From: a virus
DNA: 64,000 bases
Strand: one strand, 5' to 3'
Virus record (IMG/VR): IMGVR_UViG_3300031521_000027
Coordinates: 40,214 to 104,213 of that record
Part shown: positions 1 through 64,000 of the stretch, piece after piece
Numbering within the stretch: position 1 is the first letter of the stretch
How the letters are laid out: every line of letters begins with the position of its first letter
Made by a program: the position numbers and the translations under genes
Notes under the pieces: generated by a model
What the model saw: only the letters and a program-made list of their open reading frames with translations
Database searches by the model: none
What the model was told of the DNA's origin: nothing

Positions 1-885
1 GCATCCGCAGCCGTCACCCAGTGGTTCGCAGGTATCGGGGTGGCATGGACCACCTTCTGGACGGTCACCTTCCCCGCGTGGATCTCCAGCGCGTCGGCTG
101 CCGTCCGCTCGTGGATCTCCAGCATCGGCCCAGCGTGGAACAACTTCTGGGCAGTCACCTTCCCGAAGTGGCTGGCCAACGCCAAGGCGCAGATCCAGAA
201 GTGGGTCTCCGGCATTGGTCCCATGTGGGACAAGTTCTGGAACGTGACGCTCCCCGGCTTCGGCAGGGATCTGGCCAAGATCGCCACCGACTTCGTCGAC
301 AGTGTGAGCACCGCGTGGGGCCGTTGGTGGGACGGCGTCAAGAACACCATTGGCAAGTGGTGGACGGACTTCTGGGGCAACGCCGGAGCAGGGTTCGGTG
401 CAGGGCATGGCGACGGTACCCAGACGCCCCACAACGGCGGAGAGATCCACCGTGCGGGTGGTGGCGGCGTCCCCGGACATGGCAACAGCGACACCGTGGC
501 AGCACGACTCACTCCCGGTGAGTTCGTCGTCCGCAAGGGCATCGTCGACAGGGTCGGGATCGACAACCTCGTCAAGCTCAACTCGGGCGTCATGTCCTAC
601 GCCCAGCTGCTCGCGGCAGCCGCCAGCTCCTCGCGCAAGCCCAAGGACGGTGGCAGCCAGCTGGTCTTCAACGGTGGCGGTCTCGTGCCGACCATGGCAC
701 CCACCAACTCACCCGGTGGCGGCAGGGGCCCGAGTTTCGGGGGCGGTGGCAACACCACGGTCAACAGCGTGACCTTCGGCGACGTCATCATCCAGAACCC
801 GGTGCCTGAGCGTGCGACCAACTCGCTGACGACCAAGACCCAGCAGCTCGCCCATCTCGGACTGAACGCAGGTGACTTCAAGTGA
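1..885 (+). CDS. Tape measure protein, C-terminal part (5' truncated by window)
   Basis: Trp-periodic helical repeats (WxxFWxVTFP) and the common TMP-tail motif GGGVPGxGNSDTVxARLTPGEFVV; lies directly upstream of tail-tip genes. Confidence 0.85.
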   Translation, partial: ASAAVTQWFAGIGVAWTTFWTVTFPAWISSASAAVRSWISSIGPAWNNFWAVTFPKWLANAKAQIQKWVSGIGPMWDKFWNVTLPGFGRDLAKIATDFVDSVSTAWGRWWDGVKNTIGKWWTDFWGNAGAGFGAGHGDGTQTPHNGGEIHRAGGGGVPGHGNSDTVAARLTPGEFVVRKGIVDRVGIDNLVKLNSGVMSYAQLLAAAASSSRKPKDGGSQLVFNGGGLVPTMAPTNSPGGGRGPSFGGGGNTTVNSVTFGDVIIQNPVPERATNSLTTKTQQLAHLGLNAGDFK

Positions 886-1721
886 CCAACACGACCCCGG
901 TCTACTGGGATGTGGACGGCGTCTCGATCCAGAACTTCGCATGGAACATCCGCACCCTCACAGGCCGCAGCGGCGTCGCCAACTTCCGGGGCTCCAACGT
1001 GAACCTCGCCTACTACCCGGGCACCTTCCACAAGGCCAAGACCATCGATTCCAAGGCCTTGTCGCTGTCCATGTGGGTACAGGGCTCCACGGCTGACGGC
1101 GGGGCTCCTACGGCCCGCAGCACCGAGCTGGAGTTCCAGAAGAACTGGAGGGCCCTGCGCCAGCTCTTCTGGAGGGACGACTCGATGCCCTTCACGTTGA
1201 CCAAGCGCTGGATCGATCCGGACACCTTCGAGGTCATGTCCGCCTCCGCACTGGTGGAGAACACCGGGGTCATGGCCCCCACCATGCAGGGCAACGCGCA
1301 CGCCACCTTCTCCGTCGACCTGCTCATGCTGGAGGGCCTGTTCTTCGGTGAGGAGCAGACCACCGTGGTCGAGGCGGGGGAGACGGTCGTGATCGCCAAC
1401 CCCGGGGACGCGCGCACCCACAAGATCACGATGGACTTCGAGGGTCAGCTGACCAACCCGGTCCTCACCAATGCAACATTCGCCCCCCAGAACTGGGTCA
1501 AGTTGGGGTCTTCGGTCGCTATTGCCGATACAGTGACCTTGGACGTGGACAAGATGTCTGCAAGACGCGATTCCGACGGGGCGAACCTGATTGGAGCGGT
1601 CACGCGTTCGGGTATGCGGCAATGGTTCGGACTCGCCTCCGGAAGCAACATTGTGACACTGACCCGGGATGCTGGCTCCGGTCAGGCAATCATCAAGTGG
1701 CGTCCCGCGTACTTCGACTAG
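882..1721 (+). CDS. Distal tail (Dit)-like minor tail protein
   Basis: Follows the TMP with a GTGA overlap; about 280 aa, beta-rich, NPGD and GSNIVT motifs, ends WRPAYF as in Dit families. Confidence 0.75.
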   Translation: MTNTTPVYWDVDGVSIQNFAWNIRTLTGRSGVANFRGSNVNLAYYPGTFHKAKTIDSKALSLSMWVQGSTADGGAPTARSTELEFQKNWRALRQLFWRDDSMPFTLTKRWIDPDTFEVMSASALVENTGVMAPTMQGNAHATFSVDLLMLEGLFFGEEQTTVVEAGETVVIANPGDARTHKITMDFEGQLTNPVLTNATFAPQNWVKLGSSVAIADTVTLDVDKMSARRDSDGANLIGAVTRSGMRQWFGLASGSNIVTLTRDAGSGQAIIKWRPAYFD

Positions 1722-1731
1722 GAGATCCGAC

Positions 1732-2583
1732 ATGGCAGGCAACTACGCCGACGTGCCCTCGTGGCGCATGGCATACGACCGCGACGGCACGCAGGGCTTC
1801 AAGATGAACTCCGGCGTTCTGACGCAGCTGACCAACGCCAATCTCATCACGATCAACAACGAAGCTGACGACTACATCAACATCGGCATCAGCCAGAATC
1901 AGGCTGGGTACCTGATCCTCCTGTTTCCTGAAAAGAGAGACCTCGACGGATACTGGATCACGGGCAGTGACAGGGACAACTTCAGCGCGCAGGTGCAGAC
2001 CTCGACGAACACCACGAACGGGTCCGATGGCACGTGGACGAACCTCGGCGGCACCTACAGCGTGGTCGAGGCGGTTGTACCGAACTACCGGCTCCACGCT
2101 CAGTCGGCCACAGCCCTCGGGATCCGGGGCGTCCGGATCTCCGCAGGAGCTGGGCTGGGCACTGGGTTCAACCCCGCAGCTGTCCACCTCTACGGTGAGA
2201 TTTCCGCAGGCCAGAGCATCGACCGGCTCGCGCTGTGGCACCCCACCCTTGATGAGCGCATCACCCCGGCGTACTTCGACTGGGGCAACGTCCCCCGTAA
2301 CACCTCTGCCTCCCGCACCTTCCGGGTGAAGAACCTCGCCGCAGCGAAGACGGCGAACACCGTCCGGGTGGCCATGGAGTCCTTGACCGATGGATCCCCC
2401 TCGGTACCGGCACAGCACACCTTGTCCATCGGCGGCGGGTCCTACCTGCCACAGCAGACCATCGCCACGCTGGCCCCCGGAGCCCTCTCCGACGTCCTCA
2501 CCCTCCGCAGGATCACCCCCGCCAACGCACAGCTGAGTCTCAGCGCCTTCCGGGTGTTCGCCGAAGCAGCGACGTGGAGCTGA
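1732..2583 (+). CDS. Minor tail protein, paralog 1 of 3
   Basis: ATG after GGAGA; shares MAGNY..SWRM, FPEKRDLDG, STNGxDGTW and FDWGNVPR with the next two genes. Confidence 0.75.
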   Translation: MAGNYADVPSWRMAYDRDGTQGFKMNSGVLTQLTNANLITINNEADDYINIGISQNQAGYLILLFPEKRDLDGYWITGSDRDNFSAQVQTSTNTTNGSDGTWTNLGGTYSVVEAVVPNYRLHAQSATALGIRGVRISAGAGLGTGFNPAAVHLYGEISAGQSIDRLALWHPTLDERITPAYFDWGNVPRNTSASRTFRVKNLAAAKTANTVRVAMESLTDGSPSVPAQHTLSIGGGSYLPQQTIATLAPGALSDVLTLRRITPANAQLSLSAFRVFAEAATWS

Positions 2584-2589
2584 TGAGCC

Positions 2590-3444
2590 ATGGCAGGTAA
2601 CTACCCGAACGCGCCGTCATGGCGCATGGGATACGACACGGACGGCACTCAGGGCTACCGCGTCGTGCGCGGGGTGGTCACACCCCTCAGCGGGACCGAC
2701 TTGGTGAACCTGAACAACGAGGCCACCGGGGATGCCGTCTTGACTGCCTTCGGCATGTTCGATTACGGGGAGGTCGTCCTCATCTTCCCGGAGAAGCGGG
2801 ATCTCGACGCCTTCTTCGGTAAGGGCAGGACGGGAGGTCTCGGAGGAGGCACCGCCACGGTCACAACCTCAGTCGACTCCACCAATGGGGTGGATGGGAC
2901 ATGGACCACCGCAGGCACCTTCGCCATCGGAACGTTCAGCGACGGCAACGCCAAGGTGGCTCCGGACTACCGCGAAGCTGTCAGCACCACCAAGCTGGGC
3001 ATTCAAGCAGTGAAGTTCGCCGGAGCCTCCGCCCTGATGGCCATCCACATCTACGGAGAGATCACCGCAGGTCAGACGCTGGACCGCCTCCTCGTGTGGC
3101 ACCCCACCCTCGACGAGCGGGTCTCTCCCTCGTGGTTCGACTGGGGTGATGTGCCCCGCAACTCTTCGGACACCCGGCAGTTCCGGATCAAGAACATGTC
3201 CCCCACCAAGACGGCGACCAACGTCCGGGTGGCCATGGAGGTGCTGACCAACCAGAGCCCGTCGGTACCGGGCCAGCACGCCCTGTCCCTCAACGGAGGG
3301 TCCTACACGGCGCAGCAGACGATCTCCACGCTGGCCCCCGGCGCAGTCTCTGGCATCCTCACCCTCCGGAGGCTCACCCCCGCCAATGCCCAGCTGGGTG
3401 CCGGATCCTTCCGGGTGTTCTCGGAGGCCCAGTCATGGGCCTGA
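2590..3444 (+). CDS. Minor tail protein, paralog 2 of 3
   Basis: Same motif set as 1732-2583. Confidence 0.75.
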   Translation: MAGNYPNAPSWRMGYDTDGTQGYRVVRGVVTPLSGTDLVNLNNEATGDAVLTAFGMFDYGEVVLIFPEKRDLDAFFGKGRTGGLGGGTATVTTSVDSTNGVDGTWTTAGTFAIGTFSDGNAKVAPDYREAVSTTKLGIQAVKFAGASALMAIHIYGEITAGQTLDRLLVWHPTLDERVSPSWFDWGDVPRNSSDTRQFRIKNMSPTKTATNVRVAMEVLTNQSPSVPGQHALSLNGGSYTAQQTISTLAPGAVSGILTLRRLTPANAQLGAGSFRVFSEAQSWA

Positions 3445-3456
3445 CAGGAGACGGCT

Positions 3457-4260
3457 ATGGCCGGTAACTACCCCGATGCCACCTCGTGGCGGATGGCCAT
3501 CGACAAGGACGGCACACAGGTCTACCGGTTGTCCGGCGACACCCTCTCGCAGCTGTCCGCAGCCGATCTGGTGAACCTGAACAACGAGACCGTGCAGACG
3601 GCTGTGTCCGGAGGCGACGAGCTGATCGTCATCTTCCCGCAGAAGCGTGACCTCGACGGCTACTTCCTGCGGTCCTCAGGAGGCGTGATCGGGGTGAAGA
3701 CCTCGGTCGACTCCACCAATGGGGTGGACGGCACGTGGGTCACTGGAGTGTCCACCGCTGGCGGCGGCTCCACCATCAGCCCGGACTACCGCGCATACTC
3801 CAGCACCACCAAGCTGGGCATCAAGGCTGTGAAGTTCACAGCTCCCGGGAGCCTCACCGCACTTCACCTGTACGGAGAGAACACGGTGGGTCAGAGCCTT
3901 GACCAGTTGATCCTGTGGAGCGCCTTCGGAGACGAGCGGGTCTCCCCCTCCAACTTCGACTGGGGCAACGTCCCGAGGTCCTCGACCGATGACCGCTACT
4001 TCCGGGTGAAGAACACCTCCACCCTGCTGACGGCGCGCAACGTCGTGGTGGCCATGGAGTCCCCGACAGACTCCACTCCGTCGGCCCAGCTGGAGCACAT
4101 CATCGCGAAGGACACCCTGTTCCTTGCCCAGCAGACCATCGGAGCCATCGGACCCGGAGCCATCTCCGGGGTCCTCACCCTCCGGAGGATCACCCCATCC
4201 AACGCACAGCTGGGACTGCACACGTTCCGCCTGTATGCCGAAGCAGAGTCTTGGAGCTGA
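3457..4260 (+). CDS. Minor tail protein, paralog 3 of 3
   Basis: Same motif set as 1732-2583. Confidence 0.75.
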   Translation: MAGNYPDATSWRMAIDKDGTQVYRLSGDTLSQLSAADLVNLNNETVQTAVSGGDELIVIFPQKRDLDGYFLRSSGGVIGVKTSVDSTNGVDGTWVTGVSTAGGGSTISPDYRAYSSTTKLGIKAVKFTAPGSLTALHLYGENTVGQSLDQLILWSAFGDERVSPSNFDWGNVPRSSTDDRYFRVKNTSTLLTARNVVVAMESPTDSTPSAQLEHIIAKDTLFLAQQTIGAIGPGAISGVLTLRRITPSNAQLGLHTFRLYAEAESWS

Positions 4261-4263
4261 CCG

Positions 4264-4674
4264 ATGTCCACTGTGAACGCCCGCAACATCTCGCTCCGCT
4301 CCCACTTCGGGGCAGACAAGAGCGCCGTCGCCCTGCCCACCCTGTACTTCGCCCTCTTCAACGGCGACCCCGAAGGAGCCGGTGTCGAGCCGACCTCCAC
4401 AGGTGGGTACGCCCGCAAGGCCGTGACCAACGACATCGCCCTCTGGGGCACCATCGGTGGGTCGGCGGTCTCGGTGACCAACGCCACCGACATCGTCTTC
4501 GCCACGGCCACAGGGGTCTACTCGCAGGCCAGCCTGACCCACTGGGCAGCCTTCGACAACTCAGCAGGAGGAGTCCTGACATATGCAGGACCCCTGACCG
4601 CCACCGTCGCCGTGAGCGGTGCAGGGGATGTCCCCCGCATCGTCGCCGGGGGCCTGACCATCACCCAGCAGTAG
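4264..4674 (+). CDS. Small virion/tail fibre-associated protein
   Basis: LYFALFNGDP...GGYARKAV...IVFATATG pattern typical of ~130 aa phage structural proteins; tail-module context. Confidence 0.65.
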   Translation: MSTVNARNISLRSHFGADKSAVALPTLYFALFNGDPEGAGVEPTSTGGYARKAVTNDIALWGTIGGSAVSVTNATDIVFATATGVYSQASLTHWAAFDNSAGGVLTYAGPLTATVAVSGAGDVPRIVAGGLTITQQ

Positions 4675-4684
4675 GAGTCGGACC

Positions 4685-5599
4685 ATGGCCTTCTTGGACA
4701 CCGGAGGAACCGGAGCGCTACGCAAGCTCACTGGCGTAGCGACTGTTGCCGTGTCCGCGTGGGCCGTCTCCCAGATCGAGCCATCCGATACCACCACCAG
4801 CCCGACCACCACGGTCACCCTGAAGGTGCTGGTCTCCTCCTCCGACGCCAGCAACACCGACGTGCAGATTCAGGTGGCGACAGAGAACACCTTCTCCTCC
4901 CCCGTGGTGGATGTGACCCTCACCAACAAGCCGGACGGCTTCGTGACGGCGCTGGCGTCCGGTCTGGTCAACCTGACCAACTACTACTGGCGAGCCCGAG
5001 CTGCCCAGACCGGCACCACCGCGTGGACTGTGTGGAGCCCGATCTGGTCCTTCGGCATCAACACAGTGGTCGGAGCTGCCTGCTCCTACGTGTACTCCAA
5101 CTTCGGCATCGACCCGGCCATGGTCGGCTCAGACGCTGAGTACGTTTTCCAGAACTTCGGCATCGAGCAGGTCCACGAGGATGTCGCACAGGAGTACGTC
5201 AACTACAACCATGGCGTGGAGGTCACCCGCAGGTCGGTCGCGGTCGAGTACGTCCACGAGGGAGACGTCAACACAGGCACCCCTGACCCCCGGATCTGGT
5301 TCGTCACTCCCGACAACGGCAGGGCGGGGGACGGCATCCGAATCTTCGGCTTCGGCTTTGGCGATCTTCAGAGTCAGTACGCCGGATCGCTGGAGTGGAG
5401 GAATGGTGTGGAGTGGGATCCGCTCAGCGTCACGTCGTGGCAGACCTTCCCCCCGACCGTGAACGCCTACACAGCCGCCCGGCAGATGGACATGCTCTCG
5501 GGTGAGATGGACATGCAGCACACCGTGATCGAAGTCCAGATCCCCGTCGAGGCTGTCCCCCCGGGCGTCTCCTTCCGCTTGGTTACGGACGGCTCCTGA
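4685..5599 (+). CDS. Minor tail protein with FN3-like and IPT/Ig-like segments
   Basis: GLVNLTNYYWRARA...WS is FN3-like; PRIWFVTPDNGRAGDGIRIFGFGFG is IPT/TIG-like. Confidence 0.65.
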   Translation: MAFLDTGGTGALRKLTGVATVAVSAWAVSQIEPSDTTTSPTTTVTLKVLVSSSDASNTDVQIQVATENTFSSPVVDVTLTNKPDGFVTALASGLVNLTNYYWRARAAQTGTTAWTVWSPIWSFGINTVVGAACSYVYSNFGIDPAMVGSDAEYVFQNFGIEQVHEDVAQEYVNYNHGVEVTRRSVAVEYVHEGDVNTGTPDPRIWFVTPDNGRAGDGIRIFGFGFGDLQSQYAGSLEWRNGVEWDPLSVTSWQTFPPTVNAYTAARQMDMLSGEMDMQHTVIEVQIPVEAVPPGVSFRLVTDGS

Positions 5600-8500
5600 T
5601 GACCATCCGCATCTCGAACACCGTCTGGGTCACGGTCAAGCCCCCGGTCCCGCTGGAGAACACCGGCTGGGAGTTCGTGATCCTGAGCCCGGACGACTGG
5701 GCCACCGTCATCGCGCGGATCAACACCTTCTCGGACATGTCCTACGGCGACTCCTCCGCCGAGCAGGGCTCTGGGTCGATCACCCTTGACGCGGGCGCTC
5801 CCGTCCTGACCGAGCCCCTGCCGTCGGGTATCGCGGGCACGATCCTCGACCGTGAGTACCTGTGGAAGGTCTACGAGAACGGAGCCTTCCGGGGCGAGTG
5901 GCTCGGGCAGGATGTCGAGAAGGACGTCGTCGCAGGTGAGGACGGCGGTGAGCAGGTCACCATCGCTGGGCAGGGCACCCTGTCCGTCCTCCAGTGGGGC
6001 GTCATGGTCCCGATGCTGGCCTTCGATGATGAGGCCCTGACCGATGCCTTCGTGTCCAAGGACTTCCTCGGGGTGCACGCAGCGACTGCTCTGGTGTGGC
6101 TGATCGGCCACATTCAGGGTCGCGGGGGACTCATGTTCCTCGACCTGACATTTGACGAGTACACGGACTCCAAGGGTCAGCCGTGGACCGACCTTCAGGA
6201 CGTCAGCGTTAGCCCCGGAGAGACCCCTCTGGACCTCCTCCAGAGGTTCTCTGACTCCTTCGGGTGGGAGTTCACGATGATGGAGGGCTTCCGGCTCTTC
6301 ATCTCGCAGGATTCCGTCGGCTCCCACCGGGAGTCGGAGATCAAGTTCTTCATCGGCGGAGACCAGAAGAGTCACACCTACAAGTCCTCCACCCGGACGA
6401 TTGCCAACCACATCTACACCCCGGCTGCCGACGGCTCCATGGCCACCGCAGTGGGCACCTCCGACGCCACCCCGCACATCCGTGAGGGCTGGGCTGAGGG
6501 TGGCAGCGAGACCTCCGCAACGGCAGCGGCAGCCGTCGCTGAGTCCAACCTTGAGATGTTCCAGAACAAGCTGGTGGGACGGACCCTCTCCATCGTCGCC
6601 CGCGAGGGTCGGATCCCCTTTGACGACTTCGGGATCAACGACTGGGTCACGGTCGAGAACGGCGACAAGGACCCCGTCACGGGTGAGTACCAGACCGAGG
6701 TCGTGCAGGTCTCCAGCCTCAGCATCGGGATCAACTCCAACACCGAGGTCACCTACGAGCTGACCGTGATGACCAAGTTCGAGACGGTCGCGCTCCGGCT
6801 CACCCGGCTGCTCGACAAGATGGGAGGCTCGGCGCTGGGAGGCACCTCCTCCACCCCGATCTCCTCCGGCAGCGAAGCACAGGCCACCGTCGCCTTCGCC
6901 CTGCTCAAGGACGTGCACCTCGCCTCCGCGCTGGGTGGGGACGTCCTGACCTACTCACAGGCCGGGGGAGTCTTCCCCGTGACACTGGGGCTCGACTACC
7001 TCAAGGACGTCGACACCGCCACGGTCGCTCCCGTCTCCGGGCAGGTCCTGAAGTGGAACGGCATCCAGTGGGTCCCCGGCGTCGGCGCAGCTGGCCCCAC
7101 CACTCTTGCCACCCAGACGGACGTCACTGTCGTCGGGCTGGCCAACGGTCAGGTCTTGGTGTGGAACTCCACCACCGGCAAGTGGACCCCCGCCACGCCA
7201 TCGTCCGGAGTCACCACGCTGGCAGCCCTCACTGACGTGATCACCACCGGGATCGCCTCCGGCAAGGTCCTGACGTGGAACGGCACCAAGTGGGCCCCGG
7301 CAACCCCCGCCACCGTGATCACCGCGCTCGCGGGCTTGACCACTGATGTGGACACCACCGGAGCTGTTTCCGGAAAGGTGCTCGCCTACAACGGCACCAA
7401 GTGGGTGCCCACCACCCCGACAGGTGGAGGCACCACCGCCCTCGCTGGCCTCACCACCGACGTCGACACTTCCGGAGTTGTTTCCGGAAAGGTGCTTGGC
7501 TTCAACGGCACCAAGTGGGTACCTGTCTCCCAGACAGGGGGCGGAGGCGCACTCCCCATAGGCGGCGCTGTCGGAGACGCCCTCCGGAAGAACTCGGTCA
7601 CCGACGGGGACGCCCTGTGGACATCCGGAGGGGTGTTCTACGAGAACGGCTACACCCCCGGCAAGACGTACCTGCCCGGCCAGATCATGCTCCGCAACGG
7701 GATCCTCTGGTTGTGTGTCACCTCGAACATGACCGACCCGTTGAACTCCGGCTCGGCGAGCACCACCACCGGGGTCGACGGCACCGCCTTCACTCGGAAC
7801 AACTGTGCATCGGTGGACACCACCAACCATGTGGTCACCCTGATCAACAACGCGGGCAGTGCTGTCGCCTCGGTGATCAGCAACGAGACCTTCATATTCG
7901 CCACCCCCCTGACCCTGAAGTGGCGAGGCAGCACCACTACTGTGGCGGACGCCCTTGCCATCGGCATCGTCTCCTCCACCCAGTCAGCCACGGTCGCGAC
8001 CACCGTGGAGGCCCTCCCCTCGTTCTACGGGGTGGTGTGGGACGTCTTCAACAACCTCCTGAAGTGCTACGTCGCAGGGGTCGTTCTGGCTGACACCATG
8101 GCGCTGGCGTCCGACACCAACGACGACGTCTGGGAGATCCGGTACGCCGCCACTTCGATCAGCCTCTACTCCTCAGCGGGTCTCCTGATCAAGACGTGGA
8201 CGGTCGGCAACTACGCCGCTATGGGAGCCACCTTCCGACCGGCTGCGGGAGCCCGCACAGGCGGCTCCGCTGGAGTCTTCAAGATCTACGGGTCCCCTGT
8301 CATGCCGGGCACCGCATCCGACTGGGTCTCCGTCGGCAAGGCCGTTGTCGGTGCTCCGGCCACGGTGGTTCAGCCCGTCGCCATTGGCGACCTCGTCACA
8401 GCTAGTGCCACAGGGACGCAGTACACACCGACCGTCGTGGGAGTCACGGCAGCCACAGTCATTGACGCCAACCCAGCCAATCAGGCCAGCAACGCTTTCG

Positions 8501-10311
8501 ACGGCAACTCGGCCACCTACTGGCACAGCACCAACGCGATGCCCCAGTGGATCGCCGCTCAGTTCTCCGCCATCGCCAAGGTGGTGTCCGTCTCGATCCG
8601 CATCTACACCTTCTCGGCCAACCGCAGCCCCCGAGACTTCATGATTCAGGGGTCGAGCGACGGCACCACGTGGGTGGACCTGACGACCTACACCGGCATC
8701 ACGTGGCTCATCGGACAGACCCAGTCCTTCGCGGTCACCACAACGACCGCCTACCTCCACTACCGGATCTACATCAGTGCAAGCAACGGCGACAACTACC
8801 AGACCATCCCGGAGATCGTCTTCACGGCAGCGATGCCGGGGGCCACCACGCTTCCTGTGGCAGCTACGGCGGGCAAGGTCTTGACCTCCGACCCCACCGC
8901 AGCTACGGGGATGAAGTGGGATACCGCCACAGGTGGTGGGGCATCCACCCTTGACTCCCTCACCGACGTCGCCACCGCTGGAGCTGTTTCTGGAAAGGTG
9001 CTGGGATACACCGGCACCCAGTGGGAGCCAGTCACCCCCTCAGGTGGCAGCGGAGGCAGCAGCGATGGGATGAAGGCTGTCTGGACGAAGAGGCTGGACG
9101 CGTCCGGGATGGCCGACCTCACCGGGTGGACATCGCGCTCAGGCACGTGGACCTCCGGTGGTGCGTATGGCGTGAACCAGACCTCAACCTTGCAGGACAG
9201 CTGGCTGGAGTTCAACACCGATCTGGGGGTCAAGGCCCGTGCGGTGCAGTGCACCGTCCGGATCACCGCCGACGGGACCGGGCTCGGCGTCGGGTTCTAC
9301 TCCTCCGGAGCGTGGGCAGCTGGCGGGCTGGGTATCGGTCTCCAGCGGGCAGGCGCAGTGTCCAAGATCTGGTGGGACAGGTACGGGGTCGGGGGCTCGA
9401 CGTTCACGATGGCGACATCACTCGCGCTGGACACCGACTACGTCCTGTCGGTCTACCAGTCCGTTGTGCTCCCCACTCTGTTCGACGTCTACGTCGACCA
9501 CGTCTATCAGGTCACGATCACGGCTGCCGGAGCAGTCAACACGGGGCGGGTCGGTCTCTACTCGCGGACGGAGACCGGATGGATCCGCAACGTCACTGTC
9601 TGGACAGGCGAACTGTCCGGGTCGAATCCCGAGACCCCCGTGGTTGCCCCAGCCGCTGGAATCGGCGACCGCCGCTGGAACGTCCCGGTTGGCTGGACGT
9701 CCTTTGATGAGTTCAACAACGCCTCACTGGACGCCGCGTGGGTGCGAGTCGACAAGTCGGGAGGCACCGCCCGAGCGGTCTGGACTGAGGCTGCTGACGT
9801 CCTGTCTGTGTTCAACAACGGAGAGGACGCAGCCTCCGAACTGCACGCCATGATGCGCCCCCTGTCTGGTGTGGGGGGAAGTCTGATCGCCGGAGACGCG
9901 TTCGTGACCCACCTGAGCCTGAACGGCTCTAACGGCGCTTACGTCATGGGGGGACTCGTCCTCGCCGACGGAGTCACATCGGGGGCTGGAACCCAGCTCA
10001 TCACGCTGTCGTTCACCAACAATGGGGCCCTCAGCGTGGATACCCGAGTGATGACGAACTATCAGGTAGCCGGGGCGCAGTCCACAACGGTTGGGTACCC
10101 CCATGGTCCGCTGTACGAGCGGCTGGTCTTCCTTGGGGGTACTACGTGGCGGACAGACATCTCTCCTGATGGAGTGTCGTGGGTGCCCGGGACCACCGTG
10201 TCGTGCGCGATCACCCCCACCCATGTCGGGGTGCACTGTTCCTCGTGGGGGAGTGGGATCAAGGGAGTCTCGTCGTACGAGTTCATCCGGCGTGTGGCCG
10301 GAGTGACCTGA
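5599..10311 (+). CDS. Large tail tip / receptor-binding protein (1570 aa)
   Basis: N-terminal Tal-like region, internal LxDV...GxVLxWNGTxWxP repeats, F5/8-type C (discoidin)-like AFDGNSATYWHS...PQWI...IQGSSDGTTW, lectin-like C-terminal regions. Confidence 0.8.
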   Translation: MTIRISNTVWVTVKPPVPLENTGWEFVILSPDDWATVIARINTFSDMSYGDSSAEQGSGSITLDAGAPVLTEPLPSGIAGTILDREYLWKVYENGAFRGEWLGQDVEKDVVAGEDGGEQVTIAGQGTLSVLQWGVMVPMLAFDDEALTDAFVSKDFLGVHAATALVWLIGHIQGRGGLMFLDLTFDEYTDSKGQPWTDLQDVSVSPGETPLDLLQRFSDSFGWEFTMMEGFRLFISQDSVGSHRESEIKFFIGGDQKSHTYKSSTRTIANHIYTPAADGSMATAVGTSDATPHIREGWAEGGSETSATAAAAVAESNLEMFQNKLVGRTLSIVAREGRIPFDDFGINDWVTVENGDKDPVTGEYQTEVVQVSSLSIGINSNTEVTYELTVMTKFETVALRLTRLLDKMGGSALGGTSSTPISSGSEAQATVAFALLKDVHLASALGGDVLTYSQAGGVFPVTLGLDYLKDVDTATVAPVSGQVLKWNGIQWVPGVGAAGPTTLATQTDVTVVGLANGQVLVWNSTTGKWTPATPSSGVTTLAALTDVITTGIASGKVLTWNGTKWAPATPATVITALAGLTTDVDTTGAVSGKVLAYNGTKWVPTTPTGGGTTALAGLTTDVDTSGVVSGKVLGFNGTKWVPVSQTGGGGALPIGGAVGDALRKNSVTDGDALWTSGGVFYENGYTPGKTYLPGQIMLRNGILWLCVTSNMTDPLNSGSASTTTGVDGTAFTRNNCASVDTTNHVVTLINNAGSAVASVISNETFIFATPLTLKWRGSTTTVADALAIGIVSSTQSATVATTVEALPSFYGVVWDVFNNLLKCYVAGVVLADTMALASDTNDDVWEIRYAATSISLYSSAGLLIKTWTVGNYAAMGATFRPAAGARTGGSAGVFKIYGSPVMPGTASDWVSVGKAVVGAPATVVQPVAIGDLVTASATGTQYTPTVVGVTAATVIDANPANQASNAFDGNSATYWHSTNAMPQWIAAQFSAIAKVVSVSIRIYTFSANRSPRDFMIQGSSDGTTWVDLTTYTGITWLIGQTQSFAVTTTTAYLHYRIYISASNGDNYQTIPEIVFTAAMPGATTLPVAATAGKVLTSDPTAATGMKWDTATGGGASTLDSLTDVATAGAVSGKVLGYTGTQWEPVTPSGGSGGSSDGMKAVWTKRLDASGMADLTGWTSRSGTWTSGGAYGVNQTSTLQDSWLEFNTDLGVKARAVQCTVRITADGTGLGVGFYSSGAWAAGGLGIGLQRAGAVSKIWWDRYGVGGSTFTMATSLALDTDYVLSVYQSVVLPTLFDVYVDHVYQVTITAAGAVNTGRVGLYSRTETGWIRNVTVWTGELSGSNPETPVVAPAAGIGDRRWNVPVGWTSFDEFNNASLDAAWVRVDKSGGTARAVWTEAADVLSVFNNGEDAASELHAMMRPLSGVGGSLIAGDAFVTHLSLNGSNGAYVMGGLVLADGVTSGAGTQLITLSFTNNGALSVDTRVMTNYQVAGAQSTTVGYPHGPLYERLVFLGGTTWRTDISPDGVSWVPGTTVSCAITPTHVGVHCSSWGSGIKGVSSYEFIRRVAGVT
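6900..7530 (+). repeat. Tandem ~37-codon fibre repeats in the RBP (one more copy near 8950-9040)
   Basis: Repeated peptide L(A/K)xLTDV...SGKVLxWNGTKWxP; near-identical DNA at 7321-7410 and 7438-7525. Confidence 0.85.
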
Positions 10312-10504
10312 GTTGCGACACGCCGGGCGTGACCTACGACACTAGGTAGTAGGTTTCTTGATACGATCTGCTCCGTGCCAGAGTCCTTGCTCGAACGCCT
10401 CCGCCCCATGTGGGCTGCTGCTGTATCGGCTTTTCTCTCTGACCCGTCGTATGCCATTGAGATGGCCACCGTCGGGAGCCAGCAGGCAGTAGTTGTCGCC
10501 CGTT

Positions 10505-10535
10505 CTGAGGACATGGAGTTCAGCGGCGTATAAGT
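10505..10535 (+). promoter_or_regulatory. Phage class-II promoter (variant CTGAG-N15-GGCGTATAAGT)
   Basis: Same 20-nt element spacing as the other copies; upstream of AGGAGG and the TTG start of the helicase. Confidence 0.6.
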
Positions 10536-10554
10536 GGTCAGGAGGAATAATCCC

Positions 10555-12285
10555 TTGCCACTCAACTTTGACGTCCGGAACTTCACCGAAGCTCGCCGTG
10601 AGCAGCTCGCGTGGAGGATCCACCAGTCCGTGAACTGGAAGCTCCCGCCCCTGAAGGTGTGGAACTACGACCTGTGCCGCATCCATGCGCGCGGGTGGGT
10701 CGAGGAGATCCGTGACACCGACGGTGAGGTCAAGACCCACACCGTCTACGACCGGCCCAAGCCCGGCTGCCGGGACTGTGGGATCCACTTCCGCAGGCAC
10801 CAGCACATCGGGGTGGCGTGGCTCTATTTCAAGAAACACGCCCTGCTGGCTGACACCATGGGATCGGGCAAGACCACCGAGGCTGGCGGGCTGATCGCCA
10901 TGCTGATCGAGACCGGGGAGCTGTCCCTCTTCCGTGACAGATCCAGCGCCCACGGTGGCAAGGGTCGAGTCATCATCGTGCCCCGGTCCCCCGCCCTCCA
11001 CCAGTGGCGCACCGAGCTTCTCCGGATGATGCCCAGCCTGAACATCCTCGTCTCCGAAGGCACCCGCAAGCAGCGCACCCAGTTCTACCTCCAGCCGTGG
11101 CAGGTCCTCCTGATCGGGCCTGAGATGCTGCGCAACGACTACCAGCTGCTGGAGAACTTCGACCTCTCCCTCTTCCTCACCGACGACATCGACGCCCTCC
11201 GCAACCCCACCACCGAGACCTCCTACGTGCTGGACCGGATGGGTGCCCGGGGGGTCGAGGGCCTGCGTCCCGGCACCGACCGCTACGTCATCATGACCGG
11301 CACCCCCCTCCAGAAGCGCCTGCCCGAGCTGCACGCGGTGCTGGACGGCATCGGGGGCACCCTCGCGCTGGGCAGCATGGACTCCTTCGTCCACCGCCAC
11401 GTCCGCAAGGCCACCATCACCGAGTACGACCGGAAGTCAGGCAAGGACATCCGCAAGGAGGTCGTGGTCGGCTACCGGGACCTCGGTACGGTCAAGGCCC
11501 GGATCGCCCCGCTCGTGCTCCGCCGCACCGCCGCCGACCTCGACGACGTCGACCTGCCCACGATCATCCCCAACGACGTCATGCTCGACCTCTACCCCGT
11601 GCAGCGGGCCAAGTACACCGAGCTGCGCAAGGGCGTGCTGAAGATCATCCGCGAGGAGGGCACGCAGGTGAAGCGCCCCAACGCGCTGGCCAAGATCCAC
11701 TACGGTGCGGCCATCTGTGCAGGGCTCGCCGCGCTTGGGGAAGAGGACGGCCCCGGGACCAGCGTCAAGCTCGACTGGGTGGTCAACCAGCTCACCGAGG
11801 GTGGGCTCAGCGAGCGCGGCGAGAAGGTGGTCGTGTTCGCCAACCTGAAGAACACCGTCAGGGCCCTCCAGATCCGGCTCAAGGAGGAGGGTGTGGGCTT
11901 CGTCACGGTGTGGGGGCAGGAGAACGACAAGGTCAAGCGCGCAGCCTCACAGGAGCGGTTCTGGACCGACCCGAAGTGCAAGGTGCTGATCGGCACCAAG
12001 GCCATCGAGCAGTCCCTGAACCTTCAGGTCTCCCGGCACCTCGTCAACATTGACATGATCTTGAACCCAGCGAGAATGGAGCAGTTGGCCGGACGTATTC
12101 GCCGCGACGGCTCGGCCTTCCAGCACGTCTACGTGCACAACCTCCTGACCATCAATACGCAGGAGGAGAAGTACCTCCCCCTGCTGGAGCGTGAAGCAGC
12201 GCTGGCCGCGCACATCTGGGACGAGGATTCCCAGCTGTTCACTGCCCTCTCACCCTTGGCCCTTCTACAGCTCATTTCCGGATGA
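10555..12285 (+). CDS. SNF2-family SF2 helicase/ATPase
   Basis: ADTMGSGKTT Walker A, MTGTPLQ motif III, LRRT, SLNLQ, NPARMEQLAGRIRR motif VI; TTG start after AGGAGG (alternative GTG at 10534). Confidence 0.85.
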   Translation: MPLNFDVRNFTEARREQLAWRIHQSVNWKLPPLKVWNYDLCRIHARGWVEEIRDTDGEVKTHTVYDRPKPGCRDCGIHFRRHQHIGVAWLYFKKHALLADTMGSGKTTEAGGLIAMLIETGELSLFRDRSSAHGGKGRVIIVPRSPALHQWRTELLRMMPSLNILVSEGTRKQRTQFYLQPWQVLLIGPEMLRNDYQLLENFDLSLFLTDDIDALRNPTTETSYVLDRMGARGVEGLRPGTDRYVIMTGTPLQKRLPELHAVLDGIGGTLALGSMDSFVHRHVRKATITEYDRKSGKDIRKEVVVGYRDLGTVKARIAPLVLRRTAADLDDVDLPTIIPNDVMLDLYPVQRAKYTELRKGVLKIIREEGTQVKRPNALAKIHYGAAICAGLAALGEEDGPGTSVKLDWVVNQLTEGGLSERGEKVVVFANLKNTVRALQIRLKEEGVGFVTVWGQENDKVKRAASQERFWTDPKCKVLIGTKAIEQSLNLQVSRHLVNIDMILNPARMEQLAGRIRRDGSAFQHVYVHNLLTINTQEEKYLPLLEREAALAAHIWDEDSQLFTALSPLALLQLISG

Positions 12286-13028
12286 AAGCAGTGACAATGA
12301 CCGCCGCCACCCCCGTCCCCCTCTCCGACTACCAGAGCGAGTTGGTCAGGACCCACGTGGGCCTTGCCCAGAGCATTGCAATGTCTTTCTGGAAACGAGC
12401 CGCATCGGAAGTGGACCGCGACGAGATCGTGGCCATCGCCTATCAGGGGCTGATCACCGCCGCCCAGAGGTACGAACCCAACATCGTCCCGGAGAACGAC
12501 CCGGACGTGGCGCTGCCCCCTGTTGCACTGACGTTCGGCCAGTACGCCAAGCGCCGCATCGGGGGAGCCATTCAGGACTGGATGCGCCAGCTGGACCACG
12601 TCCCCCGCAGGCAGCGCACCATCTACAAGGACATGCAGGAGCTGGCCCCCGGCAGGAGCCCTGAGGAGACCGCAGAGATCCTCGGGATCGACGTCAACCG
12701 GGTCCGTGCGATCACCCACGCAGTCGAGTGCCCCCCGGTCTCACTGGACGACATGGCAGGCGACAGCGACCGGGGCAACATGGCTCCCCCAGCTGAGGGA
12801 GGCACCGAGGGATCAGTCGCAGCCCACATGCTTCAGGAGGCCATGGTCGAGGTCATGGAGGGGATGCCGTCGTTCGAGAAGTCGGTCATCGTCCTGCGGT
12901 ACTACATGGGCATGAGCTTCCCCCAGATCGCCGCCGAGCTGGGCTCCAGCGTGTCCACCGTCAAGGTCACCCACCAGCAGCAGATCCTGCTGATCCACGC
13001 CGCCATGGTCCAGACTGCGCGCTCCTGA
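12282..13028 (+). CDS. Group 3 (FliA/WhiG-like) RNA polymerase sigma factor
   Basis: GLITAAQRYEP, TFGQYAKRRIGGAIQDWMRQLDHVPR, PVSLD, VIVLRYYMGMSFPQIAAELG. Confidence 0.9.
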   Translation: MKAVTMTAATPVPLSDYQSELVRTHVGLAQSIAMSFWKRAASEVDRDEIVAIAYQGLITAAQRYEPNIVPENDPDVALPPVALTFGQYAKRRIGGAIQDWMRQLDHVPRRQRTIYKDMQELAPGRSPEETAEILGIDVNRVRAITHAVECPPVSLDDMAGDSDRGNMAPPAEGGTEGSVAAHMLQEAMVEVMEGMPSFEKSVIVLRYYMGMSFPQIAAELGSSVSTVKVTHQQQILLIHAAMVQTARS

Positions 13029-13032
13029 TCAC

Positions 13033-13063
13033 CTGCGTCTGGGACCTCCTCAGGCGTACCAGT
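13033..13063 (+). promoter_or_regulatory. Phage class-II promoter CTGCG-N15-GGCGTACCAGT
   Basis: Exact consensus, intergenic, upstream of the DnaB operon. Confidence 0.8.
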
Positions 13064-13085
13064 AAGTGAAGCCCGAAGGAGCCCC

Positions 13086-13280
13086 ATGACCGATCCGCAG
13101 TACGACCTGTCCCCCGACGATGCCGTCATCCAGATGCACGCCAACCTGACGGCCATGAAGGCGGACCCGAACCGGAAGCAGCTGACCGGCATGACTCCCG
13201 ACGACGCCTTCGACCTCGGGTACGGCGCGTGCCTGCTCGACTACTCCGCCCTCACCGGGCCCAAGCCTGAAGAGAACTGA
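13086..13280 (+). CDS. Hypothetical protein
   Basis: AAGGAG RBS, phage-like codon usage. Confidence 0.7.
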   Translation: MTDPQYDLSPDDAVIQMHANLTAMKADPNRKQLTGMTPDDAFDLGYGACLLDYSALTGPKPEEN

Positions 13281-13281
13281 C

Positions 13282-13533
13282 ATGGCTCACATCCCCAAGC
13301 CCTTCTCCCGTCCCAGCATCAGCCTCAACACCTCGGGCAGGCGCTGGGTCCAGACCCGCGCGTGGGACCTCGACACAGGGGACATCGTGCAGGACATGGG
13401 CATGGTCAAGGAGATCGAGAAGCACGTGACCACGACCAAGATCTCCTTCGCCTCCGGGCTGTCGTTCGTTTTCACAAACGACACCGTCATGCGCGCCTTC
13501 ACGCTTGGAGAGTCCGTTGGCATCAGCCTCTGA
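13282..13533 (+). CDS. Hypothetical protein
   Basis: Tightly packed ORF with phage-like codon usage. Confidence 0.7.
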   Translation: MAHIPKPFSRPSISLNTSGRRWVQTRAWDLDTGDIVQDMGMVKEIEKHVTTTKISFASGLSFVFTNDTVMRAFTLGESVGISL

Positions 13534-14986
13534 ACACTCCCAGATCGTCCTCTCGGCCATCTTGGCGGGCAGGCGCGATCTGCTGGAGAAGGCTGTCGCC
13601 CACCTGACGCCAGCCCACTTCCCGGAGAAGGTCCACGCCGACCTCTTCACCATGCTCATGCGCTTCTCGGACTACACCGGGGGCGCGGTCATGCCGCTGA
13701 AGTACCTCGACGACAACCTCCGTGGCCGCATGGAGCCGGGCAAGGCTCAGCTGTTCACCGAGACCTACGAGATGCTGTCGGAGACCACGACAGAAGATTC
13801 TGAGTTCGCGTGGTCCCTCCAGCAGCTGCGCGAGCTGGCTGCCGACAAGACCACAGGCGAAGCCCTGACTGAGGCCATGGAGATCCTGCGCCGAGGCAAG
13901 ACCATCGACAACCAGACCTATCAGGGCCACAACGATGCCCGCGCTCGCCTGCTGGAATCGTTTCAGGAAATCGACCGTGAGCTGGTTCGGCAGGACGCGC
14001 CGGAGGGGGACCTCGCAGACGAGGCCACCGAGATGAAGGCCGACTACGCCGAGCGGAAGAACGCGCGCCTCAAGGGTGTGTCCTCCGGCATCCGGTTCGG
14101 CATCGACGAGCTGGACCGCAAGATCGGTGGGCTCCAGCCGGGAGAGCTGGTGCTGCTCGCGGGCTACTCCAGCGACGGCAAGTCCTCCCTGTGCGTCCAG
14201 CTCGCGTGGAGCGCCGCCGTGGAGCAGGGACAGAACGTGGTCTTCCTGACCACCGAGACCCTGCGTCCCCAGATCCGCCGCAAGATCATCGCCCGCCACT
14301 CCAAGCTGCCGATCTTCGAGACACCCGAGGGCCTTAACACCCGGGATCTGAAGGCAGGCACCTTGACGGATGAGCAGGAACTCATCCTCCCCCGGGTGAT
14401 CGACGACCTCGCCAAGAACCCCGCCTACGGCAAGATCTACATCGCGCAGGTCCCTCGGGCGGCAGGCATCGCCAGCATCGAGCAGAGGCTGCTGCGGATC
14501 CAGCGGAAGTTCAACATCAAGCTGGTCATCGCCGACTACCTCGCGCTGCTGATCGCCGAGCGCAGACGCACCACGGCCCGGGAGGAGTACGCCGAGGTGC
14601 TGAAGAACGCCAAGCTCCTGTCGGTCGCCTTCGACAACGGGCGGGGAGTGGCCTTCGTGTCCCCGTGGCAGGTCTCCAGACAGCACAGGGAGGCCGCAGA
14701 GAACCTCGGGCAGTACACGTCCGCCGCGCTCTCCGAGACGGCTGAGGCGACGAACTCCTCCGACGTGATCGTCAGCCTGCTGGCCCCCACCGACAACACC
14801 GACCGGCACGCCGACGTCACCTTCCAGATCCTGAAGAACCGGGACGGCGAGACGGCCAACGGCATGATCGTCGAGGTCGACTACGCCACCTGTCACTTCC
14901 GCAGCAAGCGGATGCTGGGAGCCCTCGGTACGGGTGGTCTCGACTACTCCACCAACGGCACCATGGAAAGCCTGCTGAGCGCCTGA
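13517..14986 (+). CDS. dnaB: DnaB-like replicative helicase
   Basis: GIDELDRKIGGLQPGELVLLAGYSSDGKS, VIADYL, WQVSR, ILKNRDG; TTG start after GGAGAG (alternative 13505). Confidence 0.92.
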   Translation: MASASEHSQIVLSAILAGRRDLLEKAVAHLTPAHFPEKVHADLFTMLMRFSDYTGGAVMPLKYLDDNLRGRMEPGKAQLFTETYEMLSETTTEDSEFAWSLQQLRELAADKTTGEALTEAMEILRRGKTIDNQTYQGHNDARARLLESFQEIDRELVRQDAPEGDLADEATEMKADYAERKNARLKGVSSGIRFGIDELDRKIGGLQPGELVLLAGYSSDGKSSLCVQLAWSAAVEQGQNVVFLTTETLRPQIRRKIIARHSKLPIFETPEGLNTRDLKAGTLTDEQELILPRVIDDLAKNPAYGKIYIAQVPRAAGIASIEQRLLRIQRKFNIKLVIADYLALLIAERRRTTAREEYAEVLKNAKLLSVAFDNGRGVAFVSPWQVSRQHREAAENLGQYTSAALSETAEATNSSDVIVSLLAPTDNTDRHADVTFQILKNRDGETANGMIVEVDYATCHFRSKRMLGALGTGGLDYSTNGTMESLLSA

Positions 14987-15002
14987 GCTGAGGCGTATCA
15001 AT
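14972..15002 (+). promoter_or_regulatory. Phage class-II promoter (CTGCT-N15-GGCGTATCAAT), leaderless
   Basis: ATG at 15007 lies 15 nt after the GG, as in four other copies. Confidence 0.7.
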
Positions 15003-15006
15003 AGGT

Positions 15007-15135
15007 ATGAGCGATTACGACGACGGCGAGGGAGGCCTTGAGGCCATCTTCTCGATTCTCTACGGCATGGTGTACCTCTTCATCGTGCTCCCACTCGCAT
15101 GGCTGGCCAAGAAGATGGGACTACTGGATGACTGA
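15007..15135 (+). CDS. 42-aa single-TM membrane peptide (not in ORF track)
   Basis: MSDYDDGEGGLEAIFSILYGMVYLFIVLPLAWLAKKMGLLDD, at the leaderless position of the promoter. Confidence 0.6.
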   Translation: MSDYDDGEGGLEAIFSILYGMVYLFIVLPLAWLAKKMGLLDD

Positions 15136-15568
15136 CGTGGAGCGGGTCAACTGGCACGCGGACCTGCTCAACGTGGTCGACGAGCCGATGATCCTCTCCC
15201 TGATCCGCTACGACATGGACGCGGATCGTCAGCCTCACCCAGAGGGGGAGCTGGTCTCCTCCTACCTGCTGGGCACCCGCCAGCACGCGCCGATCATCGA
15301 CCTCGACTTCCCCCACCACTACGTGCCGAGCACCAACGGTGGGCACGGTCACCTCTACATCGACACCCCCATGTCCCAGCCGAAGATGATGCTCCTGCTG
15401 TGGGCCCTGCGGGTGACCGGTGTGATCGAGCAGGGCAACTTCTGGTGGTCACTGCGCCGGGGCGGGACCTTCGTCCGCCGACCCGAGGTGAAGAAGACCG
15501 AGGCTGAGAACACCCACTACACCTTCGGGATGTTCTTCAAGCTGAGGAACCATCGTGGAGAGAGCTGA
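15128..15568 (+). CDS. Small protein with AEP/prim-pol-like DxD and SxxGxH motifs
   Basis: APIIDLDFP and PSTNGGHGHLYID; sits between DnaB and a CHC2 finger gene; paralog at 30030. Confidence 0.5.
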   Translation: MTDVERVNWHADLLNVVDEPMILSLIRYDMDADRQPHPEGELVSSYLLGTRQHAPIIDLDFPHHYVPSTNGGHGHLYIDTPMSQPKMMLLLWALRVTGVIEQGNFWWSLRRGGTFVRRPEVKKTEAENTHYTFGMFFKLRNHRGES

Positions 15569-16118
15569 GCTGCTCCGGATCGCCAACGAGAGAGTCTCGA
15601 TCACCAAGGCCTGCAACATGATCGGGATGAACGTCAGCGACTACGCCGCCGCGTCGATGAAGGTCTACTGCCCCTTCGGCGAGATCTTCCATCAGGACGG
15701 TGGAATGTCGAAATCCATGCGGATCTACGCCGAGTCCAACAGCGCCTTCTGCTTCGCTGGGTGCGGCTACTACGACCCGGTCAAGCTCATCTCCACCAGT
15801 AGGGACATCTCCGAGGAAGATGCAGCGGAGGCCCTGCTGGAGGAGACTGGGTACGTAGCACCCAACTATCAGGATCAGTGGGACGCGCTGATGTCCGAGA
15901 AGCCAGTGGTCGACACGGCAGACTTGGCCGAAGCCCTCAAGGTTGCGTGCGCCAGAATGGTCCCGAACTGGGAGGAACGCCAGTTCGATGAAGCGGTCTC
16001 GCACAAGCTCACCCAATGCCTCGCTCTCCTCCGCAAGGTCCACACCGATGATGACGCCACGAACTGGCTGAGCATCACCAAGAAGGTCATGAAGGCAACG
16101 ATGGAGGCACGGGCATGA
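15555..16118 (+). CDS. Stand-alone CHC2 (DnaG-type) zinc-binding domain protein
   Basis: VYCPFGEIFHQD...SMRIY...AFCFAGCGYYDPV; no TOPRIM domain follows. Confidence 0.75.
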   Translation: MERAELLRIANERVSITKACNMIGMNVSDYAAASMKVYCPFGEIFHQDGGMSKSMRIYAESNSAFCFAGCGYYDPVKLISTSRDISEEDAAEALLEETGYVAPNYQDQWDALMSEKPVVDTADLAEALKVACARMVPNWEERQFDEAVSHKLTQCLALLRKVHTDDDATNWLSITKKVMKATMEARA

Positions 16119-16357
16119 GCACGGACGAGAAGCTGGGGAACCTCCCCCAGCTGGAGGGCTGGGTCAACCTCACCGAGGCCGCAGAGATCTTGGGCATCTC
16201 CCGACAGCACGCGTACCGACGTGCACGTTTGGCCAATGAGGGCAAAATGGGTGGCTGGAAGACGGTGTGTCGCATTGGCACCAAACCGAGTTATGTGGTA
16301 GCTCTTTCCGAGCTTCAGGAGGAGCTGCTTGTGACACGCCCGGATCGCAGACGTTAG
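16115..16357 (+). CDS. Small HTH (excisionase/MerR-like) DNA-binding protein
   Basis: WVNLTEAAEILGISRQHAYRRA. Confidence 0.75.
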   Translation: MSTDEKLGNLPQLEGWVNLTEAAEILGISRQHAYRRARLANEGKMGGWKTVCRIGTKPSYVVALSELQEELLVTRPDRRR

Positions 16358-16477
16358 TTGCATATGTCACCCCTCAGGGCTATGGTCAGACACAGCTTCA
16401 CTCCCGTTGCCACTACGCCTCATGGTCGGATATACTTCGTCTTGCAGCTGGAGGGTTCACGCCCTTCACCTCCTGCC

Positions 16478-16559
16478 TAAGTTGACCGCTTAGCGAGTGA
16501 CGGGCTCCCATTAAGGAGTCCGTCACTTGGCGTTTTACGAGAAACAAGCGGTCAACTTA
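16478..16559 (+). ncRNA. Three-way-junction structured element in the leader of the second sigma gene
   Basis: Perfect 14-bp outer stem TAAGTTGACCGCTT/AAGCGGTCAACTTA enclosing a 14-bp hairpin and a short hairpin. Confidence 0.5.
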
Positions 16560-16583
16560 TCGGTCACCCCATGGAGGATTTCT

Positions 16584-17252
16584 GTGCCCAGTCTTACCGT
16601 TTCCCCCCGCACCATCACGCAGGCCGGAAGGCCCTCATCGTCGAGGTATCCGGACTTCGTCCCAGCCAACTACACCGAGCTGTTCGACCACTACTACCCT
16701 TACGTCCGGGGCATCGTCTTCAAGTCCGGCATCGACTCCCAGAGCTGTGCGGACGTGACCATGTCCATCCTTGAGAAGTTCTTCGCCCACGACGTGCTGG
16801 CCGACTTCAACCCCGAGTTCACCTCCACCCATGGTGGGGTCACCCGCAAGGCCATGTTCCGGACCTTCCTGTCCGGCTTCGTCAAGATCTACGTCCGGCA
16901 CCACCGGGACCGCCAGATCATCACCAAGGCTCGCGAGGCCATCTCGCTCGACGCACCAGCCGGTGACGACAACACGTGGATGGACTACTACGGGGAGACC
17001 CACGTCGACACCTACGATCAGCTGATGATCGAGGATGCCGTCCTCACCGTGCAGGACCACCTTGCCACCCTCTCCGACCCCCGGGGCCGCTGCGAGATGC
17101 TGGACCTGTTCAACATGACCTTGGAGCACTCGGTCACCTACGGCAGCCCCAACGTTGAAATCCTGTCCCAGTACTTCGAGGTCTCCGAGACCACGATCCG
17201 GAACCGGCTGAAGGCCCTGCGCGCCGAGATCCATGAGGTCTTCGAGTCATGA
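16584..17252 (+). CDS. ECF-like sigma factor (sigma2 + sigma4 HTH)
   Basis: YTELFDHYYPYVRGIV...DVTMSILEKFF...FRTFL region 2; ILSQYFEVSETTIRNRLKALR HTH; GTG after GGAGG. Confidence 0.7.
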   Translation: MPSLTVSPRTITQAGRPSSSRYPDFVPANYTELFDHYYPYVRGIVFKSGIDSQSCADVTMSILEKFFAHDVLADFNPEFTSTHGGVTRKAMFRTFLSGFVKIYVRHHRDRQIITKAREAISLDAPAGDDNTWMDYYGETHVDTYDQLMIEDAVLTVQDHLATLSDPRGRCEMLDLFNMTLEHSVTYGSPNVEILSQYFEVSETTIRNRLKALRAEIHEVFES

Positions 17253-18025
17253 TCAAGATGCCCGTCACGGTGCTGGGCATGTTCGATGACCTGCCGCCGA
17301 TCTCGCTCTTCGTCGGGCCTGCGTCGGTCGGCAAGTGGACCATCGCTGAAGCCCTCGGTCGCCACTTCTACAACTCCTTCGGCGTCATCCGGGTCCGGGC
17401 CCTCACCATGGACGCCGCCCGGGACCTCACCGTGCTGTCCAACTTCTCCTCCCCCCGGCTGGTCATCGCCCGGCTCACCCGGTCCACGGAGGCAGCCCAG
17501 AACGTGCTGCTGAAGACGCTGGAGGAGTGCTCGACCACGGCCACCAAGTTCATCCTGATCGACACTGAGCTGCCCCCTGAGACGATCACCTCGCGGTGCA
17601 CCGTCTACCGCTTCCCGCTGCTCACCGACGCGGCTGTGGAGGAGATCCTGCTGAACCGGAACTTCAGCGCGGTCGAGGCCAAGAGGCTGGCACTGGCTGC
17701 CGGGGGGCAGATGCGCAACGCCCTCAATCGAGGCGATACGGTCGACACCAAGCAGGTCGTGCTGTCGGCCCTGCGTGCGATCACCGAGAGGGACCCCGAC
17801 ACTCTGGACGACCTCGCCGTGAAGTGGAGCGACGAGCACTCCGAACTCATGGTGACGCTATGCACCGAGGCCATCTCCGGGCGCTACCGGATCTTCAACT
17901 CTGAGGAGATCGAGGGCATCGGCAGGAAGCTGCCCCTGCGGATCCTGATCGCGCTAGGCCCCGGGATACGTCCGAGGCTGGTCGTACGCTCCAGCTTGAT
18001 GGGCGTGCTGAGGAGCGAGTGGTGA
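17249..18025 (+). CDS. Clamp-loader AAA+ subunit, Pol III delta-prime (HolB)-like
   Basis: LFVGPASVGK, EAAQNVLLKTLEE, FILI, ETITSRC (SRC arginine finger). Confidence 0.85.
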   Translation: MIKMPVTVLGMFDDLPPISLFVGPASVGKWTIAEALGRHFYNSFGVIRVRALTMDAARDLTVLSNFSSPRLVIARLTRSTEAAQNVLLKTLEECSTTATKFILIDTELPPETITSRCTVYRFPLLTDAAVEEILLNRNFSAVEAKRLALAAGGQMRNALNRGDTVDTKQVVLSALRAITERDPDTLDDLAVKWSDEHSELMVTLCTEAISGRYRIFNSEEIEGIGRKLPLRILIALGPGIRPRLVVRSSLMGVLRSEW

Positions 18026-18309
18026 GCGAAGAGCTGTGCGAGAAGACCGACATGCCGAAGTATTCGTGCGCCCACTGTCAGGGCATCAAGGAGGAACCCG
18101 TGGCTGTTTTCGGAAACGCTGATGTGCAGGAGTTCGAGCTGATCGGACGCCGCTTTCAGGCTGTCTACGGCGGGGTGTGCACGATCAACTTCGACCACAT
18201 CGTCAAGCGGCAGGACTGGGTCTCCAAGGTCCAGTTCTCCGACAACCCGATGCTGCCGGTGAGCGGTGTGGCCTGCGCCCAGTGCGTCCGGGTCCTGCCG
18301 CACGCCTGA
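18022..18309 (+). CDS. Small Cys-rich hypothetical protein
   Basis: CAHC, CxxxxxH and CAQC motifs; overlapping start and stop with neighbours. Confidence 0.65.
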   Translation: MSEELCEKTDMPKYSCAHCQGIKEEPVAVFGNADVQEFELIGRRFQAVYGGVCTINFDHIVKRQDWVSKVQFSDNPMLPVSGVACAQCVRVLPHA

Positions 18310-18776
18310 TGAGACCTACACAGGAAATCCGGCGCTTCTTCGCCAAGACCCTTGATGAAGACCGGGGGTACATCACTCCCTGCGTGATCTGGACCGGCAG
18401 GAAGGTGAATGGGTACGGGGTGTTCGATCTCCAGCGCGATGACAACTCCGGCCCGCGTGCTGTGAAGGCCCACCGGTACTCCTACGGACTGCTTCACGGA
18501 GAGCAGCACATCCGCAGCGCCGTGGTGGGTCGCGAGGACGAGATTGACCACCTCTGCTTGCAGCGGGACTGCGTCAGGGAAGGTCATCTTGAACTCGTGA
18601 CCCTGAAGGTCAACCGCCAGCGGATGCACGACGTCCACCGGACAGAGATGTGCAAGAGAGGTCTCCACCTTCGCGCTGAGTTCGAGCGGATCAAGTCGAC
18701 CGGCGCTCCGTACTGCTTGGGGTGTCAGAGGATCAACGATGCTAAGCGTCGTCCTCGTAAGAAGAGGGAGGTCTGA
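18309..18776 (+). CDS. HNH endonuclease
   Basis: CVIWTG..NGYG, AHRYSY, IDHLCLQRDCVREGHLELVTLKVN, C-terminal CKRGLH/CLGC. Confidence 0.9.
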   Translation: MRPTQEIRRFFAKTLDEDRGYITPCVIWTGRKVNGYGVFDLQRDDNSGPRAVKAHRYSYGLLHGEQHIRSAVVGREDEIDHLCLQRDCVREGHLELVTLKVNRQRMHDVHRTEMCKRGLHLRAEFERIKSTGAPYCLGCQRINDAKRRPRKKREV

Positions 18777-18777
18777 C

Positions 18778-19773
18778 ATCGCCACCTTCAGTGGCTGGCT
18801 GACCGGGACCAAGAAGACCCCTGAGCCCCGGCAGATCACGTGGGTGTGCGGGCCGGAGGTCGTGCTTGTGGAGGAGGTCGTCCGGAGCGTCTCGGAGTTC
18901 CTCGCCCCCGAGCCGTGGAACCGGGTCAGCCTCGTGGCCGGAGATGATTCTGAGCGGGACATCTGGGCCGCGCTGGACCAGCACCCGATGGACACCTCAC
19001 CCCGGCTGGTGATCGTCCGGCACGTCGAGAAGATCCATGAGTGGGACCGCTTCGTGCAGTGGGTCAAGGACCGCTCGCGCAACCCCCGGACCTACGTGGT
19101 CATGGTCTCCTCCGAGGCGGCTGTTCCGAAGACCGAGCCCACCCCGGAGGAGCGCAGACACGGTACCCGCCCGGAGCCCCTCCCGCACATAGCCTGTATC
19201 GGATCCAAGGGCCACGTGGTGGAGTGCAAGCCGTTCACCTCGGCCACCGCGCTGCGCTCCGTGGAGTGGGTCCAGTCGAAGGCCCCCATGCGGGACGGCA
19301 TCGCCCGGCACCTGCTCACCCGCTCGAACTGGAACCTGCGGCTGGTCCGCGACATCTGCCTGAAGCTCGCCGTGTTCCCCGGTGAGATCACCATCTCAGT
19401 GGTCAACACCCTGCTGGCCGAGCAGCCCCGGGACAGCTTCACCGACGCCCTGCTGGCGCTGGACCGCAAGACCGCACTGCTCGCCGCCGAGTCGATCCCT
19501 CGCGAGGAGGTCGGGCGCATCATCGGCCTGCTGGACGCGAAGCTCGACAAGGCTGGGATGATCCATGACATGCAGGTGGACCACAAGTCACCCGGCGACA
19601 TGGCCAAGGCTCTGGGTCCGCAGGCGTTCCTGCTCACCGAGCTGATGAACGTCTCCAAGCACTACAACGCCAAGCGCAGGCTCGCGATCCGCAGGACGCT
19701 GGCCGTGGTCGACGAGGCCTACCGCTCCGGGCAGACAACGGGTCTGCTCGAAGTTGTCGTGGCGTTCTGGTGA
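18778..19773 (+). CDS. Clamp-loader subunit, Pol III delta (HolA)-like
   Basis: ITWVCGPEVVLVEEVV...ALDQHPM..SPRLVIVRHVEKI N-terminus and helical collar; start uncertain (ATC at 18778 after GGAGG, or ATG at 18739). Confidence 0.7.
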   Translation: MATFSGWLTGTKKTPEPRQITWVCGPEVVLVEEVVRSVSEFLAPEPWNRVSLVAGDDSERDIWAALDQHPMDTSPRLVIVRHVEKIHEWDRFVQWVKDRSRNPRTYVVMVSSEAAVPKTEPTPEERRHGTRPEPLPHIACIGSKGHVVECKPFTSATALRSVEWVQSKAPMRDGIARHLLTRSNWNLRLVRDICLKLAVFPGEITISVVNTLLAEQPRDSFTDALLALDRKTALLAAESIPREEVGRIIGLLDAKLDKAGMIHDMQVDHKSPGDMAKALGPQAFLLTELMNVSKHYNAKRRLAIRRTLAVVDEAYRSGQTTGLLEVVVAFW

Positions 19774-19784
19774 GGCGTACCAGT
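19754..19784 (+). promoter_or_regulatory. Phage class-II promoter (TTGTC-N15-GGCGTACCAGT)
   Basis: Exact downstream element, upstream of the polymerase operon. Confidence 0.7.
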
Positions 19785-19818
19785 AAGTGGAGCACCCCGC
19801 AGATCAAGGAGAACTGAC

Positions 19819-20010
19819 ATGGACTGGGCAACGTACTGGATCCTGCTGGCGCAGGCAGGCATCGCTCTCGTAGCGCTGGCCGTGCCGCTGTCGTTCGCCA
19901 TCGCGGTGGCAGGAGCAGGTGTCAAGGCAGCCATGAAGAGTGCGGGCTCAGCTGAGGTCCCGCAGGCTCCCCTGACCCAGAACACCTACACCTTCCCGCC
20001 GACCAAGTGA
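19819..20010 (+). CDS. Small membrane protein
   Basis: Hydrophobic N-terminal half, AAGGAG RBS. Confidence 0.65.
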   Translation: MDWATYWILLAQAGIALVALAVPLSFAIAVAGAGVKAAMKSAGSAEVPQAPLTQNTYTFPPTK

Positions 20011-22616
20011 CCACTCGCAACTACGGAGCCCTCCGGGAGGCCTACGGGTCCAAGGGTGCGGTCTCCTTCATCGACCGGATCACAGCCAGCGGTAAGCCCT
20101 TCGACTTCGACATCGAGGCGGGCTACACCGGGGACGACAAGAAGGGTGTCTCCCTCCAGCAGTACCACCCCGACTACCTCGTGGTCGGCATCTCCTTCAC
20201 GGTCTCCACCGAGTGGGCCCGCTACATCCCCTTCGCCCACGACAGCGGCGGCAACATCGACGACATCGTCCCGGTGGCCCGCGCCTTGTGGCGGCTGCTC
20301 AGCTCCGGGCAGGGGATCGCCCACAACGCAGCCTACGAACTCAAGGGCATGTCCCGGTGGTTTCGTGAAACGTTGTGGAACGACGACGAGCTGGGCGAAG
20401 AGATCCGACGCACCAAGGGCATGTTCCCGATCCTCGCTGACACGATGCTGCTGGTCTGGCTCGCCGCCTGCTACGACCCGCTCCGCGTCGGCAAGGACCT
20501 GAAGTCGGTGGCCAAGGCCGCGTTCGGCATGGAGATGACCCACTTCGACGACCTCTTCCCCACCACTGACACCGACCTCGGCCCGGCCATGAAGCGGGGT
20601 GGCAAGCCGTACATCCGGTTCAACACCCGCAACTCCTACAGCCCCGTGATCGTGGGCTACGCCTGTGAGGACTCCGTCGCCTCCTTCATGGTCTGGGAGA
20701 AGCACTACGAGGCCCTCAAGGACACGTTCATCTTCAAGACCGAGATGGCCCTGCTCCCGGGACTGGTGGAGATGGAGGCCGGGGTCATCGATCCGGAGAC
20801 CGGGGTCGCCTCCGGCAACATGTTCTTCCACTGGCCCAACGTCCGCAAGAAGTCCGAGGAGGCCCTGCGCTTCGCCACCCTCATGGGTGAGGAGATTCAG
20901 GACCAGCTGGGCAAGCGGCTGAACAAGACCATCAACATCAACCTGAACTCGGTCCCGCAGCTGGCCAAGGTCCTGTTCGACGAGAAGCCCGACGGCCTCG
21001 GCCTGCCAGTGAAGGTGCGCTCGGAGAAGACCGGGGCACCCAGCACCAGCGACGACGCCCTGAAGGTGATTGCCAAGTCCGACCCGATCATCAAGATGAT
21101 CCTTGAGTACCGGCAGGTGGTGAAGCTCAACGGGTCCTACCTGACCAAGTTCATCAACGAGCTGGGCTACTCCGGCACCGGCTACGTCTTCCCCAACCAC
21201 AACCAGTTCGGTGCCCTCACCGGGCGGCTCTCGGTGGATCAGGTCAGCTACCAGCAGTGGCCCAAGCCGTACCACTTCCAGCTGCTGTCCGGGCTCACCT
21301 TCGACCTCAACTTCCGGGACCTGTTCATCTCCCCGGACCACTTCCGGATCGTCGGCTTCGACTACGCCAACGTGGAGATGCGGATCGCCGGGGCCCTGTC
21401 CGGTGAGCGCAAGATCATCGACGCCTTCAACAACGGGCTCGACCTCCACAAGTCCACCGCCTCGGCCACCTTCAAGGTCAGCCTCGAAGATGTCACCAAG
21501 AAGCAGCGGCAGTCGGCCAAGACCCTGAACTTCGCCACCCTCTTCGGGTCCGGTGCAGGGAACATCGCCGAGATGCTGACCAGCCCCTCCGACCCGGTGA
21601 CCAAGGAGGACGCCGAGCAGATGCTGGAGGACTACTTCGCTGGGTACCCAGCGCTGGCCGATTGGATCGCCAGCCAGAAGGCGCACGGTCGTGAGTCCAA
21701 GGAGGTCCGCACCCACTTCGGTCGGCTCTACACCATCTGGGAGCACTACCAGCCCAAGGAGTGGATCAAGGCCAAGGGTGACCGGATGTCGGTCAACGCA
21801 CCGATTCAGGGCACCGCCGCCGACATCCTCAAGATCGCCATGGTCCGTGCCAAGAAGGCCATCAAGGAGGCCGGGCTGGAGGACCTCGTCCGGATGACCC
21901 TGACCGTCCACGACGCGCTGGAGTTCCTCGTCCACGAGTCCGTCTCCACCCAGCAGGTCATCGACCTGATCGAGCCCTGCGTCAACTTCCCGGTGCCCGG
22001 CTTCCCGCTGGAGATCCGGGCGGACTGGCACGAGGGCTACCAGTGGGGTGCCCAGACCGAGGTCCGGCTCGACGAGAACAAGCAGATCAAGAGCTTCGAC
22101 ATCGAGGTGGAGCTGCCGTGGCTGAAGGAGTCCCACTACTGGGAGGGCTCCACGCTGCACGAGGTGCTGGACCAGTACTACGCGTGGGAGGCAGGCTTCT
22201 TCGGCTTCTCCGCCCCGTACTACGCCACCCGCAACCCAGACTTCTCCCTGCCCGAACCCGCAGATGCCTCCCAGCAGCCCGACGTTGCCGCTGTGGAGCC
22301 TGAGGAGGAGGACCCGGGGTGGTTCCACAGCGCGGAGCACAACGCCGCACTGCTGCCCCCCAAGACCGCCACGGTGACCATCTCCGAGATGCCCGACGAG
22401 GAGCAGTGGCTGAAGTTCACCACCTACCTCGACTTCCGGCAGGGTGTGGACACGGTCAAGGTCGAGACCCCGGAGGGTGTCGTCACGCTCGACGGCACGT
22501 TCCGGATCTCCCCGGACGATCAGCCAGCCATCAGCCTCATCCTCGGAGGGGCCGGTCTGGTGATCGCTGACGACGTGGCCGACGCCGACGACGTGATGGC
22601 AGGGATGCTGGTATGA
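20007..22616 (+). CDS. polA: Family A DNA polymerase with 3'-5' exonuclease and a C-terminal extension
   Basis: Exo FDIEAG/HNAAYE/YACED; TGRLS; motif A FDYANVEMR, motif B RQSAKTLNFATLFG, motif C TVHDAL; no 5' nuclease domain. Confidence 0.95.
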   Translation: MTTRNYGALREAYGSKGAVSFIDRITASGKPFDFDIEAGYTGDDKKGVSLQQYHPDYLVVGISFTVSTEWARYIPFAHDSGGNIDDIVPVARALWRLLSSGQGIAHNAAYELKGMSRWFRETLWNDDELGEEIRRTKGMFPILADTMLLVWLAACYDPLRVGKDLKSVAKAAFGMEMTHFDDLFPTTDTDLGPAMKRGGKPYIRFNTRNSYSPVIVGYACEDSVASFMVWEKHYEALKDTFIFKTEMALLPGLVEMEAGVIDPETGVASGNMFFHWPNVRKKSEEALRFATLMGEEIQDQLGKRLNKTININLNSVPQLAKVLFDEKPDGLGLPVKVRSEKTGAPSTSDDALKVIAKSDPIIKMILEYRQVVKLNGSYLTKFINELGYSGTGYVFPNHNQFGALTGRLSVDQVSYQQWPKPYHFQLLSGLTFDLNFRDLFISPDHFRIVGFDYANVEMRIAGALSGERKIIDAFNNGLDLHKSTASATFKVSLEDVTKKQRQSAKTLNFATLFGSGAGNIAEMLTSPSDPVTKEDAEQMLEDYFAGYPALADWIASQKAHGRESKEVRTHFGRLYTIWEHYQPKEWIKAKGDRMSVNAPIQGTAADILKIAMVRAKKAIKEAGLEDLVRMTLTVHDALEFLVHESVSTQQVIDLIEPCVNFPVPGFPLEIRADWHEGYQWGAQTEVRLDENKQIKSFDIEVELPWLKESHYWEGSTLHEVLDQYYAWEAGFFGFSAPYYATRNPDFSLPEPADASQQPDVAAVEPEEEDPGWFHSAEHNAALLPPKTATVTISEMPDEEQWLKFTTYLDFRQGVDTVKVETPEGVVTLDGTFRISPDDQPAISLILGGAGLVIADDVADADDVMAGMLV

Positions 22617-23119
22617 GCAACGAGTCCGACTTCGAGGCCCAGATCATGGCGTGGGTCACTGAGACGCTGGAGCTTCGCCACGGTGAGGCAGGGGACCCCA
22701 AGGGCAGGCTGCGCGGTGCTGAGCAGGAGAGCATCGCGGAGATGACCGACCTGCTGCTGCGGGTCAGGGCACGCGCCGACCGGGTCGACGAGCTGCTGAG
22801 CAAGGTCACCCTCGCTCGGGGCCGGGCACGTAGGGCCAAGGAGGAGGCAGCCTTCACCGCTGACCGAGCCCTGATGCAGGCCACCCAGATCCGGGGGGCG
22901 AAGAGGACCGAGTTCTCCTCCGCCGCCGAGCGGGCAGCCGACGCCAAGCTGGATTCGTTTGAGGAAAGAAGGGTGGCTTATCTTAGGGACAGATTGGTAT
23001 CGGTTACCAATGATGCCCACGAAGTGATTTCACAGGTTCACTGGCAGCTGGACGCCATCCGCAAGGACCTGCGCGCCTCGCTCCACGCCCTCCAGTTCGA
23101 GTCCTCGCTGGAACGGTGA
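22613..23119 (+). CDS. Coiled-coil protein, possibly a recombination mediator
   Basis: All-helical, between the polymerase and SSB; function inferred from context only. Confidence 0.45.
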   Translation: MSNESDFEAQIMAWVTETLELRHGEAGDPKGRLRGAEQESIAEMTDLLLRVRARADRVDELLSKVTLARGRARRAKEEAAFTADRALMQATQIRGAKRTEFSSAAERAADAKLDSFEERRVAYLRDRLVSVTNDAHEVISQVHWQLDAIRKDLRASLHALQFESSLER

Positions 23120-23126
23120 CGTCATT

Positions 23127-23157
23127 CTGCGGATTGTCAGTGCTGATCCGTACCATT
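23127..23157 (+). promoter_or_regulatory. Overlapping class-II phage promoter and RecA-NDp/PafBC-type promoter
   Basis: CTGCG-N15-TCCGTACCATT, plus TTGTCAGTG-N8-TACCAT at 23134-23156. Confidence 0.7.
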
Positions 23158-23214
23158 AGTTAGAAGCCAACGAGTCCGGAACTATCCGGCTCCCGGGAAA
23201 CAAGAAAGAGACAG

Positions 23215-24339
23215 ATGCCCAGAGTCACATTCGAGGAAGAGAACAGGGTTGCAGTCACGAACTACGACTACCCGAAGCTCAAGCTCAAGAACGGGGAGCG
23301 CGCCCGCATCCTCGTTGGTCTGGAGAACCCCGTCATGGAGTTCGTCCACACCCTCCGCAAGCCGCAGATCATCAACGGCGTCGTGCAGATGGAGACCAAG
23401 GAGCGCAAGGACAAGTCCACGTTCGAGGACTACAAGACCGACTTCATCACCAAGGCGATCTGCATGGGCGACGCCACCATCCTCGGCGAGAAGGGCAGCG
23501 ACCCCAAGAACTGCCCGATGTGCAAGCTGGCCAAGGACTTCCCCGACTACGCGCAGGAGCCGCAGCGCCGCTACGCCATGCACGTGATCCGCTACCGCAC
23601 CAAGGCCGGGACCACCACGCTCCAGACGCCGTACTCGGTCGAGGTCCTCGTGTGGGGCTTCGCCGACAAGGTGTTCAACAAGCTGATCGACGCCAAGAAG
23701 GAGTGGACCGACCTGCGCAAGCACGACCTGCTCCTCGGCCCGTGCTCCAGCGAGAACTTCCAGCAGTTCGACATCGCCGTCGCGGCGAACGCCGAGTGGC
23801 TGGGCGACAAGGAGCGTCAGACCATGACGGCGCTCTCCTTCCGCGAGAACCAGATCCCCGATCTGACCATCGCCTGCGGTTCGCCGAAGCAGCTCCAGTG
23901 GGTCCAGCAGGACATCGCCGCCGTCATGGAGGCGTGGAATCAGGTCAAGGGTGTGGCTGCTCAGGCTGCATCCACCGAGGGTCTGGAAGACGACCTCAAC
24001 GGCCTGCTGGATGGCATCGGCGGCGTTGGCATCAGCGACGACGAGGTCAACCTCGACACGGGGGAGATGCTCGATGAGCTGCCCGACGTGCTGACCGACG
24101 ACCTGCTCGCAGGCATCGGCGACGACCCGGCTGAGGAGCCGGTCGAAGAGCCCGCTGAGGAGCTGGCTGAGGAAGCCACCGAGGAAACCTCCGACGACCT
24201 CCTTGCGGGGCTGGAGGAGACCAAGGTGGCAGAGCCGGTCAAGAAGGCCCCCGCCAAGGCTGCAACCAAGGCCCCTGCCAAGGCTGCTGCCGAGCCCGCC
24301 GTCGACAACTTCGACGACCTGCTCGCTGGTCTGGTGTGA
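23215..24339 (+). CDS. Single-stranded DNA-binding protein (gp32-like)
   Basis: Zn-ligand H/C/CPMC core, long acidic tail ending FDDLLAGLV; upstream of resolvase and RecA. Confidence 0.7.
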   Translation: MPRVTFEEENRVAVTNYDYPKLKLKNGERARILVGLENPVMEFVHTLRKPQIINGVVQMETKERKDKSTFEDYKTDFITKAICMGDATILGEKGSDPKNCPMCKLAKDFPDYAQEPQRRYAMHVIRYRTKAGTTTLQTPYSVEVLVWGFADKVFNKLIDAKKEWTDLRKHDLLLGPCSSENFQQFDIAVAANAEWLGDKERQTMTALSFRENQIPDLTIACGSPKQLQWVQQDIAAVMEAWNQVKGVAAQAASTEGLEDDLNGLLDGIGGVGISDDEVNLDTGEMLDELPDVLTDDLLAGIGDDPAEEPVEEPAEELAEEATEETSDDLLAGLEETKVAEPVKKAPAKAATKAPAKAAAEPAVDNFDDLLAGLV

Positions 24340-24935
24340 GCCTGATCCTCTCGGTGGATCTCGCCGCCAAGCTCTCCGCAGTGATCCTGCGGGGGGCTGG
24401 TGGTGGGGTCACCGCCCAGTTCGACTCCCGGGACAAGCCCCCACTGCGCTTCCTCCGGGAGATCGCGTACGCCGCCGACGAAGCTGACATCGTGGTCGTG
24501 GAGGACGTGCCCTACGGCATCTCCAACCAGATGATGATCAAGCCCGTGCTGCGGTTGCAGGGAGCCCTGCTGTCCTACCTGTCGGTCACCCAGAGCGTGA
24601 GCAAGACCCTGTTCATGGGTCCCTCCGTGTGGATGAAGGACTACCCGGGCATTCAGGTAGCGACCACCAAGGGCCTGACGAAATCCGCCTCCGACAAAGA
24701 GCGAATCGAGACGGCAAGAATCCACGCTGAAAGGCTGGGCTACACACCCCCGGATCTTGTTTCCGAATACGTCTCCGGATTGCCGGAAGGCAAGAAGGTC
24801 CTCAAGAAGAACACCAACGTCTTGGAGAAGTCGATGACCGACTACATCTCCGCATTCCTGATGGCTGAGTTCTGTAGCCGGTTCACATTCGAGGAGCTGT
24901 CGGGAATGCCCGGCGTCTCCACCGCCTCACTCTGA
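24336..24935 (+). CDS. RuvC-like Holliday junction resolvase
   Basis: ILSVDLA, VVVED and TDYISAFLMA RNase H-fold acidic motifs. Confidence 0.65.
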   Translation: MSLILSVDLAAKLSAVILRGAGGGVTAQFDSRDKPPLRFLREIAYAADEADIVVVEDVPYGISNQMMIKPVLRLQGALLSYLSVTQSVSKTLFMGPSVWMKDYPGIQVATTKGLTKSASDKERIETARIHAERLGYTPPDLVSEYVSGLPEGKKVLKKNTNVLEKSMTDYISAFLMAEFCSRFTFEELSGMPGVSTASL

Positions 24936-24944
24936 GAAGGATTC

Positions 24945-26210
24945 ATGGCTGTCGCAAAACCGAAGGTCTCCGGCCTCGCCCTCCTGCTGGCCCAGTCCGA
25001 GAAGAAGTACAACCTCGCGGTGGGCACGCTGGACTCCATCGCCACGGACACCGTGTTCATCTCCACCGGGAACATCGCCATCAACCACGCCATCGGTGGC
25101 GGCGTCCCCATGGGGCGCACGGTGGAGTTCTACGGGCCTCCCAGCTCGGGCAAGACAACACTGGGCATCCAGACCGCTGTGGAGATGCAGCGGGTCATCC
25201 TGAGCGGCGGAGACCCCTCCCGTGGGATCGGCCCGGACGACTCGATCATCTACCTCGACTACGAGCAGGCCTTCGACGCCGGGTACGCCCATGCGCTGGG
25301 GCTCGACACCAGCCACAAGTCCTTCCTCTTCGGCCAGCCCGACATGCTGGAGGAGGGCGCGGACTTCCTGATGGAGGCGTTCAAGACCGGTGAGGTCCGG
25401 CTGGCCATCGTCGACTCCGTCGCGGCCATGACCCCCTCCGCGCAGGCTGAGGCCGACTCGGTGGGCAAGTCCCTCCCGGCGGTGCAGGCCAAGCTGATGA
25501 AGGTGTTCGGCACCAACCTGAACGCCGTGCTGAAGAACAACAACGGCACGGTCATCTTCATCAACCACGAGATCGAGACCATGGAGATGGGTGGCAACCG
25601 TCGGCCCGGGATGCCCGCCCCCACCTCCACCCCGGGGGGCAAGGCGCTGAAGTTCTTCGCCAGCGTCCGGCTCCAGTTCCGCCAGATCCGCAACGTCAAG
25701 GGCAAGATGATCGACGCCCTCACCAAGCAGGAGATCGAGATCCCGGTGGCCACCGACGTCAAGGTCAAGGTGGTCAAGAACAAGGTCGCTCCGCCGTTCC
25801 GGGAGTGCATCGTGCGGGTCCGCTTCGGCAGGGGCTTCGACGACTTCTGGACCGCCATGCAGATCCTGCTGGCCAACAAGAAGATCATCTACGCCAACGG
25901 CAGGTACTACTTCCACAACCTGATCGAGGAGATCCCCGCCGAGTGGATGGGCCGGGAGACCACCGGGACCAAGCGCCCCTACCTCCACGGGGAGGCTCGG
26001 GTCTTCTCCAGCGCCGACGCCCACACCGAGTGGAGGACCGCGATGATCGACCTCGCCAAGGTGGTCGCACTGGAGAACGTGGCCTCACTTGCGTCCGTGG
26101 CCAAGTTGGGCGTACCAGAGAGTGAGGACGATGACGAAGATGGCATCGACGGCGCTGAGCTGGACGAGCTGGTCGGGGCCTCAACGGCAGGCAACAGGAT
26201 CGACATCTAG
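24945..26210 (+). CDS. recA: RecA recombinase
   Basis: ISTG, GRTVEFYGPPSSGKTTL, IVDSVAAM, TPGGKALKFFASVRL, KVVKNKVAPPFR. Confidence 0.97.
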   Translation: MAVAKPKVSGLALLLAQSEKKYNLAVGTLDSIATDTVFISTGNIAINHAIGGGVPMGRTVEFYGPPSSGKTTLGIQTAVEMQRVILSGGDPSRGIGPDDSIIYLDYEQAFDAGYAHALGLDTSHKSFLFGQPDMLEEGADFLMEAFKTGEVRLAIVDSVAAMTPSAQAEADSVGKSLPAVQAKLMKVFGTNLNAVLKNNNGTVIFINHEIETMEMGGNRRPGMPAPTSTPGGKALKFFASVRLQFRQIRNVKGKMIDALTKQEIEIPVATDVKVKVVKNKVAPPFRECIVRVRFGRGFDDFWTAMQILLANKKIIYANGRYYFHNLIEEIPAEWMGRETTGTKRPYLHGEARVFSSADAHTEWRTAMIDLAKVVALENVASLASVAKLGVPESEDDDEDGIDGAELDELVGASTAGNRIDI

Positions 26211-26303
26211 GCAGGACTTGTTTCTTGAAACAGGTAGTGCTATCGTCCTTTTTAGAAACAGCGGTCACCTAGACAGCTCAAGACAGCACGGAAGGAGCCA
26301 GTA

Positions 26304-27470
26304 ATGGCCACCGTTACCCTCTCGGACATGGCGCACAAGCTGCTGTCCATCGAAGAGATCACCCAGCAGCTCCAGAAGACGGAGCCGCTGACCGACGAGC
26401 GGATCGACAACGAGTCGAAGGTCCGCTTCCGCTTCACCCCGGACTGGGCCCACGGCATCGAGACCGTCGCCGGTACTGCTCCGGTCGACGTCACCATGAC
26501 CATCAACGGCACCGACCGCCAGATGACCAAGGAGGCCGTCCTTCAGGCCGGTGCCAACTTCGGCCTGCCGGGTGCCTACATGCGCAAGATCCCGGCCAAC
26601 TTCGCCGAGGGCCTGCTCAACCACCACTACTCCACCGGCATGGGCTCGGAGGCTTTCAAGGTCCTGTCCGTCGCCGACCGGATCAGTGCGTTCACCCGTC
26701 CGACGCTGGTCCCCTTCTCCAACATCCAGCTGCTCAACAGCGTGGTCGAGGGCATTCAGGAGATCCATGGGGCCAACACCCCGATCTACGCCGACTACAA
26801 GTACGCCAACTCGCTGCTGCGCACTGACATCCGGCTCATCGTCCCCGAGGCCGAGCGCGTCATGGACGACACCAACATGGACGACATCCCCGAGGGCTCG
26901 TGGGATACGTGGCTGGCCGGGATCCACCTGTCCAACTCCCTGATCGGCAAGACGCAGACCTCGGAAGAGGCCTTCATGTTCCGCTGGTGGTGCACCAACG
27001 GCTGCACCACGACGCTCGACTCGCTGGGCAGCTGGAGCCGTCGCCGCGACGGTCAGGAGGAGGACGTCTACGAGTGGGCGCGCACCTCCGTCAACGAGAT
27101 CCTCGGTGGCATGGAGCACATGTTCGATCAGGTGCAGGCGCTGACCCAGCTCAACGTCACCGGCAACACCCCGGACGTCCTCCGCGAGATCTTCGCCCAG
27201 TACGAGGTGCCGGTCAGCCAGCGCGAGTCGATCATGACGCGGCTGGTGGGCATGGGCGAGATCACGATGTACCACATCATGCAGGCCATCACCGAGGTGG
27301 CCAACGAGTCCGACATGGAGGACCGTCGCCGGGACCGCTTGATGCGGATCGGCGGAGCCCTTCCGACCACGACCTTCGACACCCTGAAGGCCCGTGTCTG
27401 GCGCGAGGGTCACGCTGCTGACGCCGAGCAGCTGAACCCGTACGAGCCGCTGGTGATGATCGCCAGCTAG
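26304..27470 (+). CDS. DUF932-like protein
   Basis: GIHLSNSLIG...FRWWCTNG signature; preceded by two TTTY-NN-GAAA boxes. Confidence 0.55.
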   Translation: MATVTLSDMAHKLLSIEEITQQLQKTEPLTDERIDNESKVRFRFTPDWAHGIETVAGTAPVDVTMTINGTDRQMTKEAVLQAGANFGLPGAYMRKIPANFAEGLLNHHYSTGMGSEAFKVLSVADRISAFTRPTLVPFSNIQLLNSVVEGIQEIHGANTPIYADYKYANSLLRTDIRLIVPEAERVMDDTNMDDIPEGSWDTWLAGIHLSNSLIGKTQTSEEAFMFRWWCTNGCTTTLDSLGSWSRRRDGQEEDVYEWARTSVNEILGGMEHMFDQVQALTQLNVTGNTPDVLREIFAQYEVPVSQRESIMTRLVGMGEITMYHIMQAITEVANESDMEDRRRDRLMRIGGALPTTTFDTLKARVWREGHAADAEQLNPYEPLVMIAS

Positions 27471-27477
27471 TCAAGCC

Positions 27478-27535
27478 CGGTGCTGGGCCCCATCACATCC
27501 ATCTAGGGGTAGGGGGTGGGGGCCCAGCACCGTTT
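27478..27535 (+). terminator. Intrinsic terminator
   Basis: 14-bp stem CGGTGCTGGGCCCC/GGGGCCCAGCACCG followed by TTT. Confidence 0.75.
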
Positions 27536-27555
27536 CATGAATCGAGAGGCACCCG

Positions 27556-28185
27556 ATGTCCAGCAAGTTCCCGACCGCCACCCACTGCTTCTGGCTGGAC
27601 GTCGAGTCCACCACCCTGCCCACCGAGCACGACGAGATCATCGACTTCACCGGGGTGCACATCTTGGAGGTGGGGGTCATCCTCACCGACGTCGGGCTGA
27701 ACATCATGACCGAGTTCGGCGGTGGTGGGTATCAGGCGGTGACCAAGCTCACCATGGCAGCTGCGGACTCCCTGCGTGCCAACGAGATCACCCGGGAGAT
27801 GCACAAGGAGAACGGTCTGATCGTGGACTGCTCGCGCGCCACCCAGACGCTGGCCGACATCGACACCGAGCTGGACGAGTGGCTCACCGAGACGGGCGTG
27901 GCCAAGGGCATGTGGGCCATCGCAGGGTCCGGCGTGGCTGCGTTCGACCACCCACTGGTCAAGGCCAAGATGCCCAAGGTCGCCAGCTGGCTGGCCTACT
28001 ACCCCTACGACTGGGGCATCTTCCGCAGGTGCATCGCGAGTGCCGCAGGCCAGTACGTGGTGAACCCCCAGCTCGCCAGCTACGGGGACGCCAAGGTGCA
28101 CCGCGCCTTCAACGACGTGGAGGCCCACCTCCGTGAGGCCCAGAGCTACCGTGATTGGGTGAGATCGCTACCAGCCCCTGAGTAG
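27556..28185 (+). CDS. Oligoribonuclease-like DEDDh exonuclease
   Basis: WLDVEST, ILEVGVILTD, EMHKENGL, GSGVAAFD, HRAFNDV follow the Orn pattern. Confidence 0.8.
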   Translation: MSSKFPTATHCFWLDVESTTLPTEHDEIIDFTGVHILEVGVILTDVGLNIMTEFGGGGYQAVTKLTMAAADSLRANEITREMHKENGLIVDCSRATQTLADIDTELDEWLTETGVAKGMWAIAGSGVAAFDHPLVKAKMPKVASWLAYYPYDWGIFRRCIASAAGQYVVNPQLASYGDAKVHRAFNDVEAHLREAQSYRDWVRSLPAPE

Positions 28186-28197
28186 AAATCATCACGG

Positions 28198-28207
28198 GCC
28201 GATCTTC
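28198..28207 (+). promoter_or_regulatory. Class-III (late/lysis) promoter element GCCGATCTTC
   Basis: Same 10-mer at 28782, 30905 and 32636-32645 (minus strand). Confidence 0.55.
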
Positions 28208-28241
28208 TGAGGTGGGAAAGCACATTCAGGAGGGGTCCAAC

Positions 28242-28781
28242 TTGTCCAACATCCCGCAGTGGTTGGCGGACATAACTGTCGGTCAGATCTTTGTTGTTCT
28301 GGTCGGGATCGGGGCCATCGTGGCTGCGTGGAGGTTCGTTTCCCCGTTGGCTGTGGGACTCAAGCATTTCTTCGAGGACTGGAACGGAGAGCCTGACCGG
28401 AAGGGTGTCGATGGGCGTCCCGGGGTCATGGCCACCCTCAAGGATCACGGCGACGAGATCATCAAGAACACCGCCAAGCTGGAAGCCATCGAGTCGCAGG
28501 TGACCCCGAACCATGGCTCCGAACTGAAGCTCGCAGAAGAGCTACAGAACCTCCGCAAGGAGGTCGCCACTCTCAATGAAGGAGTGGCCAAAACACAGGT
28601 CGATGTCGCCTCTCTTACTTCCGGGATGAAGGAAACTCAGGGGGCCTTGAACGAGCACTTGGAGAACGTCCCGGTGATCTTGGCCGACCTGCTGGAGAAG
28701 GCCAGCGACAACGCCGCCGAGATGATCGTCACTGCTCGGGCAGGTCACCTCCAGCCCACTCTCTTCGAGGATCACCGCTGA
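28242..28781 (+). CDS. Single-TM coiled-coil protein of the lysis cassette
   Basis: N-terminal TM, DWNGEP..GV..RPGVM..L and VTPNHGS motif typical of actinophage lysis-adjacent proteins; TTG after AGGAGG. Confidence 0.7.
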   Translation: MSNIPQWLADITVGQIFVVLVGIGAIVAAWRFVSPLAVGLKHFFEDWNGEPDRKGVDGRPGVMATLKDHGDEIIKNTAKLEAIESQVTPNHGSELKLAEELQNLRKEVATLNEGVAKTQVDVASLTSGMKETQGALNEHLENVPVILADLLEKASDNAAEMIVTARAGHLQPTLFEDHR

Positions 28782-28831
28782 GTCGATCTTCATGGGTGTG
28801 AAGGACTGACCACGTACAAGAAGAGGACCCA

Positions 28832-29371
28832 ATGACATCCCTGTCCGTACTGCTCACGCCGGATTTCTGGAAAGGAATCGGCTTCGCACTGTTCCGCACC
28901 TTCGTGGCGGCAGTGTTCCCCTTCCTGCTGGCCTACTCCGCAGGCATCCCCATCCTCCCGCTGGCGGTGGTGTCGCAGGTCGTTCTGGTCCTGATCATCA
29001 CCGTGCTGACCTCCTTCAAGGGGCTCCCTGAACCGGGACCCAATGCGGGCTTCTGGGAGATCCTTGGCAGCAGGTTCATCCGCCAGTTCACCCAGTTCAT
29101 GATCGCTGGCATTGGCACCATCCTGTTGGTTGAGAACGTGCCGTGGACGACCCTCCTGCTGGGCGCTTTCGCCTCCGCAGCAGCCACTGCCATGCAGGCT
29201 TCCCTGATCGTCATCCCCGGTGTGAACGTGGCCTCCTCCCCGGCAGTCGTGGTCGCTCCCGCAGGGACCATCGTCATCACGAACAACAGCATCCCTACGG
29301 TTGAGATTGTTGAGGACTACGCCCCGGAGCGGGCCGCGTCGGTGGACGAAGAGGACCCCCCACTGACCTGA
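28832..29371 (+). CDS. Holin (4-TM, duplicated r1t-like unit)
   Basis: Two repeats FW....RTF / FW....RFIRQFTQ with hydrophobic pairs; near the endolysin. Confidence 0.75.
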   Translation: MTSLSVLLTPDFWKGIGFALFRTFVAAVFPFLLAYSAGIPILPLAVVSQVVLVLIITVLTSFKGLPEPGPNAGFWEILGSRFIRQFTQFMIAGIGTILLVENVPWTTLLLGAFASAAATAMQASLIVIPGVNVASSPAVVVAPAGTIVITNNSIPTVEIVEDYAPERAASVDEEDPPLT

Positions 29372-29389
29372 GATTCGCTACCTACAGGA

Positions 29390-29433
29390 AGAACCGCCCC
29401 CGCCCTCGTATGAGGCTGTTCGGGGGCGGTTCT
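29390..29433. terminator. Hairpin terminator
   Basis: AGAACCGCCCCCG/CGGGGGCGGTTCT 13-bp stem. Confidence 0.7.
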
Positions 29434-29462
29434 GCGTAATGCACCAAGAGAGGCGTACCAGT
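29432..29462 (+). promoter_or_regulatory. Phage class-II promoter, leaderless
   Basis: Exact consensus; ATG at 29467. Confidence 0.8.
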
Positions 29463-29466
29463 GAGT

Positions 29467-30033
29467 ATGAGCAATGAAGACCACCCGGGGACTGTGACCC
29501 CATCCAAGGCCGTGGAAGCAACCGTGGAGAAGGCCGTGGCGGCGGTGGTGGATGCGTCCGTCACCGAGCAGCACGCGGCTGCTGCTGAGCACGACTCCAT
29601 GGCCGCTGAGCACACGGTCGCCGCCGACCGGAGCAATGCACTGATTCAGGACAGGGCAGACCGCCGCAAGTTCATGCTGAAGATGGTCAACCGGATCGGG
29701 GTGTGGATCGTCCTGCTGTTCGCCGCGTTCGGAGCTGCGGTCTTCATCCAGTCCGTGCTGGCCACCCTCGACGAGAAGGCCACCCACCGCAACGAGTTCG
29801 TCTCGGAGTGCGCCACGGGCGGGAACCGTGTCTTCGTCGGCGACAACAACCAGTGGGTCTGCGTCAAGGGCGACGTGATGTCGGTGACCAACACCAGCGG
29901 CGAACCGGGAACCCCCTCCAAGGCCGACGCACAGGCAGCCTGTGTCACGCTGGGCTTCCTGCCCCTGAGCCCCTTCAACGCCGAGACGTGGGTCTACTGC
30001 GTCAAGGGTGTTGTCGTGGACGTGCTCCAGTGA
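29467..30033 (+). CDS. Single-TM protein with external Cys-paired repeats
   Basis: TM IGVWIVLLFAAFGAAVFI; two C...WxxCVKG units. Confidence 0.7.
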   Translation: MSNEDHPGTVTPSKAVEATVEKAVAAVVDASVTEQHAAAAEHDSMAAEHTVAADRSNALIQDRADRRKFMLKMVNRIGVWIVLLFAAFGAAVFIQSVLATLDEKATHRNEFVSECATGGNRVFVGDNNQWVCVKGDVMSVTNTSGEPGTPSKADAQAACVTLGFLPLSPFNAETWVYCVKGVVVDVLQ

Positions 30034-30551
30034 TCCGTACCCTCTCCGACGTTCCCGGTGCTGTGCGCCGCGTCCTGCGCAAGGTTGACTTCGTCGCCAA
30101 GAAGAAGCTCTCCGATCAGGGCCACGCCTACAACTGCTACGACGAGCCGGTGGTGGCCGAGGTCGAGGAGGCCAACGTCATCACCTCCGTGATCGAGGCG
30201 AAGCTGCCGGAGTTCCTCTACGACGAGGAGCAGGAGTTCGTGGGAGGGGCCTGCCAGCACGCCCCGGTGCTCGACCTCGACATCCCGTGCATCCTGCTGC
30301 CCTCCACCACCCCGGGGCACCACCACCTGATCATCGATCACCCCATGGACTGGGGCCAGTACCTCAACCTGATGGCTGCCATGGTGCACGCCGGGATCTT
30401 GGAGCAGGGCTACTTCGAGGCCACCAAGGCTCGTGGGTACAGCTCGATCCGGCTGCCGTGGGTGAAGCGGGAGGAGCCCCGCGTCCCCATCCAGCCAGCT
30501 CCGGAACCCGTTTCAGAAAACATCGACTTTGATTGGGAAGGACTGTTCTGA
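30030..30551 (+). CDS. Paralog of 15128-15568 (DxD / SxxxGHxH protein)
   Basis: QHAPVLDLDIP..LLPSTTPGHHHLIIDHPM...GILEQG; GTGA overlap. Confidence 0.65.
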   Translation: MIRTLSDVPGAVRRVLRKVDFVAKKKLSDQGHAYNCYDEPVVAEVEEANVITSVIEAKLPEFLYDEEQEFVGGACQHAPVLDLDIPCILLPSTTPGHHHLIIDHPMDWGQYLNLMAAMVHAGILEQGYFEATKARGYSSIRLPWVKREEPRVPIQPAPEPVSENIDFDWEGLF

Positions 30552-30898
30552 TGAGCAAGAAGCACGCCGAGGAAAACATCCCGCTGGAGCCTGTCGCATG
30601 GCGGGTCCGGGGAGCTGTCTACCCCACCGGCTCGGGCAAGATCGCCAAGACCGACATCACCCTCGGTGACGGCCTGCCTCCCACCATCCTGATGCGCTTC
30701 GGCACGGACCCAGACGGGGCCACAGTGGTCGACGTCACCGCAGGTGGACTGGCGGCAGGGGACACGCTCCCGGAGAGCCTGAGGGGCATTGGAGCCCTCC
30801 TGAGGGAGGTCGCAGCGGTCTTCATGGATCAGGAGCCGGTCAAGGTGGTCGTGGCCGAGAAGCCGCTGCCCAACGGCATGGTCAAGGTGCTGGGCTAG
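30551..30898 (+). CDS. Hypothetical protein
   Basis: TGATG coupling, phage-like codon usage. Confidence 0.65.
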   Translation: MSKKHAEENIPLEPVAWRVRGAVYPTGSGKIAKTDITLGDGLPPTILMRFGTDPDGATVVDVTAGGLAAGDTLPESLRGIGALLREVAAVFMDQEPVKVVVAEKPLPNGMVKVLG

Positions 30899-30920
30899 AG
30901 CTAGGTCGATCTTCTATGGC

Positions 30921-31061
30921 ATGTCCATAGACCCTGCACTGAGTCCCGAGCTTGAGCCGGTCGAAGAGATCGAAGACGAAGAGATCTCCGACGAGGAACT
31001 CGAAGCCAACCAGCCGCCTGCCGACCCCTCCATCGAGGGCACCGACGGGATGCCGGAATGA
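30921..31061 (+). CDS. 46-aa acidic peptide coupled to the endolysin (not in ORF track)
   Basis: MSIDPALSPELEPVEEIEDEEISDEELEANQPPADPSIEGTDGMPE; ATG 6 nt after GTCGATCTTC; ATGA overlap. Confidence 0.6.
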   Translation: MSIDPALSPELEPVEEIEDEEISDEELEANQPPADPSIEGTDGMPE

Positions 31062-32419
31062 TCCTCCTCGCGGACGCACAGGCCTTCTGCCTGCGGCTCG
31101 ACAAGGTCGCCAACATCGGCTACGACCAAGGCGAACGGTGGGACTTCTACCGCAACGGCAAGCTCGTGCTCGGAGCCACCGAGGGTGACTGCTCGACCGT
31201 GTGTGGAGCCATCGCCAAGGAGGCCGGTATCCCGGTCGTCCTGTCCGGCACGTTCTACACCGGCAACTACGCCATCAAGATGAAGGCCGCTGGCTGCAAG
31301 GTCATCCGGTTCGAGTCGATGTCGCAGGTCAAGGTCGGCGACTTCCTCCTGACCCCGGGCCATCACGTCGAGTTCGTCTACAGCGAGACCAAGATGTTCT
31401 CGGCCCATCAGGACGAGCGTGGCCGCGCATCCGGTGGCAAGGCTGGAGACCAGACGGGCAAGGAGGTCGGCTTCAGGACCTTGGCGAACCGCCCCGGTGG
31501 CTGGACCTACATCATCCGCCCGCAGTACACCACCGTCACCAAGCCGGTGCCTGTCGTGGTCCCCGGCATCGTCATCACCGAGGCCCAGCTGGCTGCCGCA
31601 CTCAAGGCTGCCGGTTCGAGCACCGTCCGCGCGAAGGTCTGCACCGGGTACAACGCCAAGGGTGAGCGGGTCTACACCGCCACCTCGCTGAAGGACCTCG
31701 CGGCCATGGCCACTGTGGCGCTGAAGGGTCAGAAGCTGACCCGTCACGGCGTCGCTGCGTGGGTCGGCACGATGCTTCAGGAGTCTGCATGGCTGGCCAC
31801 GACCGTCGAGTACGGCGCGGACAAGAAGCGCTACGACCCCTACCGGGGCCGGTCGTTCGAGCAGATCACGTGGAAGGACAACTACGCGGCGTTCGGGGTC
31901 TGGGCCAAGAGCCGGGGTCTCATCACCGACGCCAACCTGTTCGTCGACCACCCGGATGAACTCGGCAAGCTCGGGTGGGCGTGGGTCGGAGGCATCTGGT
32001 ACTTCTCAGCGCGCAAGCTGTGGGGCTACGGCAACTCCGGCGACTTCCAGAGGGTCCAGACCGCCGTCAACATGGGCACCGCCTCCGGCGAGAAGTACCC
32101 GGCTGGCTGGGACGCTCGACTGTCGGCCTACCGGGCGTTCCTGTCGGCCTACGGCAAGCCCGCCGCACTCGCGGTGGACGGTGACTTCGGCACCAAGTCG
32201 TGGAAGCGGGTGCAGGAGTTCCTCGGGGTCGAGATCGATGGCCAGACCGGGGGCCAGACCTACCGCGCGCTCCGCAAGTGGCTCGGCTACAGCGACGGTG
32301 ACGTCCTGAACTCCGGTGTCATCGGAGCGTTGCAGTCCAAGATCGGTGTGTCCAAGGACGGCGACTGGGGTCCCAAGACCTCGACTGCTTTCCAGAAGTA
32401 CCTGAACGCTCATCGGTAG
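31058..32419 (+). CDS. Endolysin: NlpC/CHAP-like peptidase + GH19-like glycosidase + peptidoglycan-binding repeats
   Basis: GDCS...GHHVE; QESAWL..EYG..YRGRSFEQITWKDNY; three DGxxG..T repeats. Confidence 0.9.
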   Translation: MILLADAQAFCLRLDKVANIGYDQGERWDFYRNGKLVLGATEGDCSTVCGAIAKEAGIPVVLSGTFYTGNYAIKMKAAGCKVIRFESMSQVKVGDFLLTPGHHVEFVYSETKMFSAHQDERGRASGGKAGDQTGKEVGFRTLANRPGGWTYIIRPQYTTVTKPVPVVVPGIVITEAQLAAALKAAGSSTVRAKVCTGYNAKGERVYTATSLKDLAAMATVALKGQKLTRHGVAAWVGTMLQESAWLATTVEYGADKKRYDPYRGRSFEQITWKDNYAAFGVWAKSRGLITDANLFVDHPDELGKLGWAWVGGIWYFSARKLWGYGNSGDFQRVQTAVNMGTASGEKYPAGWDARLSAYRAFLSAYGKPAALAVDGDFGTKSWKRVQEFLGVEIDGQTGGQTYRALRKWLGYSDGDVLNSGVIGALQSKIGVSKDGDWGPKTSTAFQKYLNAHR

Positions 32420-32446
32420 GTAATAGTTGCCGTAGACTAATCGCGA

Positions 32447-32486
32447 GCCCTGACTCCCCTAATCCCCCCCGTAGGGGAGTCAGGGC
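32447..32486. terminator. Bidirectional hairpin between convergent genes
   Basis: Perfect 15-bp stem GCCCTGACTCCCCTA/TAGGGGAGTCAGGGC with a C-rich loop. Confidence 0.8.
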
Positions 32487-32629
32487 TTAGCTGCGCCTAC
32501 GAGGAGCGGGGCTGTGTCCCATTCCCACAGTCGGTCGGACCAGTAGGCCTGATGGGAGCCGGGGTGGCCTGCCTTCTGGTGGCAGACGAGCGTCCATCCA
32601 CAGGCGGGGGTTCCTTCGTGGTTGCACAT
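32480..32629 (-). CDS. 49-aa Cys/His peptide
   Basis: ATG 6 nt after minus-strand GTCGATCTTC; CGWTLVCHQKAGHPGSH motif. Confidence 0.55.
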   Translation of the reverse strand: MCNHEGTPACGWTLVCHQKAGHPGSHQAYWSDRLWEWDTAPLLVGAAKP

Positions 32630-32644
32630 GTCTCTGAAGATCGA

Positions 32645-32675
32645 CTGCGGATCCCCGGTTCTGCGGCGTACCAGT
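32645..32675 (+). promoter_or_regulatory. Phage class-II promoter, leaderless, back-to-back with a class-III element
   Basis: Exact consensus; ATG at 32680. Confidence 0.8.
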
Positions 32676-32679
32676 AGGT

Positions 32680-33144
32680 ATGGCACATCCTGCAACCCTC
32701 AACATCGTCATGACCGTCGAGAACCCTCCGCTCTTTGCCGCTGAGATCGCCGACGCCGTCGCCGCCAAGCTCTCCCGCGCCGCCATCTGGGACGAGGTCC
32801 AGAAGACACTGGTGGAGTGGGTCGCGCTCTACGCCACGCACACCACCGCCCAGCCCGAGCTGAAGCTGCCCGAGGAGGTCACCGAGTTCCTTGAGGCCGA
32901 GCACGACACCGACGAGAAGCTGAAGGAAGCCGCCGACGTGCTCATCGTGCTGGCGTCCCAGCTGACCTTCGAGGGCTACACCATCGAGGACCTCGCCAAC
33001 GCCGTGCAGGAGAAGCTGCTGGTCAACCTCGCCCGGACGTGGCAGCTCAACGACACCGGCACCATCTCCCACGTCAAGGACGTTTCCGAAAACGATGAGT
33101 CCGGCGTGGTCAGCGACATCGACATCCTGCTGGACGAACTCTGA
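32680..33144 (+). CDS. MazG-like all-alpha NTP pyrophosphohydrolase
   Basis: KLPEEVTEFLEA...KEAADVLIVL (EExxE...ExxD), KLLVNLARTW. Confidence 0.8.
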   Translation: MAHPATLNIVMTVENPPLFAAEIADAVAAKLSRAAIWDEVQKTLVEWVALYATHTTAQPELKLPEEVTEFLEAEHDTDEKLKEAADVLIVLASQLTFEGYTIEDLANAVQEKLLVNLARTWQLNDTGTISHVKDVSENDESGVVSDIDILLDEL

Positions 33145-33632
33145 TGGCTAGCTTCACCGAGTCTGGGTTCCGGGGTGACTACTTCTTCCTGTCGAACTTC
33201 TACGAGCAGCCCCTGTGGATAGGCAGGCTGGGCATGATGGCTCCCACAGGGGAGCACGCCTACAACGCCCTGAAGACGGTCGATACGGCCACCCGTGAGG
33301 CCATCCTGAAGGCAACGACCCCGGGGCAGGCCAAGGGGCTGGGCCGGAAGGCACCCCTGCGGGAGGGCTGGGAAGCAGGTGGCCGTGTGGCAGCCATGTC
33401 CATGGTCATCTCGGCCAAGTTCAGCCTCCCCTTCCGCCCCATCCTGCCCAACCTCGCGGCCATGCTCATCGACACGGACAGCACCATGCTGATCGAGATC
33501 AACGACTGGCACGACAACTTCTGGGGGAGCTGCCTGTGCACCCGGCGCACCTGTGGCGGCAAGGGCATCAACATGCTGGGCGAGCTGCTCATGGCCCGGC
33601 GCACCATCCTCCAGCACCCGAAGGACTTCTGA
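33144..33632 (+). CDS. NADAR-family (YbiA-like) protein
   Basis: FLSNFY, TGEHAY.ALK, AKGLGRK, KF, LIE...DNFWG, GINMLGELLM. Confidence 0.92.
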   Translation: MASFTESGFRGDYFFLSNFYEQPLWIGRLGMMAPTGEHAYNALKTVDTATREAILKATTPGQAKGLGRKAPLREGWEAGGRVAAMSMVISAKFSLPFRPILPNLAAMLIDTDSTMLIEINDWHDNFWGSCLCTRRTCGGKGINMLGELLMARRTILQHPKDF

Positions 33633-34164
33633 TGGCCGAGGGATTCGAGGCAGCTCAGCTGCACCACAGGGACACCCACTTGCCTCAGGGCTTCGTCTCG
33701 GCACAGCCCCCGATCAGGGGCCTGAGCCTGACCATGGAGATCCTCTTGGAAGACGGCAAGGTGGCCCTCCTCGCCGCTCCGAACGCCACCATGGTGTACC
33801 GGGACGCCCAGCTGTCGGACCTCGACCTGCGCCGGGACACGATCTGCGCCGCCCCCGTGTTCGGCTCCGGCGAGCAGTGGATCCGGCTCGATGGCCAGTA
33901 CACGATCACCGTCAACACCGAAGATGATTCTGAGGAGGCCTGATGGCCAACTACTCCGAGCGCATCGAGCGCTCCACCCAGAAGGTCTTCTTCCTGCCGA
34001 CACCCAGCAACTGGGCTGAGGTGTCCAAGATGCTCGCTGGGGTCCAGCAGTACCTGATTGCTGCGAGCATCCCGAACCGCACGTTCGACGACGTGGTCAC
34101 GGTCGAGTCTGACGGTGAGGAGATCCGCTTCATCGTGGATCTCGGAACTGAGGTGGTCGTATGA
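33632..34164 (+). other. Two coupled hypothetical genes (33632-33943, 33943-34164)
   Basis: TGATG overlaps, phage-like codon usage. Confidence 0.6.
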
Positions 34165-34589
34165 TCCGGGTCGTGGTCAGGGGCCGCGCCGGAGGCAAGA
34201 CCTCCGAGATGATCAAGCTGACCGCAGCCGATCCCGATGCCATCATGATCGTCGCCAACTCACCGCAGGCCGGGTGGGTCAAGAGGCAGGCCACCCTGAT
34301 GGGGGTTCGCCTCAGGCCTGAGCAGATCATCACCTTGGGGCAGTTGCAGAATGGGGAGCTTCAGGGGCATGGGCGGCACCCACGCTACGGGGTGGTGGAC
34401 AACGCCGACATCGTGCTGGAGATGCTGCTGGGGATCCCCGTCGGAGCCATCTCCCTCAACGGTGCAGAGCTGGACGTCAAGCCGATCTCCGATGAGGAGG
34501 CGTGCCAGCCGAGGCCCGACATCCGCGCCGCCGCACAGGACATGCCCAAGCGCGAGCCGAACCTGCTCGCCGACACCGACTGCGTCTGA
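34161..34589 (+). CDS. Small P-loop protein
   Basis: RGRAGGKTS Walker A-like and VVDNAD Walker B-like. Confidence 0.55.
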   Translation: MIRVVVRGRAGGKTSEMIKLTAADPDAIMIVANSPQAGWVKRQATLMGVRLRPEQIITLGQLQNGELQGHGRHPRYGVVDNADIVLEMLLGIPVGAISLNGAELDVKPISDEEACQPRPDIRAAAQDMPKREPNLLADTDCV

Positions 34590-34598
34590 TGCTGAGAT

Positions 34599-34700
34599 CA
34601 GCATGGTCAGAGTCCCATGCTGGTACCCTTGGCTTCGGTCGGGTGACCCCAGAGGGGGTGCTCGCAGCCGCTGTCCACACCGGACGCGACTGCGTCCCCA
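34599..34700 (+). ncRNA. Multi-hairpin structured leader
   Basis: CAGCATGG/CCATGCTG, a cUUCGg hairpin, CCCC-AGA-GGGG and GGACGC/GCGTCC. Confidence 0.45.
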
Positions 34701-34717
34701 CACAGAGAGAAGACACC

Positions 34718-34966
34718 ATGGCCATCACCGCGAGGTTCTACGTTTCCGAGGTCACCAAGTACGCCGGACGCGACGATCAGGGCACCGTCAGGCTGCGCCC
34801 GTCCTACGCCAACGGCGCGAACAAGGAGTGGGCGTCGGCGACACCGACTGGCGAGATCACGATGGGAGTCAACAACCCGGAGGCGTTCGCCGAGTTCGAC
34901 GCAGCCCGGCTGGCCAGCGATGACATCCACATCACCTTCGAGCGTCACCCGAGGGCTACTGTCTGA
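34718..34966 (+). CDS. 82-aa conserved-looking hypothetical protein
   Basis: MAITARFYVSEV...NKEWASATPTGEITMGVNNPEA pattern; purine-rich RBS. Confidence 0.75.
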   Translation: MAITARFYVSEVTKYAGRDDQGTVRLRPSYANGANKEWASATPTGEITMGVNNPEAFAEFDAARLASDDIHITFERHPRATV

Positions 34967-34971
34967 GGCAC

Positions 34972-35068
34972 GAGTGGGCCGGGCACCGTCACGTACCTGA
35001 CGGTGGGAAGGTGGAGACGTCCACCGAGTTGGTTGATCCCCGGGAGCGAGAGGTGGTACCTCGCACTT
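34972..35068 (+). ncRNA. Multi-branch structured element
   Basis: CCGGG/CCCGG enclosing CACCGTCA/TGACGGTG and GGTGGA/TCCACC, then GCGAG/CTCGC. Confidence 0.45.
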
Positions 35069-35140
35069 AGCTTGACTTGGGACATCTCCATGGCCTAAGC
35101 TAGAGACATCAAGCGGTCAGCTTGCACAACAGGAGGAACC

Positions 35141-38100
35141 ATGGCCAGCATCCAGATCACCGAGCCCGCAGCCTCATCCGAGCAGGCCCGGCACGAGATC
35201 CTCGCCGTCGCCCTCGGCACCATCCCCACGGAGAACGGTGAGCTGTCCGACGCGGCAGCCAAGACCATCGCGTCGTGGTGGCAGTCCTCCGGCACTGTCG
35301 GCAGCGCCCTCGCCTCACTGGCCTCCGGCGCAGCGGTGGATCGCGACTACCTCTACGAGGACATCGGCGCGACCGGGCGCACGGCCATGCCTATGTGGCC
35401 CCGCGAGCTGGAGATGATGGCGACGTGGTGCCTGAACCATGCCTGAGCTTCCCCCGGTCACCGAGGACGAGTGGTGGCCGCTGGTGGGGGAGCTGGTAGA
35501 GACCACGGTCTACGGACACAAGCGCCTCCTGCCGGTGGTCCAGCCCTTCACTGTGAACGAGCGCCCCATCCGCCTGTACGGGCGGGTCTTCAACATCGGA
35601 GACTTGGTCATCGAGCTGTCAGCGGGTGGGCCCAAGAGGCTCCGGTTCATCTACCGCCTGCCAAGGGAGCTGAGGCTCGTTTCCTGAAACGTGTTGACAT
35701 CTGCCCAACCTAGTCCTAAGATAGAGACATGAACCGCACCGACACCGTCGCCGCCCACGAGGTGGCAGCCGAGATCAGCCGCCTGATCCAGACCGGCGTG
35801 AAGATGAGCCTCGGCTTCCACTCCGCTGCCGTCTCGTCCAACGAGCCCGGCACTGGGCTCTTCCTCCCCGGCTACACCTTCCTCGCCAAGATCATCGCCT
35901 TCCGCAAGGACGGCACTCGGGGCTCCTCCGCCCGGATCATGCGGGTCACGGTCACCCTGAACTCCAACGACCTCTACAACATCGACGTGCGCTACGCCGC
36001 CCGCCGCTCCGTGGTCGGCGACACCGTCCACTTCCAGCTGGACGACATCTACGCCTCCATGCTGAACAAGTTCCTGCTGGCCCTCGACTACGACGGCGAC
36101 GCCGTCCTCAACCCCCGGATTGTGGGCTAACCATGGACCTCAACGAAGCACAGACCATCCTCGCCGAGCGCGAGATCCGCGCCCTCGCCTCCACCATGCT
36201 CAGCCGGGTCAGCAACCGCAGGGACCACCCCAGCTACGGGGTGTCCAAGGCGGCGATCCGTGAGGCCTACAGCATGATGACCGGAGCCATCGCCCTCTAC
36301 GGGATGCTCACCAGCCAGATCGGGAGCCCCCTCGTGTGGCACATGGTGACCTTCAAGCTGCCCGGTACGGCCACCCGTGTCGACGCCGCCACCACAGCCT
36401 TCAAGGCGCTCTGACATGATCGACGGACCCAAGATGCACGTCGAGGTCGGGCAGGTCATCTACGCCTACGACGACATGGGGCGCAAGATGAATGCCGAGA
36501 GGCTGATCGTCAGCAGGGTCTCCCGGGTGTACTTCTACGCCAGCTCCACCGGCAAGGCAGACAAGTGGAGTGAGCACGCCTTCACCATCGCTGGTGGTGA
36601 CGAGCGGGTCAAGTTCGGCTCCTCCCGCACGGCCTACACCGAGCAGGGGTGGGCCGAGTACGCCGCCTCACAGGAGGTTCGCGACGAGCTTCGCACGTTG
36701 GGGGTCGAGCACAACTACGGGCTCAAGGCCTACGCTCGTGCGTCCCTCAGCCAGCTCACCCGCATCCGCGACATCCTCAAGGAGGGGTTGTGAGCATCTT
36801 CGACAGCCCGCACTGGTCCAACGTCTGGGGACTCATCCTCTGGACCGGGACTGCTGAGGAGGCCGAGCAGCTGCTCGCTGAGACCCCAGCCGGGATCGAG
36901 CGGCGCTTCCTCAAGGAGGCCACCTTCGCCCTGCGCTGGGCTACGAGCAGGGACCGGACTCCACCCCACGAGTGGGATGAGGCTGACGAGGTTTGGCTGC
37001 ACGACCTGCTGGAGACCATCCAGAGGTCCAAGCGCAGGTACGTCCCCCCGACCCCTGAGCAGGCTCGCGAGGCTCTCCGGCAGTGGGAGCTGGTCAAGGC
37101 CAAGTGGCTGGAAGAGCACTCCGCCCTGACTGCACAGTGGGGAGCATCCCCCAAGAAGGGGCAGCCGGGACGCTACGACTACACCACGGGTCGGGACGAG
37201 GATCGCTGCAAGGTCTGCGGGAAGCTCCAGTGCCGCAACGACGATCACCTCTTTCCCGAAACTACTTGACATAAGGTAGAGACAGGTCCTAAGATAGAGA
37301 CATGACGAACCACGTGTACCAGACGCTTGTGACCACCCCCGCCTTCCTCGCGGGCAGGTCCGCTGCCATCACCGACATGCTGCGTGTGCAGGGCTCGGTC
37401 ACCCCCTACGGTCCCCTGCTGGACACGCAGGGCTCCGAGTTCAAGTCCGGCTACCTCATGGAGGTCGACGAGTTCGACGCCCTCCCCGAAGACATCCAGA
37501 AGACCCAGCTCACCAGCTGGGAAGCCCAGCGCAGCTCCAAGGGGAACTGACCATGAACGAGCCGATCACCGAGTACCTCGACGAGGGCCGGGACTACGCC
37601 AAGGACATGGCTGCCGAGGCGCGCGAGCGCCGTACCGAGGACGCCCGCCGCTCCAAGTGGTCCAAGAAGAAGGTGCGTTGATGTTCATCCGGATCACTGC
37701 CACCCACATCCACGGCCAGCAGACCACCCGGGAGCTGACCTTCCGGAGCAAGGACGTCGTGGACAAGATGGTCCTCGACGCCTTCGCCGATCCCAACATC
37801 GCGAGCTTCGACCTGAAGGTCTGGAACACTCGCAAGGGTGCTGGGCTGGTCAAGGTCGATGGCCAGCTGGTCCCCACCGAAGGACCGGACTACCACGCCG
37901 CCAAGCACTCCGACGGAACCTTCACCAGCTTCACCAAGATCGGCTGAGAGATGATTCTGAGCATCCCGCCCGAGCAGTGCACCCACCACCCGGTCGACCG
38001 CGCCTTCGTGGCTCACGCCGGGGAGCACCCTCCGTTCGCGTGGTGCGTCGAGTGCCGGGAGTACGTGGAGATCGACGTCGACTACGCCCTGAAGTTCCAC

Positions 38101-38259
38101 CACGACCACGCATTGGAGGAGGTCTTCCGCCACAAGGTGGTCAGCAAGGCCGGAGCAGGGGCATGGGAGGCATGGCAGGCCGAGAACTGGGCCACCGTGC
38201 TCCAGCGCCTCGCCGACCGCCCACGGGGCAAGGCACCCAAGCTGTTGACACCGCACTGA
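35141..38259 (+). other. Cluster of small early hypothetical genes (35141, 35439, 35729, 36133, 36416, 36790, 37302, 37553, 37681, 37951)
   Basis: Packed ORFs behind SigA-type promoters. Confidence 0.7.
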
Positions 38260-38366
38260 TTCGTGTCCTAAGATAAGGACACACCCCGAGCCGAGATTCA
38301 TTCACGCAGCCGAGCAGCCCGTGCTCGGCTCGGGGACCACCATCGTTTCGACAAAGAGAGCCAACC

Positions 38367-39278
38367 ATGGCCAAGATCAAGTACGAGAACTGGAACCCCA
38401 CCGGCACCTCTCTCGCCCTCATCCAGACCGCCAACCAGATCTGCGCCGACTACCGCGCGCAGGGCTACGACCTGACGCTCCGGCAGCTCTACTACCAGTT
38501 CGTCTCCCGGGGCGAGATCCCGAACAACCAGCGCCAGTACAAGATGCTGGGCACGGTCATCGACAAGGCCCGTCGCGCCGGTCTGCTGGACTGGAACTAC
38601 ATCGTGGACCGCACCCGGTACCTCGCAGGCAACCAGACCTACGACGACCCGGCAGCCATCATCGAGTCCGTCGTGGACAAGTTCTACATCGACCTGTGGG
38701 AGACGCAGGACACCCGCGTCGAGGTGTGGGTGGAGAAGGAAGCCCTCGCTGGAGTCATCGAGCGCGCCGCCAAGGCCCGGGGCTGCAACTACTTCTCCTG
38801 CCGTGGCTACGTCTCCCAGTCGGAGATGCACGCCGCCGCCATGCGCCACCGGTACTGGGAGAACGAGGGGCAGGACATGGTTGTCGTCCACCTCGGTGAC
38901 CACGACCCCAGCGGCATCGACATGACCCGGGACATCCGGGACCGCCTTCGGCTCTTCGGGGCCAGCACCACGGTCAAGCGGATCGCGCTCAACTATGACC
39001 AGATCGAGCAGTACAGCCCGCCGCCGAACCCGGCCAAGCTCACCGACTCCCGCGCCGAGGGCTACATCGAGCGCTTCGGGGACGAGAGCTGGGAGCTGGA
39101 CGCTCTTGATCCGGCCACGCTGAACGCCCTGATCACCGAGGAGATCGACACCTACATCCACCGGCCCACCTTCCAGCTCCGGCAGGACGAGCAGTCCGAG
39201 GGCCGCGACAAGCTCCGGATGGTCTCCAGCCTGTGGGATGAGGTCTCCGACTTCGTCGAGGAACGCTCCGCCGAGTAG
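38367..39278 (+). CDS. TOPRIM protein related to Topo VI-A / JetD-type nucleases
   Basis: TLRQLYY winged helix, VEVWVEKEAL, CRGY.S, HLGDHDPSGIDM, RIAL, WELDAL. Confidence 0.75.
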   Translation: MAKIKYENWNPTGTSLALIQTANQICADYRAQGYDLTLRQLYYQFVSRGEIPNNQRQYKMLGTVIDKARRAGLLDWNYIVDRTRYLAGNQTYDDPAAIIESVVDKFYIDLWETQDTRVEVWVEKEALAGVIERAAKARGCNYFSCRGYVSQSEMHAAAMRHRYWENEGQDMVVVHLGDHDPSGIDMTRDIRDRLRLFGASTTVKRIALNYDQIEQYSPPPNPAKLTDSRAEGYIERFGDESWELDALDPATLNALITEEIDTYIHRPTFQLRQDEQSEGRDKLRMVSSLWDEVSDFVEERSAE

Positions 39279-39324
39279 TACCCAGTACGTTTTAGAAAAC
39301 AAGGTCAACGCAACAGGAGGCACC

Positions 39325-39810
39325 ATGTCCAATCCCTACTACACCCTGCCCGAACCAGCTCCCAAGAAGCCGATGAGTGGCGGTGTCAAGCTCGCCCTCG
39401 GGGTGGTGCTCGCTGCCCTGCTCATGGGAGCAGGCTCCCTCATGGGCAGGCCCACCACGGCCCCTGTCACCGCTGCGGTGACAGCCCCCGCAGTGCCTGC
39501 CACCACGGCTGCGGCAGCTCCTGTCGAGGACGCCACCGTCGAGTCTGAGAGCCCCGACGACAGGTTCGATGCACTGATCCCGATCCTGTCCAAGGAGACG
39601 CCGACGGCAGCCGAGATGGCCTCCCTGCGCACACTGGGCCACACCACGTGCAGCTCCATCGACAAGGGCGTGACCAAGGACAACATGATCGCCGTCATGC
39701 TCGGGCAGGACATCAGCCCGACCTCCCGTACCGGGATGCTCGTGATGGCTGCCATGGTTGCGGCCACGGGAACGTACTGCTCCGAGCACGAGGGATTCTT
39801 CTCCGCCTGA
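39325..39810 (+). CDS. Membrane-anchored exported protein
   Basis: TM segment, Ala/Pro/Thr linker, LGHTTC...AATGTYC pair (DUF732-like). Confidence 0.6.
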   Translation: MSNPYYTLPEPAPKKPMSGGVKLALGVVLAALLMGAGSLMGRPTTAPVTAAVTAPAVPATTAAAAPVEDATVESESPDDRFDALIPILSKETPTAAEMASLRTLGHTTCSSIDKGVTKDNMIAVMLGQDISPTSRTGMLVMAAMVAATGTYCSEHEGFFSA

Positions 39811-39910
39811 GGCGGGTTTCCGGAAACAGTTGACACGCCCGCCTTGATGGTCCTAAGATAGAGACATCAAGGCGGGCACCCCCCGCCTACCAGACGAGAG
39901 AGAGCCAGTC

Positions 39911-40693
39911 ATGGCCAGAATCACCCGGGTCGCCAAGGCCCAGCCCCGCTTCAAGATGGTCCCCGTCATCGACGAGGCGACCGGCGAGCAGAAGGTCACG
40001 CCCGTCATGGTCAAGGGCCGCGACGGTGAGCTGCGCCAGAAGACCACGAAGACCGGCAAGCCGGTGGTCATGAAGGTCACCGTCACCGACAAGACCCAGC
40101 CGCTGCCCGCCCGGAAGTGCGGGAAGTGCGGCAAGGACATCGAGATCGGCCAGCCCTACAAGCACGTGACTCCGAAGTCCGGCCCCTACGGTGGCACCAC
40201 CCGGTACCGCTGCGCCACCTGCCCCGACTGGCAGGTCTGGGAGCTGTCCAACAGCCTCTCCGCCCGCTGCGCCCAGATCGTCTACGACGCCGAGGAGCAG
40301 GAGATCACCTCCGAGTCCGAGGTGGACGACGTGCAGGAGATCCTGAACGACGCCGCCGCCTCGTTCCGCGAGTTGGCCGAGGAGAAGCGGGAGTCCGCCC
40401 AGAACATCGAGGACGGCTTCCAGCACGCCACCTCCGCCAGCGACGAGCTGAACGAGCAGGCCGACGAGCTGGAGAGCTTCGCCGATGAGCTGGAGAGCAC
40501 TGACATCACCGACAAGCCCGACGAGCCCTCCGAGGGTGAGCCCGGTGACGAGCCGGACGATCAGGACTCCGACGACTGGCGCGACTGGGAGCAGACCCGC
40601 GACGAGTGGGACACCTACCAGACCGAGCTGGAGGAGTGGGTCGACACCGTGAAGAGCGAGGTCAGTGAGGCTCTGGGAGGGAGCCCGTTCTGA
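39911..40693 (+). CDS. Zn-finger protein with very acidic C-terminal coiled coil
   Basis: CGKC...CATC; D/E-rich helical tail. Confidence 0.7.
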   Translation: MARITRVAKAQPRFKMVPVIDEATGEQKVTPVMVKGRDGELRQKTTKTGKPVVMKVTVTDKTQPLPARKCGKCGKDIEIGQPYKHVTPKSGPYGGTTRYRCATCPDWQVWELSNSLSARCAQIVYDAEEQEITSESEVDDVQEILNDAAASFRELAEEKRESAQNIEDGFQHATSASDELNEQADELESFADELESTDITDKPDEPSEGEPGDEPDDQDSDDWRDWEQTRDEWDTYQTELEEWVDTVKSEVSEALGGSPF

Positions 40694-40862
40694 CCTGAGA
40701 CAGCTGGGGACATCATGGGGGTGGAGCCTCCAGCCAGTACCGAGAGCACCGGCCACCTACCTGACCGGTGCTCTTGTTGTTTTCGGAAACGAGTTGACAC
40801 CGAGCAGCCCATGGTCCTATACTAGAGACATCAAGCGGTCAACGCCCAAGCAGGAGAACACC

Positions 40863-41396
40863 ATGAGCACCACCACCCGGACCCTCGCCCCGATCACCCC
40901 CCGCCAGCTGAGCTGGCTCCAGACGCTGGTCGTCGAGCGCGACACCACCGGGCTCGTGACCGAGGCCCTCGACCGGTTCACCGCCCGTCAGGCCCACACC
41001 CTGATCGACACCCTGCTGGCCCGCCCCCGCGTCGCCGTCCTCGCCCCCACCACGGGAGCCCTGTTCGACGTCGCGCCCGACGCCGACATCCCCGCTGGCT
41101 ACTACGCCGTCTCCGTCCCCGGGGACACGCAGGCCGTCGCGTTCTTCCAGCTGGACCGCCCCACCGAGGGCCGCTGGGCAGGCCGCACGTTCCTCTCCCA
41201 GCTCGCCAGCGACGAGCGGTACTCCGTCCGTGGCGCACGCCGCGACGTGGTCATGGCCCTGATCGCCGAGGACATCCACGAGGCGGGCTTCCGCTTCGGT
41301 CGCGAGATCGGTCGCTGCTGCCGCTGCCACCGCACGCTCACCGACGAGTCCAGCCGCGCCGCTGGCATCGGCCCGGACTGCGCAGGGCGGTTCTGA
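40863..41396 (+). CDS. DUF6011-like Zn-ribbon protein
   Basis: C-terminal CCRCHRTLTDESSRAAGIGPDCA; AGGAG RBS. Confidence 0.75.
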   Translation: MSTTTRTLAPITPRQLSWLQTLVVERDTTGLVTEALDRFTARQAHTLIDTLLARPRVAVLAPTTGALFDVAPDADIPAGYYAVSVPGDTQAVAFFQLDRPTEGRWAGRTFLSQLASDERYSVRGARRDVVMALIAEDIHEAGFRFGREIGRCCRCHRTLTDESSRAAGIGPDCAGRF

Positions 41397-41397
41397 G

Positions 41398-42681
41398 ATG
41401 CCCCGCCCGTCCAAGCTCCGTCTCGCCGTCGAGTGCCTGATCCTCTTCGGCGGGACCACCGCCTTCACCGTCATCACCGCCGCCGTCTCCAACGCCCTCC
41501 ACTGAGTTTCAAGAAAGAGCACACCATGACCGCACCCGCATCCCACTTCGAGATCACCGACCTCCTGCACGGCTCCTGTGGCGACTGCCGCAAGTGCGCC
41601 GAGGACGCCGCCGTCAACGCCTCCGTCTCCGGCTCCGTCGGGGCCACCTCCTCCGTAGAGCGCAGGGACCCCAGCACTGACCGCCTCGTGGTCGAGCACA
41701 GGGCCACCGTCCGCCGCGTCCCTGAGGCTCGTGTGATCGTCCTGCACGACCCGCAGACCCTCGCCCTCGACGACATCCGGGAGCTGCTCAGCCACGTCGG
41801 GCGCACCTACGTGTTCAACTCCGAGCTGGTCGACATCCTTCGCCGCTTCGACCTCATCAAGGAGTCCTGACCCATGGCAGACAAGCCCCTCGCCCACGTC
41901 GAGCCCAACCAGCGGGGTCTGCTCGCAGCCCGCGCCGCCTCCCGCTGGTACCTCGGTGACTCCAGCTGGGCCGAGATCCTGATCAACGCCTACCTCAACC
42001 CCGACGCGGCACTCGCCGCCGTCCGCAACGAGAAGGAGTCCTGACCATGGACATCACGACCACCGACACGGACATCACCACGACCTCCCCCGAGTCCAGC
42101 TACCGCGTCGTCTTCATCTTCGTGGACCGCTTCGGCTTCAACCAGCGCGTCACCTCCGAGACCATCCCCACTGTCGGGGAGGCCCGCGACTTCGCCACCG
42201 AGAAGTTCGCCGAGCAGAAGCCCGACGCGTGGTGGATCACCGAGGAGCGTGTGGTCGAGTACCACGACTGCACCCCGGTCCCGCCCAAGCCCCTGTACGG
42301 GATGCGCCGGATGAACAACGAGGTCCGGGTCTTCACGTCCAAGACCGCCGCCGTCAAGTACAACCGCGAGCTGCCACCGCTGGCCCTCCAGTACCGCAAG
42401 GGCGTCCTCGTGAGCCACGACGAGGGTAAGACGTGGGAGTGGTTCTCGTGACCGCCCCACGGAAGCTCCGCGCCCGCTTCGGCATGGACCGCCTCCCCGA
42501 GCCCCGCACCCCACAGGGCAAGAGCAGGTTCGTCGCCTACTGCCGCCAGCTCGGGGTCAACCTCCAGCCGTACCAGCAGCGCTGGCTGGAGGCCTACGAC
42601 AAGGACTACCCACCCACCACCCGGATCGTCTTCAACACCCGCGCGCACACCGCCGAGATCAGCCGCCTCAACCGGACATGA
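41398..42681 (+). other. Small hypothetical genes (41398, 41526, 41874, 42047, 42448)
   Basis: Packed ORFs with RBSs. Confidence 0.6.
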
Positions 42682-42789
42682 TTCTGAGGGGCCCCATCGT
42701 GTTTCTCGAAAATGCGATTCGGCCCCTCACTCAGATTCCGAAAATAGCTGTGCACTCACCCCGGCAAACGTGTGTGTAGACTCCCCCAC

Positions 42790-43080
42790 ATGTCTTTCTC
42801 AAAACAACCGCAGCGCGTCTCCATCGCCATGGTCATGCAATCCCTCCGCGAGCAGGCAGAGACCGTCACCGACGCCCGTAACGCCCTCACTGACGCCATT
42901 GCGGACCGGGACGCCATGATGGTCGAGCTGAAGGCCGCAGGGGTCCCTGAACGCAACATCATGAAACTCACCGGACTCAGCAGGGACTCCGTCGCCCGGA
43001 TCACACAGGGAGCCCGTACCGCCGCCGCACTGGACGCAGAGGCACTCCTCGCCATCCCTGCACCCGGCAAGCTGCGCTAG
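42790..43080 (+). CDS. Small HTH protein
   Basis: AAGVPERNIMKLTGLSRDSVARI; TAGACT -10-like box 7 nt upstream of the ATG. Confidence 0.6.
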   Translation: MSFSKQPQRVSIAMVMQSLREQAETVTDARNALTDAIADRDAMMVELKAAGVPERNIMKLTGLSRDSVARITQGARTAAALDAEALLAIPAPGKLR

Positions 43081-43102
43081 AGCCTCCCAGCGGCGTACCA
43101 GT
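43072..43102 (+). promoter_or_regulatory. Phage class-II promoter, leaderless
   Basis: Exact consensus; ATG at 43107. Confidence 0.8.
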
Positions 43103-43106
43103 AGCT

Positions 43107-44192
43107 ATGGCAGCAACCATCCACCGCCTCCGGGTCCGCAACTTCCAGAGCCTGCACGACATCGAGCTGGAGCTTCTCCCGTTCACCGTGATCGTCGGGC
43201 CCTCCTCCTCGGGCAAGTCGGCACTCACCCGGGCCCTGCGCACCCTCGTGTCCAACAGGCGGGGTACCGAGTGGATCACCCACGGGGAGCGGACGGCATC
43301 CATCACCGCAGAGACCGACGCAGGCACGGTCACACTCACCCGCAGCCGCTCCTCCGCATCGTCGGACAACGCGTACACCCTGACGCCCGCAGACAACCCG
43401 GAAGCCCAGCGGACCTACGCCAAGCTCGGTGGCGACACCCCGGAGGACGTTTCGAGATTCCTCGGCATCAACTCCGGCACCACGGCCACCCCGCCGATCA
43501 ACTTCGCAGGCCAGTTCGACAAGCCGTTCCTCCTCGCCGACTCCACCGCCGACGTCGCCCGCACACTGGGGGCCCTCACGAACGTCAACATCATCTTCGA
43601 GGGAGCCCGGGAGTCCAACAGGCAGAAGCTGGCCAACGCGGTCACCCTGCGCACCAGAGCAGCAGACCTTGAAGCGGTCAAGGCACGGGTCCCCGAGTTC
43701 CGAGCCCTGAAGGCACAGGACGTGGCCCTCACCGCAGCCGAGCAGATCATCGAGCACGCCCGCCAGCTGGAGCGCCAGATCGCCCGGCTCTCACAGGCAC
43801 TGGACATCGTCACCGTGATCGAGCCGTCCCTGCCACGCCTCCAGCGCCTCGCAGACATCGTGGTCCCTGACGAAACATCGATCCTCCGGGCCCAGAGCGC
43901 CCTCTCCAGCTTCCAGCAGGCTCTCACCCGGATACCGACCCTCGCCCGAGCCCAGCAGGCCGCACAGCAGGCGTACGACGTCATCGACACACAGGAGGCC
44001 AAGCTCCTCGCCGACTATGCCGAGTTCACCGGGGAGATCACCGACTCCCTGCACGGGTGGATCGGGGGCATGACCCTGAGGGGGGACACCCGGATCGAGT
44101 TCTCCGAGACCGGCATCGAGGTCGAGTGGATTCAGACCGACGTGGCCGTGAGTCTCTTCCTGAAGTATCTCGAAACGAAGGCCAGTTCGTGA
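43107..44192 (+). CDS. SbcC/Rad50-like ATPase, N-terminal half only
   Basis: LRVRNFQSL, IVGPSSSGKSAL, NFAGQFD Q-loop, coiled coil; no signature motif or Walker B. Confidence 0.8.
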   Translation: MAATIHRLRVRNFQSLHDIELELLPFTVIVGPSSSGKSALTRALRTLVSNRRGTEWITHGERTASITAETDAGTVTLTRSRSSASSDNAYTLTPADNPEAQRTYAKLGGDTPEDVSRFLGINSGTTATPPINFAGQFDKPFLLADSTADVARTLGALTNVNIIFEGARESNRQKLANAVTLRTRAADLEAVKARVPEFRALKAQDVALTAAEQIIEHARQLERQIARLSQALDIVTVIEPSLPRLQRLADIVVPDETSILRAQSALSSFQQALTRIPTLARAQQAAQQAYDVIDTQEAKLLADYAEFTGEITDSLHGWIGGMTLRGDTRIEFSETGIEVEWIQTDVAVSLFLKYLETKASS

Positions 44193-44470
44193 CCGGCTTC
44201 TCCCTCCCCGCGTGGACCGGTCGCTCCGCGCCCCCACCGGGAGAAGATTCTGAGCGGGCCCTCTCCCTCACCGACGCGTGGGCTGCACTGGTCCGCATCC
44301 GCAACAGGTCCATGACCCAGACGGAGCTGGCCGAACGTGCGGGGCTGCACCGCTCAGCCGTATCAAAGATGGAGGCCGTCGGTTATCTTCCGACCCTGCG
44401 CACCATGGCCACCTATGCCGACGCCCTCGACATCGAGCTGAACCTCACTTTACGAAAGAAGGCTTCATGA
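44189..44470 (+). CDS. XRE-family HTH regulator
   Basis: MTQTELAERAGLHRSAVSKMEA...PTLRTM..YADALD. Confidence 0.85.
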   Translation: MTGFSLPAWTGRSAPPPGEDSERALSLTDAWAALVRIRNRSMTQTELAERAGLHRSAVSKMEAVGYLPTLRTMATYADALDIELNLTLRKKAS

Positions 44471-46743
44471 TCACGCCCCGCAGGTTCCTCATCCGCTCCC
44501 GGGACAACCTCGCCCAGATCCTCGCCGAGGGAGTCGTGTGGTCCAACGGCGGGGTCAGCACCGTCCGCCACCCGTGCCGCTGGTTCAAGGACTCCCGTGG
44601 GCTCGCCCTCGCGCTGCCCGAGGAGCTGGGACTCCCGACCCCACAGAACCTCGCCCAGCTGGAGAACCTCGCCGCAGCCGTGTGGGGAGAGCTGGACTGG
44701 CTCGACAAGTCCGAGGAGGAGATCGCCGCAGCAGCTGCACAGGCGCAGGCCAAGATCGACGAGGCATGGCGGGATGCGCAGGTGGACATGCACAAGATCC
44801 TCTTCGCCGCCCGGAAGCTCGACTGGCGGGACCCGGTCGCCGTCGCACAGGAGCAGCGCACTTCCCGTGGCCTCGACGAGGTTTCAGGAAACGAGCCCGC
44901 CCCCGAGGAAGATTCTGAGCTGCCCTTCGTCGGCTACCGGGTGGCACAGGCCGCTCCCGGTGACTTCCTCATCTCCGGTGACTTCTCCGCGCAGCAGGCA
45001 GCGCAGGACGAGGAGGACATCGACACCCTCAAGAGCTGGTGGCCCCACCGGACCTTGACCGTCCACATCCCTGAGCCCAGCAGGCTTCTCTCGACGCTGC
45101 TGCTGGGCCATGACCCGTGGGCCGAGGTCATCGTCGGCAAGGACACCACCATCAACGGGATGCTCGGCGACCTCGTATTTCGTCCGTACGGGCCCAGCAG
45201 CTCCGAACCCGTACCAGTACCCGCAGAAGGTGCTGCTGAGCCCGTGGACCCCCCACAGGGCCCCGCTGAGCAGCCGATCCAGTCGTGAGGGTCGCGATCA
45301 CCGAGGCAGATCTTGTCTCCCTCGCTCCCGACAGCGTCATCCTGCTCACCTCGTGGGGTAGTTACTCGAAACGAACCGACGGCTTCTGGCAGCGCGCGGG
45401 TGGACTCCCGCTGAGTTCCCGGCACATGGCCTCGGGCAAGCCCCTGCTGGTCATCTTCGACGCGGGCCGGATGGAACAGACCATTCGGGTACTGGAGGCC
45501 GACGCCCTGTGCACCCTCCAGCTCTCGGGTGGGGAAGCCCTGCACGCACTGGCCGAGATCGACTTCGTGAACTGCTGGCGCAAGCATCATCCGAGGGTGG
45601 AAGATTCTGAGCGCCCCCCTGCGCAGCCGACCGGCTGAGGCGTACCAGTGAGTGGGGGAGATCATGGCCGAGTTGTTCCTGACTGGTGCAGCTTCTGTGG
45701 CTCTCTTCTGCTTGACCATCACCGGCATCCGCTACGCAGTGAGGAAGATCCGTGTCCGACGTTTCCAATAACGAGCCCGACGAACTCCGTGGCAGCAGGC
45801 GTCTCTCGCCGCACGGCACCATCGCCGCAGTCCGCAGGCATCACCGTCACCACGAGCAGCTCTGTGAGCCCTGTGCGGTCGTCTCCAAGGCTGACCGGGC
45901 CAAGCGGTACCGGGAGGACCACGAGAAGTCCAAGAGCGCCATCGAGACCGCGCGCCGCACCGCCAAGGCCCGTGCCTACCGCATCCTCGCCGAACGGCAC
46001 TACGTCGAGTGGATCGACTTGCTCGACGACACCACCGCCGAGGAGCTGGAGTCCAAGGGACTGACCGGGTGAGCGACTTCGAGCAGCCCGTCTTCGGGGA
46101 CTACGACCAGTTCGTCACCTTCGCTGACGACCGGGTGATCGCCACCTACCAGCTGCCTGTTGAGCCCGATCCTGAGCTTCCCGTGGCCAAGCCCAAGAGC
46201 CCGTACCAGCAGGCCCTGTCACTGGCCAACAGCGTGCTCCCACACCCCCTCGACGACGATCAGGCGACTGCTCTCGCAGCGGTGTACGCACAGCTGGCAA
46301 TAGCCGACAGGCTCGAACGGGTGGAGACTGGAATCCTGAAGTCTCTCGCAAGTCCCCTTCCGGGTGACACGGGAGACGTGGAGGGCGGGCCTTGATGGGC
46401 ACAGACGAGCTTTCGACGTACATGACGCGCCTGCGGATCAGGCTCAACCGGGCGAACATCCCCGAGCGGTACTTCATGGAGCGGGGTCACCCGTGGATCA
46501 ACACCCCGAAGGGCAGAATCCTGCGCCCTTCGCTCGGCCACGCCTTCCATGGCACCGGGGTCTGACCCTGTGACGTCCGCCCTTGTCCCCGAGCCCACTG
46601 AACGCTGCGCAGTCCCCCGCAGTGCAGGCAGCGTCGTGGTGTGTGAGCTGGCCCACGGACACGGGCCTGACATCCCCGGTGAAGCCCGGGTGCACCGAGG
46701 CCGGGACAAGGGTGGGCACTGGCACGACTGGCCGTCGCAGTGA
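44467..46743 (+). other. Hypothetical genes (44467, 45285, 45752, 46069, 46395, 46570)
   Basis: Overlapping starts and stops; class-II promoter at 45619-45649. Confidence 0.55.
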
Positions 46744-46874
46744 GTGAAGGAAGATTCTGAGCCTGCTGGCGCATCGAGGCGAAGACTGATAGCGTGAACG
46801 CTGTCAGTACGGCAACTGGACACAAAGCAAAGGAACCCGAGGACGAGATCCTCGGGTCCTTCTGTGTTGTTGGG

Positions 46875-48153
46875 TCAGTAGCGCTTGACTGTCTCCCCCC
46901 TCTTCAGGCGGTTCAGCTCGAACGGGCGGAGCTTGCGGCAGTACTTCCAGCTCCGACGGGACAGGCCGTGGTCGGTGCAGTAGATGAAGCCGGACTCATC
47001 GATCATCGTGATCGGCTTCACGCAGTCGGTCTTCATGTCGCAGTGCAGCTCCACGACCACCGGGGCCGGGGGAGTGCCCCAGCCGCAGTGGGAGCAGACC
47101 CCGTTGTGGATCGTGCCCTTCCGACGCCTGCCGGTGCACTGGGCCATGGTGAGGCACGGGTCCACGCTGGCGTGCACTGGGCAGATGAAGGTGGTGACCG
47201 AGCCGTCGAGGTGACGAGCGCACACGCAGGTCATGATCACAGCGCCTTCGCGGAGTAGGTGATCGACTGCATGACCCCGGTGCCCCAGCTGCGCGTGCTG
47301 TGCACGACGAGGGAGAAGGACAGGCCGGGGTACTGCTTGAGGATCACCCGGCGCACGCGGGCCTTGATCGCGTCAACGTGGCGGTCGAAGTTGCGGACGC
47401 CTGCGTTGCCCCAGCCTGCCTCACTGGACACGGTCACGAGGAGCCGGGTGGTGGAGGGATCGATGCTGGTGGTCACGGTCCAGTCCTTGCGGGTGGCGCG
47501 GAGTTCGGAGAGTTCGCGGGGAGATTCGTACATGGCTGGTGCCCTTCGGTGTGGTTGTTCCGGCTTGATGTCTCAAGTTTACCCCACCCCTGTCCCTACG
47601 TCAAGTCATTTCCAGAAACAATCGAGATCACTCCCGGGCTCAGAATCTTGATACGCCAAAGAGCCCCTCCCCCCGAAGGGGGAGGGGACATCCTCCGGTG
47701 TGAAGATCAGTCGGTCACCACCACCTTCGCGTGGCGAGCAGCCTCGGTGTCCATCTCCGCGCCACAGCTGCACTCGAAGTGGTAGGGGTAGACGAAGTCC
47801 CAGCGGTGGCGGCGGTGGGTCTCCGGGCCCGTGAGGGTGTCGAAGCGGCCACACGTGGCTTCCTTGAAGGCTGCGTAGGTCTTGTAGACCCCGATGATGG
47901 CCTCCGGGTCGAGGGTGAACAGGGTGTCGATGAAGATGCCCCACTCGTCCCACTGGGCGGCGTGCTCGTCGCCGTTGCCTGCACCGAAGTTCGGACGGCT
48001 CGCGCTGTTGCCGGTCAGGCGGATGTCAAAGGAACGCTTCCGGGAGCGGGAGCCCTTCGTCTCGCAGTCGGCCAGCTTGACGCCGACCATGCCCCTCGCG
48101 TGGACCGCCTGCACGAGGTCGGAGTACTTGATGACGTCGGAGTGGATCTTCAT
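46875..48153 (-). other. Three leftward early genes (46875-47240 Cys-rich, 47237-47533, 47707-48153)
   Basis: Each unit has a minus-strand SigA promoter and the conserved leader. Confidence 0.75.
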
Positions 48154-48345
48154 GGCTGTTGCCCTTCCTTACGGGTACCGGGTTGTTCCGGCTTGATGTC
48201 TCAAGTTTAGGACACACTGCCACTCGATGTCAAGCGAAACTGGCAGGAGTTATTTTCGGAAACGAGTTGACACACGTCCCAAGGTAGGTACATAATAGAG
48301 ACATAGCCGGACGCACCGGCTCCTCGAAAGAGAAGGGCATAAGCC

Positions 48346-48654
48346 ATGAGCATCCAACTCACCCACGAGTTCATCGTCTGCAACTGCTGCAACGCGATGA
48401 TCGCCAACAACGAGAGCTGCGACTGCACCCCCGATCAGCACCCCGACGGCCTCGCCGCCTTCACCGGGCTCGCTCCCAACGTCAACGTCGTCCCCGGCGA
48501 CGAGGACTACGGCTTCTGCGACTGGAACCGCTGCGCCGGGTGCGGCTCCACCCTCGCGGGTGACCGTGTCGGGGCCTACGGGCTCACCGACACCGGCTGG
48601 GCTCCCGAGTCCACCTTCGATGACCCGGACGTGGACTGGAGTGAGGGCCTGTGA
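48346..48654 (+). CDS. Cys-rich hypothetical protein
   Basis: CNCC and CAGC motifs; own promoter at 48267. Confidence 0.7.
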   Translation: MSIQLTHEFIVCNCCNAMIANNESCDCTPDQHPDGLAAFTGLAPNVNVVPGDEDYGFCDWNRCAGCGSTLAGDRVGAYGLTDTGWAPESTFDDPDVDWSEGL

Positions 48655-48845
48655 GGCGCTACGCGGCCCTTGCAGCCTCGCTGGAGGCGCAAGGGTGCCG
48701 GATGAAGCGGAAGCGCTCCGGCTGGTGGGTGGGCTTCCCCAACGGGGCCACAACCGCCTTCCACCTCACCCCCAGTGACCACCGGGCAGACCTCAACCTC
48801 CGCGCCACCATCCGGCGCAACGGGCTGGTGTGGCCCTTCGACTGA
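48651..48845 (+). CDS. HicA-like small protein
   Basis: LEAQG...W.V.FPNG....HLTPSDHRA..N....IRRNG resembles actinophage HicA-like proteins. Confidence 0.6.
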   Translation: MRRYAALAASLEAQGCRMKRKRSGWWVGFPNGATTAFHLTPSDHRADLNLRATIRRNGLVWPFD

Positions 48846-49089
48846 AGCTAGGCTGGTCGAGCCCCTCGTTCCCCTTCGACCGGGAGCGGGGGGTTTCCTC
48901 ATGCCCGGACTTGGAGCGTCGAGCCGAACATCCAAGTCGAGGTGGGGTCGAGTGGGACCGTGGGAAGATTCTGAGCGTCCGAGCGCAGCGACACCACCGC
49001 TGACTACGCCTTCGACAACAGCTGGTCGGGGCACTCAGAACAAGCAAGAGCCCCCCGCTCCCGAAGGAACGAGGGGCTGAGCTGGTCGA

Positions 49090-49341
49090 TCAGACTGCGG
49101 GCGTTCCCCACAGCGTGCCGTTCGCGCCAGCGCGGATCATGTACCGCGCCCACTTCCGGGCCTCGGCCTTCAGGCCGCACTTGCCGCCGTCCATCCCGTT
49201 GGCGGGGCCACTGGTCACGACCCAGATCCAGACCCGGCGAATGCCGCCCTTGGCACACGGGCTCCAGATGTCCCTGCGGATCAGGCGGTAGGTCTCGCCC
49301 TTGTAGGTCTCTGTCCCTGCAACGTCTGTGTATCCGGTCAT
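49090..49341 (-). CDS. Hypothetical early protein
   Basis: Conserved leader and minus-strand promoter directly upstream. Confidence 0.7.
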   Translation of the reverse strand: MTGYTDVAGTETYKGETYRLIRRDIWSPCAKGGIRRVWIWVVTSGPANGMDGGKCGLKAEARKWARYMIRAGANGTLWGTPAV

Positions 49342-49511
49342 GGCTGCTGCCCTTCGGTTGTTGTTCCGGCTTGATGTCTCAAGTATAGTACACGTGCGCG
49401 CGTATAGCAACTCGTTTCCAGAAAAAGATTGATCGAGTATTCGCTTGACACTAGCTAGGTACATGCCTTAAACTTGAGACATCAAGCCGGATCAACCGAA
49501 GGGCACCAGCC

Positions 49512-51751
49512 ATGGCTCAGTTCTCACTCACCATCAACCTCGACGGTGAGGCGTTCTCCGAGGAGACCGAAGACCGTATGGACACCCAGCTCGCTCCCGA
49601 GTACGAGCTGCACCGCCTTCTGACCGACATCGCCGTGACCGTGAAGTACGGGACCTTCGAGGGCTCCATCATCGACATCAACGGTCACAAGGTCGGGCAG
49701 TTCGCGATCAACACCGAGGACCCCCAGACCTTCTCCCTCGCACAGGTGCAGGACCGCAACGAGCACTTCGCCAAGGACGCACGCTTCGTGCAGGTGAACT
49801 GACATGACCCGCTTCTACGGTGGCCTGATCAACAGGCTTCAGGAGGGCGCTACGGTGCGCGAGGTCCCCAAGGTGGGGGACGGGGCCACCATGTACCTCT
49901 ACAGCGACAGGCACGCCTACACGGTGCGCGAGGTGAAGGTCAGCCCCAGTGGGAAGACCATCACGATCAAGGCCACCCGGGACCACGCAGTGCGTACCGA
50001 CGGCGGGGGCTTCAGTGAGTCCCAGACCTACGACTTCACCACGGTGGGGGAGCCCGAGGACGGGCAGACCTTCAAGAGCGTTTCAGGAAAGCCGTTCCGC
50101 TCCGTCTACTGGGACCACGAGGCCAACGGCTACCGGATGTCCGAGACCATCCTGCGGGTCGGTCACCGCGACGAGTACTACGACTTCACCAAGTAGCCAG
50201 CTGGGCTCCCGGTCCTCGTGATCGGGAGCCCACACGCACGAGAGGAACAACTAATGGACACCTTCATCCGCGTCGCCGTCCCCGAGGCTGTCACGCTCCG
50301 CACCAAGGAGCTGCTCAGTGGACTGGGCATCGAGGCCAAGTTCGTGGACGACCTTGCCGAGGTCACCGCCCGCGACATCCTCGCCACCTACGCCGGGTGT
50401 GCGGGGGTAGATGATTCTGAGCGGTTCGCTCCCGGCGACCGCTTCATCACCATCGGCACCGACCCGGGACGCAAGGGCATCGTCGTCAGGCTCGAACGCA
50501 ACCTCCGGGTCAATACCACGGTGTGTGTCGTGCTCGACGGTGAGGACAAGGTGATGAGCTTCGGAGCCAGCGTGATGCAGCTCATCGAAGACGCCCTGCC
50601 CGAGGACGAGGAGATCCTCGACGACATCCCCCCGCTCCGGCAGGAGAACGAGGAGCTGAACGAGGACATGGTCTACCGGGCCCTGCGCGCTACACCCAGC
50701 ACTGCCACAGCACAGTCCCAGCACGCAGCTGCGGGAGCCTTGTTCGCCATGCTGCGCTCCCGGCCCTACTCGGCACCACGGCTGAACGAGCGTCAGGTCT
50801 GCAACTTCGTGGAGGTCATGGTCGGCCTCCCCTGCATCACCGGGGCACAGGCAGCCGCCGTGCTCGCACTCGTTTACGGAAAGGAAGTCCAGTCATGACC
50901 GCACTCGACCGCATCGTTCGTTTCTACGGGATCGGTGAGACCATCATCCTCGCCGAGTTCAAGGCAGCCGAGAAGCTGATCAAGGAGTACGTGGACGACA
51001 CCATCGCAGGCATCCGGGCACGTATTTCCTGAAACAGTTGACAGGAGAGCTGCTGTGTCCTAAGCTAGAGACATGAACACAGCAGCTTCCCTGAACTACA
51101 CACTCAACCCCGAGTGCATCAAGGTCGACCGCTTCATGGGCCTGAACATCGTGTTCGTACCCGCAGGCATGGTCTACCGGGTCACCGACGTCAACGGGAT
51201 CAGTTACTTCGAGTCCACCCCTGACCGGCTCATCGCCTTGATGAAGCAGCACGGGCGCAAGCACCTCAAGAGGAAGGCACGTTAGATGGGCAAGTGGGAG
51301 ATCGCCAACAACGGCAGCGGGAAGCGTATCTACTTCCTCTTCAAGGACACCCCCACGGGCACGGAGTACCACTGGAGTGCAGGAGGTAACCTCGTCCGCT
51401 ACGCATCACACATCACTGCACAGAAGGCGGCAGACAAGCTCAACGCCTGACCCCAAGCCACTGTGGCCTCGTTCCTCCGGGAGCGGGGCCACTTGACTTT
51501 GTGTCCCTAACATGAGACAATAGACGTATGAGCTACCCAGACCCTCGGAAGGAGGCCACCTCATGGAATACCGGATCTACCGCAGCACCATCGCTCCCGA
51601 GAACGTCATGCCTGAGCGGGCTGACTCCCAGCTGGAGGCCAGCTTGCTGGCACAGAAGCTCTCCTACCTCGAACCCAGCATCCGCTTCATCGTGAGTGAC
51701 CGGGACATGAACTACCTGTCCAGCTACCTCGACGGCACCTACATCCAGTGA
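49512..51751 (+). other. Early hypothetical genes (49512, 49804, 50254, 51073, 51286, 51563)
   Basis: Promoter- and RBS-supported ORFs. Confidence 0.65.
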
Positions 51752-51831
51752 TCACGAGCCCTCGTTCCTTCGGGAGCGGGGGCACTCGTGTGTGGGTGGG
51801 ATGAAGATTCTGAGCGGGCTCGCGCAGCGCC

Positions 51832-51879
51832 AACGAACGCTTGCCTTAACCGCTCTAGTGCAAACGAACGCTTGCCTTA
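51832..51879. repeat. 17-bp direct repeat AACGAACGCTTGCCTTA x2
   Basis: Copies at 51832 and 51863, upstream of the deacetylase promoter. Confidence 0.85.
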
Positions 51880-51971
51880 TTCACCTGTCCTCAACTTGTG
51901 TCAGTGTCCCAAGTCTGGTACAGTAGAGCTATCGAGGTCGCAAGGACCTCTTCGCAGTAGGAAGTACCCGC

Positions 51972-53201
51972 ATGACCTCAATCATCATTGGCTACACCCC
52001 CAGCTACCTCGGCTGGAAGGGCAGCTACGCCTCCCCCCGCCGTGCCCACCTCGCCGTCGAGCACATCATCGCTCGCGCCGAAGAGGAGGGCGTGGACATC
52101 GAGATCATCGAGCCCACGTTCAACCGGATGCAGGTGGCCAAGGAGCTGTCCCGCGTGCACTCCAAGTCCTACGTGGCCAACGTGCTGCGCGGAGCCCATA
52201 AGGAGCACCCCGGCCAGCAGGGACAGATCGCAGCGCTCATGTTCGAGGGCACCCGCGTGCTCGTGGACAAGATCATCGCCGACGGCTTCATCCCGCAGGT
52301 GTACTTCAACCCGCAGGGTGCCAAGCACCACGCCGGGTACGACGACAGCTCGGGCTTCTGCGTGTTCAACGACATGGCCTACGCCGCCACGGTCTTCACT
52401 GACCGTGGCCTGAAGGTGGCCTACCTCGACTGGGACGTGCACCACGGCGACGGGGTGGAAGCGCTCACCCGCAACAACCCCAACGTGCTCACCGCGTCGA
52501 TCCACCAGTTCGGCATCTTCCCGGGCACTGGGCTGAAGAGCCAGTGGAAGAACAGCGTGTTCAACTTCCCCATGGCAGCTGGAGACGGTGACGAGGAGTT
52601 TCTCGAAACTGTGGCCATCGCCCTTGAGGCCATCAAGGACTTCGAGCCGGACGTGTTCCTGCTCGCAGCAGGGGCTGACGGCCTCAACGAGGACCCGCTG
52701 GGCAGCCTGCGCTACACCCTCGACGGCATCGAGACCGCAGCCACCATGGTGGGCAAGCTCGCCAAGGAGCTGAACATCCCCGTGCTGATCGGCGGGGCGG
52801 GCGGCTACACCCCGTTCACGTTCACCCCGCTGGCATGGCACACCACTGTGTGGGCCATCCACGACGAGCTGAAGAAGGCTGTCAAGAGCATCGACGAGGA
52901 GGCGTTCGACTGGTCGGGCTCCCGCTACGACTGGGACCGCACGGATGGCCACAGCGAGGGCGAGAAGCCCGCTCTGGACGAGGCAATCGAGGAGGGCTAC
53001 AGCAACGACCGTGCAGCTCACATCGACGCCATCATGGACGGACTGGAGGGCATCCCCAGTGACTGCTGGGAGGACGTCCTCACCCGCGAGGAGTACGACC
53101 TCGTGGCATCCAAGATCGAGCCGATCATCCTCGCCGACGCACAGCGTGCAGCAGCCGAGGTCTCCAAGCCCCGGCGCAAGGGCAAGCGGGGTCGCCGCTG
53201 A
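51972..53201 (+). CDS. Zn-dependent histone-deacetylase-family (AcuC-like) enzyme
   Basis: GAKHHAG...GFCVFND, LDWDVHHGDG, SIHQ..FPGTG, AGAD....DPLG, GAGGY. Confidence 0.93.
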   Translation: MTSIIIGYTPSYLGWKGSYASPRRAHLAVEHIIARAEEEGVDIEIIEPTFNRMQVAKELSRVHSKSYVANVLRGAHKEHPGQQGQIAALMFEGTRVLVDKIIADGFIPQVYFNPQGAKHHAGYDDSSGFCVFNDMAYAATVFTDRGLKVAYLDWDVHHGDGVEALTRNNPNVLTASIHQFGIFPGTGLKSQWKNSVFNFPMAAGDGDEEFLETVAIALEAIKDFEPDVFLLAAGADGLNEDPLGSLRYTLDGIETAATMVGKLAKELNIPVLIGGAGGYTPFTFTPLAWHTTVWAIHDELKKAVKSIDEEAFDWSGSRYDWDRTDGHSEGEKPALDEAIEEGYSNDRAAHIDAIMDGLEGIPSDCWEDVLTREEYDLVASKIEPIILADAQRAAAEVSKPRRKGKRGRR

Positions 53202-53214
53202 TCAAGATTCTGAG

Positions 53215-53243
53215 GAGGACCGGGGGCAACCTCGGTCCTCTTT
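53215..53243 (+). terminator. Intrinsic terminator
   Basis: GAGGACCGGG/CTCGGTCCTC followed by TTT. Confidence 0.75.
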
Positions 53244-53331
53244 AGTTTTCGGAAACAGTTGACACAAGGTAGGTACATGCCCTAAACTTGAGACATCAAG
53301 CCGGAACAAACCACACCGAAGGGCACCAGCC

Positions 53332-56300
53332 ATGGACATCACCACTCCCGAGAACATCACCGTCGAGAGCTTCACCTCCCCCGTCCTCACCGGCAGGGAC
53401 CAGCGCAGCCTCAAGGCGTTCGTGCTCGCAGGCATCCTCCCCAACGGTGACCAGCACCGGGTCAGCCTCACGGTCAGCCACGACGCCGACCGCAAGTCCT
53501 TCCGTGTCAGCGTCAGCCGCTACACCCGGGAAGCCAGCACGGACCACGGGTTCGTCGTCGAGCACTACGCCCTCATGGAGGACATCGCATCGCTGGGCGG
53601 GATCAAGGTCGCCCGGTACAGCTTCAAGGCCCTGAACGCCACCTTCCTCGACGCTCTCCCGGTCGCGGTCGCAGCCCTCAAGGATCAGCTGGCTGACTTC
53701 CTGCTCACCCCGACCACGGCCCGCTGATCATGAAGAGCGGCATCGCACTGATCGTGCTGGGCGTTCTCCTGCTCGCCACTGGAGTCATCACTCCCGGCCT
53801 GCTCGGGATCTCCATGGGCCTCCTGATCGCCATCAAGTCCAAGGCCACCCACCGGGTGCCCGTGGTCCCCCATGCTCCGCAGCGGATGATCCAGCCGCAG
53901 GAGCAGGCACCCATGGACTGGAGGGTGGCCCTGTCTGACGTACGCACCCACGTGAAGGACACCGGGTGCCTCGTGCGCAGGAGCGACTTCGAGAGCAAGA
54001 ACGGGTTCTGCCCGAACGGGGGGAGCTACTGGGAGCACGACTGATCCAGACCCAAGAGCACTCGGCTTGTTTCTCGAAAGAGTTGACAGGTCGAGTGCTC
54101 TGTCCTATACTTGAGACATGAGCAACGGTATCAGCGGTCAACCAGCCACCCCCTACAAGCACACCTTCGCCACCGGCACCGAGTGCTACAGGGCCCGTGC
54201 AGCAGCCATCCGCAGGGGTGAGTCCGTGAGTGGGGCCCACCGCACGAAGGAGACCTTCTGGTTCAAGAGCAACGTCAAGGACTGAACAGCAAGAAGCCCC
54301 CGACTCCACAGTGAGTCGGGGGCTCTGCTATGCCCGGGAGGGAGGGGGGAAGATTCTGAGCCTCCCCAGCGGGATCACACCGTGGGTTCGACGGGCGGCT
54401 CCTGCGGATCGGCGGCGTTGGCGGCGGTGTCCAGTGCATCTGCCGACCCGGTCAGCGTTGCGGTGATCGCGTCGATGTCAGCCTGCTGGAGAGTGCCAGC
54501 GTCGAGCTTGGCCTTGAGGTCTTCGAGTGCGGCGATGGCTTCCTGTACCTCCGAGGAGACACGGGTAGCTGCGGCTTGCAGGGCTTCGAGAGCGGCCATG
54601 ATGAGATCCAGCTTTCTGTCGATGGAGTGTGGGTAGTCGTGATGGACGTGGACGTGGATTGTCGCCACTTGTGCGCCCCTCTGGGTTGAAGTGCAGGGAG
54701 TCCCGCAGGCATCACGCTACAAGCACTCACAGTGCGGCTGGCAAGGAGCAAACTTGCCCCAAAGTCGTTTCGACTTGTTTCTCAAAACAGTTGACAACCA
54801 GTGCCCAATGACCTAAGCTAGGTACATAAGCAAGAGAGAGCCCCGAAGGGCACTGGCAGCAAGGCACGGATGCTGAGCTGGAACCCTGAGACTGATCAAC
54901 AGCGCAGGGTGCAGAGCGAAGGGGCTCTCTCAATATCGAGGAAGGCTCCTCCCCATGAACATCCAGTTCACCTGCCCCCAATGCGGGCGGATCGAGAACA
55001 TCGCCACCGCAGTCCACACGTTCCCCTCCTACTCCAAGGCCGTCACGGTCATCTGCTCCACCTGCACGGAAGGCAAGTAGTCATGAGCAACACCCTCCCC
55101 CCGGCCCTGATCAAGGCCATCGACGCCAAGTTCGTCACACTGGGCACCCAGCTGGACGAGGCACGCGCCATGCTGAAGGAGGGCAGGTACGCCAACACCA
55201 AGAACTCCCGCCGCCAGCTCATGCAGAGCATCCAGTACCTCGAAGCCCGGTTGGCTGGCCAGCTGGACATCATGCAGCTCACCCACAACTTCACTGCACA
55301 GGCCCTCACACGCGAGGAGCTGTACCACGGCACCGGCTTCGCTCCCGGCGCGCTCTTCATCCAGATCAACTGATCCAACACTCACGGCCCGTGTTTCTCG
55401 AAAGAGTTGACACGGGCCTCTGTGTGTCCTAAGATAGAGACATGAAGTTCATTGCTGGCGGAATCGCCCTGTACGCGCTGGGCCTGTACCTCGCATCCAC
55501 CCACTTCGGCGGATGGGCGTTCCTCTGCCTGATCGTCGGCACCATCCTGATCCTGAACGCACACGAGTGATCGAGGCACTGGTCGTCGCCCCCACCGTCT
55601 CCCTGATCGGGATGATCGTGTGGGGCATCGTGTACGCCGTGCTCGACGCCATCGCCCCCCACCTACCCACAACAAGATTCTGAAAAGGAGCATCACCATG
55701 GTCTTCGGTATCCCCGCCGCTGTGCGCCTCACCATCGTCGAGGCCATTGGCCCCTTCGTGATCATCGAGGTGGGCAAGAGCGACATCGCACCCGTGCGCT
55801 TCTACGCAGAGAACCGGGACGTCACCCCTGCCGTCCGGCTGAACAACGGCCTGCTCACCTTCGAGGACGCACGCCTCGCCGTGTGCGATGCACTGGAGAC
55901 CTACGCACGCGCCCTGAAGGCTGAGCGCAGCTGCACGTGTGGGGCGCACGAGTACCGGGGCTGCTTCTGCAACCTCACCGTCGCCGAGTTCATGAAGAGC
56001 CCGCACGCAAAGAGCATCTAGGGCTTGACTCTAGCTAGGTACAGTCCTATACTAGAGACATGAGCACAGCAGTCCTCACCCGTGAAGCACCCCGCATGAC
56101 CCGCACCCAGCACGACGCGACGTGTGAGCTGATCGAGGCAGGGGACTGCGAGTGCGAACGACTCGGACTCATCGTCATCGTCATCATCAAGGAAGGCAAG
56201 TAGCCATGACCACCATCACTCCCCTCACGGACGCCAAAGACCTCATCACCTACTCCAAGATCCGCTGCTACGGCGTGCTGGGCGGCACCTACGTCGCCCT

Positions 56301-57426
56301 CGTGAACAACATCAGCGTCGAGCGCGACAAGGTGACCATCTGGGTGCAGCTGGACGACGACAAGGGCACTTCGATGCCCACCATCGTGTGCGCTCCCGAC
56401 ACGGGCATCGAGGTTGTCGAGGCTCCCGATCTCACGCCCTACGGGATCGTGCAGGAGTTCATCCGCCTCGCCCGCATCCAGTGGAGTGACGACGTCGAAG
56501 GTGCAGCTGCTGAGGCTGTGCTGGACGGTCTGGAAGCCCGGCTCCCCCAGATCCTCCAGCGCCAGAACGAGCTGAAGGCGAACTCATGAGCCGCCTGTCG
56601 GGGGAGTGCATCGACTCCCCCAAGGACCCCTGCGAGGGCTCGGTGGAGTACCGCACTGCACTGAGCCCCTCGGGCAAGATGTTCCCCCGGTGTGACAAGC
56701 ACTGGGCAGCGCGCCTGAAGGTGCAGGAGGGCATCAACGCCCGCTACCCCGAGCGCCAGCCTGCTGACTTCGATCCGCTGTACGCAGGCGAGCAGTGGGA
56801 TGAGGACTGAACATGATTCTGAGGGAGGCAACGCCGTGATCTACCTGTACTGCCCTGAGTGCGGCAAGAAGGGCGTGACGCTGCACATCCGCGCCGTCGA
56901 TGACTACTACGGCTGCCGCTACTGCAACTTCGAGTTCTACACCCATGGCACGGACAGGTTCGACCGGCAGGCAAGGGCAGCACTGGCTGTGCGCAACCCG
57001 GGCTTCAAGGTCTAGGGTCTTGACACAAGGTAGGTACATGGCCTAAGCTAGGTACATACCCACCAAGGAAGGGCAATAGCCATGAGCACCATCACCGCAG
57101 AGCTGGTCGAGAAGAACGCCAAGATCCGCATCTACCCCTTCAACGACAGGGGCAGCTCTGAAGGCGTCGTCTTCAGCAAGGACGACCTCTGCGAGACCAT
57201 CGTCATCTGGTGCACCACCCTCGGCAACCCGGACGGCGTCCGCATCGAGTGCGACCCGTCCACCACGTTCGAGGTCATCGAGAAGGCACCCACGCAGATG
57301 ACCATGCCCGAGCTGGTGCGCGAGTTCGCATCCATCCGGGTCCAGATCGCCCTTGATCAGCCCCACTCCCTGCGCCGCCTGTGGCTCATCGTTGCTGAGC
57401 TGAAGAGCCGGGGTGCCCTTGACTGA
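53332..57426 (+). other. Early single-promoter gene cassettes (53332, 53730, 54118, 54955, 55083, 55442, 55698, 56060, 56206, 56586, 57082)
   Basis: ORFs at leaderless or RBS positions behind repeated promoters. Confidence 0.65.
54375..54668 (-). CDS. Leftward coiled-coil protein with His-rich N-terminus
   Basis: IHVHVHHD then Ala-rich heptads; AGAGGG RBS on the minus strand. Confidence 0.65.
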   Translation of the reverse strand: MATIHVHVHHDYPHSIDRKLDLIMAALEALQAAATRVSSEVQEAIAALEDLKAKLDAGTLQQADIDAITATLTGSADALDTAANAADPQEPPVEPTV

Positions 57427-57449
57427 GAGCCCAACAAAGAGCGCCCCTC

Positions 57450-57480
57450 GTGCGTACGGGGGGCGCTTCGGCGTACCAGT
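57450..57480 (+). promoter_or_regulatory. Phage class-II promoter (GTGCG variant), leaderless, overlapping a terminator hairpin
   Basis: ATG at 57485; hairpin at 57439-57468. Confidence 0.75.
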
Positions 57481-57484
57481 AGGT

Positions 57485-58480
57485 ATGACCATGACCGAGC
57501 CCAAGATCATCTGTGTGGGCGACCTGCACGTGTCCGACAAGGCACCTGTGAGCGCCACCGAGTCCTACACCGACGACATCCTCGTGATGCTGCGTTGGAT
57601 CGCCGACTATGCCGCCGCTGAGAAGGCGGATGCGGTCGTGCTGGCAGGGGACGTGTTCCATCACAAGGCCCCAAGCCGCAACAGCCACGAGCTGGTGCTG
57701 AAGATGATCGCTGTCGTGAAGTACTTCGAGGACAAGCAGGTGCGCCTGCTGTGCGTGACCGGCAACCATGACGTGATGAACGGCGTGATGGACAGCGTGC
57801 ATGAGCGCCAGCCACTGGGCGTGCTGTACGAGGCGGGCCTTGAAGAGCTGGTCGGCTGGGATGAAGGGGGCCTGCCCTTGTTCGGTGTCCCATGGCGCGA
57901 GTCGTGGACCGAGCCCGGCGACCCCGCCCTCGCACTGAAGGGGCTGGAAGATTCTGAGGGCCTGCCCCTGAGCAACGGCGTTCTGGTCGTGACGCACGCC
58001 CCGATCTACCCACCCTACGAAGCGCAGAAGCAGATGTTCGAGCTGGTGCAGCTGGAGGGCGAGGACGGGTTGAGTGCAGCCATGGGCAATCAGGGCCACC
58101 TGTACTACGGGCACATCCATGAGGACCACGGCGTCTTCGAGGTCGAGGGCGTGCAGTACGCCAACATGGGTGCCCTGAGCAGGGGGAGCCTGCACGAGTA
58201 CAACCTGAACCGCCAGATCAAGGTCGCTGTGTGGACCATCGAGGGCGGGTTCACTGAGGTGGTCGTGCCCCACAAGCCTGCCTCTGAGGCGTTCCGTCTT
58301 GCCGAGGTCATGGAGGAACGGGGCGAGCGGCTCTCTCTGGAGAGCTTCCTTGCAGCAGTGGGCAATCAGACCTTGGATGTCAGCAGTACGGGCAGCGTGA
58401 TTGACCACATCCGGGGGCGCGCAGACGTGAGCCCGGCAGTCAAGAAGCGCGCCATCACGATTCTGGAGGACGTGTCATGA
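57485..58480 (+). CDS. SbcD/Mre11-like metallophosphoesterase nuclease
   Basis: GDLH, AGDVFH, GNHD, VTHA, GHIH, NMGALSR. Confidence 0.88.
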   Translation: MTMTEPKIICVGDLHVSDKAPVSATESYTDDILVMLRWIADYAAAEKADAVVLAGDVFHHKAPSRNSHELVLKMIAVVKYFEDKQVRLLCVTGNHDVMNGVMDSVHERQPLGVLYEAGLEELVGWDEGGLPLFGVPWRESWTEPGDPALALKGLEDSEGLPLSNGVLVVTHAPIYPPYEAQKQMFELVQLEGEDGLSAAMGNQGHLYYGHIHEDHGVFEVEGVQYANMGALSRGSLHEYNLNRQIKVAVWTIEGGFTEVVVPHKPASEAFRLAEVMEERGERLSLESFLAAVGNQTLDVSSTGSVIDHIRGRADVSPAVKKRAITILEDVS

Positions 58481-61400
58481 AGGACCACATGAAGAAGGCT
58501 GAGGACGCGCTGGAGGCTGCTGCTGAGCCCGGGACGTACCGATCCGACGTGCTGGTTCTCCAGTACGCCTTGGCACAGGCAGAGGGCACCCTTGCCGTCG
58601 CGCACGAGCTGCGCCTGCTCAGGGAATCCATGGAGGGGCGCTGATGGGCAAGCACGACATGAGCCAGCTGCGCACTGAGACGGGATGCACCGCCTCTGTG
58701 TGGTACCAGCACCCCGAGATCGGGGAGCGTCCTGTGGGCGTCTACCTGCGCCTTGCCATGGACGAGAACCTGCCCAATGGGGTGCGCTCTGCTGAGCTGC
58801 GCCTGACCGAGATCGAGGCCATGGAGTTGGCCAAGAACCTGCTGGAAGCAACGAAGGGAAGCATGGAATGAGCAAGCTCTACAAGGTAGGCATCACCATC
58901 ACGGAGGTCGAGACCGAAGAGGTCAACAGGGACCGCTACGACAAGGTCACCACGTCGGGCAGGAACGCCACCACGGTGCTGCTGGAGGGCACCTATGCAC
59001 TGGACACCATCCAGAAGATGGCAGCCCCTCAGATCGTCACGAACTTCCTGCTGGCGCTCGCGGGCGATGGCACGGGCGACCTGCTGAGGGGGCTGTGATG
59101 GCACATCCCGGGATCAAGGTCTTGACCGACGAGATCGCTAAGACGACCAAGCTGCGCGACGATGCCACCACGCACGCCGAGCACGCAAGGGCCAGCGCAC
59201 GGGCATGGGAAGAGGCTGTCCCGCGCCACCAGAAGCACATCGACGAGCTGGCTGAGGCACTGATCGTGCTGAAGAAGGCGCTCTGATGGGTGCCATGGGA
59301 GTCATGTACTACGAGGTCCAGTGCGACCACGTCAACCCTGAGGGGGTGCGCTGCGCGACCAAGACGTCCGATCTGGGCCATGACTTCAGCGCGTGGGCCG
59401 ACCATGGGCAGGCACTGGACGACTGGCTGAGCCACGATGGCAGCTACGACGAGAAGACGGGCGAGACGTTCTGCTACGACCACATCCCGAAGTGCGCTGG
59501 CTGCGGCATCCTGTTGGTCGACGAGGAGCATGAGGACGACTGCCCCACGTGGGTGAAGGACCCGTACAACGCGAAGGCGCTGCTGGACGGCAAGCCGGTG
59601 GACTCATGAGCGACGAGCTGCTGGGCTACACCGAGATGGACGGCGACATCGTCACCCATCTCGCGCCTGTGCGGGACGTGGATGGGCCGAAGAACCTGAG
59701 GGTCGTGGCGCTGTGCCACAACATCCTGCCGAGGAGCCGCTACCAGCTGGGTCGACTTGAGGTCGACTGGAAGCAGGCTGAGGCCACCTACAAGAGCGCC
59801 ATCGAGGCGCGCACCCACTGGCTGCACCAGAAGGGGCTGTGCCGGAAGTGCTGGGTACGGATCGACGCCTTGGCACGCCGGGAGCAGAAGGACGCAGGGC
59901 CGAAGCATGACCTGTCCGTGGTCGAGCTGTTCGGGGAGCCGCACCGCAAGGTGACCTTCGAGGTGAAGGACGCTTGACGCTAGGTAGGTACATGGCCTAT
60001 CCTAGAGACATGATTCTGAGGAGCAACTGATGGGCAAGGCCGACGGCTACACCGGCACCTTCAAGAGGGCCACGGCGAGTACCTCCGACCTGACCCTGTG
60101 CTTGGGCGACCTGCGCGAGCTGGTGGTGCACACCGAGGGCATGGGGGATGCGGCCATGGTGACCGTGTCGGCGCTGTCCCAGTCGCACACCACCGTGGGC
60201 GAGTGCTACCTGAAGCGCCTGTGGGTGCGGGAAGAGCAGGTGGACTGATGGGCGCGATCTTCCCGGGCATCGAAGCCAAGTACCGGAACCTGTGTCAGGA
60301 GTTCGACCCCGAGAGCGGCTTCGCCTGCGACTACCCGCGTGGGCACGTCCCGCTCAGGGTGTCCAAGGCGAGTGGGGTGCTGGAGTACGCCCATGGCAGC
60401 CAGCGTGGTCAGGTGTGGTGGGGCCCTGTTCCTGCCGTGCCGCTGTACCCGGAGCCGCCTGTGGAGAAGACCCACCGTGAGAAGGCGCAGGCGGCACTGA
60501 GGGTCGCCCTGACCCCTCGTGCTGCCACGTCCACGGAAGCGCCGGGCACCCAGATCATGATGCTGATGGGCATCGGTGAGGCCTTGCTGGCGCTCGAAGA
60601 GACCATCCGTACCCGGTCAGAGCCCGACCTCTCCGACGAGCACGTTGCTACGACGCTGAACTCCATGCTGACAAGGGACGATGAGCCGGGCCCTGTGGTG
60701 GGCTGCAAGAGCGTGCGTGACGGCAAGCTGCCCTGCCCGGAGCGGTTCAACAGGGGTGAGCGCGCAGAGGACCGGGCCCGGTGGTGCCGGTTCTGCAAGG
60801 CGACTGTCCCGGACTACGACCCGAAGCCCCGGAACTACGAGCAGGAGAGGGGCTTCTGATGGGTACCCCGAGCACGGGCGTCTGCAAGCACTGCGGAGGC
60901 CAGATCTACTACGACCTGAAGGCCACCTACATCGGTGGGCCGAAGCTGCTGCGCCCAGAGATGGCCGGGATGGACGCGTCCTCCAAGCACCTCGGGCCTG
61001 CGGAATGAGGGCTGCCCACCTGCGGCTGGTGGAGGAGAACCAGATCCCAGCCTCCATCGCCGATCTGGCCGAGGTCGTGCAGCGCGCCGTGGAGGTACGC
61101 ACCGACTGGGAGGGCCTCCAGCTGACCGTGATGCGGGACGGCTCCATCACCTACGACATTCAGGAGAAGAAGGAATGAACGACGAGGAGTACGCCGAGCT
61201 GGCCGATGAGGTGGGCCGCGAGATCGTGGCCGCACTGGAAGCCGCAGGCGAGTACCGGATGCTGTCCTTGCTGGGCACTGCGCCGGGCACGTTCCGCACG
61301 GTGGCCGACGCTGCGATCCGGACCACGCTGGCATGGCGGGACGCTCAGGAGCCGGGCATCTGGGACACGATTGGGCCCAACCTTGCCCGCATCGCCGACG

Positions 61401-62153
61401 CACTGGAGAGCCCGATTGCACCCGTTCAGTCAGGTCGGTGTGGCGCGTCGATGGACGAGGCCATCGGCTTCCGGACGGGTCCGCACAGGGAGAACCTCTG
61501 CTGCGTCCTGCGGGCAGGCCACCGTGGCTGGCACCTTGAGGGCGAAACCGAGTGGAGCAACTGATGGCTGTGGAGAAGCACGAGTACGTCCCGAAGCCGC
61601 GCTGGACCGCAAGCCCCTGCCAGTACAGGCTGCCCCACGGATACGCCTGCATGATGCCCAGCGAGCACGCGATCCACCAGACCTTCGAGCAGATGGTGGC
61701 CGAGTTCGAGGCGGAGTTGGCCAAGCGGGACCGGCTGCTCATGCACGCGGCGTGGGATCTGGGCTGCGACTTCGCGGTGCGTCACCCGGACATGAACGCC
61801 GAGTACTTCCGGTCGGCCAACCCCTACAACGATGTTTCTGAGGAGACCCCGTGACTGCCCCCTACCTGAAGCTGGCCGAAGCTCCGACGCTGACGATCCG
61901 CAGCCCTGACTGCAACGAGTGCGCCGTGGAGGTCACCTCCGACGGTGACGGCTGGATGTGCCTTGTCTGTGGCACCCAGTGGGACTACGACGACGGGGAG
62001 GACACCCCGGGCACCTTGTACGAGGAGTGGTCCGGCGAGTCGCTGGAGGGCGTTCCTCTGCCTCCTGACGTGGCATGGCGCGTGGCCCTCATGCCGAACG
62101 CGTCCGAGCGTCAGGCCAAGGCCGAAGAACTGGTGAAGAAGGAGCTGTCATGA
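58477..62153 (+). other. Run of small coupled hypothetical genes, many Cys/His-rich
   Basis: ATGA/TGATG overlaps at 58477, 58644, 58868, 59286, 59606, 60248, 60859, 61175, 61564, 61851. Confidence 0.65.
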
Positions 62154-62896
62154 GCGAGCCGATCCTGACCACGCTGGCGGGCTCGCACGCCCACGGCATC
62201 AACACCGAGGCCTCCGACTTCGACTACGTGTCGGTGACCATGGCCCCGCTGGAGAGCACCCTCGGGATCGCCCCTGAGGTGAAGACCAAGATCGAGCGGG
62301 ACGCCCCTGACGGGACGCGCGCCGCTGCCGGGGACGTCGAGCACACCACCTACGAGCTGCGCCACTTCCTGAAGCTGGCCACGCAGGGCAACCCGAACAT
62401 CCTCGTGCCACTGTTCTGCGCGCCGGAGCACATCACCCACATCACCAGCGCCGGGATGGGTCTGCGGATGCTGGCCCCTGCGGTCGTGTCGATGCAGGCC
62501 GTCCACCGCCACCTTGGCTATCTGGACGCCCAGTACGGGCGGATGCGGGGGATAGGTCCCCATCAGTCGCGCAAGCCCAGCAGGCCCGAGCTGGTGGAGG
62601 CCCACGGGTACGACACCAAGTACGCCGCGCACGCCCTGAGGCTCGCGTGGCAGGGCATCGATCTGGCCTGTTTCGGGAAGATCGTGCTGCCGATGCGCCT
62701 GACCGAGCAGAAGACCCTGCTGGCGATCCGTGCAGGTCACTGGGAAGAGGCCAAGGTCTGTGAGGTCATTGAGCACAACCGGGACATCCTGCGCGACCAC
62801 GTCAACGGGGTCCTCACCTCCAAGCTGCCCGAGCACCCCGACTACGACGAGATCAACCGCTGGCTGATCCACATCCAGAGGGGACCGCTGAAGTGA
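62150..62896 (+). CDS. Pol-beta-superfamily nucleotidyltransferase (RlaP/YcgL-like)
   Basis: GSHAHG.NTEASDFD, YELRHFL.L...GNPN, GYDTKYAAHALRL, LPEHPD. Confidence 0.85.
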   Translation: MSEPILTTLAGSHAHGINTEASDFDYVSVTMAPLESTLGIAPEVKTKIERDAPDGTRAAAGDVEHTTYELRHFLKLATQGNPNILVPLFCAPEHITHITSAGMGLRMLAPAVVSMQAVHRHLGYLDAQYGRMRGIGPHQSRKPSRPELVEAHGYDTKYAAHALRLAWQGIDLACFGKIVLPMRLTEQKTLLAIRAGHWEEAKVCEVIEHNRDILRDHVNGVLTSKLPEHPDYDEINRWLIHIQRGPLK

Positions 62897-64000
62897 AGAC
62901 GCACTACGCCCGGCAGGGGAGTGCCTCCGTTACGGCGTGCGGTGTGTACCGCGACGCCCCGAAGACGCACCACAAAAGGTCGGTGTCCTGCCTGCGCTGC
63001 CGAGGAACCCATGTCTGGAAGTCGGACGCGTACAAGGAGATGAAGTGAGCGACGAGGAACGCACCTACCTGCCGATCAGCGGGTTGACTGGGGAGAAGAT
63101 GGAGACCCCGCTGGACGAGGATCTCGCCGACGTGCTGATCCGGATGGTCGTGATGACCCCGCTGGAGCACCACCCCGACGTGCAGCGCGTGCTGGCCCGC
63201 TACCGGGTCTCGAAGGGACGGAAGGCATGACCACCCGGTTCCGTCGTGGGAGCAAGGCTCCCGGCCAGCAGGTGAACTGGCACATCGCCGTGCAGGACTA
63301 CAAGAAGGGCGAGATCTACCGGCGCTACCTCGCTCTGTGCGGCTACGAGATCAAGATGCCGTGGGCGACCCGCGCCGAGACCCAGCTCAGCCGCGCCAAG
63401 CGGGTGGACGGGCCGAAGTGCCAGAAGTGCATCAAGAAGCTGGCCGAGGAGACATCGTGACCGATGAGGTCCAGCGCTGCCAGATCGAGGCTCACCCCAA
63501 GACCGAGCACTACCACATCGTCGCCAGCGACGGCTGGGTCATGCCTGCCGGTCAGCACTCCACCCTCCCTTTGGACCGAGGCAAGATCTTCGGCCCTGTT
63601 TTCACGAAAGGACGTATTCGATGACCCTGTTGAGCAAGCCGGAGGGCCTCACCTGCGAGGCTCCCAGCCACAGGTTCCCTGAGCACGGAGACCGCCCTGC
63701 TGCGTTCATCTACGGGCCCGAGTGCGAGCTGGAGACGGGCAAGCTGATGTACCTGTGCAAGTGGCACGCCAAGGCCATCGCTGACTGGATCGCCTCCAAC
63801 CCGAACCGCCCCGTGGAGTGCCCGACCCACGGCATCATCGGCACGGTCAAGTCCGTCGTCGTCCTGAAGGAGATCTGATGGCCGAGCCTCTGACCTTCGC
63901 TGCCATCGAGACCATCTTCGGGGTGCCGTTCACCACGGGCCTGCGTGACGTGCTGTACGAGCGCGCCCACCATGCCCGCAAGGGCTACGACGCCGCCCAC
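62893..64000 (+). other. Small hypothetical genes (63044, 63227, 63457, 63621; last ORF from 63878 truncated)
   Basis: Overlapping starts and stops. Confidence 0.55.

Follow-up and report, generated by a model that had tools for sequence, protein, structure and literature searches.

The palindrome TTTYNNRAAA, extended to 10 to 14 bp as tGTTTC-NN-GAAACa, can with moderate confidence be regarded as a dispersed operator, its pattern across the genomes compared suggesting about 50 sites in this phage for a single DNA-binding protein that the phage itself encodes and that is symmetric and probably a dimer. Its enrichment, the selection acting on silent sites and its abutment on -35 elements make genome-wide binding sites for one phage protein the most likely explanation. 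The sequence-only reading of this DNA had proposed one dimeric protein acting both at promoters and across the genome; the palindromic symmetry, the DNA-level selection and the activator-like position all fit this proposal, whereas the link that it drew to parS and ParB did not survive.

The relatives compared were phage B (L028), about 85% identical (77 to 93%); the complete genome G003, about 70% identical; Microbacterium phage Magritte; and G005. The clade is Magritte-like, with genomes of about 104 to 133 kb. The source phage (G000) is GC-rich and comes from a peat metagenome, and 16% of its genome is missing from the record. It appears to be lytic, as no match to PF00589 or PF00239 (integrase and resolvase) was found in G000, complete G003 or Magritte.

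Abundance and definition of the palindrome

In the 64-kb window (the whole stretch of DNA analyzed, 64,000 nucleotides), TTTCNNGAAA occurs 24 times, whereas dinucleotide-preserving shuffles average 0.10 and never exceed 2, and the 104-kb virus record contains 35 copies (0.10 to 0.33 expected). All 22 exact copies listed in the sequence-only reading were found at the coordinates given there, and two more, at 1924 and 10827, complete the 24. Despite its AT-rich arms in a 64% GC genome, TTTC-N2-GAAA has the highest count of all 4-N2-4 palindromes, and the palindrome takes in 45% of all TTTC tetramers in the record. The reversed (mirror, AAAG..CTTT) pattern AAAGNNCTTT has no copies in the record, nor does TTTC-N4-GAAA, with its parS-like 4-bp spacer, compared with 35 for TTTC-N2-GAAA.

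Beside the 35 exact copies, the record holds 38 with one mismatch (chance expectation, about 11). Ten "spacer-1" copies were at first set apart, but this class was dropped: each of them contains an added T or A and is a 10-mer with one mismatch, and the register was therefore taken as TTTYNNRAAA, which is present 34 times in the window. All 11 near variants reported earlier exist, and nine of them fit this core, counting the one at 26249 at one mismatch. The C and G positions are near invariant, and conservation of the flanks ends at t-G...C-a, the palindrome otherwise standing alone. For a regulator site, the motif is defined with unusual sharpness, and the distance between its half-site centers, only about 7 bp, is small for a classical helix-turn-helix (HTH) dimer. 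Copy density is similar in the structural, replication and early regions, and the spacing of copies is more even than random (coefficient of variation of 0.72 versus 0.97; P ~0.01), with a three- to fourfold excess of the motif outside genes. A role at the RNA level was ruled out by reasoning, since no stable hairpin can arise from a perfect DNA palindrome whose spacer is 2 nt long. A literature search with the motif string found no paper.

Copies within genes are maintained by selection on the DNA

The identities of the tail fiber, SNF2 helicase, sigma, DnaB and PolA genes that carry copies stood up to checking. Exact copies were located in a 304-aa tail-region gene (1924..1933, frame F-P-E); in the 1,570-aa tail fiber gene, once in each of three V-S-G-K peptide repeats (7367..7376, with the rare codons GTT and GGA; 7481..7490, repeat 2; and 8987..8996, repeat 3); in the SNF2 helicase gene (10827..10836); in a sigma-70-family (r2+r4) gene (12386..12395); in a DnaB-like helicase gene (13961..13970); in the family A DNA polymerase (PolA) gene (20361..20370); and 32 nt inside the gene for a 179-aa hydrophobic protein, a putative holin (28864..28873). 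The variant TTTTCGGAAA lies in a 96-aa gene (18107..18116). The best palindrome, an exact copy extending to 14 bp with its flanks (26221..26230), is intergenic, after a RecA-like gene, and is accompanied 28 bp away in the same intergenic region by TTTTTAGAAA (26249..26258), with one mismatch to TTTYNNRAAA. Two variants of the TTTCNGAAAA form, TTTCAGAAAA (30511..30520) and TTTCCGAAAA (33083..33092), are found about 12 nt upstream of a gene starting at 30533 and near the 3' end of the gene at 32680-33144, respectively. Those at 12386, 13961, 18107, 20361, 26221 and 28864 are all retained in phage B.

Exact copies also lie within coding sequence at 44882..44891 (retained in phage B with a different spacer), in a 130-aa gene (50081..50090) and in a gene with a histone-deacetylase domain (52599..52608). 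Others are close to gene starts: the exact copy at 41507..41516, identical in phage B, has an ATG 9 nt downstream, and that at 63600..63609 is followed after 11 nt by the ATG at 63621, its GAAAGGA overlapping the likely ribosome-binding site. The two-mismatch variant TTTTAGAAAA (39290..39299) is likewise upstream of a ribosome-binding site, and TTTACGGAAA at 50873 does not fit the Y position.

Coding sequence contains 29 copies of the motif, against a mean of 0.71 and a maximum of 3 in 500 synonymous-codon shuffles, and the motif is present in 29 of the 93 peptide contexts that permit it. Intragenic copies use all three reading frames and many peptide contexts. The earlier claim that they force AT-rich codons into genes was borne out by codon usage in the genome, where TTT accounts for 3.1% of Phe codons, AAA for 2.3% of Lys codons and GAA for 12.6% of Glu codons; in the tail fiber, all three permissive V-S-G-K repeats build the motif with rare codons. 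Of the 47 third-codon positions within copies, 46 are identical in phage B, compared with a background of 77%. Thus, the intragenic copies are kept by selection on the DNA itself and not on the proteins.

A subset of copies abuts early promoters

Promoters were defined by the pattern TTGACN-N17-18-TANNNT, together with two read by eye. The record has 19 predicted sigma-A-type matches, many followed by agagacATG, i.e., leaderless, with the features of actinobacterial sigma-A leaderless promoters (a TTGACA-like -35, a 17- to 18-bp spacer, TANNNT and a start codon about 7 nt after the -10). Approximately 12 motif copies end 3 to 4 nt upstream of a -35, occupying -49 to -40 with centers from -43.5 to -45.5. 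Ten of these belong to pattern-defined promoters and two to those read by eye (on the plus strand at 48268, and on the minus strand at 49376-49410), in agreement with the figure of about twelve copies starting 13 to 14 nt before a -35 hexamer in the sequence-only reading. The motif promoters have a consensus -35 and a good -10, and the motif is the only AT-rich patch upstream of the -35 at early promoters.

On the plus strand, a gap of 4 nt was found for the exact copies at 35680..35689 (before TTGACA of a leaderless promoter with its ATG at 35729; center at -44.5) and 37252..37261 (ATG at 37302) and for the variant TTTTCGGAAA at 40780..40789. The gap is 3 nt for the exact copies at 39817..39826 and, before leaderless promoters, at 51025..51034, 54070..54079 and 55394..55403 (the last identical in phage B), as well as for the variants TTTTCGGAAA at 53246..53255 and TTTCTCAAAA at 54778..54787, the latter having the exact form TTTCTTGAAA in phage B. 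Minus-strand copies stand 4 nt upstream of TTGACG (47609..47618) and, at the promoter read by eye, of TTGCTA (49415..49424); this second copy is also 20 nt upstream of a plus-strand -35 at 49445. A further TTTTCGGAAA copy (48253..48262) is placed between divergent promoters, 4 nt from the plus-strand -35 and 22 nt from the minus-strand -35.

Composite promoters at the non-early copies were considered, and the hidden elements sought were discarded, as none of the sequence columns within 70 nt on either side of the 28 non-early copies was conserved. The motif also showed no fixed relation to late-type (GGCCGATCTTC) or middle-type (GCGTACCAGT) motifs.

Turnover of sites among related phages

All 18 alignable copies are retained in phage B, with variation in spacers and flanks, and six of seven further phage B copies that could be aligned to the window keep the motif. 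G003 retains the motif at only 1 of 13 orthologous places, that in the SNF2 helicase gene, and has GC-rich codons at the others, including the one in PolA; third positions at these places are 39% identical, compared with a background of 61%. G003 carries its own set of 18 copies, of which 11 lie outside called genes. In Magritte the motif takes an 11-bp form, ATTTC-N-GAAAT, with six copies, and the 10-bp form is lacking. In G005 no enrichment of TTTYNNRAAA-type or any other palindrome was detected. Site turnover is lineage specific, with density maintained. The position next to the -35 is shared even by phages with just 48% identity between their polymerases, and Magritte shows the same arrangement once, as TTTCAGAAA-N4-TTGACG.

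A small HTH protein is the best candidate binder

Judged from gene content and motif placement, the best candidate for the binding protein is the 96-aa product of the plus-strand gene at 42790-43080, predicted to consist of a long N-terminal helix and a C-terminal HTH (fold model with a pLDDT of 83). It is conserved in phage B, G003, Magritte (gp154) and G005 and is the only non-sigma HTH protein found among genes common to four related phages. Three plus-strand copies surround the promoter of its gene: an exact copy at 42702..42711 (center about -83.5 from the ATG; retained in phage B), the degenerate ATTCCGAAAA at 42735..42744 (about -50.5; ATTCCCAAAA in phage B) and TTTCTCAAAA at 42795..42804, within codons 2 to 5 (about +10.5), where phage B retains the motif though two residues have changed. 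Copies just upstream of the gene number three in G000, three in phage B, one in G003 and two in Magritte. The G005 homolog has no intergenic space upstream, and its presence in a genome not enriched in the palindrome speaks against the candidate.

Matches of the candidate to known families were weak: RepB (PF07506) at an E value of 0.008 and 16.8 bits, below the cutoff of 30; the ParB-like phrog_2159, also below threshold, at an E value of 0.002; and, when its profile was compared with sequences in the PDB, no more than a weak match, of a generic HTH kind, to the phage immunity repressor 8bny. Foldseek with the model returned nothing at an E value of ≤0.001. A wide structural search gave only tied matches with Z scores of 4 to 5, among them the KorB DNA-binding domain at 4.3, tied with unrelated chains. 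Magritte was the only cultured phage found by tblastn, no more distant homologs were found in scans of viral contigs, and a metagenome scan gave only two phage B loci. The gene downstream encodes a RecF/OLD-like ATPase, matching SMC_N, AAA_15, AAA_23 and an OLD-family chain, and has its own middle-type promoter motif; an Mre11-like nuclease is also encoded in the record.

The sequence-only reading had named this HTH protein and an XRE protein (44189-44470) as possible binders. The former is a reasonable candidate, its gene being common to the relatives with the motif upstream, while the latter is absent from phage B, G003 and Magritte and was rejected because it has no homolog in a close relative carrying the same sites. 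No WhiB-type AT-hook factor or Lsr2 domains were found in the record. Another binder is possible, because the record lacks part of the genome and recognizable domains are absent from most early proteins.

Proposed function and alternative explanations

At early promoters, the bound protein would touch RNA polymerase, through sigma region 4 or the alpha C-terminal domain. Damping or switching off of early transcription seems likelier than activation, because the promoters already have a consensus -35 and a good -10, although the sign of the effect is a guess. The 96-aa protein may be the binder and be autoregulated, as proposed from the three copies around its own promoter. Promoter control fails to explain the intragenic copies, since tight binding within late genes should hinder transcription. 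The approximately 30 promoter-distant copies, mostly intragenic and about one per 2.3 kb, may be extra sites holding the protein on phage DNA. They could store it or buffer it by titration, in proportion to the number of genome copies, or they could provide a weak coating or roadblock along the whole genome. It is a tentative suggestion that they form a selected lattice, spaced more evenly than at random, by which a minimal HTH protein would mark, compact or protect a lytic phage's genome; self-recognition or genome organization would then be written into synonymous codon positions and involve an HTH protein without the CTPase domain of ParB.

A host protein (a global regulator, a nucleoid protein or a host ParB) could instead bind the palindrome, with the phage sites recruiting it or soaking it up. 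The half-site tGTTTC, equal to the outer half of the widespread parS, the company of host-sigma-A-type promoters in three diverged phages, and the largely unannotated early proteins, which leave no phage binder proven, give this unlikely reading some weight; spacing and sequence that vary by lineage, as in the 11-bp form of Magritte, are a better fit to a coevolving phage factor, and the 4-bp spacer of parS is missing. The parS resemblance of the half-site could also indicate a true system of the parS/ParB (KorB/Noc) type, in which a ParB clamp dependent on CTP would be loaded onto the DNA at the copies and then spread. The sub-threshold RepB and ParB-like matches of the candidate and the placement of KorB operators, likewise both next to a -35 and distant from promoters, point the same way. 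However, no match to ParB_N (PF02195) was found in the part of G000 that the record covers, complete G003, G002 or G004, and the only match in Magritte, at 12.8 bits, was below the cutoff and in an unrelated frame; the 96-aa candidate is too small for this domain; the neighboring ATPase is of the SMC_N/OLD type rather than ParA; TTTC-N4-GAAA is absent; and there is no sign of a plasmid-prophage lifestyle. A phage-encoded ParB is thus largely refuted, and such a system is highly improbable.

Rather improbable, too, is that the copies are sites for an enzyme, with roles in nuclease protection (Chi-like), the start of recombination or replication, nicking or modification, and that the promoter copies are secondary. 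The sharp, restriction-site-like definition of the motif, its even density over regions, its more even than random spacing and the apparent individual selection of each intragenic copy would suit such sites, as would the ATPase and nuclease genes described above. Neither the fixed 3- to 4-nt distance to the -35 at about 12 promoters, conserved to Magritte, nor the excess outside genes would be explained, and neither a methyltransferase nor a site-specific nuclease turned up in the set of proteins scanned. The E. coli UP consensus has a proximal part of ...TTTT-NNN-AAA-NNN just upstream of the -35. With its T-tract followed by an A-tract at -49 to -40, and as the only AT-rich patch there, the motif at promoters could be a UP-like element for the alpha C-terminal domain of host RNA polymerase, the intragenic copies being unrelated. 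UP elements are read in the minor groove and tolerate A/T swaps; the near-invariant C and G, the absence of the mirror AAAG..CTTT and the 29 selected intragenic copies without adjoining promoter elements make this very unlikely. Chance, base composition or repeated peptides would find support in the three copies that share one repeated peptide of the tail fiber. This reading, to which we give almost no credence, is refuted by the 24 copies where 0.1 is expected, by the 29 in coding sequence where synonymous shuffling gives 0.7, and by the absence of the mirror pattern; the copies also span three frames and many peptide contexts, and rare codons make the motif in every permissive repeat.

Comparison with known dispersed sites

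The closest published analog of the motif is the 17-bp palindrome TGTTCGG-NNN-CCGAACA of Cluster O mycobacteriophages, present in more than 30 copies genome-wide, for which a dimeric protein was proposed, the function was left open and a transcriptional role was judged unlikely (PMC4351075). Both are features of actinobacteriophages with invariant inverted arms, a free spacer and tens of copies, in intergenic, 5'-gene-end and mid-gene positions that are mostly shared with close relatives apart from single-base losses. As the sequences differ, the present motif is an element of the same kind but a distinct one: its arms are shorter (4 to 6 bp), its clade is unrelated, it has a fixed place next to the -35 at about a dozen sigma-A promoters, and synonymous-site selection has been quantified and a candidate binder named.

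The KorB operators (OB) of plasmid RK2 lie both immediately upstream of -35 elements and at a distance from promoters. There, too, one palindrome serves one protein, and global control of the replicon is KorB's. KorB is a ParB-family CTP clamp, whereas no ParB_N domain was found encoded in the present phage, which is lytic rather than a plasmid and has four times more sites, mostly intragenic. Long-range silencing by KorB has been described (PMC11790492).

The present motif resembles two other sets of sites in having tens of copies of a short site scattered over a phage genome. These are the stoperators of Cluster A mycobacteriophages and the C1 operators of P1, where one phage protein binds tens of sites and also governs an early promoter. 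Such sites are asymmetric, mostly intergenic and serve lysogenic immunity, and stoperators are oriented with transcription; the present site is a perfect palindrome, mostly intragenic, and neither integrase, resolvase nor partition genes were found with it. Mor and C of phage Mu are small dimeric activators with an N-terminal dimerization helix and a C-terminal HTH, and their dyad is near -43.5, adjacent to RNA polymerase. The center of the present site, at about -44.5, is close to this, and the modeled architecture of the candidate appears similar. The structures 1rr7 and 9l0x of Mor/C were among the tied fold matches (Z scores of 4.4 to 4.8), which were not significant and were tied with unrelated helices. 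Mor/C-dependent promoters have no usable -35 and Mu has a handful of sites, none intragenic, in contrast to the consensus TTGACA here.

Dispersed actinobacteriophage palindromes have previously been without explanation, as in Cluster O (PMC4351075). Added here are quantified DNA-level selection on intragenic copies against extreme codon bias, a fixed position relative to the -35, lineage turnover at constant density and a tiny candidate protein flanked by sites. A bench test is feasible, since Magritte is in culture and carries six 11-bp copies and a homolog of the protein. If true, a genome-wide role away from promoters would mean that a lytic phage can organize or mark its DNA by a new mechanism, and the selected lattice would show what the dispersed palindromes do in other actinobacteriophages, those of Cluster O among them.

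Results

The palindrome TTTCNNGAAA occurs 24 times in the window, compared with 0.10 ± 0.36 copies in dinucleotide-preserving shuffles, and 35 times in the whole record, where its reversed letter order, AAAGNNCTTT, is absent. The 22 exact-copy coordinates given by the sequence-only reading were all right, and two further copies (1924 and 10827) had been missed. Its AT-rich arms notwithstanding, it is the commonest of all 256 palindromes of the form 4-N2-4, and TTTC and GAAA separated by spacers of 0 or 3 to 8 bases yielded 0 to 1 copies each. All ten copies with a one-base spacer have a fourth T or A (TTTTCNGAAA or TTTCNGAAAA) and are thus one-mismatch versions of the same 10-mer, setting the register as TTTYNNRAAA, which is found 50 times in the record and 34 times in the window. 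Together, the palindrome and these ten copies account for 45% of TTTC tetramers. Symmetrized counts extend the consensus weakly to t-G-TTTC-NN-GAAA-C-a. As exact copies (n = 35) nearly equal one-mismatch copies in number (n = 38, approximately 11 expected), the motif is sharply defined. Its occurrence is a real and strong observation.

The window spans bases 40214 to 104213 of the 104,213-bp IMG/VR record (64.4% GC; estimated completeness, 84%), and near-identical sequence is present in many peat-metagenome runs. Almost all genes in the window lie on the plus strand, with tail genes up to approximately 10.3 kb, followed by a replication block encoding an SNF2 helicase, a sigma-70-family protein, DnaB, a family A polymerase, and a RecA-like protein, and, from approximately 35 kb, numerous small genes preceded by repeated promoters. 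Among named phages, the nearest is Microbacterium phage Magritte (133 kb), which has the same gene order and a polymerase that is 48% identical. Within IMG/VR, the closest relative, phage B, is represented by overlapping pieces G001, G002, and G004 with 77 to 93% DNA identity; more distant are G003, a complete 127.9-kb genome with approximately 70% identity, and G005 (52% GC), whose polymerase is 46% identical. As searches for integrase and resolvase domains gave no match, the phage looks lytic, making an immunity repressor unlikely. The window also carries several unusual genes, for proteins of the NADAR-domain (33144-33632), phage ProQ-C-like (36377-36793), histone-deacetylase-domain (51972-53201; Magritte has one too), and RlaP-type nucleotidyltransferase (RNA repair; 62075-62896) types. 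Three minus-strand genes at 46875-48153, in a genome otherwise one-directional, matched no Pfam family; their early promoters, also on the minus strand, are at 47604 and 48233.

A repeated promoter module comprises TTGACA, 17 to 18 bp, TAAGAT or a close variant, and then agagacATG; it is of sigma-A type and gives leaderless mRNA. A strict promoter pattern matched 19 times in the record, and at 10 of these the palindrome ends 3 to 4 nt upstream of the -35 hexamer. Two more palindrome-bearing promoters, at 48268 (plus strand) and 49376-49410 (minus strand, with TTGCTA as the -35), were read by eye and, with the ten defined by pattern, bear out the earlier claim that about twelve copies start 13 to 14 nt before a -35. 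With +1 set at the A of the leaderless start codon, the promoter-proximal 10-mer spans about -49 to -40, with its center at -43.5 to -45.5; its distance is constant to the -35 but not to the -10 (20 to 22 nt). The bases between palindrome and -35 vary among promoters, which argues that the arrangement is not merely recent duplication. Core elements of motif-bearing promoters at least equal those of promoters lacking the motif. Magritte has a related 11-bp palindrome, ATTTC-N-GAAAT, in six copies (0.08 expected), four of them intergenic and one located 4 nt before a -35 box of sequence TTGACG. In several early promoters (49445-49475, 53259-53290, 56025-56055, 57020-57050, and 59974-60005), the -35/-10 spacer is occupied by a second repeated element, (c)TAGGTAGGTACATGg, perhaps a duplication of the -10 region or an additional operator.

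Using a simple GC3-based gene call, 29 of 45 copies were placed within coding sequence, where they use all three frames and many peptide contexts (e.g., F-P-E, V-S-G-K, and F-x-K). In 500 trials of synonymous-codon shuffling within genes, the mean was 0.71 copies and the maximum 3, against the 29 real ones. The encoded peptides allow the palindrome at 93 places, and it is present at 29 of them, although the codons required are rare (TTT, 3.1% of Phe; AAA, 2.3% of Lys; GAA, 12.6% of Glu). The 1570-aa tail fiber protein (5599-10311) contains at least five copies of the peptide repeat ...TDV.T...SGKVL.(Y/F/W)NGT(K/Q)W.P.; three palindromes lie in a repeated peptide (V-S-G-K) of this protein, and each of the three motif-permitting repeats encodes the palindrome via rare GTT and GGA codons.

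All 18 copies alignable to phage B are kept there, with differing spacers and flanks. Conservation at synonymous sites in relatives, which the sequence-only reading had proposed as its own test, was found in this comparison, as 46 of 47 third-codon positions inside the motif are identical against a background of 77%. Seven further phage B copies (L028) could be aligned to the window, with the motif kept in six; starting from phage B copies, 14 of 17 and 11 of 14 were shared. In G003 the motif is kept at only one of 13 orthologous places (the helicase copy, 10827), the places without it having GC-rich synonymous codons, and third positions inside the motif are 39% identical, below the 61% background. 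G003 has 18 palindromes of its own, 11 of which are outside called genes. Retention in phage B together with turnover in G003 indicates that copies turn over on long time scales but are firmly retained on short ones; it is the presence and number of copies that persist. A second palindrome is also over-represented in G003: ATTGCAAT, within GACAATTGCAATC, has 12 copies against 0.05 expected (loci L019 to L025; e.g., record 5140, 8925, 14060, and 95280), several of them near its TTTC..GAAA copies.

Copy density differs little among regions, being approximately 1 per 2.5 kb in the structural region, 1 per 2.7 kb in the replication region, and 1 per 1.7 kb in the early region, and spacing is somewhat evener than random (coefficient of variation [CV], 0.72 versus 0.97; p ~0.01). 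A three- to fourfold excess outside genes exists in all four phages. Eleven of the 30 copies away from early promoters fall within -60 to +140 of a gene start, compared with 5.8 expected (p ~0.02). No conserved neighbor was found within 70 nt of 28 such copies, nor any fixed relation to the promoter-like motifs GGCCGATCTTC and GCGTACCAGT; thus, the palindrome is a stand-alone element that accompanies only sigma-A-type early promoters.

Both of these motifs recur in the genome. Ten copies of GGCCGATCTTC (at most one mismatch) precede packaging and structural genes, mostly upstream of the window (record 11135-34967) and at window positions 14307, 28197, and 30904; it is similar to the GCCGAT -10 element of FliA-type sigma factors and is compatible with the sigma-70-family gene encoded at 12282-13028. 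The motif GCGTA(C/T)(C/A)A(G/A)T, mostly GCGTACCAGT, has 12 copies genome-wide (window positions 10526, 13054, 14993, 19775, 29453, 32666, 43093, 45640, and 57471, for example), usually a few bases before start codons of replication or recombination genes, among them the ATPase gene adjoining the candidate gene discussed below; its appearance suggests the -10 of middle promoters used by a phage sigma factor. Another motif, A(A/T)GATTCTGA(G), is one-directional, with 19 plus-strand copies from 13794 to 60010 (e.g., 37951, 42678, 44244, 44909, 45601, 53204, and 60010) and a single minus-strand copy, at 47649, preceding the minus-strand genes. GCG-N5-6-GCGCAG often comes after it, and several copies lie 17 to 32 nt from a palindrome.

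A Pfam scan of 49 proteins, approximately 25 of them early, left most early ones without a family, and searches for WhiB and Lsr2 domains found none. The sequence-only reading had named two possible binders within the window. The XRE-type frame at 44189-44470, which directly follows the ATPase gene and overlaps a longer frame (44278-45288), lacks homologues in phage B, G003, and Magritte and so cannot be a shared binder; it was rejected. The other, a 96-aa protein (42790-43080, plus strand), is the only recognizable helix-turn-helix protein besides two sigma-like proteins among genes common to our phage, phage B, G003, and Magritte. It belongs to a small family of proteins (70 to 110 aa; 39 clusters at E ≤ 0.001) and is modeled as a 38-residue helix followed by the helix-turn-helix (pLDDT, 83). 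The palindrome lies just upstream of its gene in all three diverged lineages: our phage has copies centered at about -83.5, -50.5, and +10.5 from the leaderless ATG, all three of which phage B keeps (the +10.5 copy despite two amino acid changes), while G003 has one upstream copy and Magritte has two. Such placement is typical of DNA-binding proteins that control their own expression. Sub-threshold matches were to RepB (E, 0.008) and a ParB-like PHROG (E, 0.002), and fold searches did not discriminate, as Mu C, Mor, the KorB DNA-binding domain, DeoR, and TrpR tied at Z 4 to 5. Sharing by all four phages and the motif upstream of the gene favor this protein; against it, a homologue exists in G005, where no palindrome is enriched, and the half-site centers are only approximately 7 bp apart. 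The protein is a good candidate for the palindrome binder.

Discussion

The published case nearest to the TTTC-NN-GAAA palindrome comes from Cluster O mycobacteriophages, whose 17-bp palindrome has 34 copies with invariant arms, distributed over intergenic, 5'-proximal, and mid-gene sites; the authors suggested a dimeric protein without settling on a function (PMC4351075). Also comparable are the KorB operators of RK2, stoperators, P1 C1 operators, and the Mu Mor/C activators. The palindrome described here appears to work like a dispersed operator; it is not a ParB/parS or stoperator system and probably not a Mor/C system.

We have demonstrated the sites, selection on them, and their fixed promoter position; a single putative protein behind all copies is the best available reading. 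Perfect symmetry and base-specific arms suggest binding of double-stranded DNA by a symmetric protein, which might alternatively be a host factor. Other alternatives are that the palindrome is a UP element or that it is a site read by an enzyme for protection, recombination, or modification. A true ParB system is a further alternative, in keeping with the link to parS drawn by the sequence-only reading. This link was rejected, since no ParB_N domain was found in the record, the complete G003 genome, or Magritte, which eliminates a canonical ParB as phage product, and the 4-bp spacer of parS is present in none of the copies.

If a single protein binds all copies, a dimer at -44.5 would abut sigma region 4 as well as the alpha C-terminal domain. 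As the cores of motif-bearing promoters are at least as good as those of motif-less ones, an activator seems unnecessary, and we lean toward damping or shut-off: the bound protein would damp or shut off early transcription, the sign of regulation being a guess. Repression from an "activator" position is exercised by phi29 p4 and KorB. Promoter control cannot account for the intragenic copies, for which the most economical idea is that they would keep this protein bound to the phage genome. They would then serve either as a reservoir that gains capacity as genome copies multiply or to coat the genome.

Follow-up and report, generated by a model that had tools for sequence, protein, structure and literature searches.

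Known polar sites in phage genomes

The stoperators of Cluster A mycobacteriophages (L5 gp71, Bxb1, TipsytheTRex) are described as asymmetric sites that occur in many copies and in one orientation relative to transcription (PMC6550527; PMC9283540). They share with the word that we describe here an asymmetric site of ~13 bp, some 20–35 copies per genome set overwhelmingly in one orientation relative to transcription, placement in short gaps between genes and across start and stop codons, one copy at an early promoter and a lineage-specific spelling (PMC6550527; PMC9283540). Polar control of elongation has been documented well in just one setting, the immunity repressors of this group of temperate mycobacteriophages, which carry an integrase or a partition system; there the repressor binds the site and terminates elongation in one orientation only, and the sites act in lysogeny. 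The same layout appears here in an apparently lytic, uncultured phage lineage without a recognisable repressor. In contrast to the Cluster A phages, the phage studied here has its own sigma factors and no detected gp71-type repressor or integrase, and its sites lie in one ~28-kb early region where they are evenly spaced—a feature that is not reported for stoperators—with nine of them written into genes.

Other systems resemble the word in part. The start-associated sequences of Cluster K phages and the PeSL cassettes of T4-type phages are likewise short conserved words or cassettes, co-oriented with genes at small early-gene junctions, and the PeSLs stand at points of gene exchange. The word, however, carries neither promoter hexamers nor a conserved stem-loop, and, unlike the start-associated sequences, which stand a few bases ahead of start codons and take in the ribosome site, only 6–7 of its 21 copies lie 8–13 nt before a start, the nine in genes being deep in coding sequence and others standing at convergent junctions. 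The ops/RfaH and nut/boxA elements are also short, linear, read in one orientation during transcription and passable, with terminators downstream, but they come as one or two sites per operon near its 5' end, whereas the ~20 evenly spaced copies of the word stand mostly at unit ends, many of them 3' ends, or inside genes, unlike the 5' leaders where ops elements recruit a NusG paralogue, and have no boxB-like hairpin. In T5, phiKMV-like and tf phages, localized single-strand interruptions fall at strand-specific, lineage-specific consensus words of similar length and copy number; here, by contrast, one copy flips with gene direction and copies cluster at the gene boundaries of the early region. 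Chi-type signals are oriented by DNA ends or replication, are found genome-wide, are enriched and skewed in the host chromosome as well and are recognised by the RecBCD, AddAB or AdnAB of the host, whereas the word is oriented by gene direction and concentrated in the early region.

A one-directional word in the early-gene region

The record is that of an uncultured, high-GC phage of actinobacterial type (104,213 bp; completeness 84%, with ~16% of the phage genome missing), whose closest isolate is Microbacterium phage Magritte (PolA identity 48%). Across its early-gene region, (G/C)A(A/T)GATTCTGAG recurs about once per 1.2 kb as a one-directional word, and the full logo consensus, R-S-A-W-GATTCTGAG-S, covers ~13 bases. 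In the window (the whole 64,000-nt stretch of DNA analysed, to which coordinates refer unless marked as genome positions) GATTCTGAG occurs 17 times on the + strand and once on the − strand (47639–47647), and all 18 coordinates listed in the initial annotation are correct; in the whole 104,213-bp record the counts are 19 and 1. These 20 exact copies and 2–3 variants make up the word family; the layout counts refer to 21 sites. AA or AT precedes every copy in the window, as had been noted earlier; the exception is the copy at genome position 25900, outside the window, which has a GG prefix. Near-copies with the AW prefix are found at 55676 (GATTCTGAA) and 61834 (GTTTCTGAG). Outside positions −4 to +10 no position is conserved, with neither flanks nor a −35 partner within 25 nt on either side. 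The tail-gene block holds zero copies in the whole record, in agreement with their claimed absence from tail genes.

Dinucleotide-preserving shuffles of the window yielded a mean of 0.54 copies (maximum 3), and 300 shuffles in which synonymous codons were permuted within genes and each intergenic block was shuffled yielded a mean of 0.40 on the + strand (maximum 3) and 0.33 on the − strand. The initial annotation had estimated well under one chance copy per strand and had named a codon-shuffled comparison as the check on enrichment; the enrichment survives this comparison.

Layout and polarity

Over the 104-kb record, 17 of the 21 sites fall within the ~28-kb early region, which carries SigA-type promoters. 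The 15 sites at 42.7–60.0 kb are evenly spaced (mean 1238 bp, minimum gap 665), with a coefficient of variation of 0.29 compared to 0.94 under random placement (P<1e-5), and their spacing is more regular than that of the promoters. Ten of the 21 sites are intergenic, in a genome with an intergenic share of 10.9% (P=2.6e-5), and 12 copies stand outside genes or at gene edges. Each of the three convergent junctions has a + copy, and the three divergent promoter junctions have none; one copy covers the +1 of an early promoter. The placement at gene ends and beside terminators that was claimed from the outset is borne out, as five copies lie 0–71 nt from the strongest hairpins and the non-coding copies are found at gene ends, beside terminator hairpins, at the convergent junctions and at the one promoter start.

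All 19 + copies lie in rightward-transcribed DNA and the single − copy lies in a leftward operon. This reversed copy has an intact consensus, is in the only multi-gene leftward block and falls in register with the spacing series. Several copies stand 8–13 nt before the start codons of genes that have no promoter of their own; since such genes stand behind the word, it must be passable under some conditions. The word is polar with transcription, evenly spaced, concentrated in the early region, placed at the ends of units and conserved across a clade.

Copies at gene ends, junctions, terminators and promoters

Copies are described from left to right and are on the + strand unless stated. The copy at 33924–33934 is at the 3' end of gene 33632–33943, with the next start codon 8 nt on, and the ATG of the copy at 37951–37961, 3 nt past the stop of 37681–37947, is the start of gene 37951–38259. 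The first TGA of the copy at 42678–42688 is the stop of gene 42448–42681 and is followed by a hairpin holding TTTCTCGAAA. Near the 3' end of gene 45285–45638, the copy at 45601–45611 is followed, 6 nt downstream, by the −35 box (CTGCGC) of a middle promoter with GGCGTACCAGT at 45639–45649. The intergenic copy at 46751–46761, at a convergent junction, is ~75 nt upstream of a bidirectional terminator (46835–46857), which precedes the leftward gene 46875–47240. The sole reversed copy (47639–47649, − strand) is between the leftward genes 47707–48153 and 47237–47533; a terminator hairpin precedes it by 12 nt, and TTTCTGGAAA with a leftward promoter follows 20 nt on. A second convergent junction carries the intergenic copy at 48965–48975, after gene 48651–48845 and a hairpin (48859–48896) and before the leftward gene 49090–49341.

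Further right, the intergenic copy at 51804–51814 is 16 nt after a hairpin (51753–51790) that itself stands behind gene 51563–51751. The copy at 53204–53214, 5 nt past the stop of a deacetylase-like gene (51972–53201), abuts a terminator hairpin and T-run (to 53249), and an early promoter comes after both. At the convergent junction around 54350–54360 the copy is 23 nt after a bidirectional terminator (54288–54329) and 15 nt before the stop of the leftward gene 54375–54668. A variant, AAGATTCTGAA (55674–55684), lies 13 nt before the start of gene 55698–56021, directly 5' of its AAGGAG ribosome site. Between genes 56586–56810 and 56836–57015 stands the copy at 56813–56823, which transcription must pass because gene 56836–57015 has no promoter of its own. 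The copy at 60010–60020 is at the predicted +1 of an early promoter (TTGACG at 59974, TATCCT to 60003), 9 nt before the start of gene 60030–60248, and a degenerate variant, ATGTTTCTGAG (61832–61842), occupies the junction of genes 61564–61854 and 61851–62153.

Copies inside genes

Eight window copies, and nine genome-wide, are deep in coding sequences, all in the frame GAT-TCT-GAG, as had been read earlier for eight genes encoding (E/D)DSE. Nine of the ten DSE tripeptides in called genes are spelled in this way despite the low usage of GAT (13.7%) and TCT (4.2%), from which it follows that selection acts on the nucleotides of the word; G003 spells DSE by ordinary codon usage. The DnaB-like helicase gene (13517–14986) contains AAGATTCTGAG at 13794–13804, read GAA-GAT-TCT-GAG, and gene 18739–19773, just upstream of PolA, contains ATGATTCTGAG at 18944–18954 in the frame D-D-S-E. 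Other copies lie in the 5' part of an XRE-type helix-turn-helix gene (44244–44254 in 44189–44470; peptide GEDSER), in an ORFan gene (44909–44919 in 44467–45288; peptide EEDSE), in gene 50254–50898 (50411–50421; frame D-D-S-E) and in an Mre11/SbcD-like phosphoesterase gene (57948–57958 in 57485–58480; peptide LEDSEG). The initial annotation proposed a co-oriented DNA- or RNA-level signal, and the survival of the codon shuffles, the use of the rarest codons and the reversed copy in the leftward block agree with it: the word is a cis-acting signal, at the level of DNA or RNA, whose orientation goes with that of transcription.

Conservation in relatives

A relative of ~87% identity keeps five of five shared sites, and the only changes at these sites are at the degenerate W position or from G9 to A; relatives at ~70% nucleotide identity are without the word. 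The site in the DnaB-like gene is identical in G004 and G002, and the homologous codons in G003 are GAT-GAC-GGC-GAG. For the 18944 copy, only the degenerate W is changed in G004 and G002 (T to A), and the copy is also kept in G003. In G004 the 33924 site reads GATTCTGAAAA and the 37951 site reads ATGATTCTGAAAA. Homology between G000 and G004 breaks right after the word at 33926, where G000 has an extra ORF of ~228 nt, and nearly all of the early region differs from that of G003-like relatives.

At the protein level, EEDSE in gene 44467–45288 is invariant in all five homologues, down to 40% identity, within an indel-rich linker, and these homologues keep a second copy, EDDSE, upstream in a different coding context. 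In the Mre11/SbcD-like gene, [ED]DSE is kept within a hypervariable linker in 9 of the 12 closest protein clusters (69–100% identity) and is lost in more distant relatives.

A proposed conditional roadblock or insulator for host RNA polymerase

We tentatively favor a reading, itself short of an even chance, in which a factor made by the phage docks at the copies, set out in a stoperator-like layout, and under some conditions blocks or insulates the RNA polymerase of the host. The factor would be a sequence-specific protein that binds the duplex word asymmetrically; for as long as it is present, host polymerase coming from upstream would be halted or slowed, and each site would work as a roadblock or insulator that is both polar and conditional. 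In this way the early region, which is driven by sigma-A, would be divided into segments of ~1.2 kb, weak terminators would be reinforced, and rightward read-through would be prevented from entering the convergent leftward genes. Once the factor had accumulated, the phage could use the sites to shut down its early and middle genes. We infer the existence and identity of the reader, duplex DNA rather than nascent RNA as its target, and the direction of its effect (stop versus go).

Some features argue against a roadblock. Nine sites are inside genes, including needed ones (DnaB-like, Mre11-like), and as sites also stand ahead of the start codons of promoterless genes, any block must be conditional. 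The copies directly before a terminator hairpin (53206 and genome 25900) would be redundant, and an element acting at the level of RNA or of pausing would account for them no less well.

Of the stoperator-like repressor site that the initial annotation had offered as one option, the word has the layout and not the machinery, and it does not belong to the stoperator family. In the genome, 84% complete, the best tblastn match to L5 gp71 has E=0.08 over 23 residues and covers a helix-turn-helix only; phmmer with gp71 against all called proteins gave no match. Integrase and resolvase domains (PF00589 and PF00239) are absent from the 84%-complete record, which thus gives no sign of the lysogeny in which stoperators act. 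As to a partition system, the record has only a weak ParB/RepB-like helix-turn-helix at 42829–43080.

More speculatively, we would see here a lytic actinobacterial phage with a three-tier sigma cascade that uses a ~1.2-kb ruler of evenly spaced, one-way 13-bp sites, placed even in essential genes; with these sites a new kind of factor, unrelated to the Cluster A repressors, would control how host RNA polymerase moves through the early region, or would mark the transcripts that it makes there. A stoperator-like principle would then operate outside lysogeny, insulating early genes and timing their shut-off. Selection is documented with unusual clarity (rarest codons in nine of ten DSE tripeptides, a peptide frozen in hypervariable linkers, regular spacing), and a reader, if found, would reveal by what means large actinophages keep dozens of tiny early transcription units insulated or turn them off; it could also yield a compact transcription stop or tag for high-GC hosts that works in one orientation.

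Alternative readings

The docking of a factor on duplex DNA has a possible, though doubtful, competitor in which the word takes effect while RNA is being elongated, through the non-template strand or the nascent transcript, as about one tag per transcript, either by loading a factor that alters the behaviour of polymerase (as in ops/RfaH or nut/boxA) or by sequence-specific cleavage or decay of early and middle mRNAs (as with T4 RegB). With similar reservation, GAUUCUGAG may be the RNA form that a specific binder or cleaver would recognise. Strict co-orientation with transcription, the flipped copy included, is as expected on this account, as are the presence of about one copy per promoter-defined unit at 48–60 kb, the need for transcription to pass the word, the position of 6–7 copies directly 5' of a Shine-Dalgarno sequence (GATTCTGA-GGAGG or -AAAGGAG) and the way some copies (53206, genome 25900) abut the 5' foot of terminator hairpins. 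T4 RegB acts at GGAG beside ribosome sites, and the elemental pause pattern is G-10 Y-1 G+1, which T6/G7 of the word with G/C at −3 fits. In coding sequence the copies are confined to the frame that contains two rare codons, and this could leave the RNA free of ribosomes; a ProQ C-terminal-like protein is encoded at 36416–36793. However, a NusG/RfaH-like gene was not found (PF02357 is absent from the record), although a host factor could serve in its place; the word gave zero Rfam matches and has no conserved flanking structure; and copies after terminators (47639 on the − strand, 54352) would be present only on read-through RNA. An RNA tag also does not need spacing more regular than that of promoters, and 12–13 conserved positions exceed those of the linear endoribonuclease sites known to us.

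We consider it unlikely that the word is instead a polar site of DNA metabolism with no role in transcription, serving strand-specific nicking or cleavage, Chi-like end processing or priming. Its near-total strand bias, and a copy number and consensus length similar to those of the localized nick sites of other phages, are what such a process would produce; even ~1.2-kb spacing fits a distance-dependent DNA process, and copies are found both within and between genes. Mre11-like and RecA/UvsX-like proteins are among the products of the phage, and a TopoVI-A/Spo11-like protein (38367–39278) could be the nicking enzyme, its gene being present in G004 (with the word) and absent from G003 (without it). 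Against this, Microbacterium phage Fizzles has a TopoVI-A-like homologue and only a palindromic repeat, without the polar word; an HNH nuclease was not found in the record; the flipped copy follows local gene direction; and the positions of the copies are linked to stops, starts, terminators and convergent junctions, with 17 of 21 in the early region and not genome-wide. The Chi-like option raised in the initial annotation is weakened in particular by the reversed copy, intact and in register, and by the crowding of 17 of 21 sites into ~28 kb of early region.

Less probable still is a short boundary or linker for the exchange of cassettes between related phages, with little regulatory function of its own. 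G000/G004 homology does end exactly at the 33926 copy, and the extra ~228-nt ORF in G000 is flanked by TCTGAGGAGG (left) and ACTGAGGTGG (right); the early region differs nearly throughout from that of G003-like relatives, and the upstream EDDSE in homologues of gene 44467–45288 is kept in another coding context. This account nevertheless relies on one junction, and nine copies lie deep in conserved genes that show no exchange. The regular spacing and the consistent choice of the rarest codons indicate that each copy remains under selection, and 9–13 bp is short for homologous exchange.

Finally, a coding by-product (a favoured acidic EDSE peptide) or a product of chance or composition is refuted for practical purposes, for although nine copies read as (E/D)DSE, a peptide that two protein families conserve, 12 copies are outside or at the edges of genes, the synonymous codons never vary and are the rarest, the peptide sits in hypervariable linkers where peptide constraint is unlikely, and shuffles of dinucleotides (0.54) or codons (0.40) give a mean of less than one copy.

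A sigma-dependent promoter was also considered and rejected, as the word has neither two boxes nor a partner and several copies stand directly before terminators; the genuine middle promoters in the same genome are bipartite, CTGCGT-N17-GGCGTACCAGTA.

Genome setting and the polar word

The virus record is linear, with a length of 104,213 bp, a GC content of 64.4% and a CheckV completeness of 84%, and the window is its last 64 kb. Almost all genes lie on the + strand, and the annotated order runs from structural genes through a replication block (SNF2-type helicase, DnaB-like helicase, family A polymerase, UvsX/RecA-like protein, endolysin and a ‘DNA topoisomerase’ PHROG) to a long run of small genes extending from ~34 kb to the window end. 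SigA-type promoters are abundant in this run, 11 falling within 42-61.5 kb where 2.0 would be expected, and a sigma-70 r2/r4 protein is encoded at 12297-13028. Three early-region proteins stand out: a ProQ C-terminal-like domain (36416-36793), a histone-deacetylase-family protein (51972-53201) and an RlaP-type nucleotidyltransferase of an RNA-repair pathway family (62150-62896).

The initial annotation listed 18 places of the core GATTCTGAG in the window, 17 on + and 1 on -, each preceded by AA or AT; all are correct. The whole record holds 19 copies on + and 1 on -, and the position table gives R-S-A-W-GATTCTGAG-S, with no conserved position in the 25 bases on either side except for a purine-rich lead-in. 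Dinucleotide shuffles predict 0.54 copies. The enrichment also survives the codon-preserving shuffle that the initial annotation had set as its own refutation test: with synonymous codons permuted inside each gene and each intergenic block shuffled (n=300), 0.40 copies are expected on + (maximum 3 in 300) versus 19 observed. Two near-copies carry the right prefix, GATTCTGAA at 55676 and GTTTCTGAG at 61834. At genome 25900-25942 (full-record coordinates, 14.3 kb before the window start), a terminator hairpin after gene 30 has GATTCTGAG on its left and the one-mismatch GATCCTGAG on its right.

Selection on nucleotides

All nine of the deep in-gene copies are read in frame as GAT-TCT-GAG. The called genes together encode ten Asp-Ser-Glu tripeptides, of which nine use the GATTCTGAG spelling and the tenth GACTCCGAG; GAT accounts for 13.7% of the codons used for Asp and TCT for 4.2% of those used for Ser, and the chance of the GATTCTGAG spelling is ~0.005 per tripeptide. 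In G003, a distant relative with ~70% nucleotide identity in core genes, the corresponding 9-mers track codon usage (GACTCCGAG 4, GACTCGGAG 3, GACAGCGAG 3, GATTCTGAG 1), and its DnaB site reads GAT-GAC-GGC-GAG, versus GAA-GAT-TCT-GAG in this phage. Codon spelling thus argues that the signal is the nucleotides and not the peptide.

Layout relative to genes and transcription

The word is a nucleotide-level element, co-oriented with transcription, evenly spaced, conserved in its clade and located at the ends of early-region units. Ten copies are intergenic and two more overlap a start or stop codon, in a genome that is 10.9% non-coding (P=2.6e-5). A + copy is present at all three convergent junctions (46753, 48967 and 54352) and at none of the three divergent, promoter-bearing junctions. 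Copies 47639(-), 51806, 54352 and 48967 lie 12-71 nt behind the strongest hairpins, the only ones used here, as the scan at -17 kcal/mol is noisy in this GC-rich genome; copies 53206 and genome 25900 stand directly ahead of terminator hairpins and 46753 is 75 nt ahead of one. The junction, stop and hairpin positions bear out the earlier description of copies at gene ends or beside terminators. Copy 60012 begins where an early promoter has its predicted +1. The lone reversed copy, 47639(-), is a perfect consensus between two genes of the only multi-gene operon among the three leftward units of the window. Related terminator-like hairpins, GCCCCTCGTTCC-TTCG-GGAGCGGGGGC, recur between early units (48859-48896; 49049-49078, reverse; 51463-51492; 51753-51790), some without a T-run, and a direct repeat of two AACGAACGCTTGCCTTA units occupies 51828-51880, past the 51806 copy and ahead of the deacetylase-like gene's putative promoter.

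We tentatively favour a conditional polar roadblock or insulator, in which a putative phage factor would dock on DNA at the word and impose a conditional polar block or insulation, because copies occur at all convergent junctions, behind weak terminators and on a promoter start, and because the layout agrees with that published for stoperators (PMC6550527), the asymmetric, transcription-oriented repressor sites of Cluster A mycobacteriophages. The initial annotation had suggested a stoperator-like repressor site; the layout resembles one, whereas the gp71-type repressor and the lysogeny genes that mark the family were not found. In the 84% complete record there is no L5 gp71 homologue (the best match, E=0.08, falls on the XRE helix-turn-helix), and NusG, WhiB, Lsr2, HNH, integrase and resolvase are absent as well. 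The word is therefore stoperator-like at most and not a member of the family.

Ribosome-binding sites are adjoined by six to seven copies (33926, 55676, 56815, 60012 and 61834, plus two in G004, a fragment of an ~87%-identical relative). A signal recognised on the non-template strand or in RNA, acting in factor loading, in pausing or as a cleavage/decay tag, would account about as well for these copies and for those adjoining terminator stems, and we regard it as possible, if somewhat doubtful. Copies stand 12-13 nt ahead of the starts of genes 56836-57015 and 55698-56021, both of which lack their own promoter, and others lie within the DnaB-like and Mre11-like genes. Since transcription must pass the word at these places, blocking by a roadblock would have to be conditional, or the effect of the word positive.

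Seventeen of the 21 family members fall within 33.9-61.8 kb. The 15 sites between 42,680 and 60,012 are separated by gaps of 665-2062 bp (mean 1238) with a CV of 0.29, versus 0.94 for random placement; none of 100,000 placement simulations was as regular and none of 20,000 had as large a minimum gap. The sites are spaced more evenly than the promoters, stretches without intergenic space are filled by in-gene copies, and the reversed copy 47639(-) is in register with the series. Such spacing agrees with a site of DNA metabolism (nick, Chi or priming), a role made unlikely by the flipped copy and the tie to gene boundaries.

Conservation among relatives

A megablast search of 50,697 phage records, with 38 kb of the window as query, returned no DNA-level match. 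The closest isolate is Microbacterium phage Magritte, with 48% PolA identity, a syntenic replication block and no copy of the word. Three IMG/VR fragments (G001, G002 and G004), all from a single ~87%-identical phage, span window -26 to ~41.4 kb; DNA-level comparison with them ends there, ahead of the dense region, and protein proxies serve beyond. All five word sites in the common part persist: 13796 is intact while its flanks carry synonymous changes, 18946 is changed at the degenerate W position only, the genome 25900 copy is unchanged, and 33926 and 37953 read GATTCTGAAAA. Homology with G004 stops exactly at the 33926 copy, which agrees with a pure recombination-boundary role; with one junction only as its basis, we consider this role very improbable. 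Directly behind the 33926 copy is an ORF of ~72 codons (33943-34162), absent from G004 and bounded by TCTGAGGAGG and ACTGAGGTGG.

Among the protein proxies, the Mre11-like protein has [ED]DSE in 9 of its 12 closest clusters (69-100% identity), in a linker otherwise hypervariable in sequence and length; the motif is absent from relatives at or below 68%, including G003 and Magritte. In the ORFan at 44467-45288, EEDSE is invariant in 5/5 homologues, down to 40% identity and within an indel-rich stretch, and two of the homologues have a second EDDSE in an upstream extension. Given this conservation, in DNA and in protein proxies, the word defines a clade and has long been held in place.

In G003, a complete 128-kb genome whose early region has almost no genes in common with this phage, 18946 is the sole copy kept. 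The word is not enriched there and G003 lacks a polar word of its own: k-mer searches, exact or allowing a mismatch, yielded promoter-like and palindromic words only. CTCCAGAG was considered as G003's own spelling and set aside; across the whole genome (loci L006-L012) the gene strand has 26 occurrences and the opposite strand one, only ~6-fold enriched over the 4.2 expected, and it looks coding-driven, being mostly read xCT-CCA-GAG, in which CCA is a rare codon. G003 reads GAT-CCA-GAG at its homologue of the genome 10772 site, and CTCCAGAG may be either a weak equivalent of the word or an effect of coding. Scans of viral, metagenome and genome contigs with early proteins found no close relative with flanks; the best metagenome-contig match (1.3 kb, 66%) is without the word, and the genome contigs gave one G003-like MAG contig without a polar word, the same picture as in G003. 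G007 (46% GC) and G005 were set aside as comparison genomes, being unrelated for this purpose.

Search for a reader

Some 50 early proteins were scanned against Pfam or PHROG, and the hits were limited to two sigma-like proteins, a ProQ_C-like domain and three helix-turn-helix types (XRE, HTH_17 and a weak ParB-like one). Candidate readers are the XRE-type HTH protein at 44189-44470, which itself holds a word copy, the HTH_17 protein at 16115-16357 and the weak ParB/RepB-like protein at about 42790-43080. Rfam gave no matches, and a search with gene 50254-50898 returned no homologues. The 303-aa protein at 38367-39278 falls in PHROG 6247 (‘DNA topoisomerase’) and matches no Pfam or PDB entry by sequence; on visual inspection it resembles TopoVI-A/Spo11 in having a YY motif plus a Toprim-like E...DxD. 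Seventy-six phage records, spanning many hosts, contain homologues, some annotated as topoisomerase VI; G004 has the gene and G003 lacks it. A tie between the word and this gene is unsupported, as Microbacterium phage Fizzles, which has a homologue, has a palindromic repeat only.

Promoters and other repeated words

The word has no upstream partner and was rejected as a bipartite or standard promoter. Middle promoters are clearly bipartite, CTGCGT-N17-GGCGTACCAGTA (13055, 19776, 29454, 32667, 43094, 45641 and 57472; genome 5825 and 6339), and often lie 13 nt ahead of a start codon. Late promoters are of a sigma-28-like type, GGCCGATCTTC, with nine copies ahead of structural and packaging genes, most of them beyond the window. 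In early SigA-type promoters the -10 box is followed by conserved words, TAGAGACATG (35722, 37295, 51066, 55435 and 60003) and TAGGTACAT (48285, 49456, 53270, 54819, 56036, 57031 and 59985). In several of them the start codon is the ATG within TAGAGACATG, 7 nt past TAnnnT, an arrangement suggestive of leaderless mRNAs.

Another word, the palindrome TTTC-NN-GAAA, is strongly over-represented (42702, 47609, 49415, 51025, 54070 and 55394, plus many in-gene sites) and stands just upstream of the -35 box at several early promoters; it has the look of an operator bound by a dimeric regulator. GAA/TTC half-sites are common to this palindrome and the polar word (GAA-GA-TTC-T-GAG). A GANTC methylation or restriction link was rejected, GANTC words being not unusual overall. 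The 8-mer ATTCAGGA occurs nine times on + (12570, 20895, 26754, 28224, 29644 and 61158; genome 20122, 21133 and 25033) and never on -, versus 0.37 expected, nearly always in genes.

Follow-up and report, generated by a model that had tools for sequence, protein, structure and literature searches.

The locus analyzed here lies in a 64,000-nucleotide stretch (hereafter, the window; positions 40,214 to 104,213 of IMG/VR virus record IMGVR_UViG_3300031521_000027) of a Magritte-like actinobacteriophage, a relative of Microbacterium phage Magritte with a genome of approximately 125 kb. The record is 84% complete, and gene-absence counts for the source genome are limited accordingly. Three genes on the plus strand of the window are the focus of the analysis, encoding a delta′-like clamp-loader subunit (17249-18025), a delta-like subunit (18739-19773) and a family A DNA polymerase (20007-22616). 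The delta′/delta/PolA block belongs to a replication module with DnaB upstream and SSB and RecA downstream; a DnaB-like helicase is encoded by the source genome, and the annotation of Magritte places primase, SSB and RecA-like recombinase genes at positions syntenic with the source phage. The order delta′, small Cys-containing protein, delta, PolA is kept in every related locus with enough flanking sequence.

The delta′ (HolB-like) protein (P0001, 258 aa) matches PF13177 above cut-off (E 3.7e-7), the clamp-loader family phrog_5846 (E 1.5e-11) and TIGR00678 holB (E 8.8e-13). It carries an SRC arginine-finger motif at residues 115-117 (nt 17591-17599), together with a degenerate Walker A motif (GPASVGKW) and a replaced Walker B (VIARLT), and is, judging by these motifs, a putatively inactive AAA+ module retaining the SRC finger. 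The delta (HolA-like) subunit (P0002, 344 aa) is matched along almost all of its length by TIGR01128 holA (residues 35-333, E 1.2e-14) and, weakly, by PF21694, and a profile built from 17 relatives aligns with the solved delta structure 3ZH9_B (E 2.7e-9, residues 10-319 against 6-324). Between the two subunits, and in nearly all related loci, lies a conserved 96-aa Cys/His-rich protein (P0004, 18019-18309, plus strand) with the core ...C.I...H...GVAC..C... and no match in Pfam, PHROG or NCBIfam; it looks like a zinc ribbon and could be an additional replisome accessory protein. An HNH homing-type endonuclease gene of about 155 codons (18309-18776, plus strand; phrog_826, E 4e-27; weak matches to PF13392 and PF05551) is inserted precisely at the P0004/delta junction in the window and in only one other locus (L019), is missing there in 90%-identical relatives and is not a replicase component. 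The first 13 residues of delta are a leader produced by this insertion, through a change of start codon with respect to the relatives. Neither P0004 nor the HNH gene was mentioned in an earlier, sequence-only reading of this DNA.

The polymerase (P0003, 869 aa) matches PF00476 over residues 306-680 (E 4e-77) and comprises a DEDD-type 3′-5′ exonuclease, a Pol I core reaching approximately residue 684 and, beyond it, 185 aa of C-terminal extension. Read from the sequence, the proofreading motifs Exo I (FDIEAGY), Exo II (HNAAYELKG) and Exo III (YACEDS) span 20106-20675 (plus strand) and show no variation across 10 homologues; within the PF00476 match, at 21360-21926 (plus strand), lie the polymerase motifs A (DYANVEMR), B (RQSAKTLNFATLFG) and C (VHDALEF), which are likewise invariant in homologues. 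The Klenow, Taq and BF structures align with PolA up to residue 680, which corresponds to position 576/580 of the Bacillus Pol I large fragment chain. Because the Bacillus alignment runs this far, the canonical Pol I part can be taken to end near residue 684. In PolA, no canonical motif for clamp binding was identified.

The approximately 185 residues beyond the normal Pol I end are conserved in 20 distinct relatives at identities down to about 25%, and a search with the extension profile recovers 191 proteins at E <= 1e-3 among 1.84 billion representatives. The extension begins with a first subdomain (residues 684-749; 22056-22253, plus strand), predicted by AlphaFold2 as three beta-strands and two helices (pLDDT about 80-90) and differing in size between relatives; its fold matches are weak (VIA-align Z 4.3-4.6) and comprise nucleic-acid-binding folds of the AP2/GCC-box, dsRBD and Tn916-Int-N types. 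It is followed by an acidic, Pro-rich linker, SLPEPADASQQPDVAAVEPEEED (about 22245-22313, plus strand), which is predicted to be disordered (pLDDT <50) and in relatives ranges from about 10 to 150 residues, with highly variable alignment columns. A short acidic-P-x-W-x-H motif (PGWFHSAEH; 22314-22340, plus strand), kept in most relatives and modelled as a short helix with low-to-medium confidence, directly precedes the terminal domain (residues about 786-856; 22362-22574, plus strand; pLDDT 85-97). The protein ends in an acidic amphipathic tail, VADADDVMAGMLV (22575-22613, plus strand; consensus D.D.L.EG[ILM]xL-COOH), kept by most relatives at the very C-terminus and modelled as a low-confidence helix; we infer that this tail is a candidate short binding motif, for instance for the clamp.

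The terminal domain was modelled twice with AlphaFold2, using only phage sequences as input and no templates, and is predicted to adopt a beta-alpha-beta-beta-alpha-beta fold. With both models, the top seven Foldseek matches are all Pol III alpha chains (2HPI, E 2e-3, probability 1.00). An independent VIA-align comparison with 48,161 chains also ranks Pol III alpha first (Z 5.6-7.9 overall), the best match being Taq 2HPI_A (rmsd 2.7 Å over 73 residues, chain positions 1127-1205) at a Z of 7.8, which falls in the tool's "middling" range, followed by E. coli 5FKU_A (Z 5.8, rmsd 3.1 Å over 75 residues, chain positions 1076-1160); the runner-up to Pol III alpha is KaiB (Z 4.1-4.3). The matched ranges coincide with the tau-binding domain of alpha, which in E. 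coli spans residues 1079-1160 (PMC4703070). At the sequence level, hhalign places 71 columns of the phage domain in register with 21 DnaE C-termini from diverse phyla (score 29.8, P 8.8e-5, with a probability of only 60%), compared with scores of 11.6 and 11.3 for reversed controls and 8.3 ± 1.5 (maximum 14.1) for 100 column shuffles, outlining a common pattern L..L..hPG..V.l ... llG...v.l.

The domain is nonetheless very distant in sequence from any host DnaE, with about 14% identity to DnaE. HMMER with the phage profile recovers no DnaE among 1.84 billion proteins; Pfam PF20914 does not match the phage domain, although it also misses 23 of the 24 bona fide bacterial genomes searched, and tblastn of the domain against 50,697 phage records returns Magritte only. 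Ferredoxin-like folds are common, and the phage domain and the DnaE C-terminal domain may therefore have converged. In three variants (L020, L021 and L036) both the LGGA motif of the domain and the acidic tail are missing; the DnaX tail checked for one of them looks like the others, so no co-variation of C-terminal domain and DnaX is visible in that single tail. Taken together, the structural and profile comparisons indicate that the terminal domain is homologous to the C-terminal module with which Pol III alpha binds tau. It would thus seem that a docking module has passed from one polymerase family to another, unrelated one. The sequence-only reading had noted by eye an acidic, Pro-containing linker and a terminal part of about 90 residues resembling the actinobacterial DnaE C-terminal domain, and had proposed a Foldseek comparison with the latter. 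The linker and terminal part are present, and the likeness to DnaE is upheld by the first rank of Pol III alpha in Foldseek and VIA-align with two models and by the hhalign P-value; a specifically actinobacterial origin is not, the identity of about 14% being too low.

Genes completing a clamp-loader system are located outside the window, about 50 kb from the PolA module. A DnaX-like ATPase (G000:C1:7391-8518; TIGR02397, E 2e-72) and a DnaN-like clamp (C1:3234-4460; TIGR00663, E 9e-20) are encoded upstream of the window in the same record. With its Walker A (GPSGVGKTT) and Walker B (VLDEAH) motifs, the phage DnaX is predicted to be ATPase-competent. It is gamma-sized: it has 375 residues, the TIGR02397 match stops about 50 residues short of its C-terminus, and tau domains IV and V are lacking. 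All eight DnaX sequences examined are 361-375 aa long and end in a variable Pro/Ala linker followed by a conserved peptide, [RK][RK][LM]SL[SA][DE][LM]Q. By their sequence assignments, DnaX, delta and delta′ would suffice for a DnaX3-delta-delta′ clamp loader. The source genome yields a single PF00476 match, the PolA itself, and no PF07733 match to a family C polymerase (DnaE), both counts referring to the 84% complete record. DnaN-like, DnaX-like and second delta′-like matches, with no DnaE, were obtained in all six relatives compared whose virus records are 99-100% complete, and in Magritte.

These results revise the sequence-only reading in one central respect. Its HolB-like (SRC) and HolA-like genes upstream of a family A polymerase are recovered by TIGR00678, TIGR01128 and PF00476, the window indeed contains no beta clamp or full DnaX (the sole TIGR02397/PF13177 match there is delta′ itself), and delta and delta′ accompany this PolA type in every related locus having enough upstream sequence. 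The clamp loader that it envisaged as part host and part phage is, however, unsupported and unnecessary, given a DnaX and a DnaN of the phage's own in the same record and in all complete relatives; the search of the remaining genome for dnaN and dnaX that it had suggested located both upstream of the window.

The explanation we favor, with a confidence just above even, is that the phage has built a Pol III holoenzyme-type replicase around a Pol I-type polymerase, in which the DnaE-like domain docks on the phage's own loader. By analogy with alpha on tau, the grafted domain would tether PolA to the clamp loader; the loader would place the phage clamp on primers and then hand it to the tethered PolA, which would use it for processive and possibly coupled leading- and lagging-strand synthesis. 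Since the phage DnaX is devoid of tau domains IV and V, its conserved C-terminal peptide, displayed on the variable Pro/Ala linker, is the likely docking partner, and we infer that it could act as a minimal tau. In E. coli tau, the alpha-binding site is assigned to the extreme C-terminal residues (PMC1888804; PMC4703070). E. coli and Taq tau have non-homologous C-terminal domains that nevertheless both bind the alpha tail, so the docking domain appears to tolerate varied partners. As a counterpoint to the docking model, the normal alpha-binding domain of tau is missing from the phage DnaX.

The same features can be read differently. The terminal domain might dock on a target other than DnaX, such as the clamp, DnaB helicase, primase, SSB or DNA, or might dimerize the polymerase; the resemblance to the alpha tail would in that case reflect a shared fold or an ancient common origin without a shared partner. 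Ferredoxin-like domains are versatile, the match is moderate (Z 5.6-7.9; hhalign probability 60%), and the extension has P-x-W-x-H and the acidic tail as two more short motifs under conservation; against this, Pol III alpha outranks all other ferredoxin-like folds with two aligners and two models, the sequence profile matches over the whole domain, and both the position at the end of the polymerase and the strict co-occurrence with a DnaX-type loader suit the alpha-tau logic, leaving such a target unlikely. Binding to the C-terminal domain of host tau, a proposal close to the part-host idea of the sequence-only reading, appears distinctly unlikely. Such binding would either connect PolA with the clamp loader and replisome of the host or, through competition with host DnaE1, bring host replication to a halt. 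It would fit a domain homologous to a bacterial tau-binding module, a 375-aa phage DnaX without tau domain IV or V, and actinobacterial tau proteins with long C-terminal regions and a conserved end motif. However, the phage has all subunits of its own loader and a clamp, strictly conserved with this PolA type, and dependence on host tau is therefore unnecessary; moreover, the conserved C-terminal peptide of the phage DnaX requires a partner, and the great sequence distance to host DnaE argues against recent mimicry of the interface.

More doubtful again is a scenario in which clamp and loader serve recombination-dependent repair or late transcription, with PolA working independently and its extension acting as an intrinsic processivity or DNA-binding appendage. 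Clamps serve transcription in T4 (gp45) and Mu (PMC12867686), other phage PolAs achieve clamp-free processivity, for example T7 with thioredoxin, or through UDG-like domains (PMC3201878), the first subdomain has a weak likeness to small double-stranded nucleic-acid-binding folds, and a distance of about 50 kb separates DnaN and DnaX from the PolA module. Yet delta′, delta and PolA form a conserved block within the replication module, in which the two subunits directly precede the polymerase, and the grafted domain would derive from the one polymerase that works with such a loader.

Among known systems, the Pol III alpha C-terminal domain (E. coli 1079-1160, 5FKU/5FKV; Taq 2HPI, 3E0D, 4IQJ; PF20914) provides the best structural match, sharing with the phage domain its fold, an in-register profile that includes the hPG turn and the llG...v.l end, and a placement as the C-terminal-most domain of a replicative polymerase co-occurring with DnaX, delta, delta′ and beta. 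The phage domain differs in residing on a family A rather than a family C polymerase, without the OB domain and internal QxxLF clamp motif upstream of it, and in having a small beta3-alpha subdomain ahead of it, together with a disordered acidic linker; the two domains are about 14% identical, PF20914 and HMMER miss the phage one, and tau domains IV and V are missing from its cognate DnaX. Phage-encoded polymerases have also solved processivity through the T4 replicase (gp43, gp45 clamp, gp44/62 loader) and T7 gp5-thioredoxin. T4 combines a family B polymerase, whose C-terminal tail binds the clamp, with a PCNA-like trimer and an RFC-like loader untethered to the polymerase, and the T7 PolA works with thioredoxin from the host instead of a clamp; neither is known to have borrowed a Pol III alpha module.

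Closer parallels are Streptococcus phage Dp-1, which has a PolA, DnaN (gp10) and clamp-loader subunits gp17-gp19, and Nodularia phages, all combining a family A polymerase with DnaX-type loader subunits and a beta clamp of bacterial type; a search of two records, those of Dp-1 and Nodularia phage vB_NpeS-2AV2, yielded no DnaE. Their polymerases lack the DnaE-like domain, however, stopping six residues past the Pol I profile in Dp-1 and at the canonical C-terminus in Nodularia, and the Dp-1 DnaX ends without linker or peptide. Ma-LMM01 and RSL1 likewise have sets of PolA, polIII-beta and clamp-loader genes (PMC3201878). The only isolated relative is Magritte (OR553905; a singleton of 133 kb; gp4, gp62, gp67, gp69; PMC11663251), which shows the same gene order and the same terminal domain on its PolA, with identities of 48% for PolA (residues 1-846), 54% for delta, 54% for DnaX and 41% for delta′, and differs in that delta follows the small Cys protein without an intervening HNH gene. 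In its record, the loader subunits bear no label beyond "ASCE ATPase", the polymerase is called "DNA polymerase I", and its genome paper (PMC11663251) does not mention a clamp system. With the combination of PolA and a bacterial clamp and loader already on record in Dp-1, Ma-LMM01 and RSL1, the novelty lies in the grafted domain.

The family A polymerase of the window (P0003, hereafter PolA; 20007-22616, plus strand, 869 aa) matches PF00476 at E 4e-77, the only Pfam family found on the full-length protein at E 0.1, and aligns with Klenow at E 8e-50. Its polymerase motifs DYANVEMR (A), RQSAKTLNFATLFG (B) and VHDALEF (C) are invariant among homologues and contain the required patterns D..E, R..K...N/Y.G and HD. 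The acidic residues of Exo I (FDIEAGY), Exo II (HNAAYELKG) and Exo III (YACEDS) are likewise intact and invariant in 10 homologues; because PF01612 (exonuclease) does not match P0003, though it matches one homologue, the predicted DEDD proofreading exonuclease is read from inspection of these motifs. Many PolA genes of the clade contain inteins bearing LAGLIDADG or HNH homing endonucleases (proteins P0007, P0031, P0061, P0065, P0087 and P0092), with some proteins holding two; in P0007 a 340-residue insertion directly precedes TLNFA in motif B.

Solved Pol I large fragments align with PolA as far as residue 680, four residues short of their own end, leaving about 185 additional C-terminal residues. 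This extension, described from an alignment of 20 extensions and an AlphaFold2 model (mean pLDDT 78.7), comprises five parts. A small beta3-alpha2 subdomain predicted at residues 684-749 (nt 22056-22253, plus strand), whose weak fold matches (Z ~4.5) are the AP2/GCC-box, dsRBD and Tn916-integrase N-terminal DNA-binding folds, is followed by a disordered acidic/Pro linker of some 10 to 150 residues among relatives and by a short conserved acidic-P-x-W-x-H motif (nt 22314-22340, plus strand). Residues 786-856 then form a compact beta-alpha-beta-beta-alpha-beta domain (pLDDT 93-97), the terminal domain, and the protein ends in an acidic amphipathic tail. Inspection of PolA revealed no canonical clamp-binding motif (QL[SD]LF or QLxLxL); its clamp contact could lie in the acidic tail or in the P-x-W-x-H motif, which are candidates by position and conservation only.

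Two template-free models of the terminal domain, derived exclusively from phage sequences, were compared with solved structures. For both models the first seven Foldseek matches were Pol III alpha chains (2HPI, 3E0D, 4IQJ A-D and 5FKU), with a best E of 2e-3, a probability of ~1.0 and 79-82 aligned columns. VIA-align, run independently on 48,161 representative chains, placed 2HPI_A at rank 1 (chain 1127-1205, 73 residues superposed with Z 7.8 and rmsd 2.7 A) and 5FKU_A at rank 2 (chain 1076-1160, 75 residues with Z 5.8 and rmsd 3.1 A); for this domain KaiB came next, at Z 4.1. The matched E. coli range coincides with the tau-binding domain of alpha, assigned to residues 1079-1160 by Fernandez-Leiro et al. 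(PMC4703070). Profile-profile comparison points the same way: hhalign placed 71 columns of the phage alignment in register with the C-terminal 110 residues of 21 DnaE proteins, one from E. coli and 20 from bacteria spread over diverse phyla (score 29.8, P 8.8e-5, probability 59.8%), against scores of 11.6 and 11.3 for reversed alignments and 8.3 +/- 1.5 (maximum 14.1) for 100 column shuffles. The two alignments share the pattern L..L..hPG..V.l...llG...v.l.

The similarity is remote, reaching at most 13.6 bits in HMMER comparisons of the phage domain with DnaE. Searches of the extension against the PDB, with the single sequence and with a profile, gave chance-level matches only (best, the Npl3 RRM at E 0.16), and the ESM Atlas yielded no usable match to the terminal domain. 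PF20914 (DNA_pol_IIIA_C) found nothing in the phage genome even at E 10; this silence is uninformative, because among the 24 diverse bacterial genomes searched (DnaE present in 21 of 23) the model matches one and misses 23, E. coli being the only control to reach the cut-off. A HMMER profile of the domain run against 1.84 billion representatives returned 191 matches, consisting of PolA proteins (many with inteins), short fragments and a number of repeat proteins. The multi-stretch matches of the repeat proteins we judged spurious; these excepted, every match longer than ~230 residues is a PolA. There was no DnaE among the 191, so the link to DnaE comes solely from the fold and profile-profile comparisons. 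On these grounds the modelled domain and the tau-binding domain of alpha are very probably remote homologues, which bears out the resemblance to the DnaE C-terminal domain that the sequence-only reading had proposed. Assignment to an actinobacterial DnaE lineage was set aside, since ~14% identity to DnaE is too low for any donor to be inferred.

PolA is the last of five genes, all on the plus strand, that occupy 17249-22616. The first (P0001, 17249-18025, 258 aa) matches PF13177 (E 3.7e-7, above cut-off), a PHROG clamp-loader family (1.5e-11) and TIGR00678 holB (8.8e-13); we read it as delta' because its degenerate Walker A (GPASVGKW), replaced Walker B (VIARLT) and kept SRC (residues 115-117) form the signature of that subunit. 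Delta (P0002, 18739-19773, 344 aa) matches TIGR01128 holA over nearly its full length (E 1.2e-14), and a profile built from 17 of its relatives finds the delta structure 3ZH9_B (E 2.7e-9). The locus has both the inactive AAA+ protein with SRC and the HolA-fold protein of a bacterial DnaX-complex loader, in the form of divergent homologues, given that both score under the NCBIfam equivalog cut-offs. These two subunits and PolA had been recognized in the sequence-only reading, which passed over the two genes in between: a 96-aa Cys/His protein (P0004, 18019-18309) and an HNH endonuclease (18309-18776; phrog_826, E 4e-27). P0004 is conserved at this position in nearly all relatives and has a zinc-ribbon-like C...H...C..C pattern; it matches no known family and could be an additional loader or replisome subunit.

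The HNH gene is inserted exactly at the ATGA stop/start overlap joining the small Cys protein gene to delta. Relatives at 90% identity have no HNH gene there, and their delta begins MATFS at the ATGA overlap; in the window the former delta start reads ATC, so delta must begin at ATG 18739, within the 3'-terminal part of the HNH gene, adding a 13-residue leader. An HNH gene occupies the identical place in a distant relative (locus L019). Further upstream in the window, a SNF2-family helicase (PF00176/PF00271) and then a sigma-70-type factor with both region 2 and region 4 span 10534-13025, directly upstream of a DnaB-like helicase (13505-14986), and a 241-aa protein at 16527-17252 has a weak HTH match only.

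The source virus record is 104 kb long and estimated to be 84% complete; the window takes up its bases 40214-104213, and two more replicase components are encoded upstream of them. A DnaN-like clamp is encoded at G000:C1:3234-4460, in coordinates of the whole record (PF00712, 32.6 bits, above cut-off; TIGR00663, E 9e-20, residues 73-377 of 408), and a DnaX-like ATPase at G000:C1:7391-8518 (TIGR02397, E 2e-72, 244 bits against a 250-bit cut-off). With Walker A GPSGVGKTT, Walker B VLDEAH and SRL, the latter is predicted from its motifs to be ATPase-competent. No DnaE-type polymerase was found in the 84% complete record, in which PolA is the sole family A match. Since the phage has its own DnaX and DnaN, its clamp loader can be wholly phage-encoded and a part-host loader is not needed; the sequence-only reading had joined PolA to a part-host, part-phage loader, and this half of its interpretation falls with the discovery of both dnaN and dnaX elsewhere in the genome.

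Scans of viral and metagenome contigs recovered about 30 loci of the PolA clade, and the order delta' - small Cys protein - delta - PolA recurs in every locus with sufficient upstream sequence. Six related virus records (124-136 kb, 99-100% complete) and Microbacterium phage Magritte (OR553905) also encode a DnaN-like protein, a DnaX-like protein (361-412 codons) and a second delta'-like match, and none of the seven has a DnaE; the association of delta and delta' with this type of PolA, whose absence the sequence-only reading had named as a refutation, is therefore found across related phages. Magritte, a 133-kb singleton, is the sole isolated relative; its PolA is 48% identical, its gene order is the same, and it alone among 50,697 phage records carries the terminal domain. 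Megablast of the whole region against these records gave no match. Magritte genes 4, 62 and 67, homologues of DnaX, delta' and delta, are labelled only 'ASCE ATPase' in GenBank, and the Magritte genome paper makes no mention of a clamp or clamp loader. These results suggest better annotation for 'ASCE ATPase' genes in actinophage records. With 191 clusters in public metagenomes matching the domain profile, this lineage is far from rare.

The eight phage DnaX proteins examined are 361-375 aa long and hence gamma-sized: they lack the DnaB-binding domain IV and alpha-binding domain V that define tau, a difficulty for docking of the alpha-tau kind. In these proteins the domain I-III profile leaves about 50 C-terminal residues uncovered, made up of a variable Pro/Ala linker and a conserved 9-residue end peptide, [RK][RK][LM]SL[SA][DE][LM]Q, present in all eight (G000:C1:7391-8518, equivalent to 1303-2430 of locus L006, and relatives L111-L117). 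In E. coli, alpha is bound by the unstructured extreme C-terminus of tau (PMC1888804; PMC4703070). Although tau of E. coli and tau of Taq have C-terminal domains with no relationship to each other, each of these domains binds the tail of alpha (PMC4703070). This precedent makes a peptide-only "mini-tau" plausible.

In bacterial replicases the contact between the alpha tail and tau links a family C polymerase to the clamp loader, and family A polymerases are thought to operate unaided or with the help of ad hoc processivity factors, of which T7's thioredoxin is an example. We propose, as the likeliest mechanism, that the terminal domain would anchor PolA on the loader of the phage much as tau holds alpha, with the DnaX end peptide, on its Pro/Ala linker, standing in for tau as the docking partner. 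The proposal follows from the joint occurrence of a full beta/DnaX/delta/delta' set, the lack of a family C polymerase and a PolA with an alpha-type domain on a flexible tether. Co-folding the terminal domain with the C-terminal 58 residues of DnaX scored 0.21 against a mark of 0.32, for a single pair without controls, and weighs on neither side. That a family A polymerase acquired the alpha tau-binding domain as a portable docking module, and that tau has shrunk in the phage DnaX to a gamma core and a C-terminal binding peptide of about 9 residues, is a tentative view that may well prove wrong.

The terminal domain might instead bind host tau, for hijack or in competition with host DnaE1, which we think unlikely. 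The DnaX C-termini of 20 Actinomycetota genomes (L234-L253) share an acidic LLxxELGAEVVEE-like end after low-complexity linkers; as its likeness to the phage end peptide is loose, we set it aside as evidence. Two unpublished genomes (G033, G050) entered a count and underlie none of the conclusions. There is a somewhat greater, still small, chance that the domain binds another partner or just shares a common fold. It would be more surprising still if the clamp system served another process and PolA acted alone. The genome evidence favours docking of PolA on the phage loader over these three explanations.

Were docking on the phage loader to hold, the phage would possess a minimal, fully phage-encoded PolA holoenzyme coupling polymerases to the loader, and possibly leading- to lagging-strand synthesis, and would be the first example in nature of an interface for replisome coupling having passed between non-homologous polymerase families, a surprising transfer. 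A PolA lineage combining an alpha docking domain with strict beta/DnaX/delta/delta' co-occurrence would show this interface to be modular and movable between unrelated polymerases, and would offer a small replisome for study, with tau perhaps cut down to a peptide. The idea is directly testable, because Magritte is cultivated on Microbacterium foliorum.

The hybrid replisome as such is not new, since PolA together with a polIII-beta homologue and loader subunits is known from Ma-LMM01 and RSL1 (PMC3201878), and the annotation of the Dp-1 and Nodularia phage records shows a similar combination of PolA and clamp/loader genes. Our literature search found no paper on a Pol III alpha tail domain carried by a family A polymerase. 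Dp-1 resembles the phage described here in encoding PolA, DnaN, DnaX and two further loader subunits and no DnaE, but its PolA has the canonical Pol I end, and both linker and peptide are missing from its DnaX. As one contrast, this weakly fits the idea that terminal domain and DnaX end peptide belong together.
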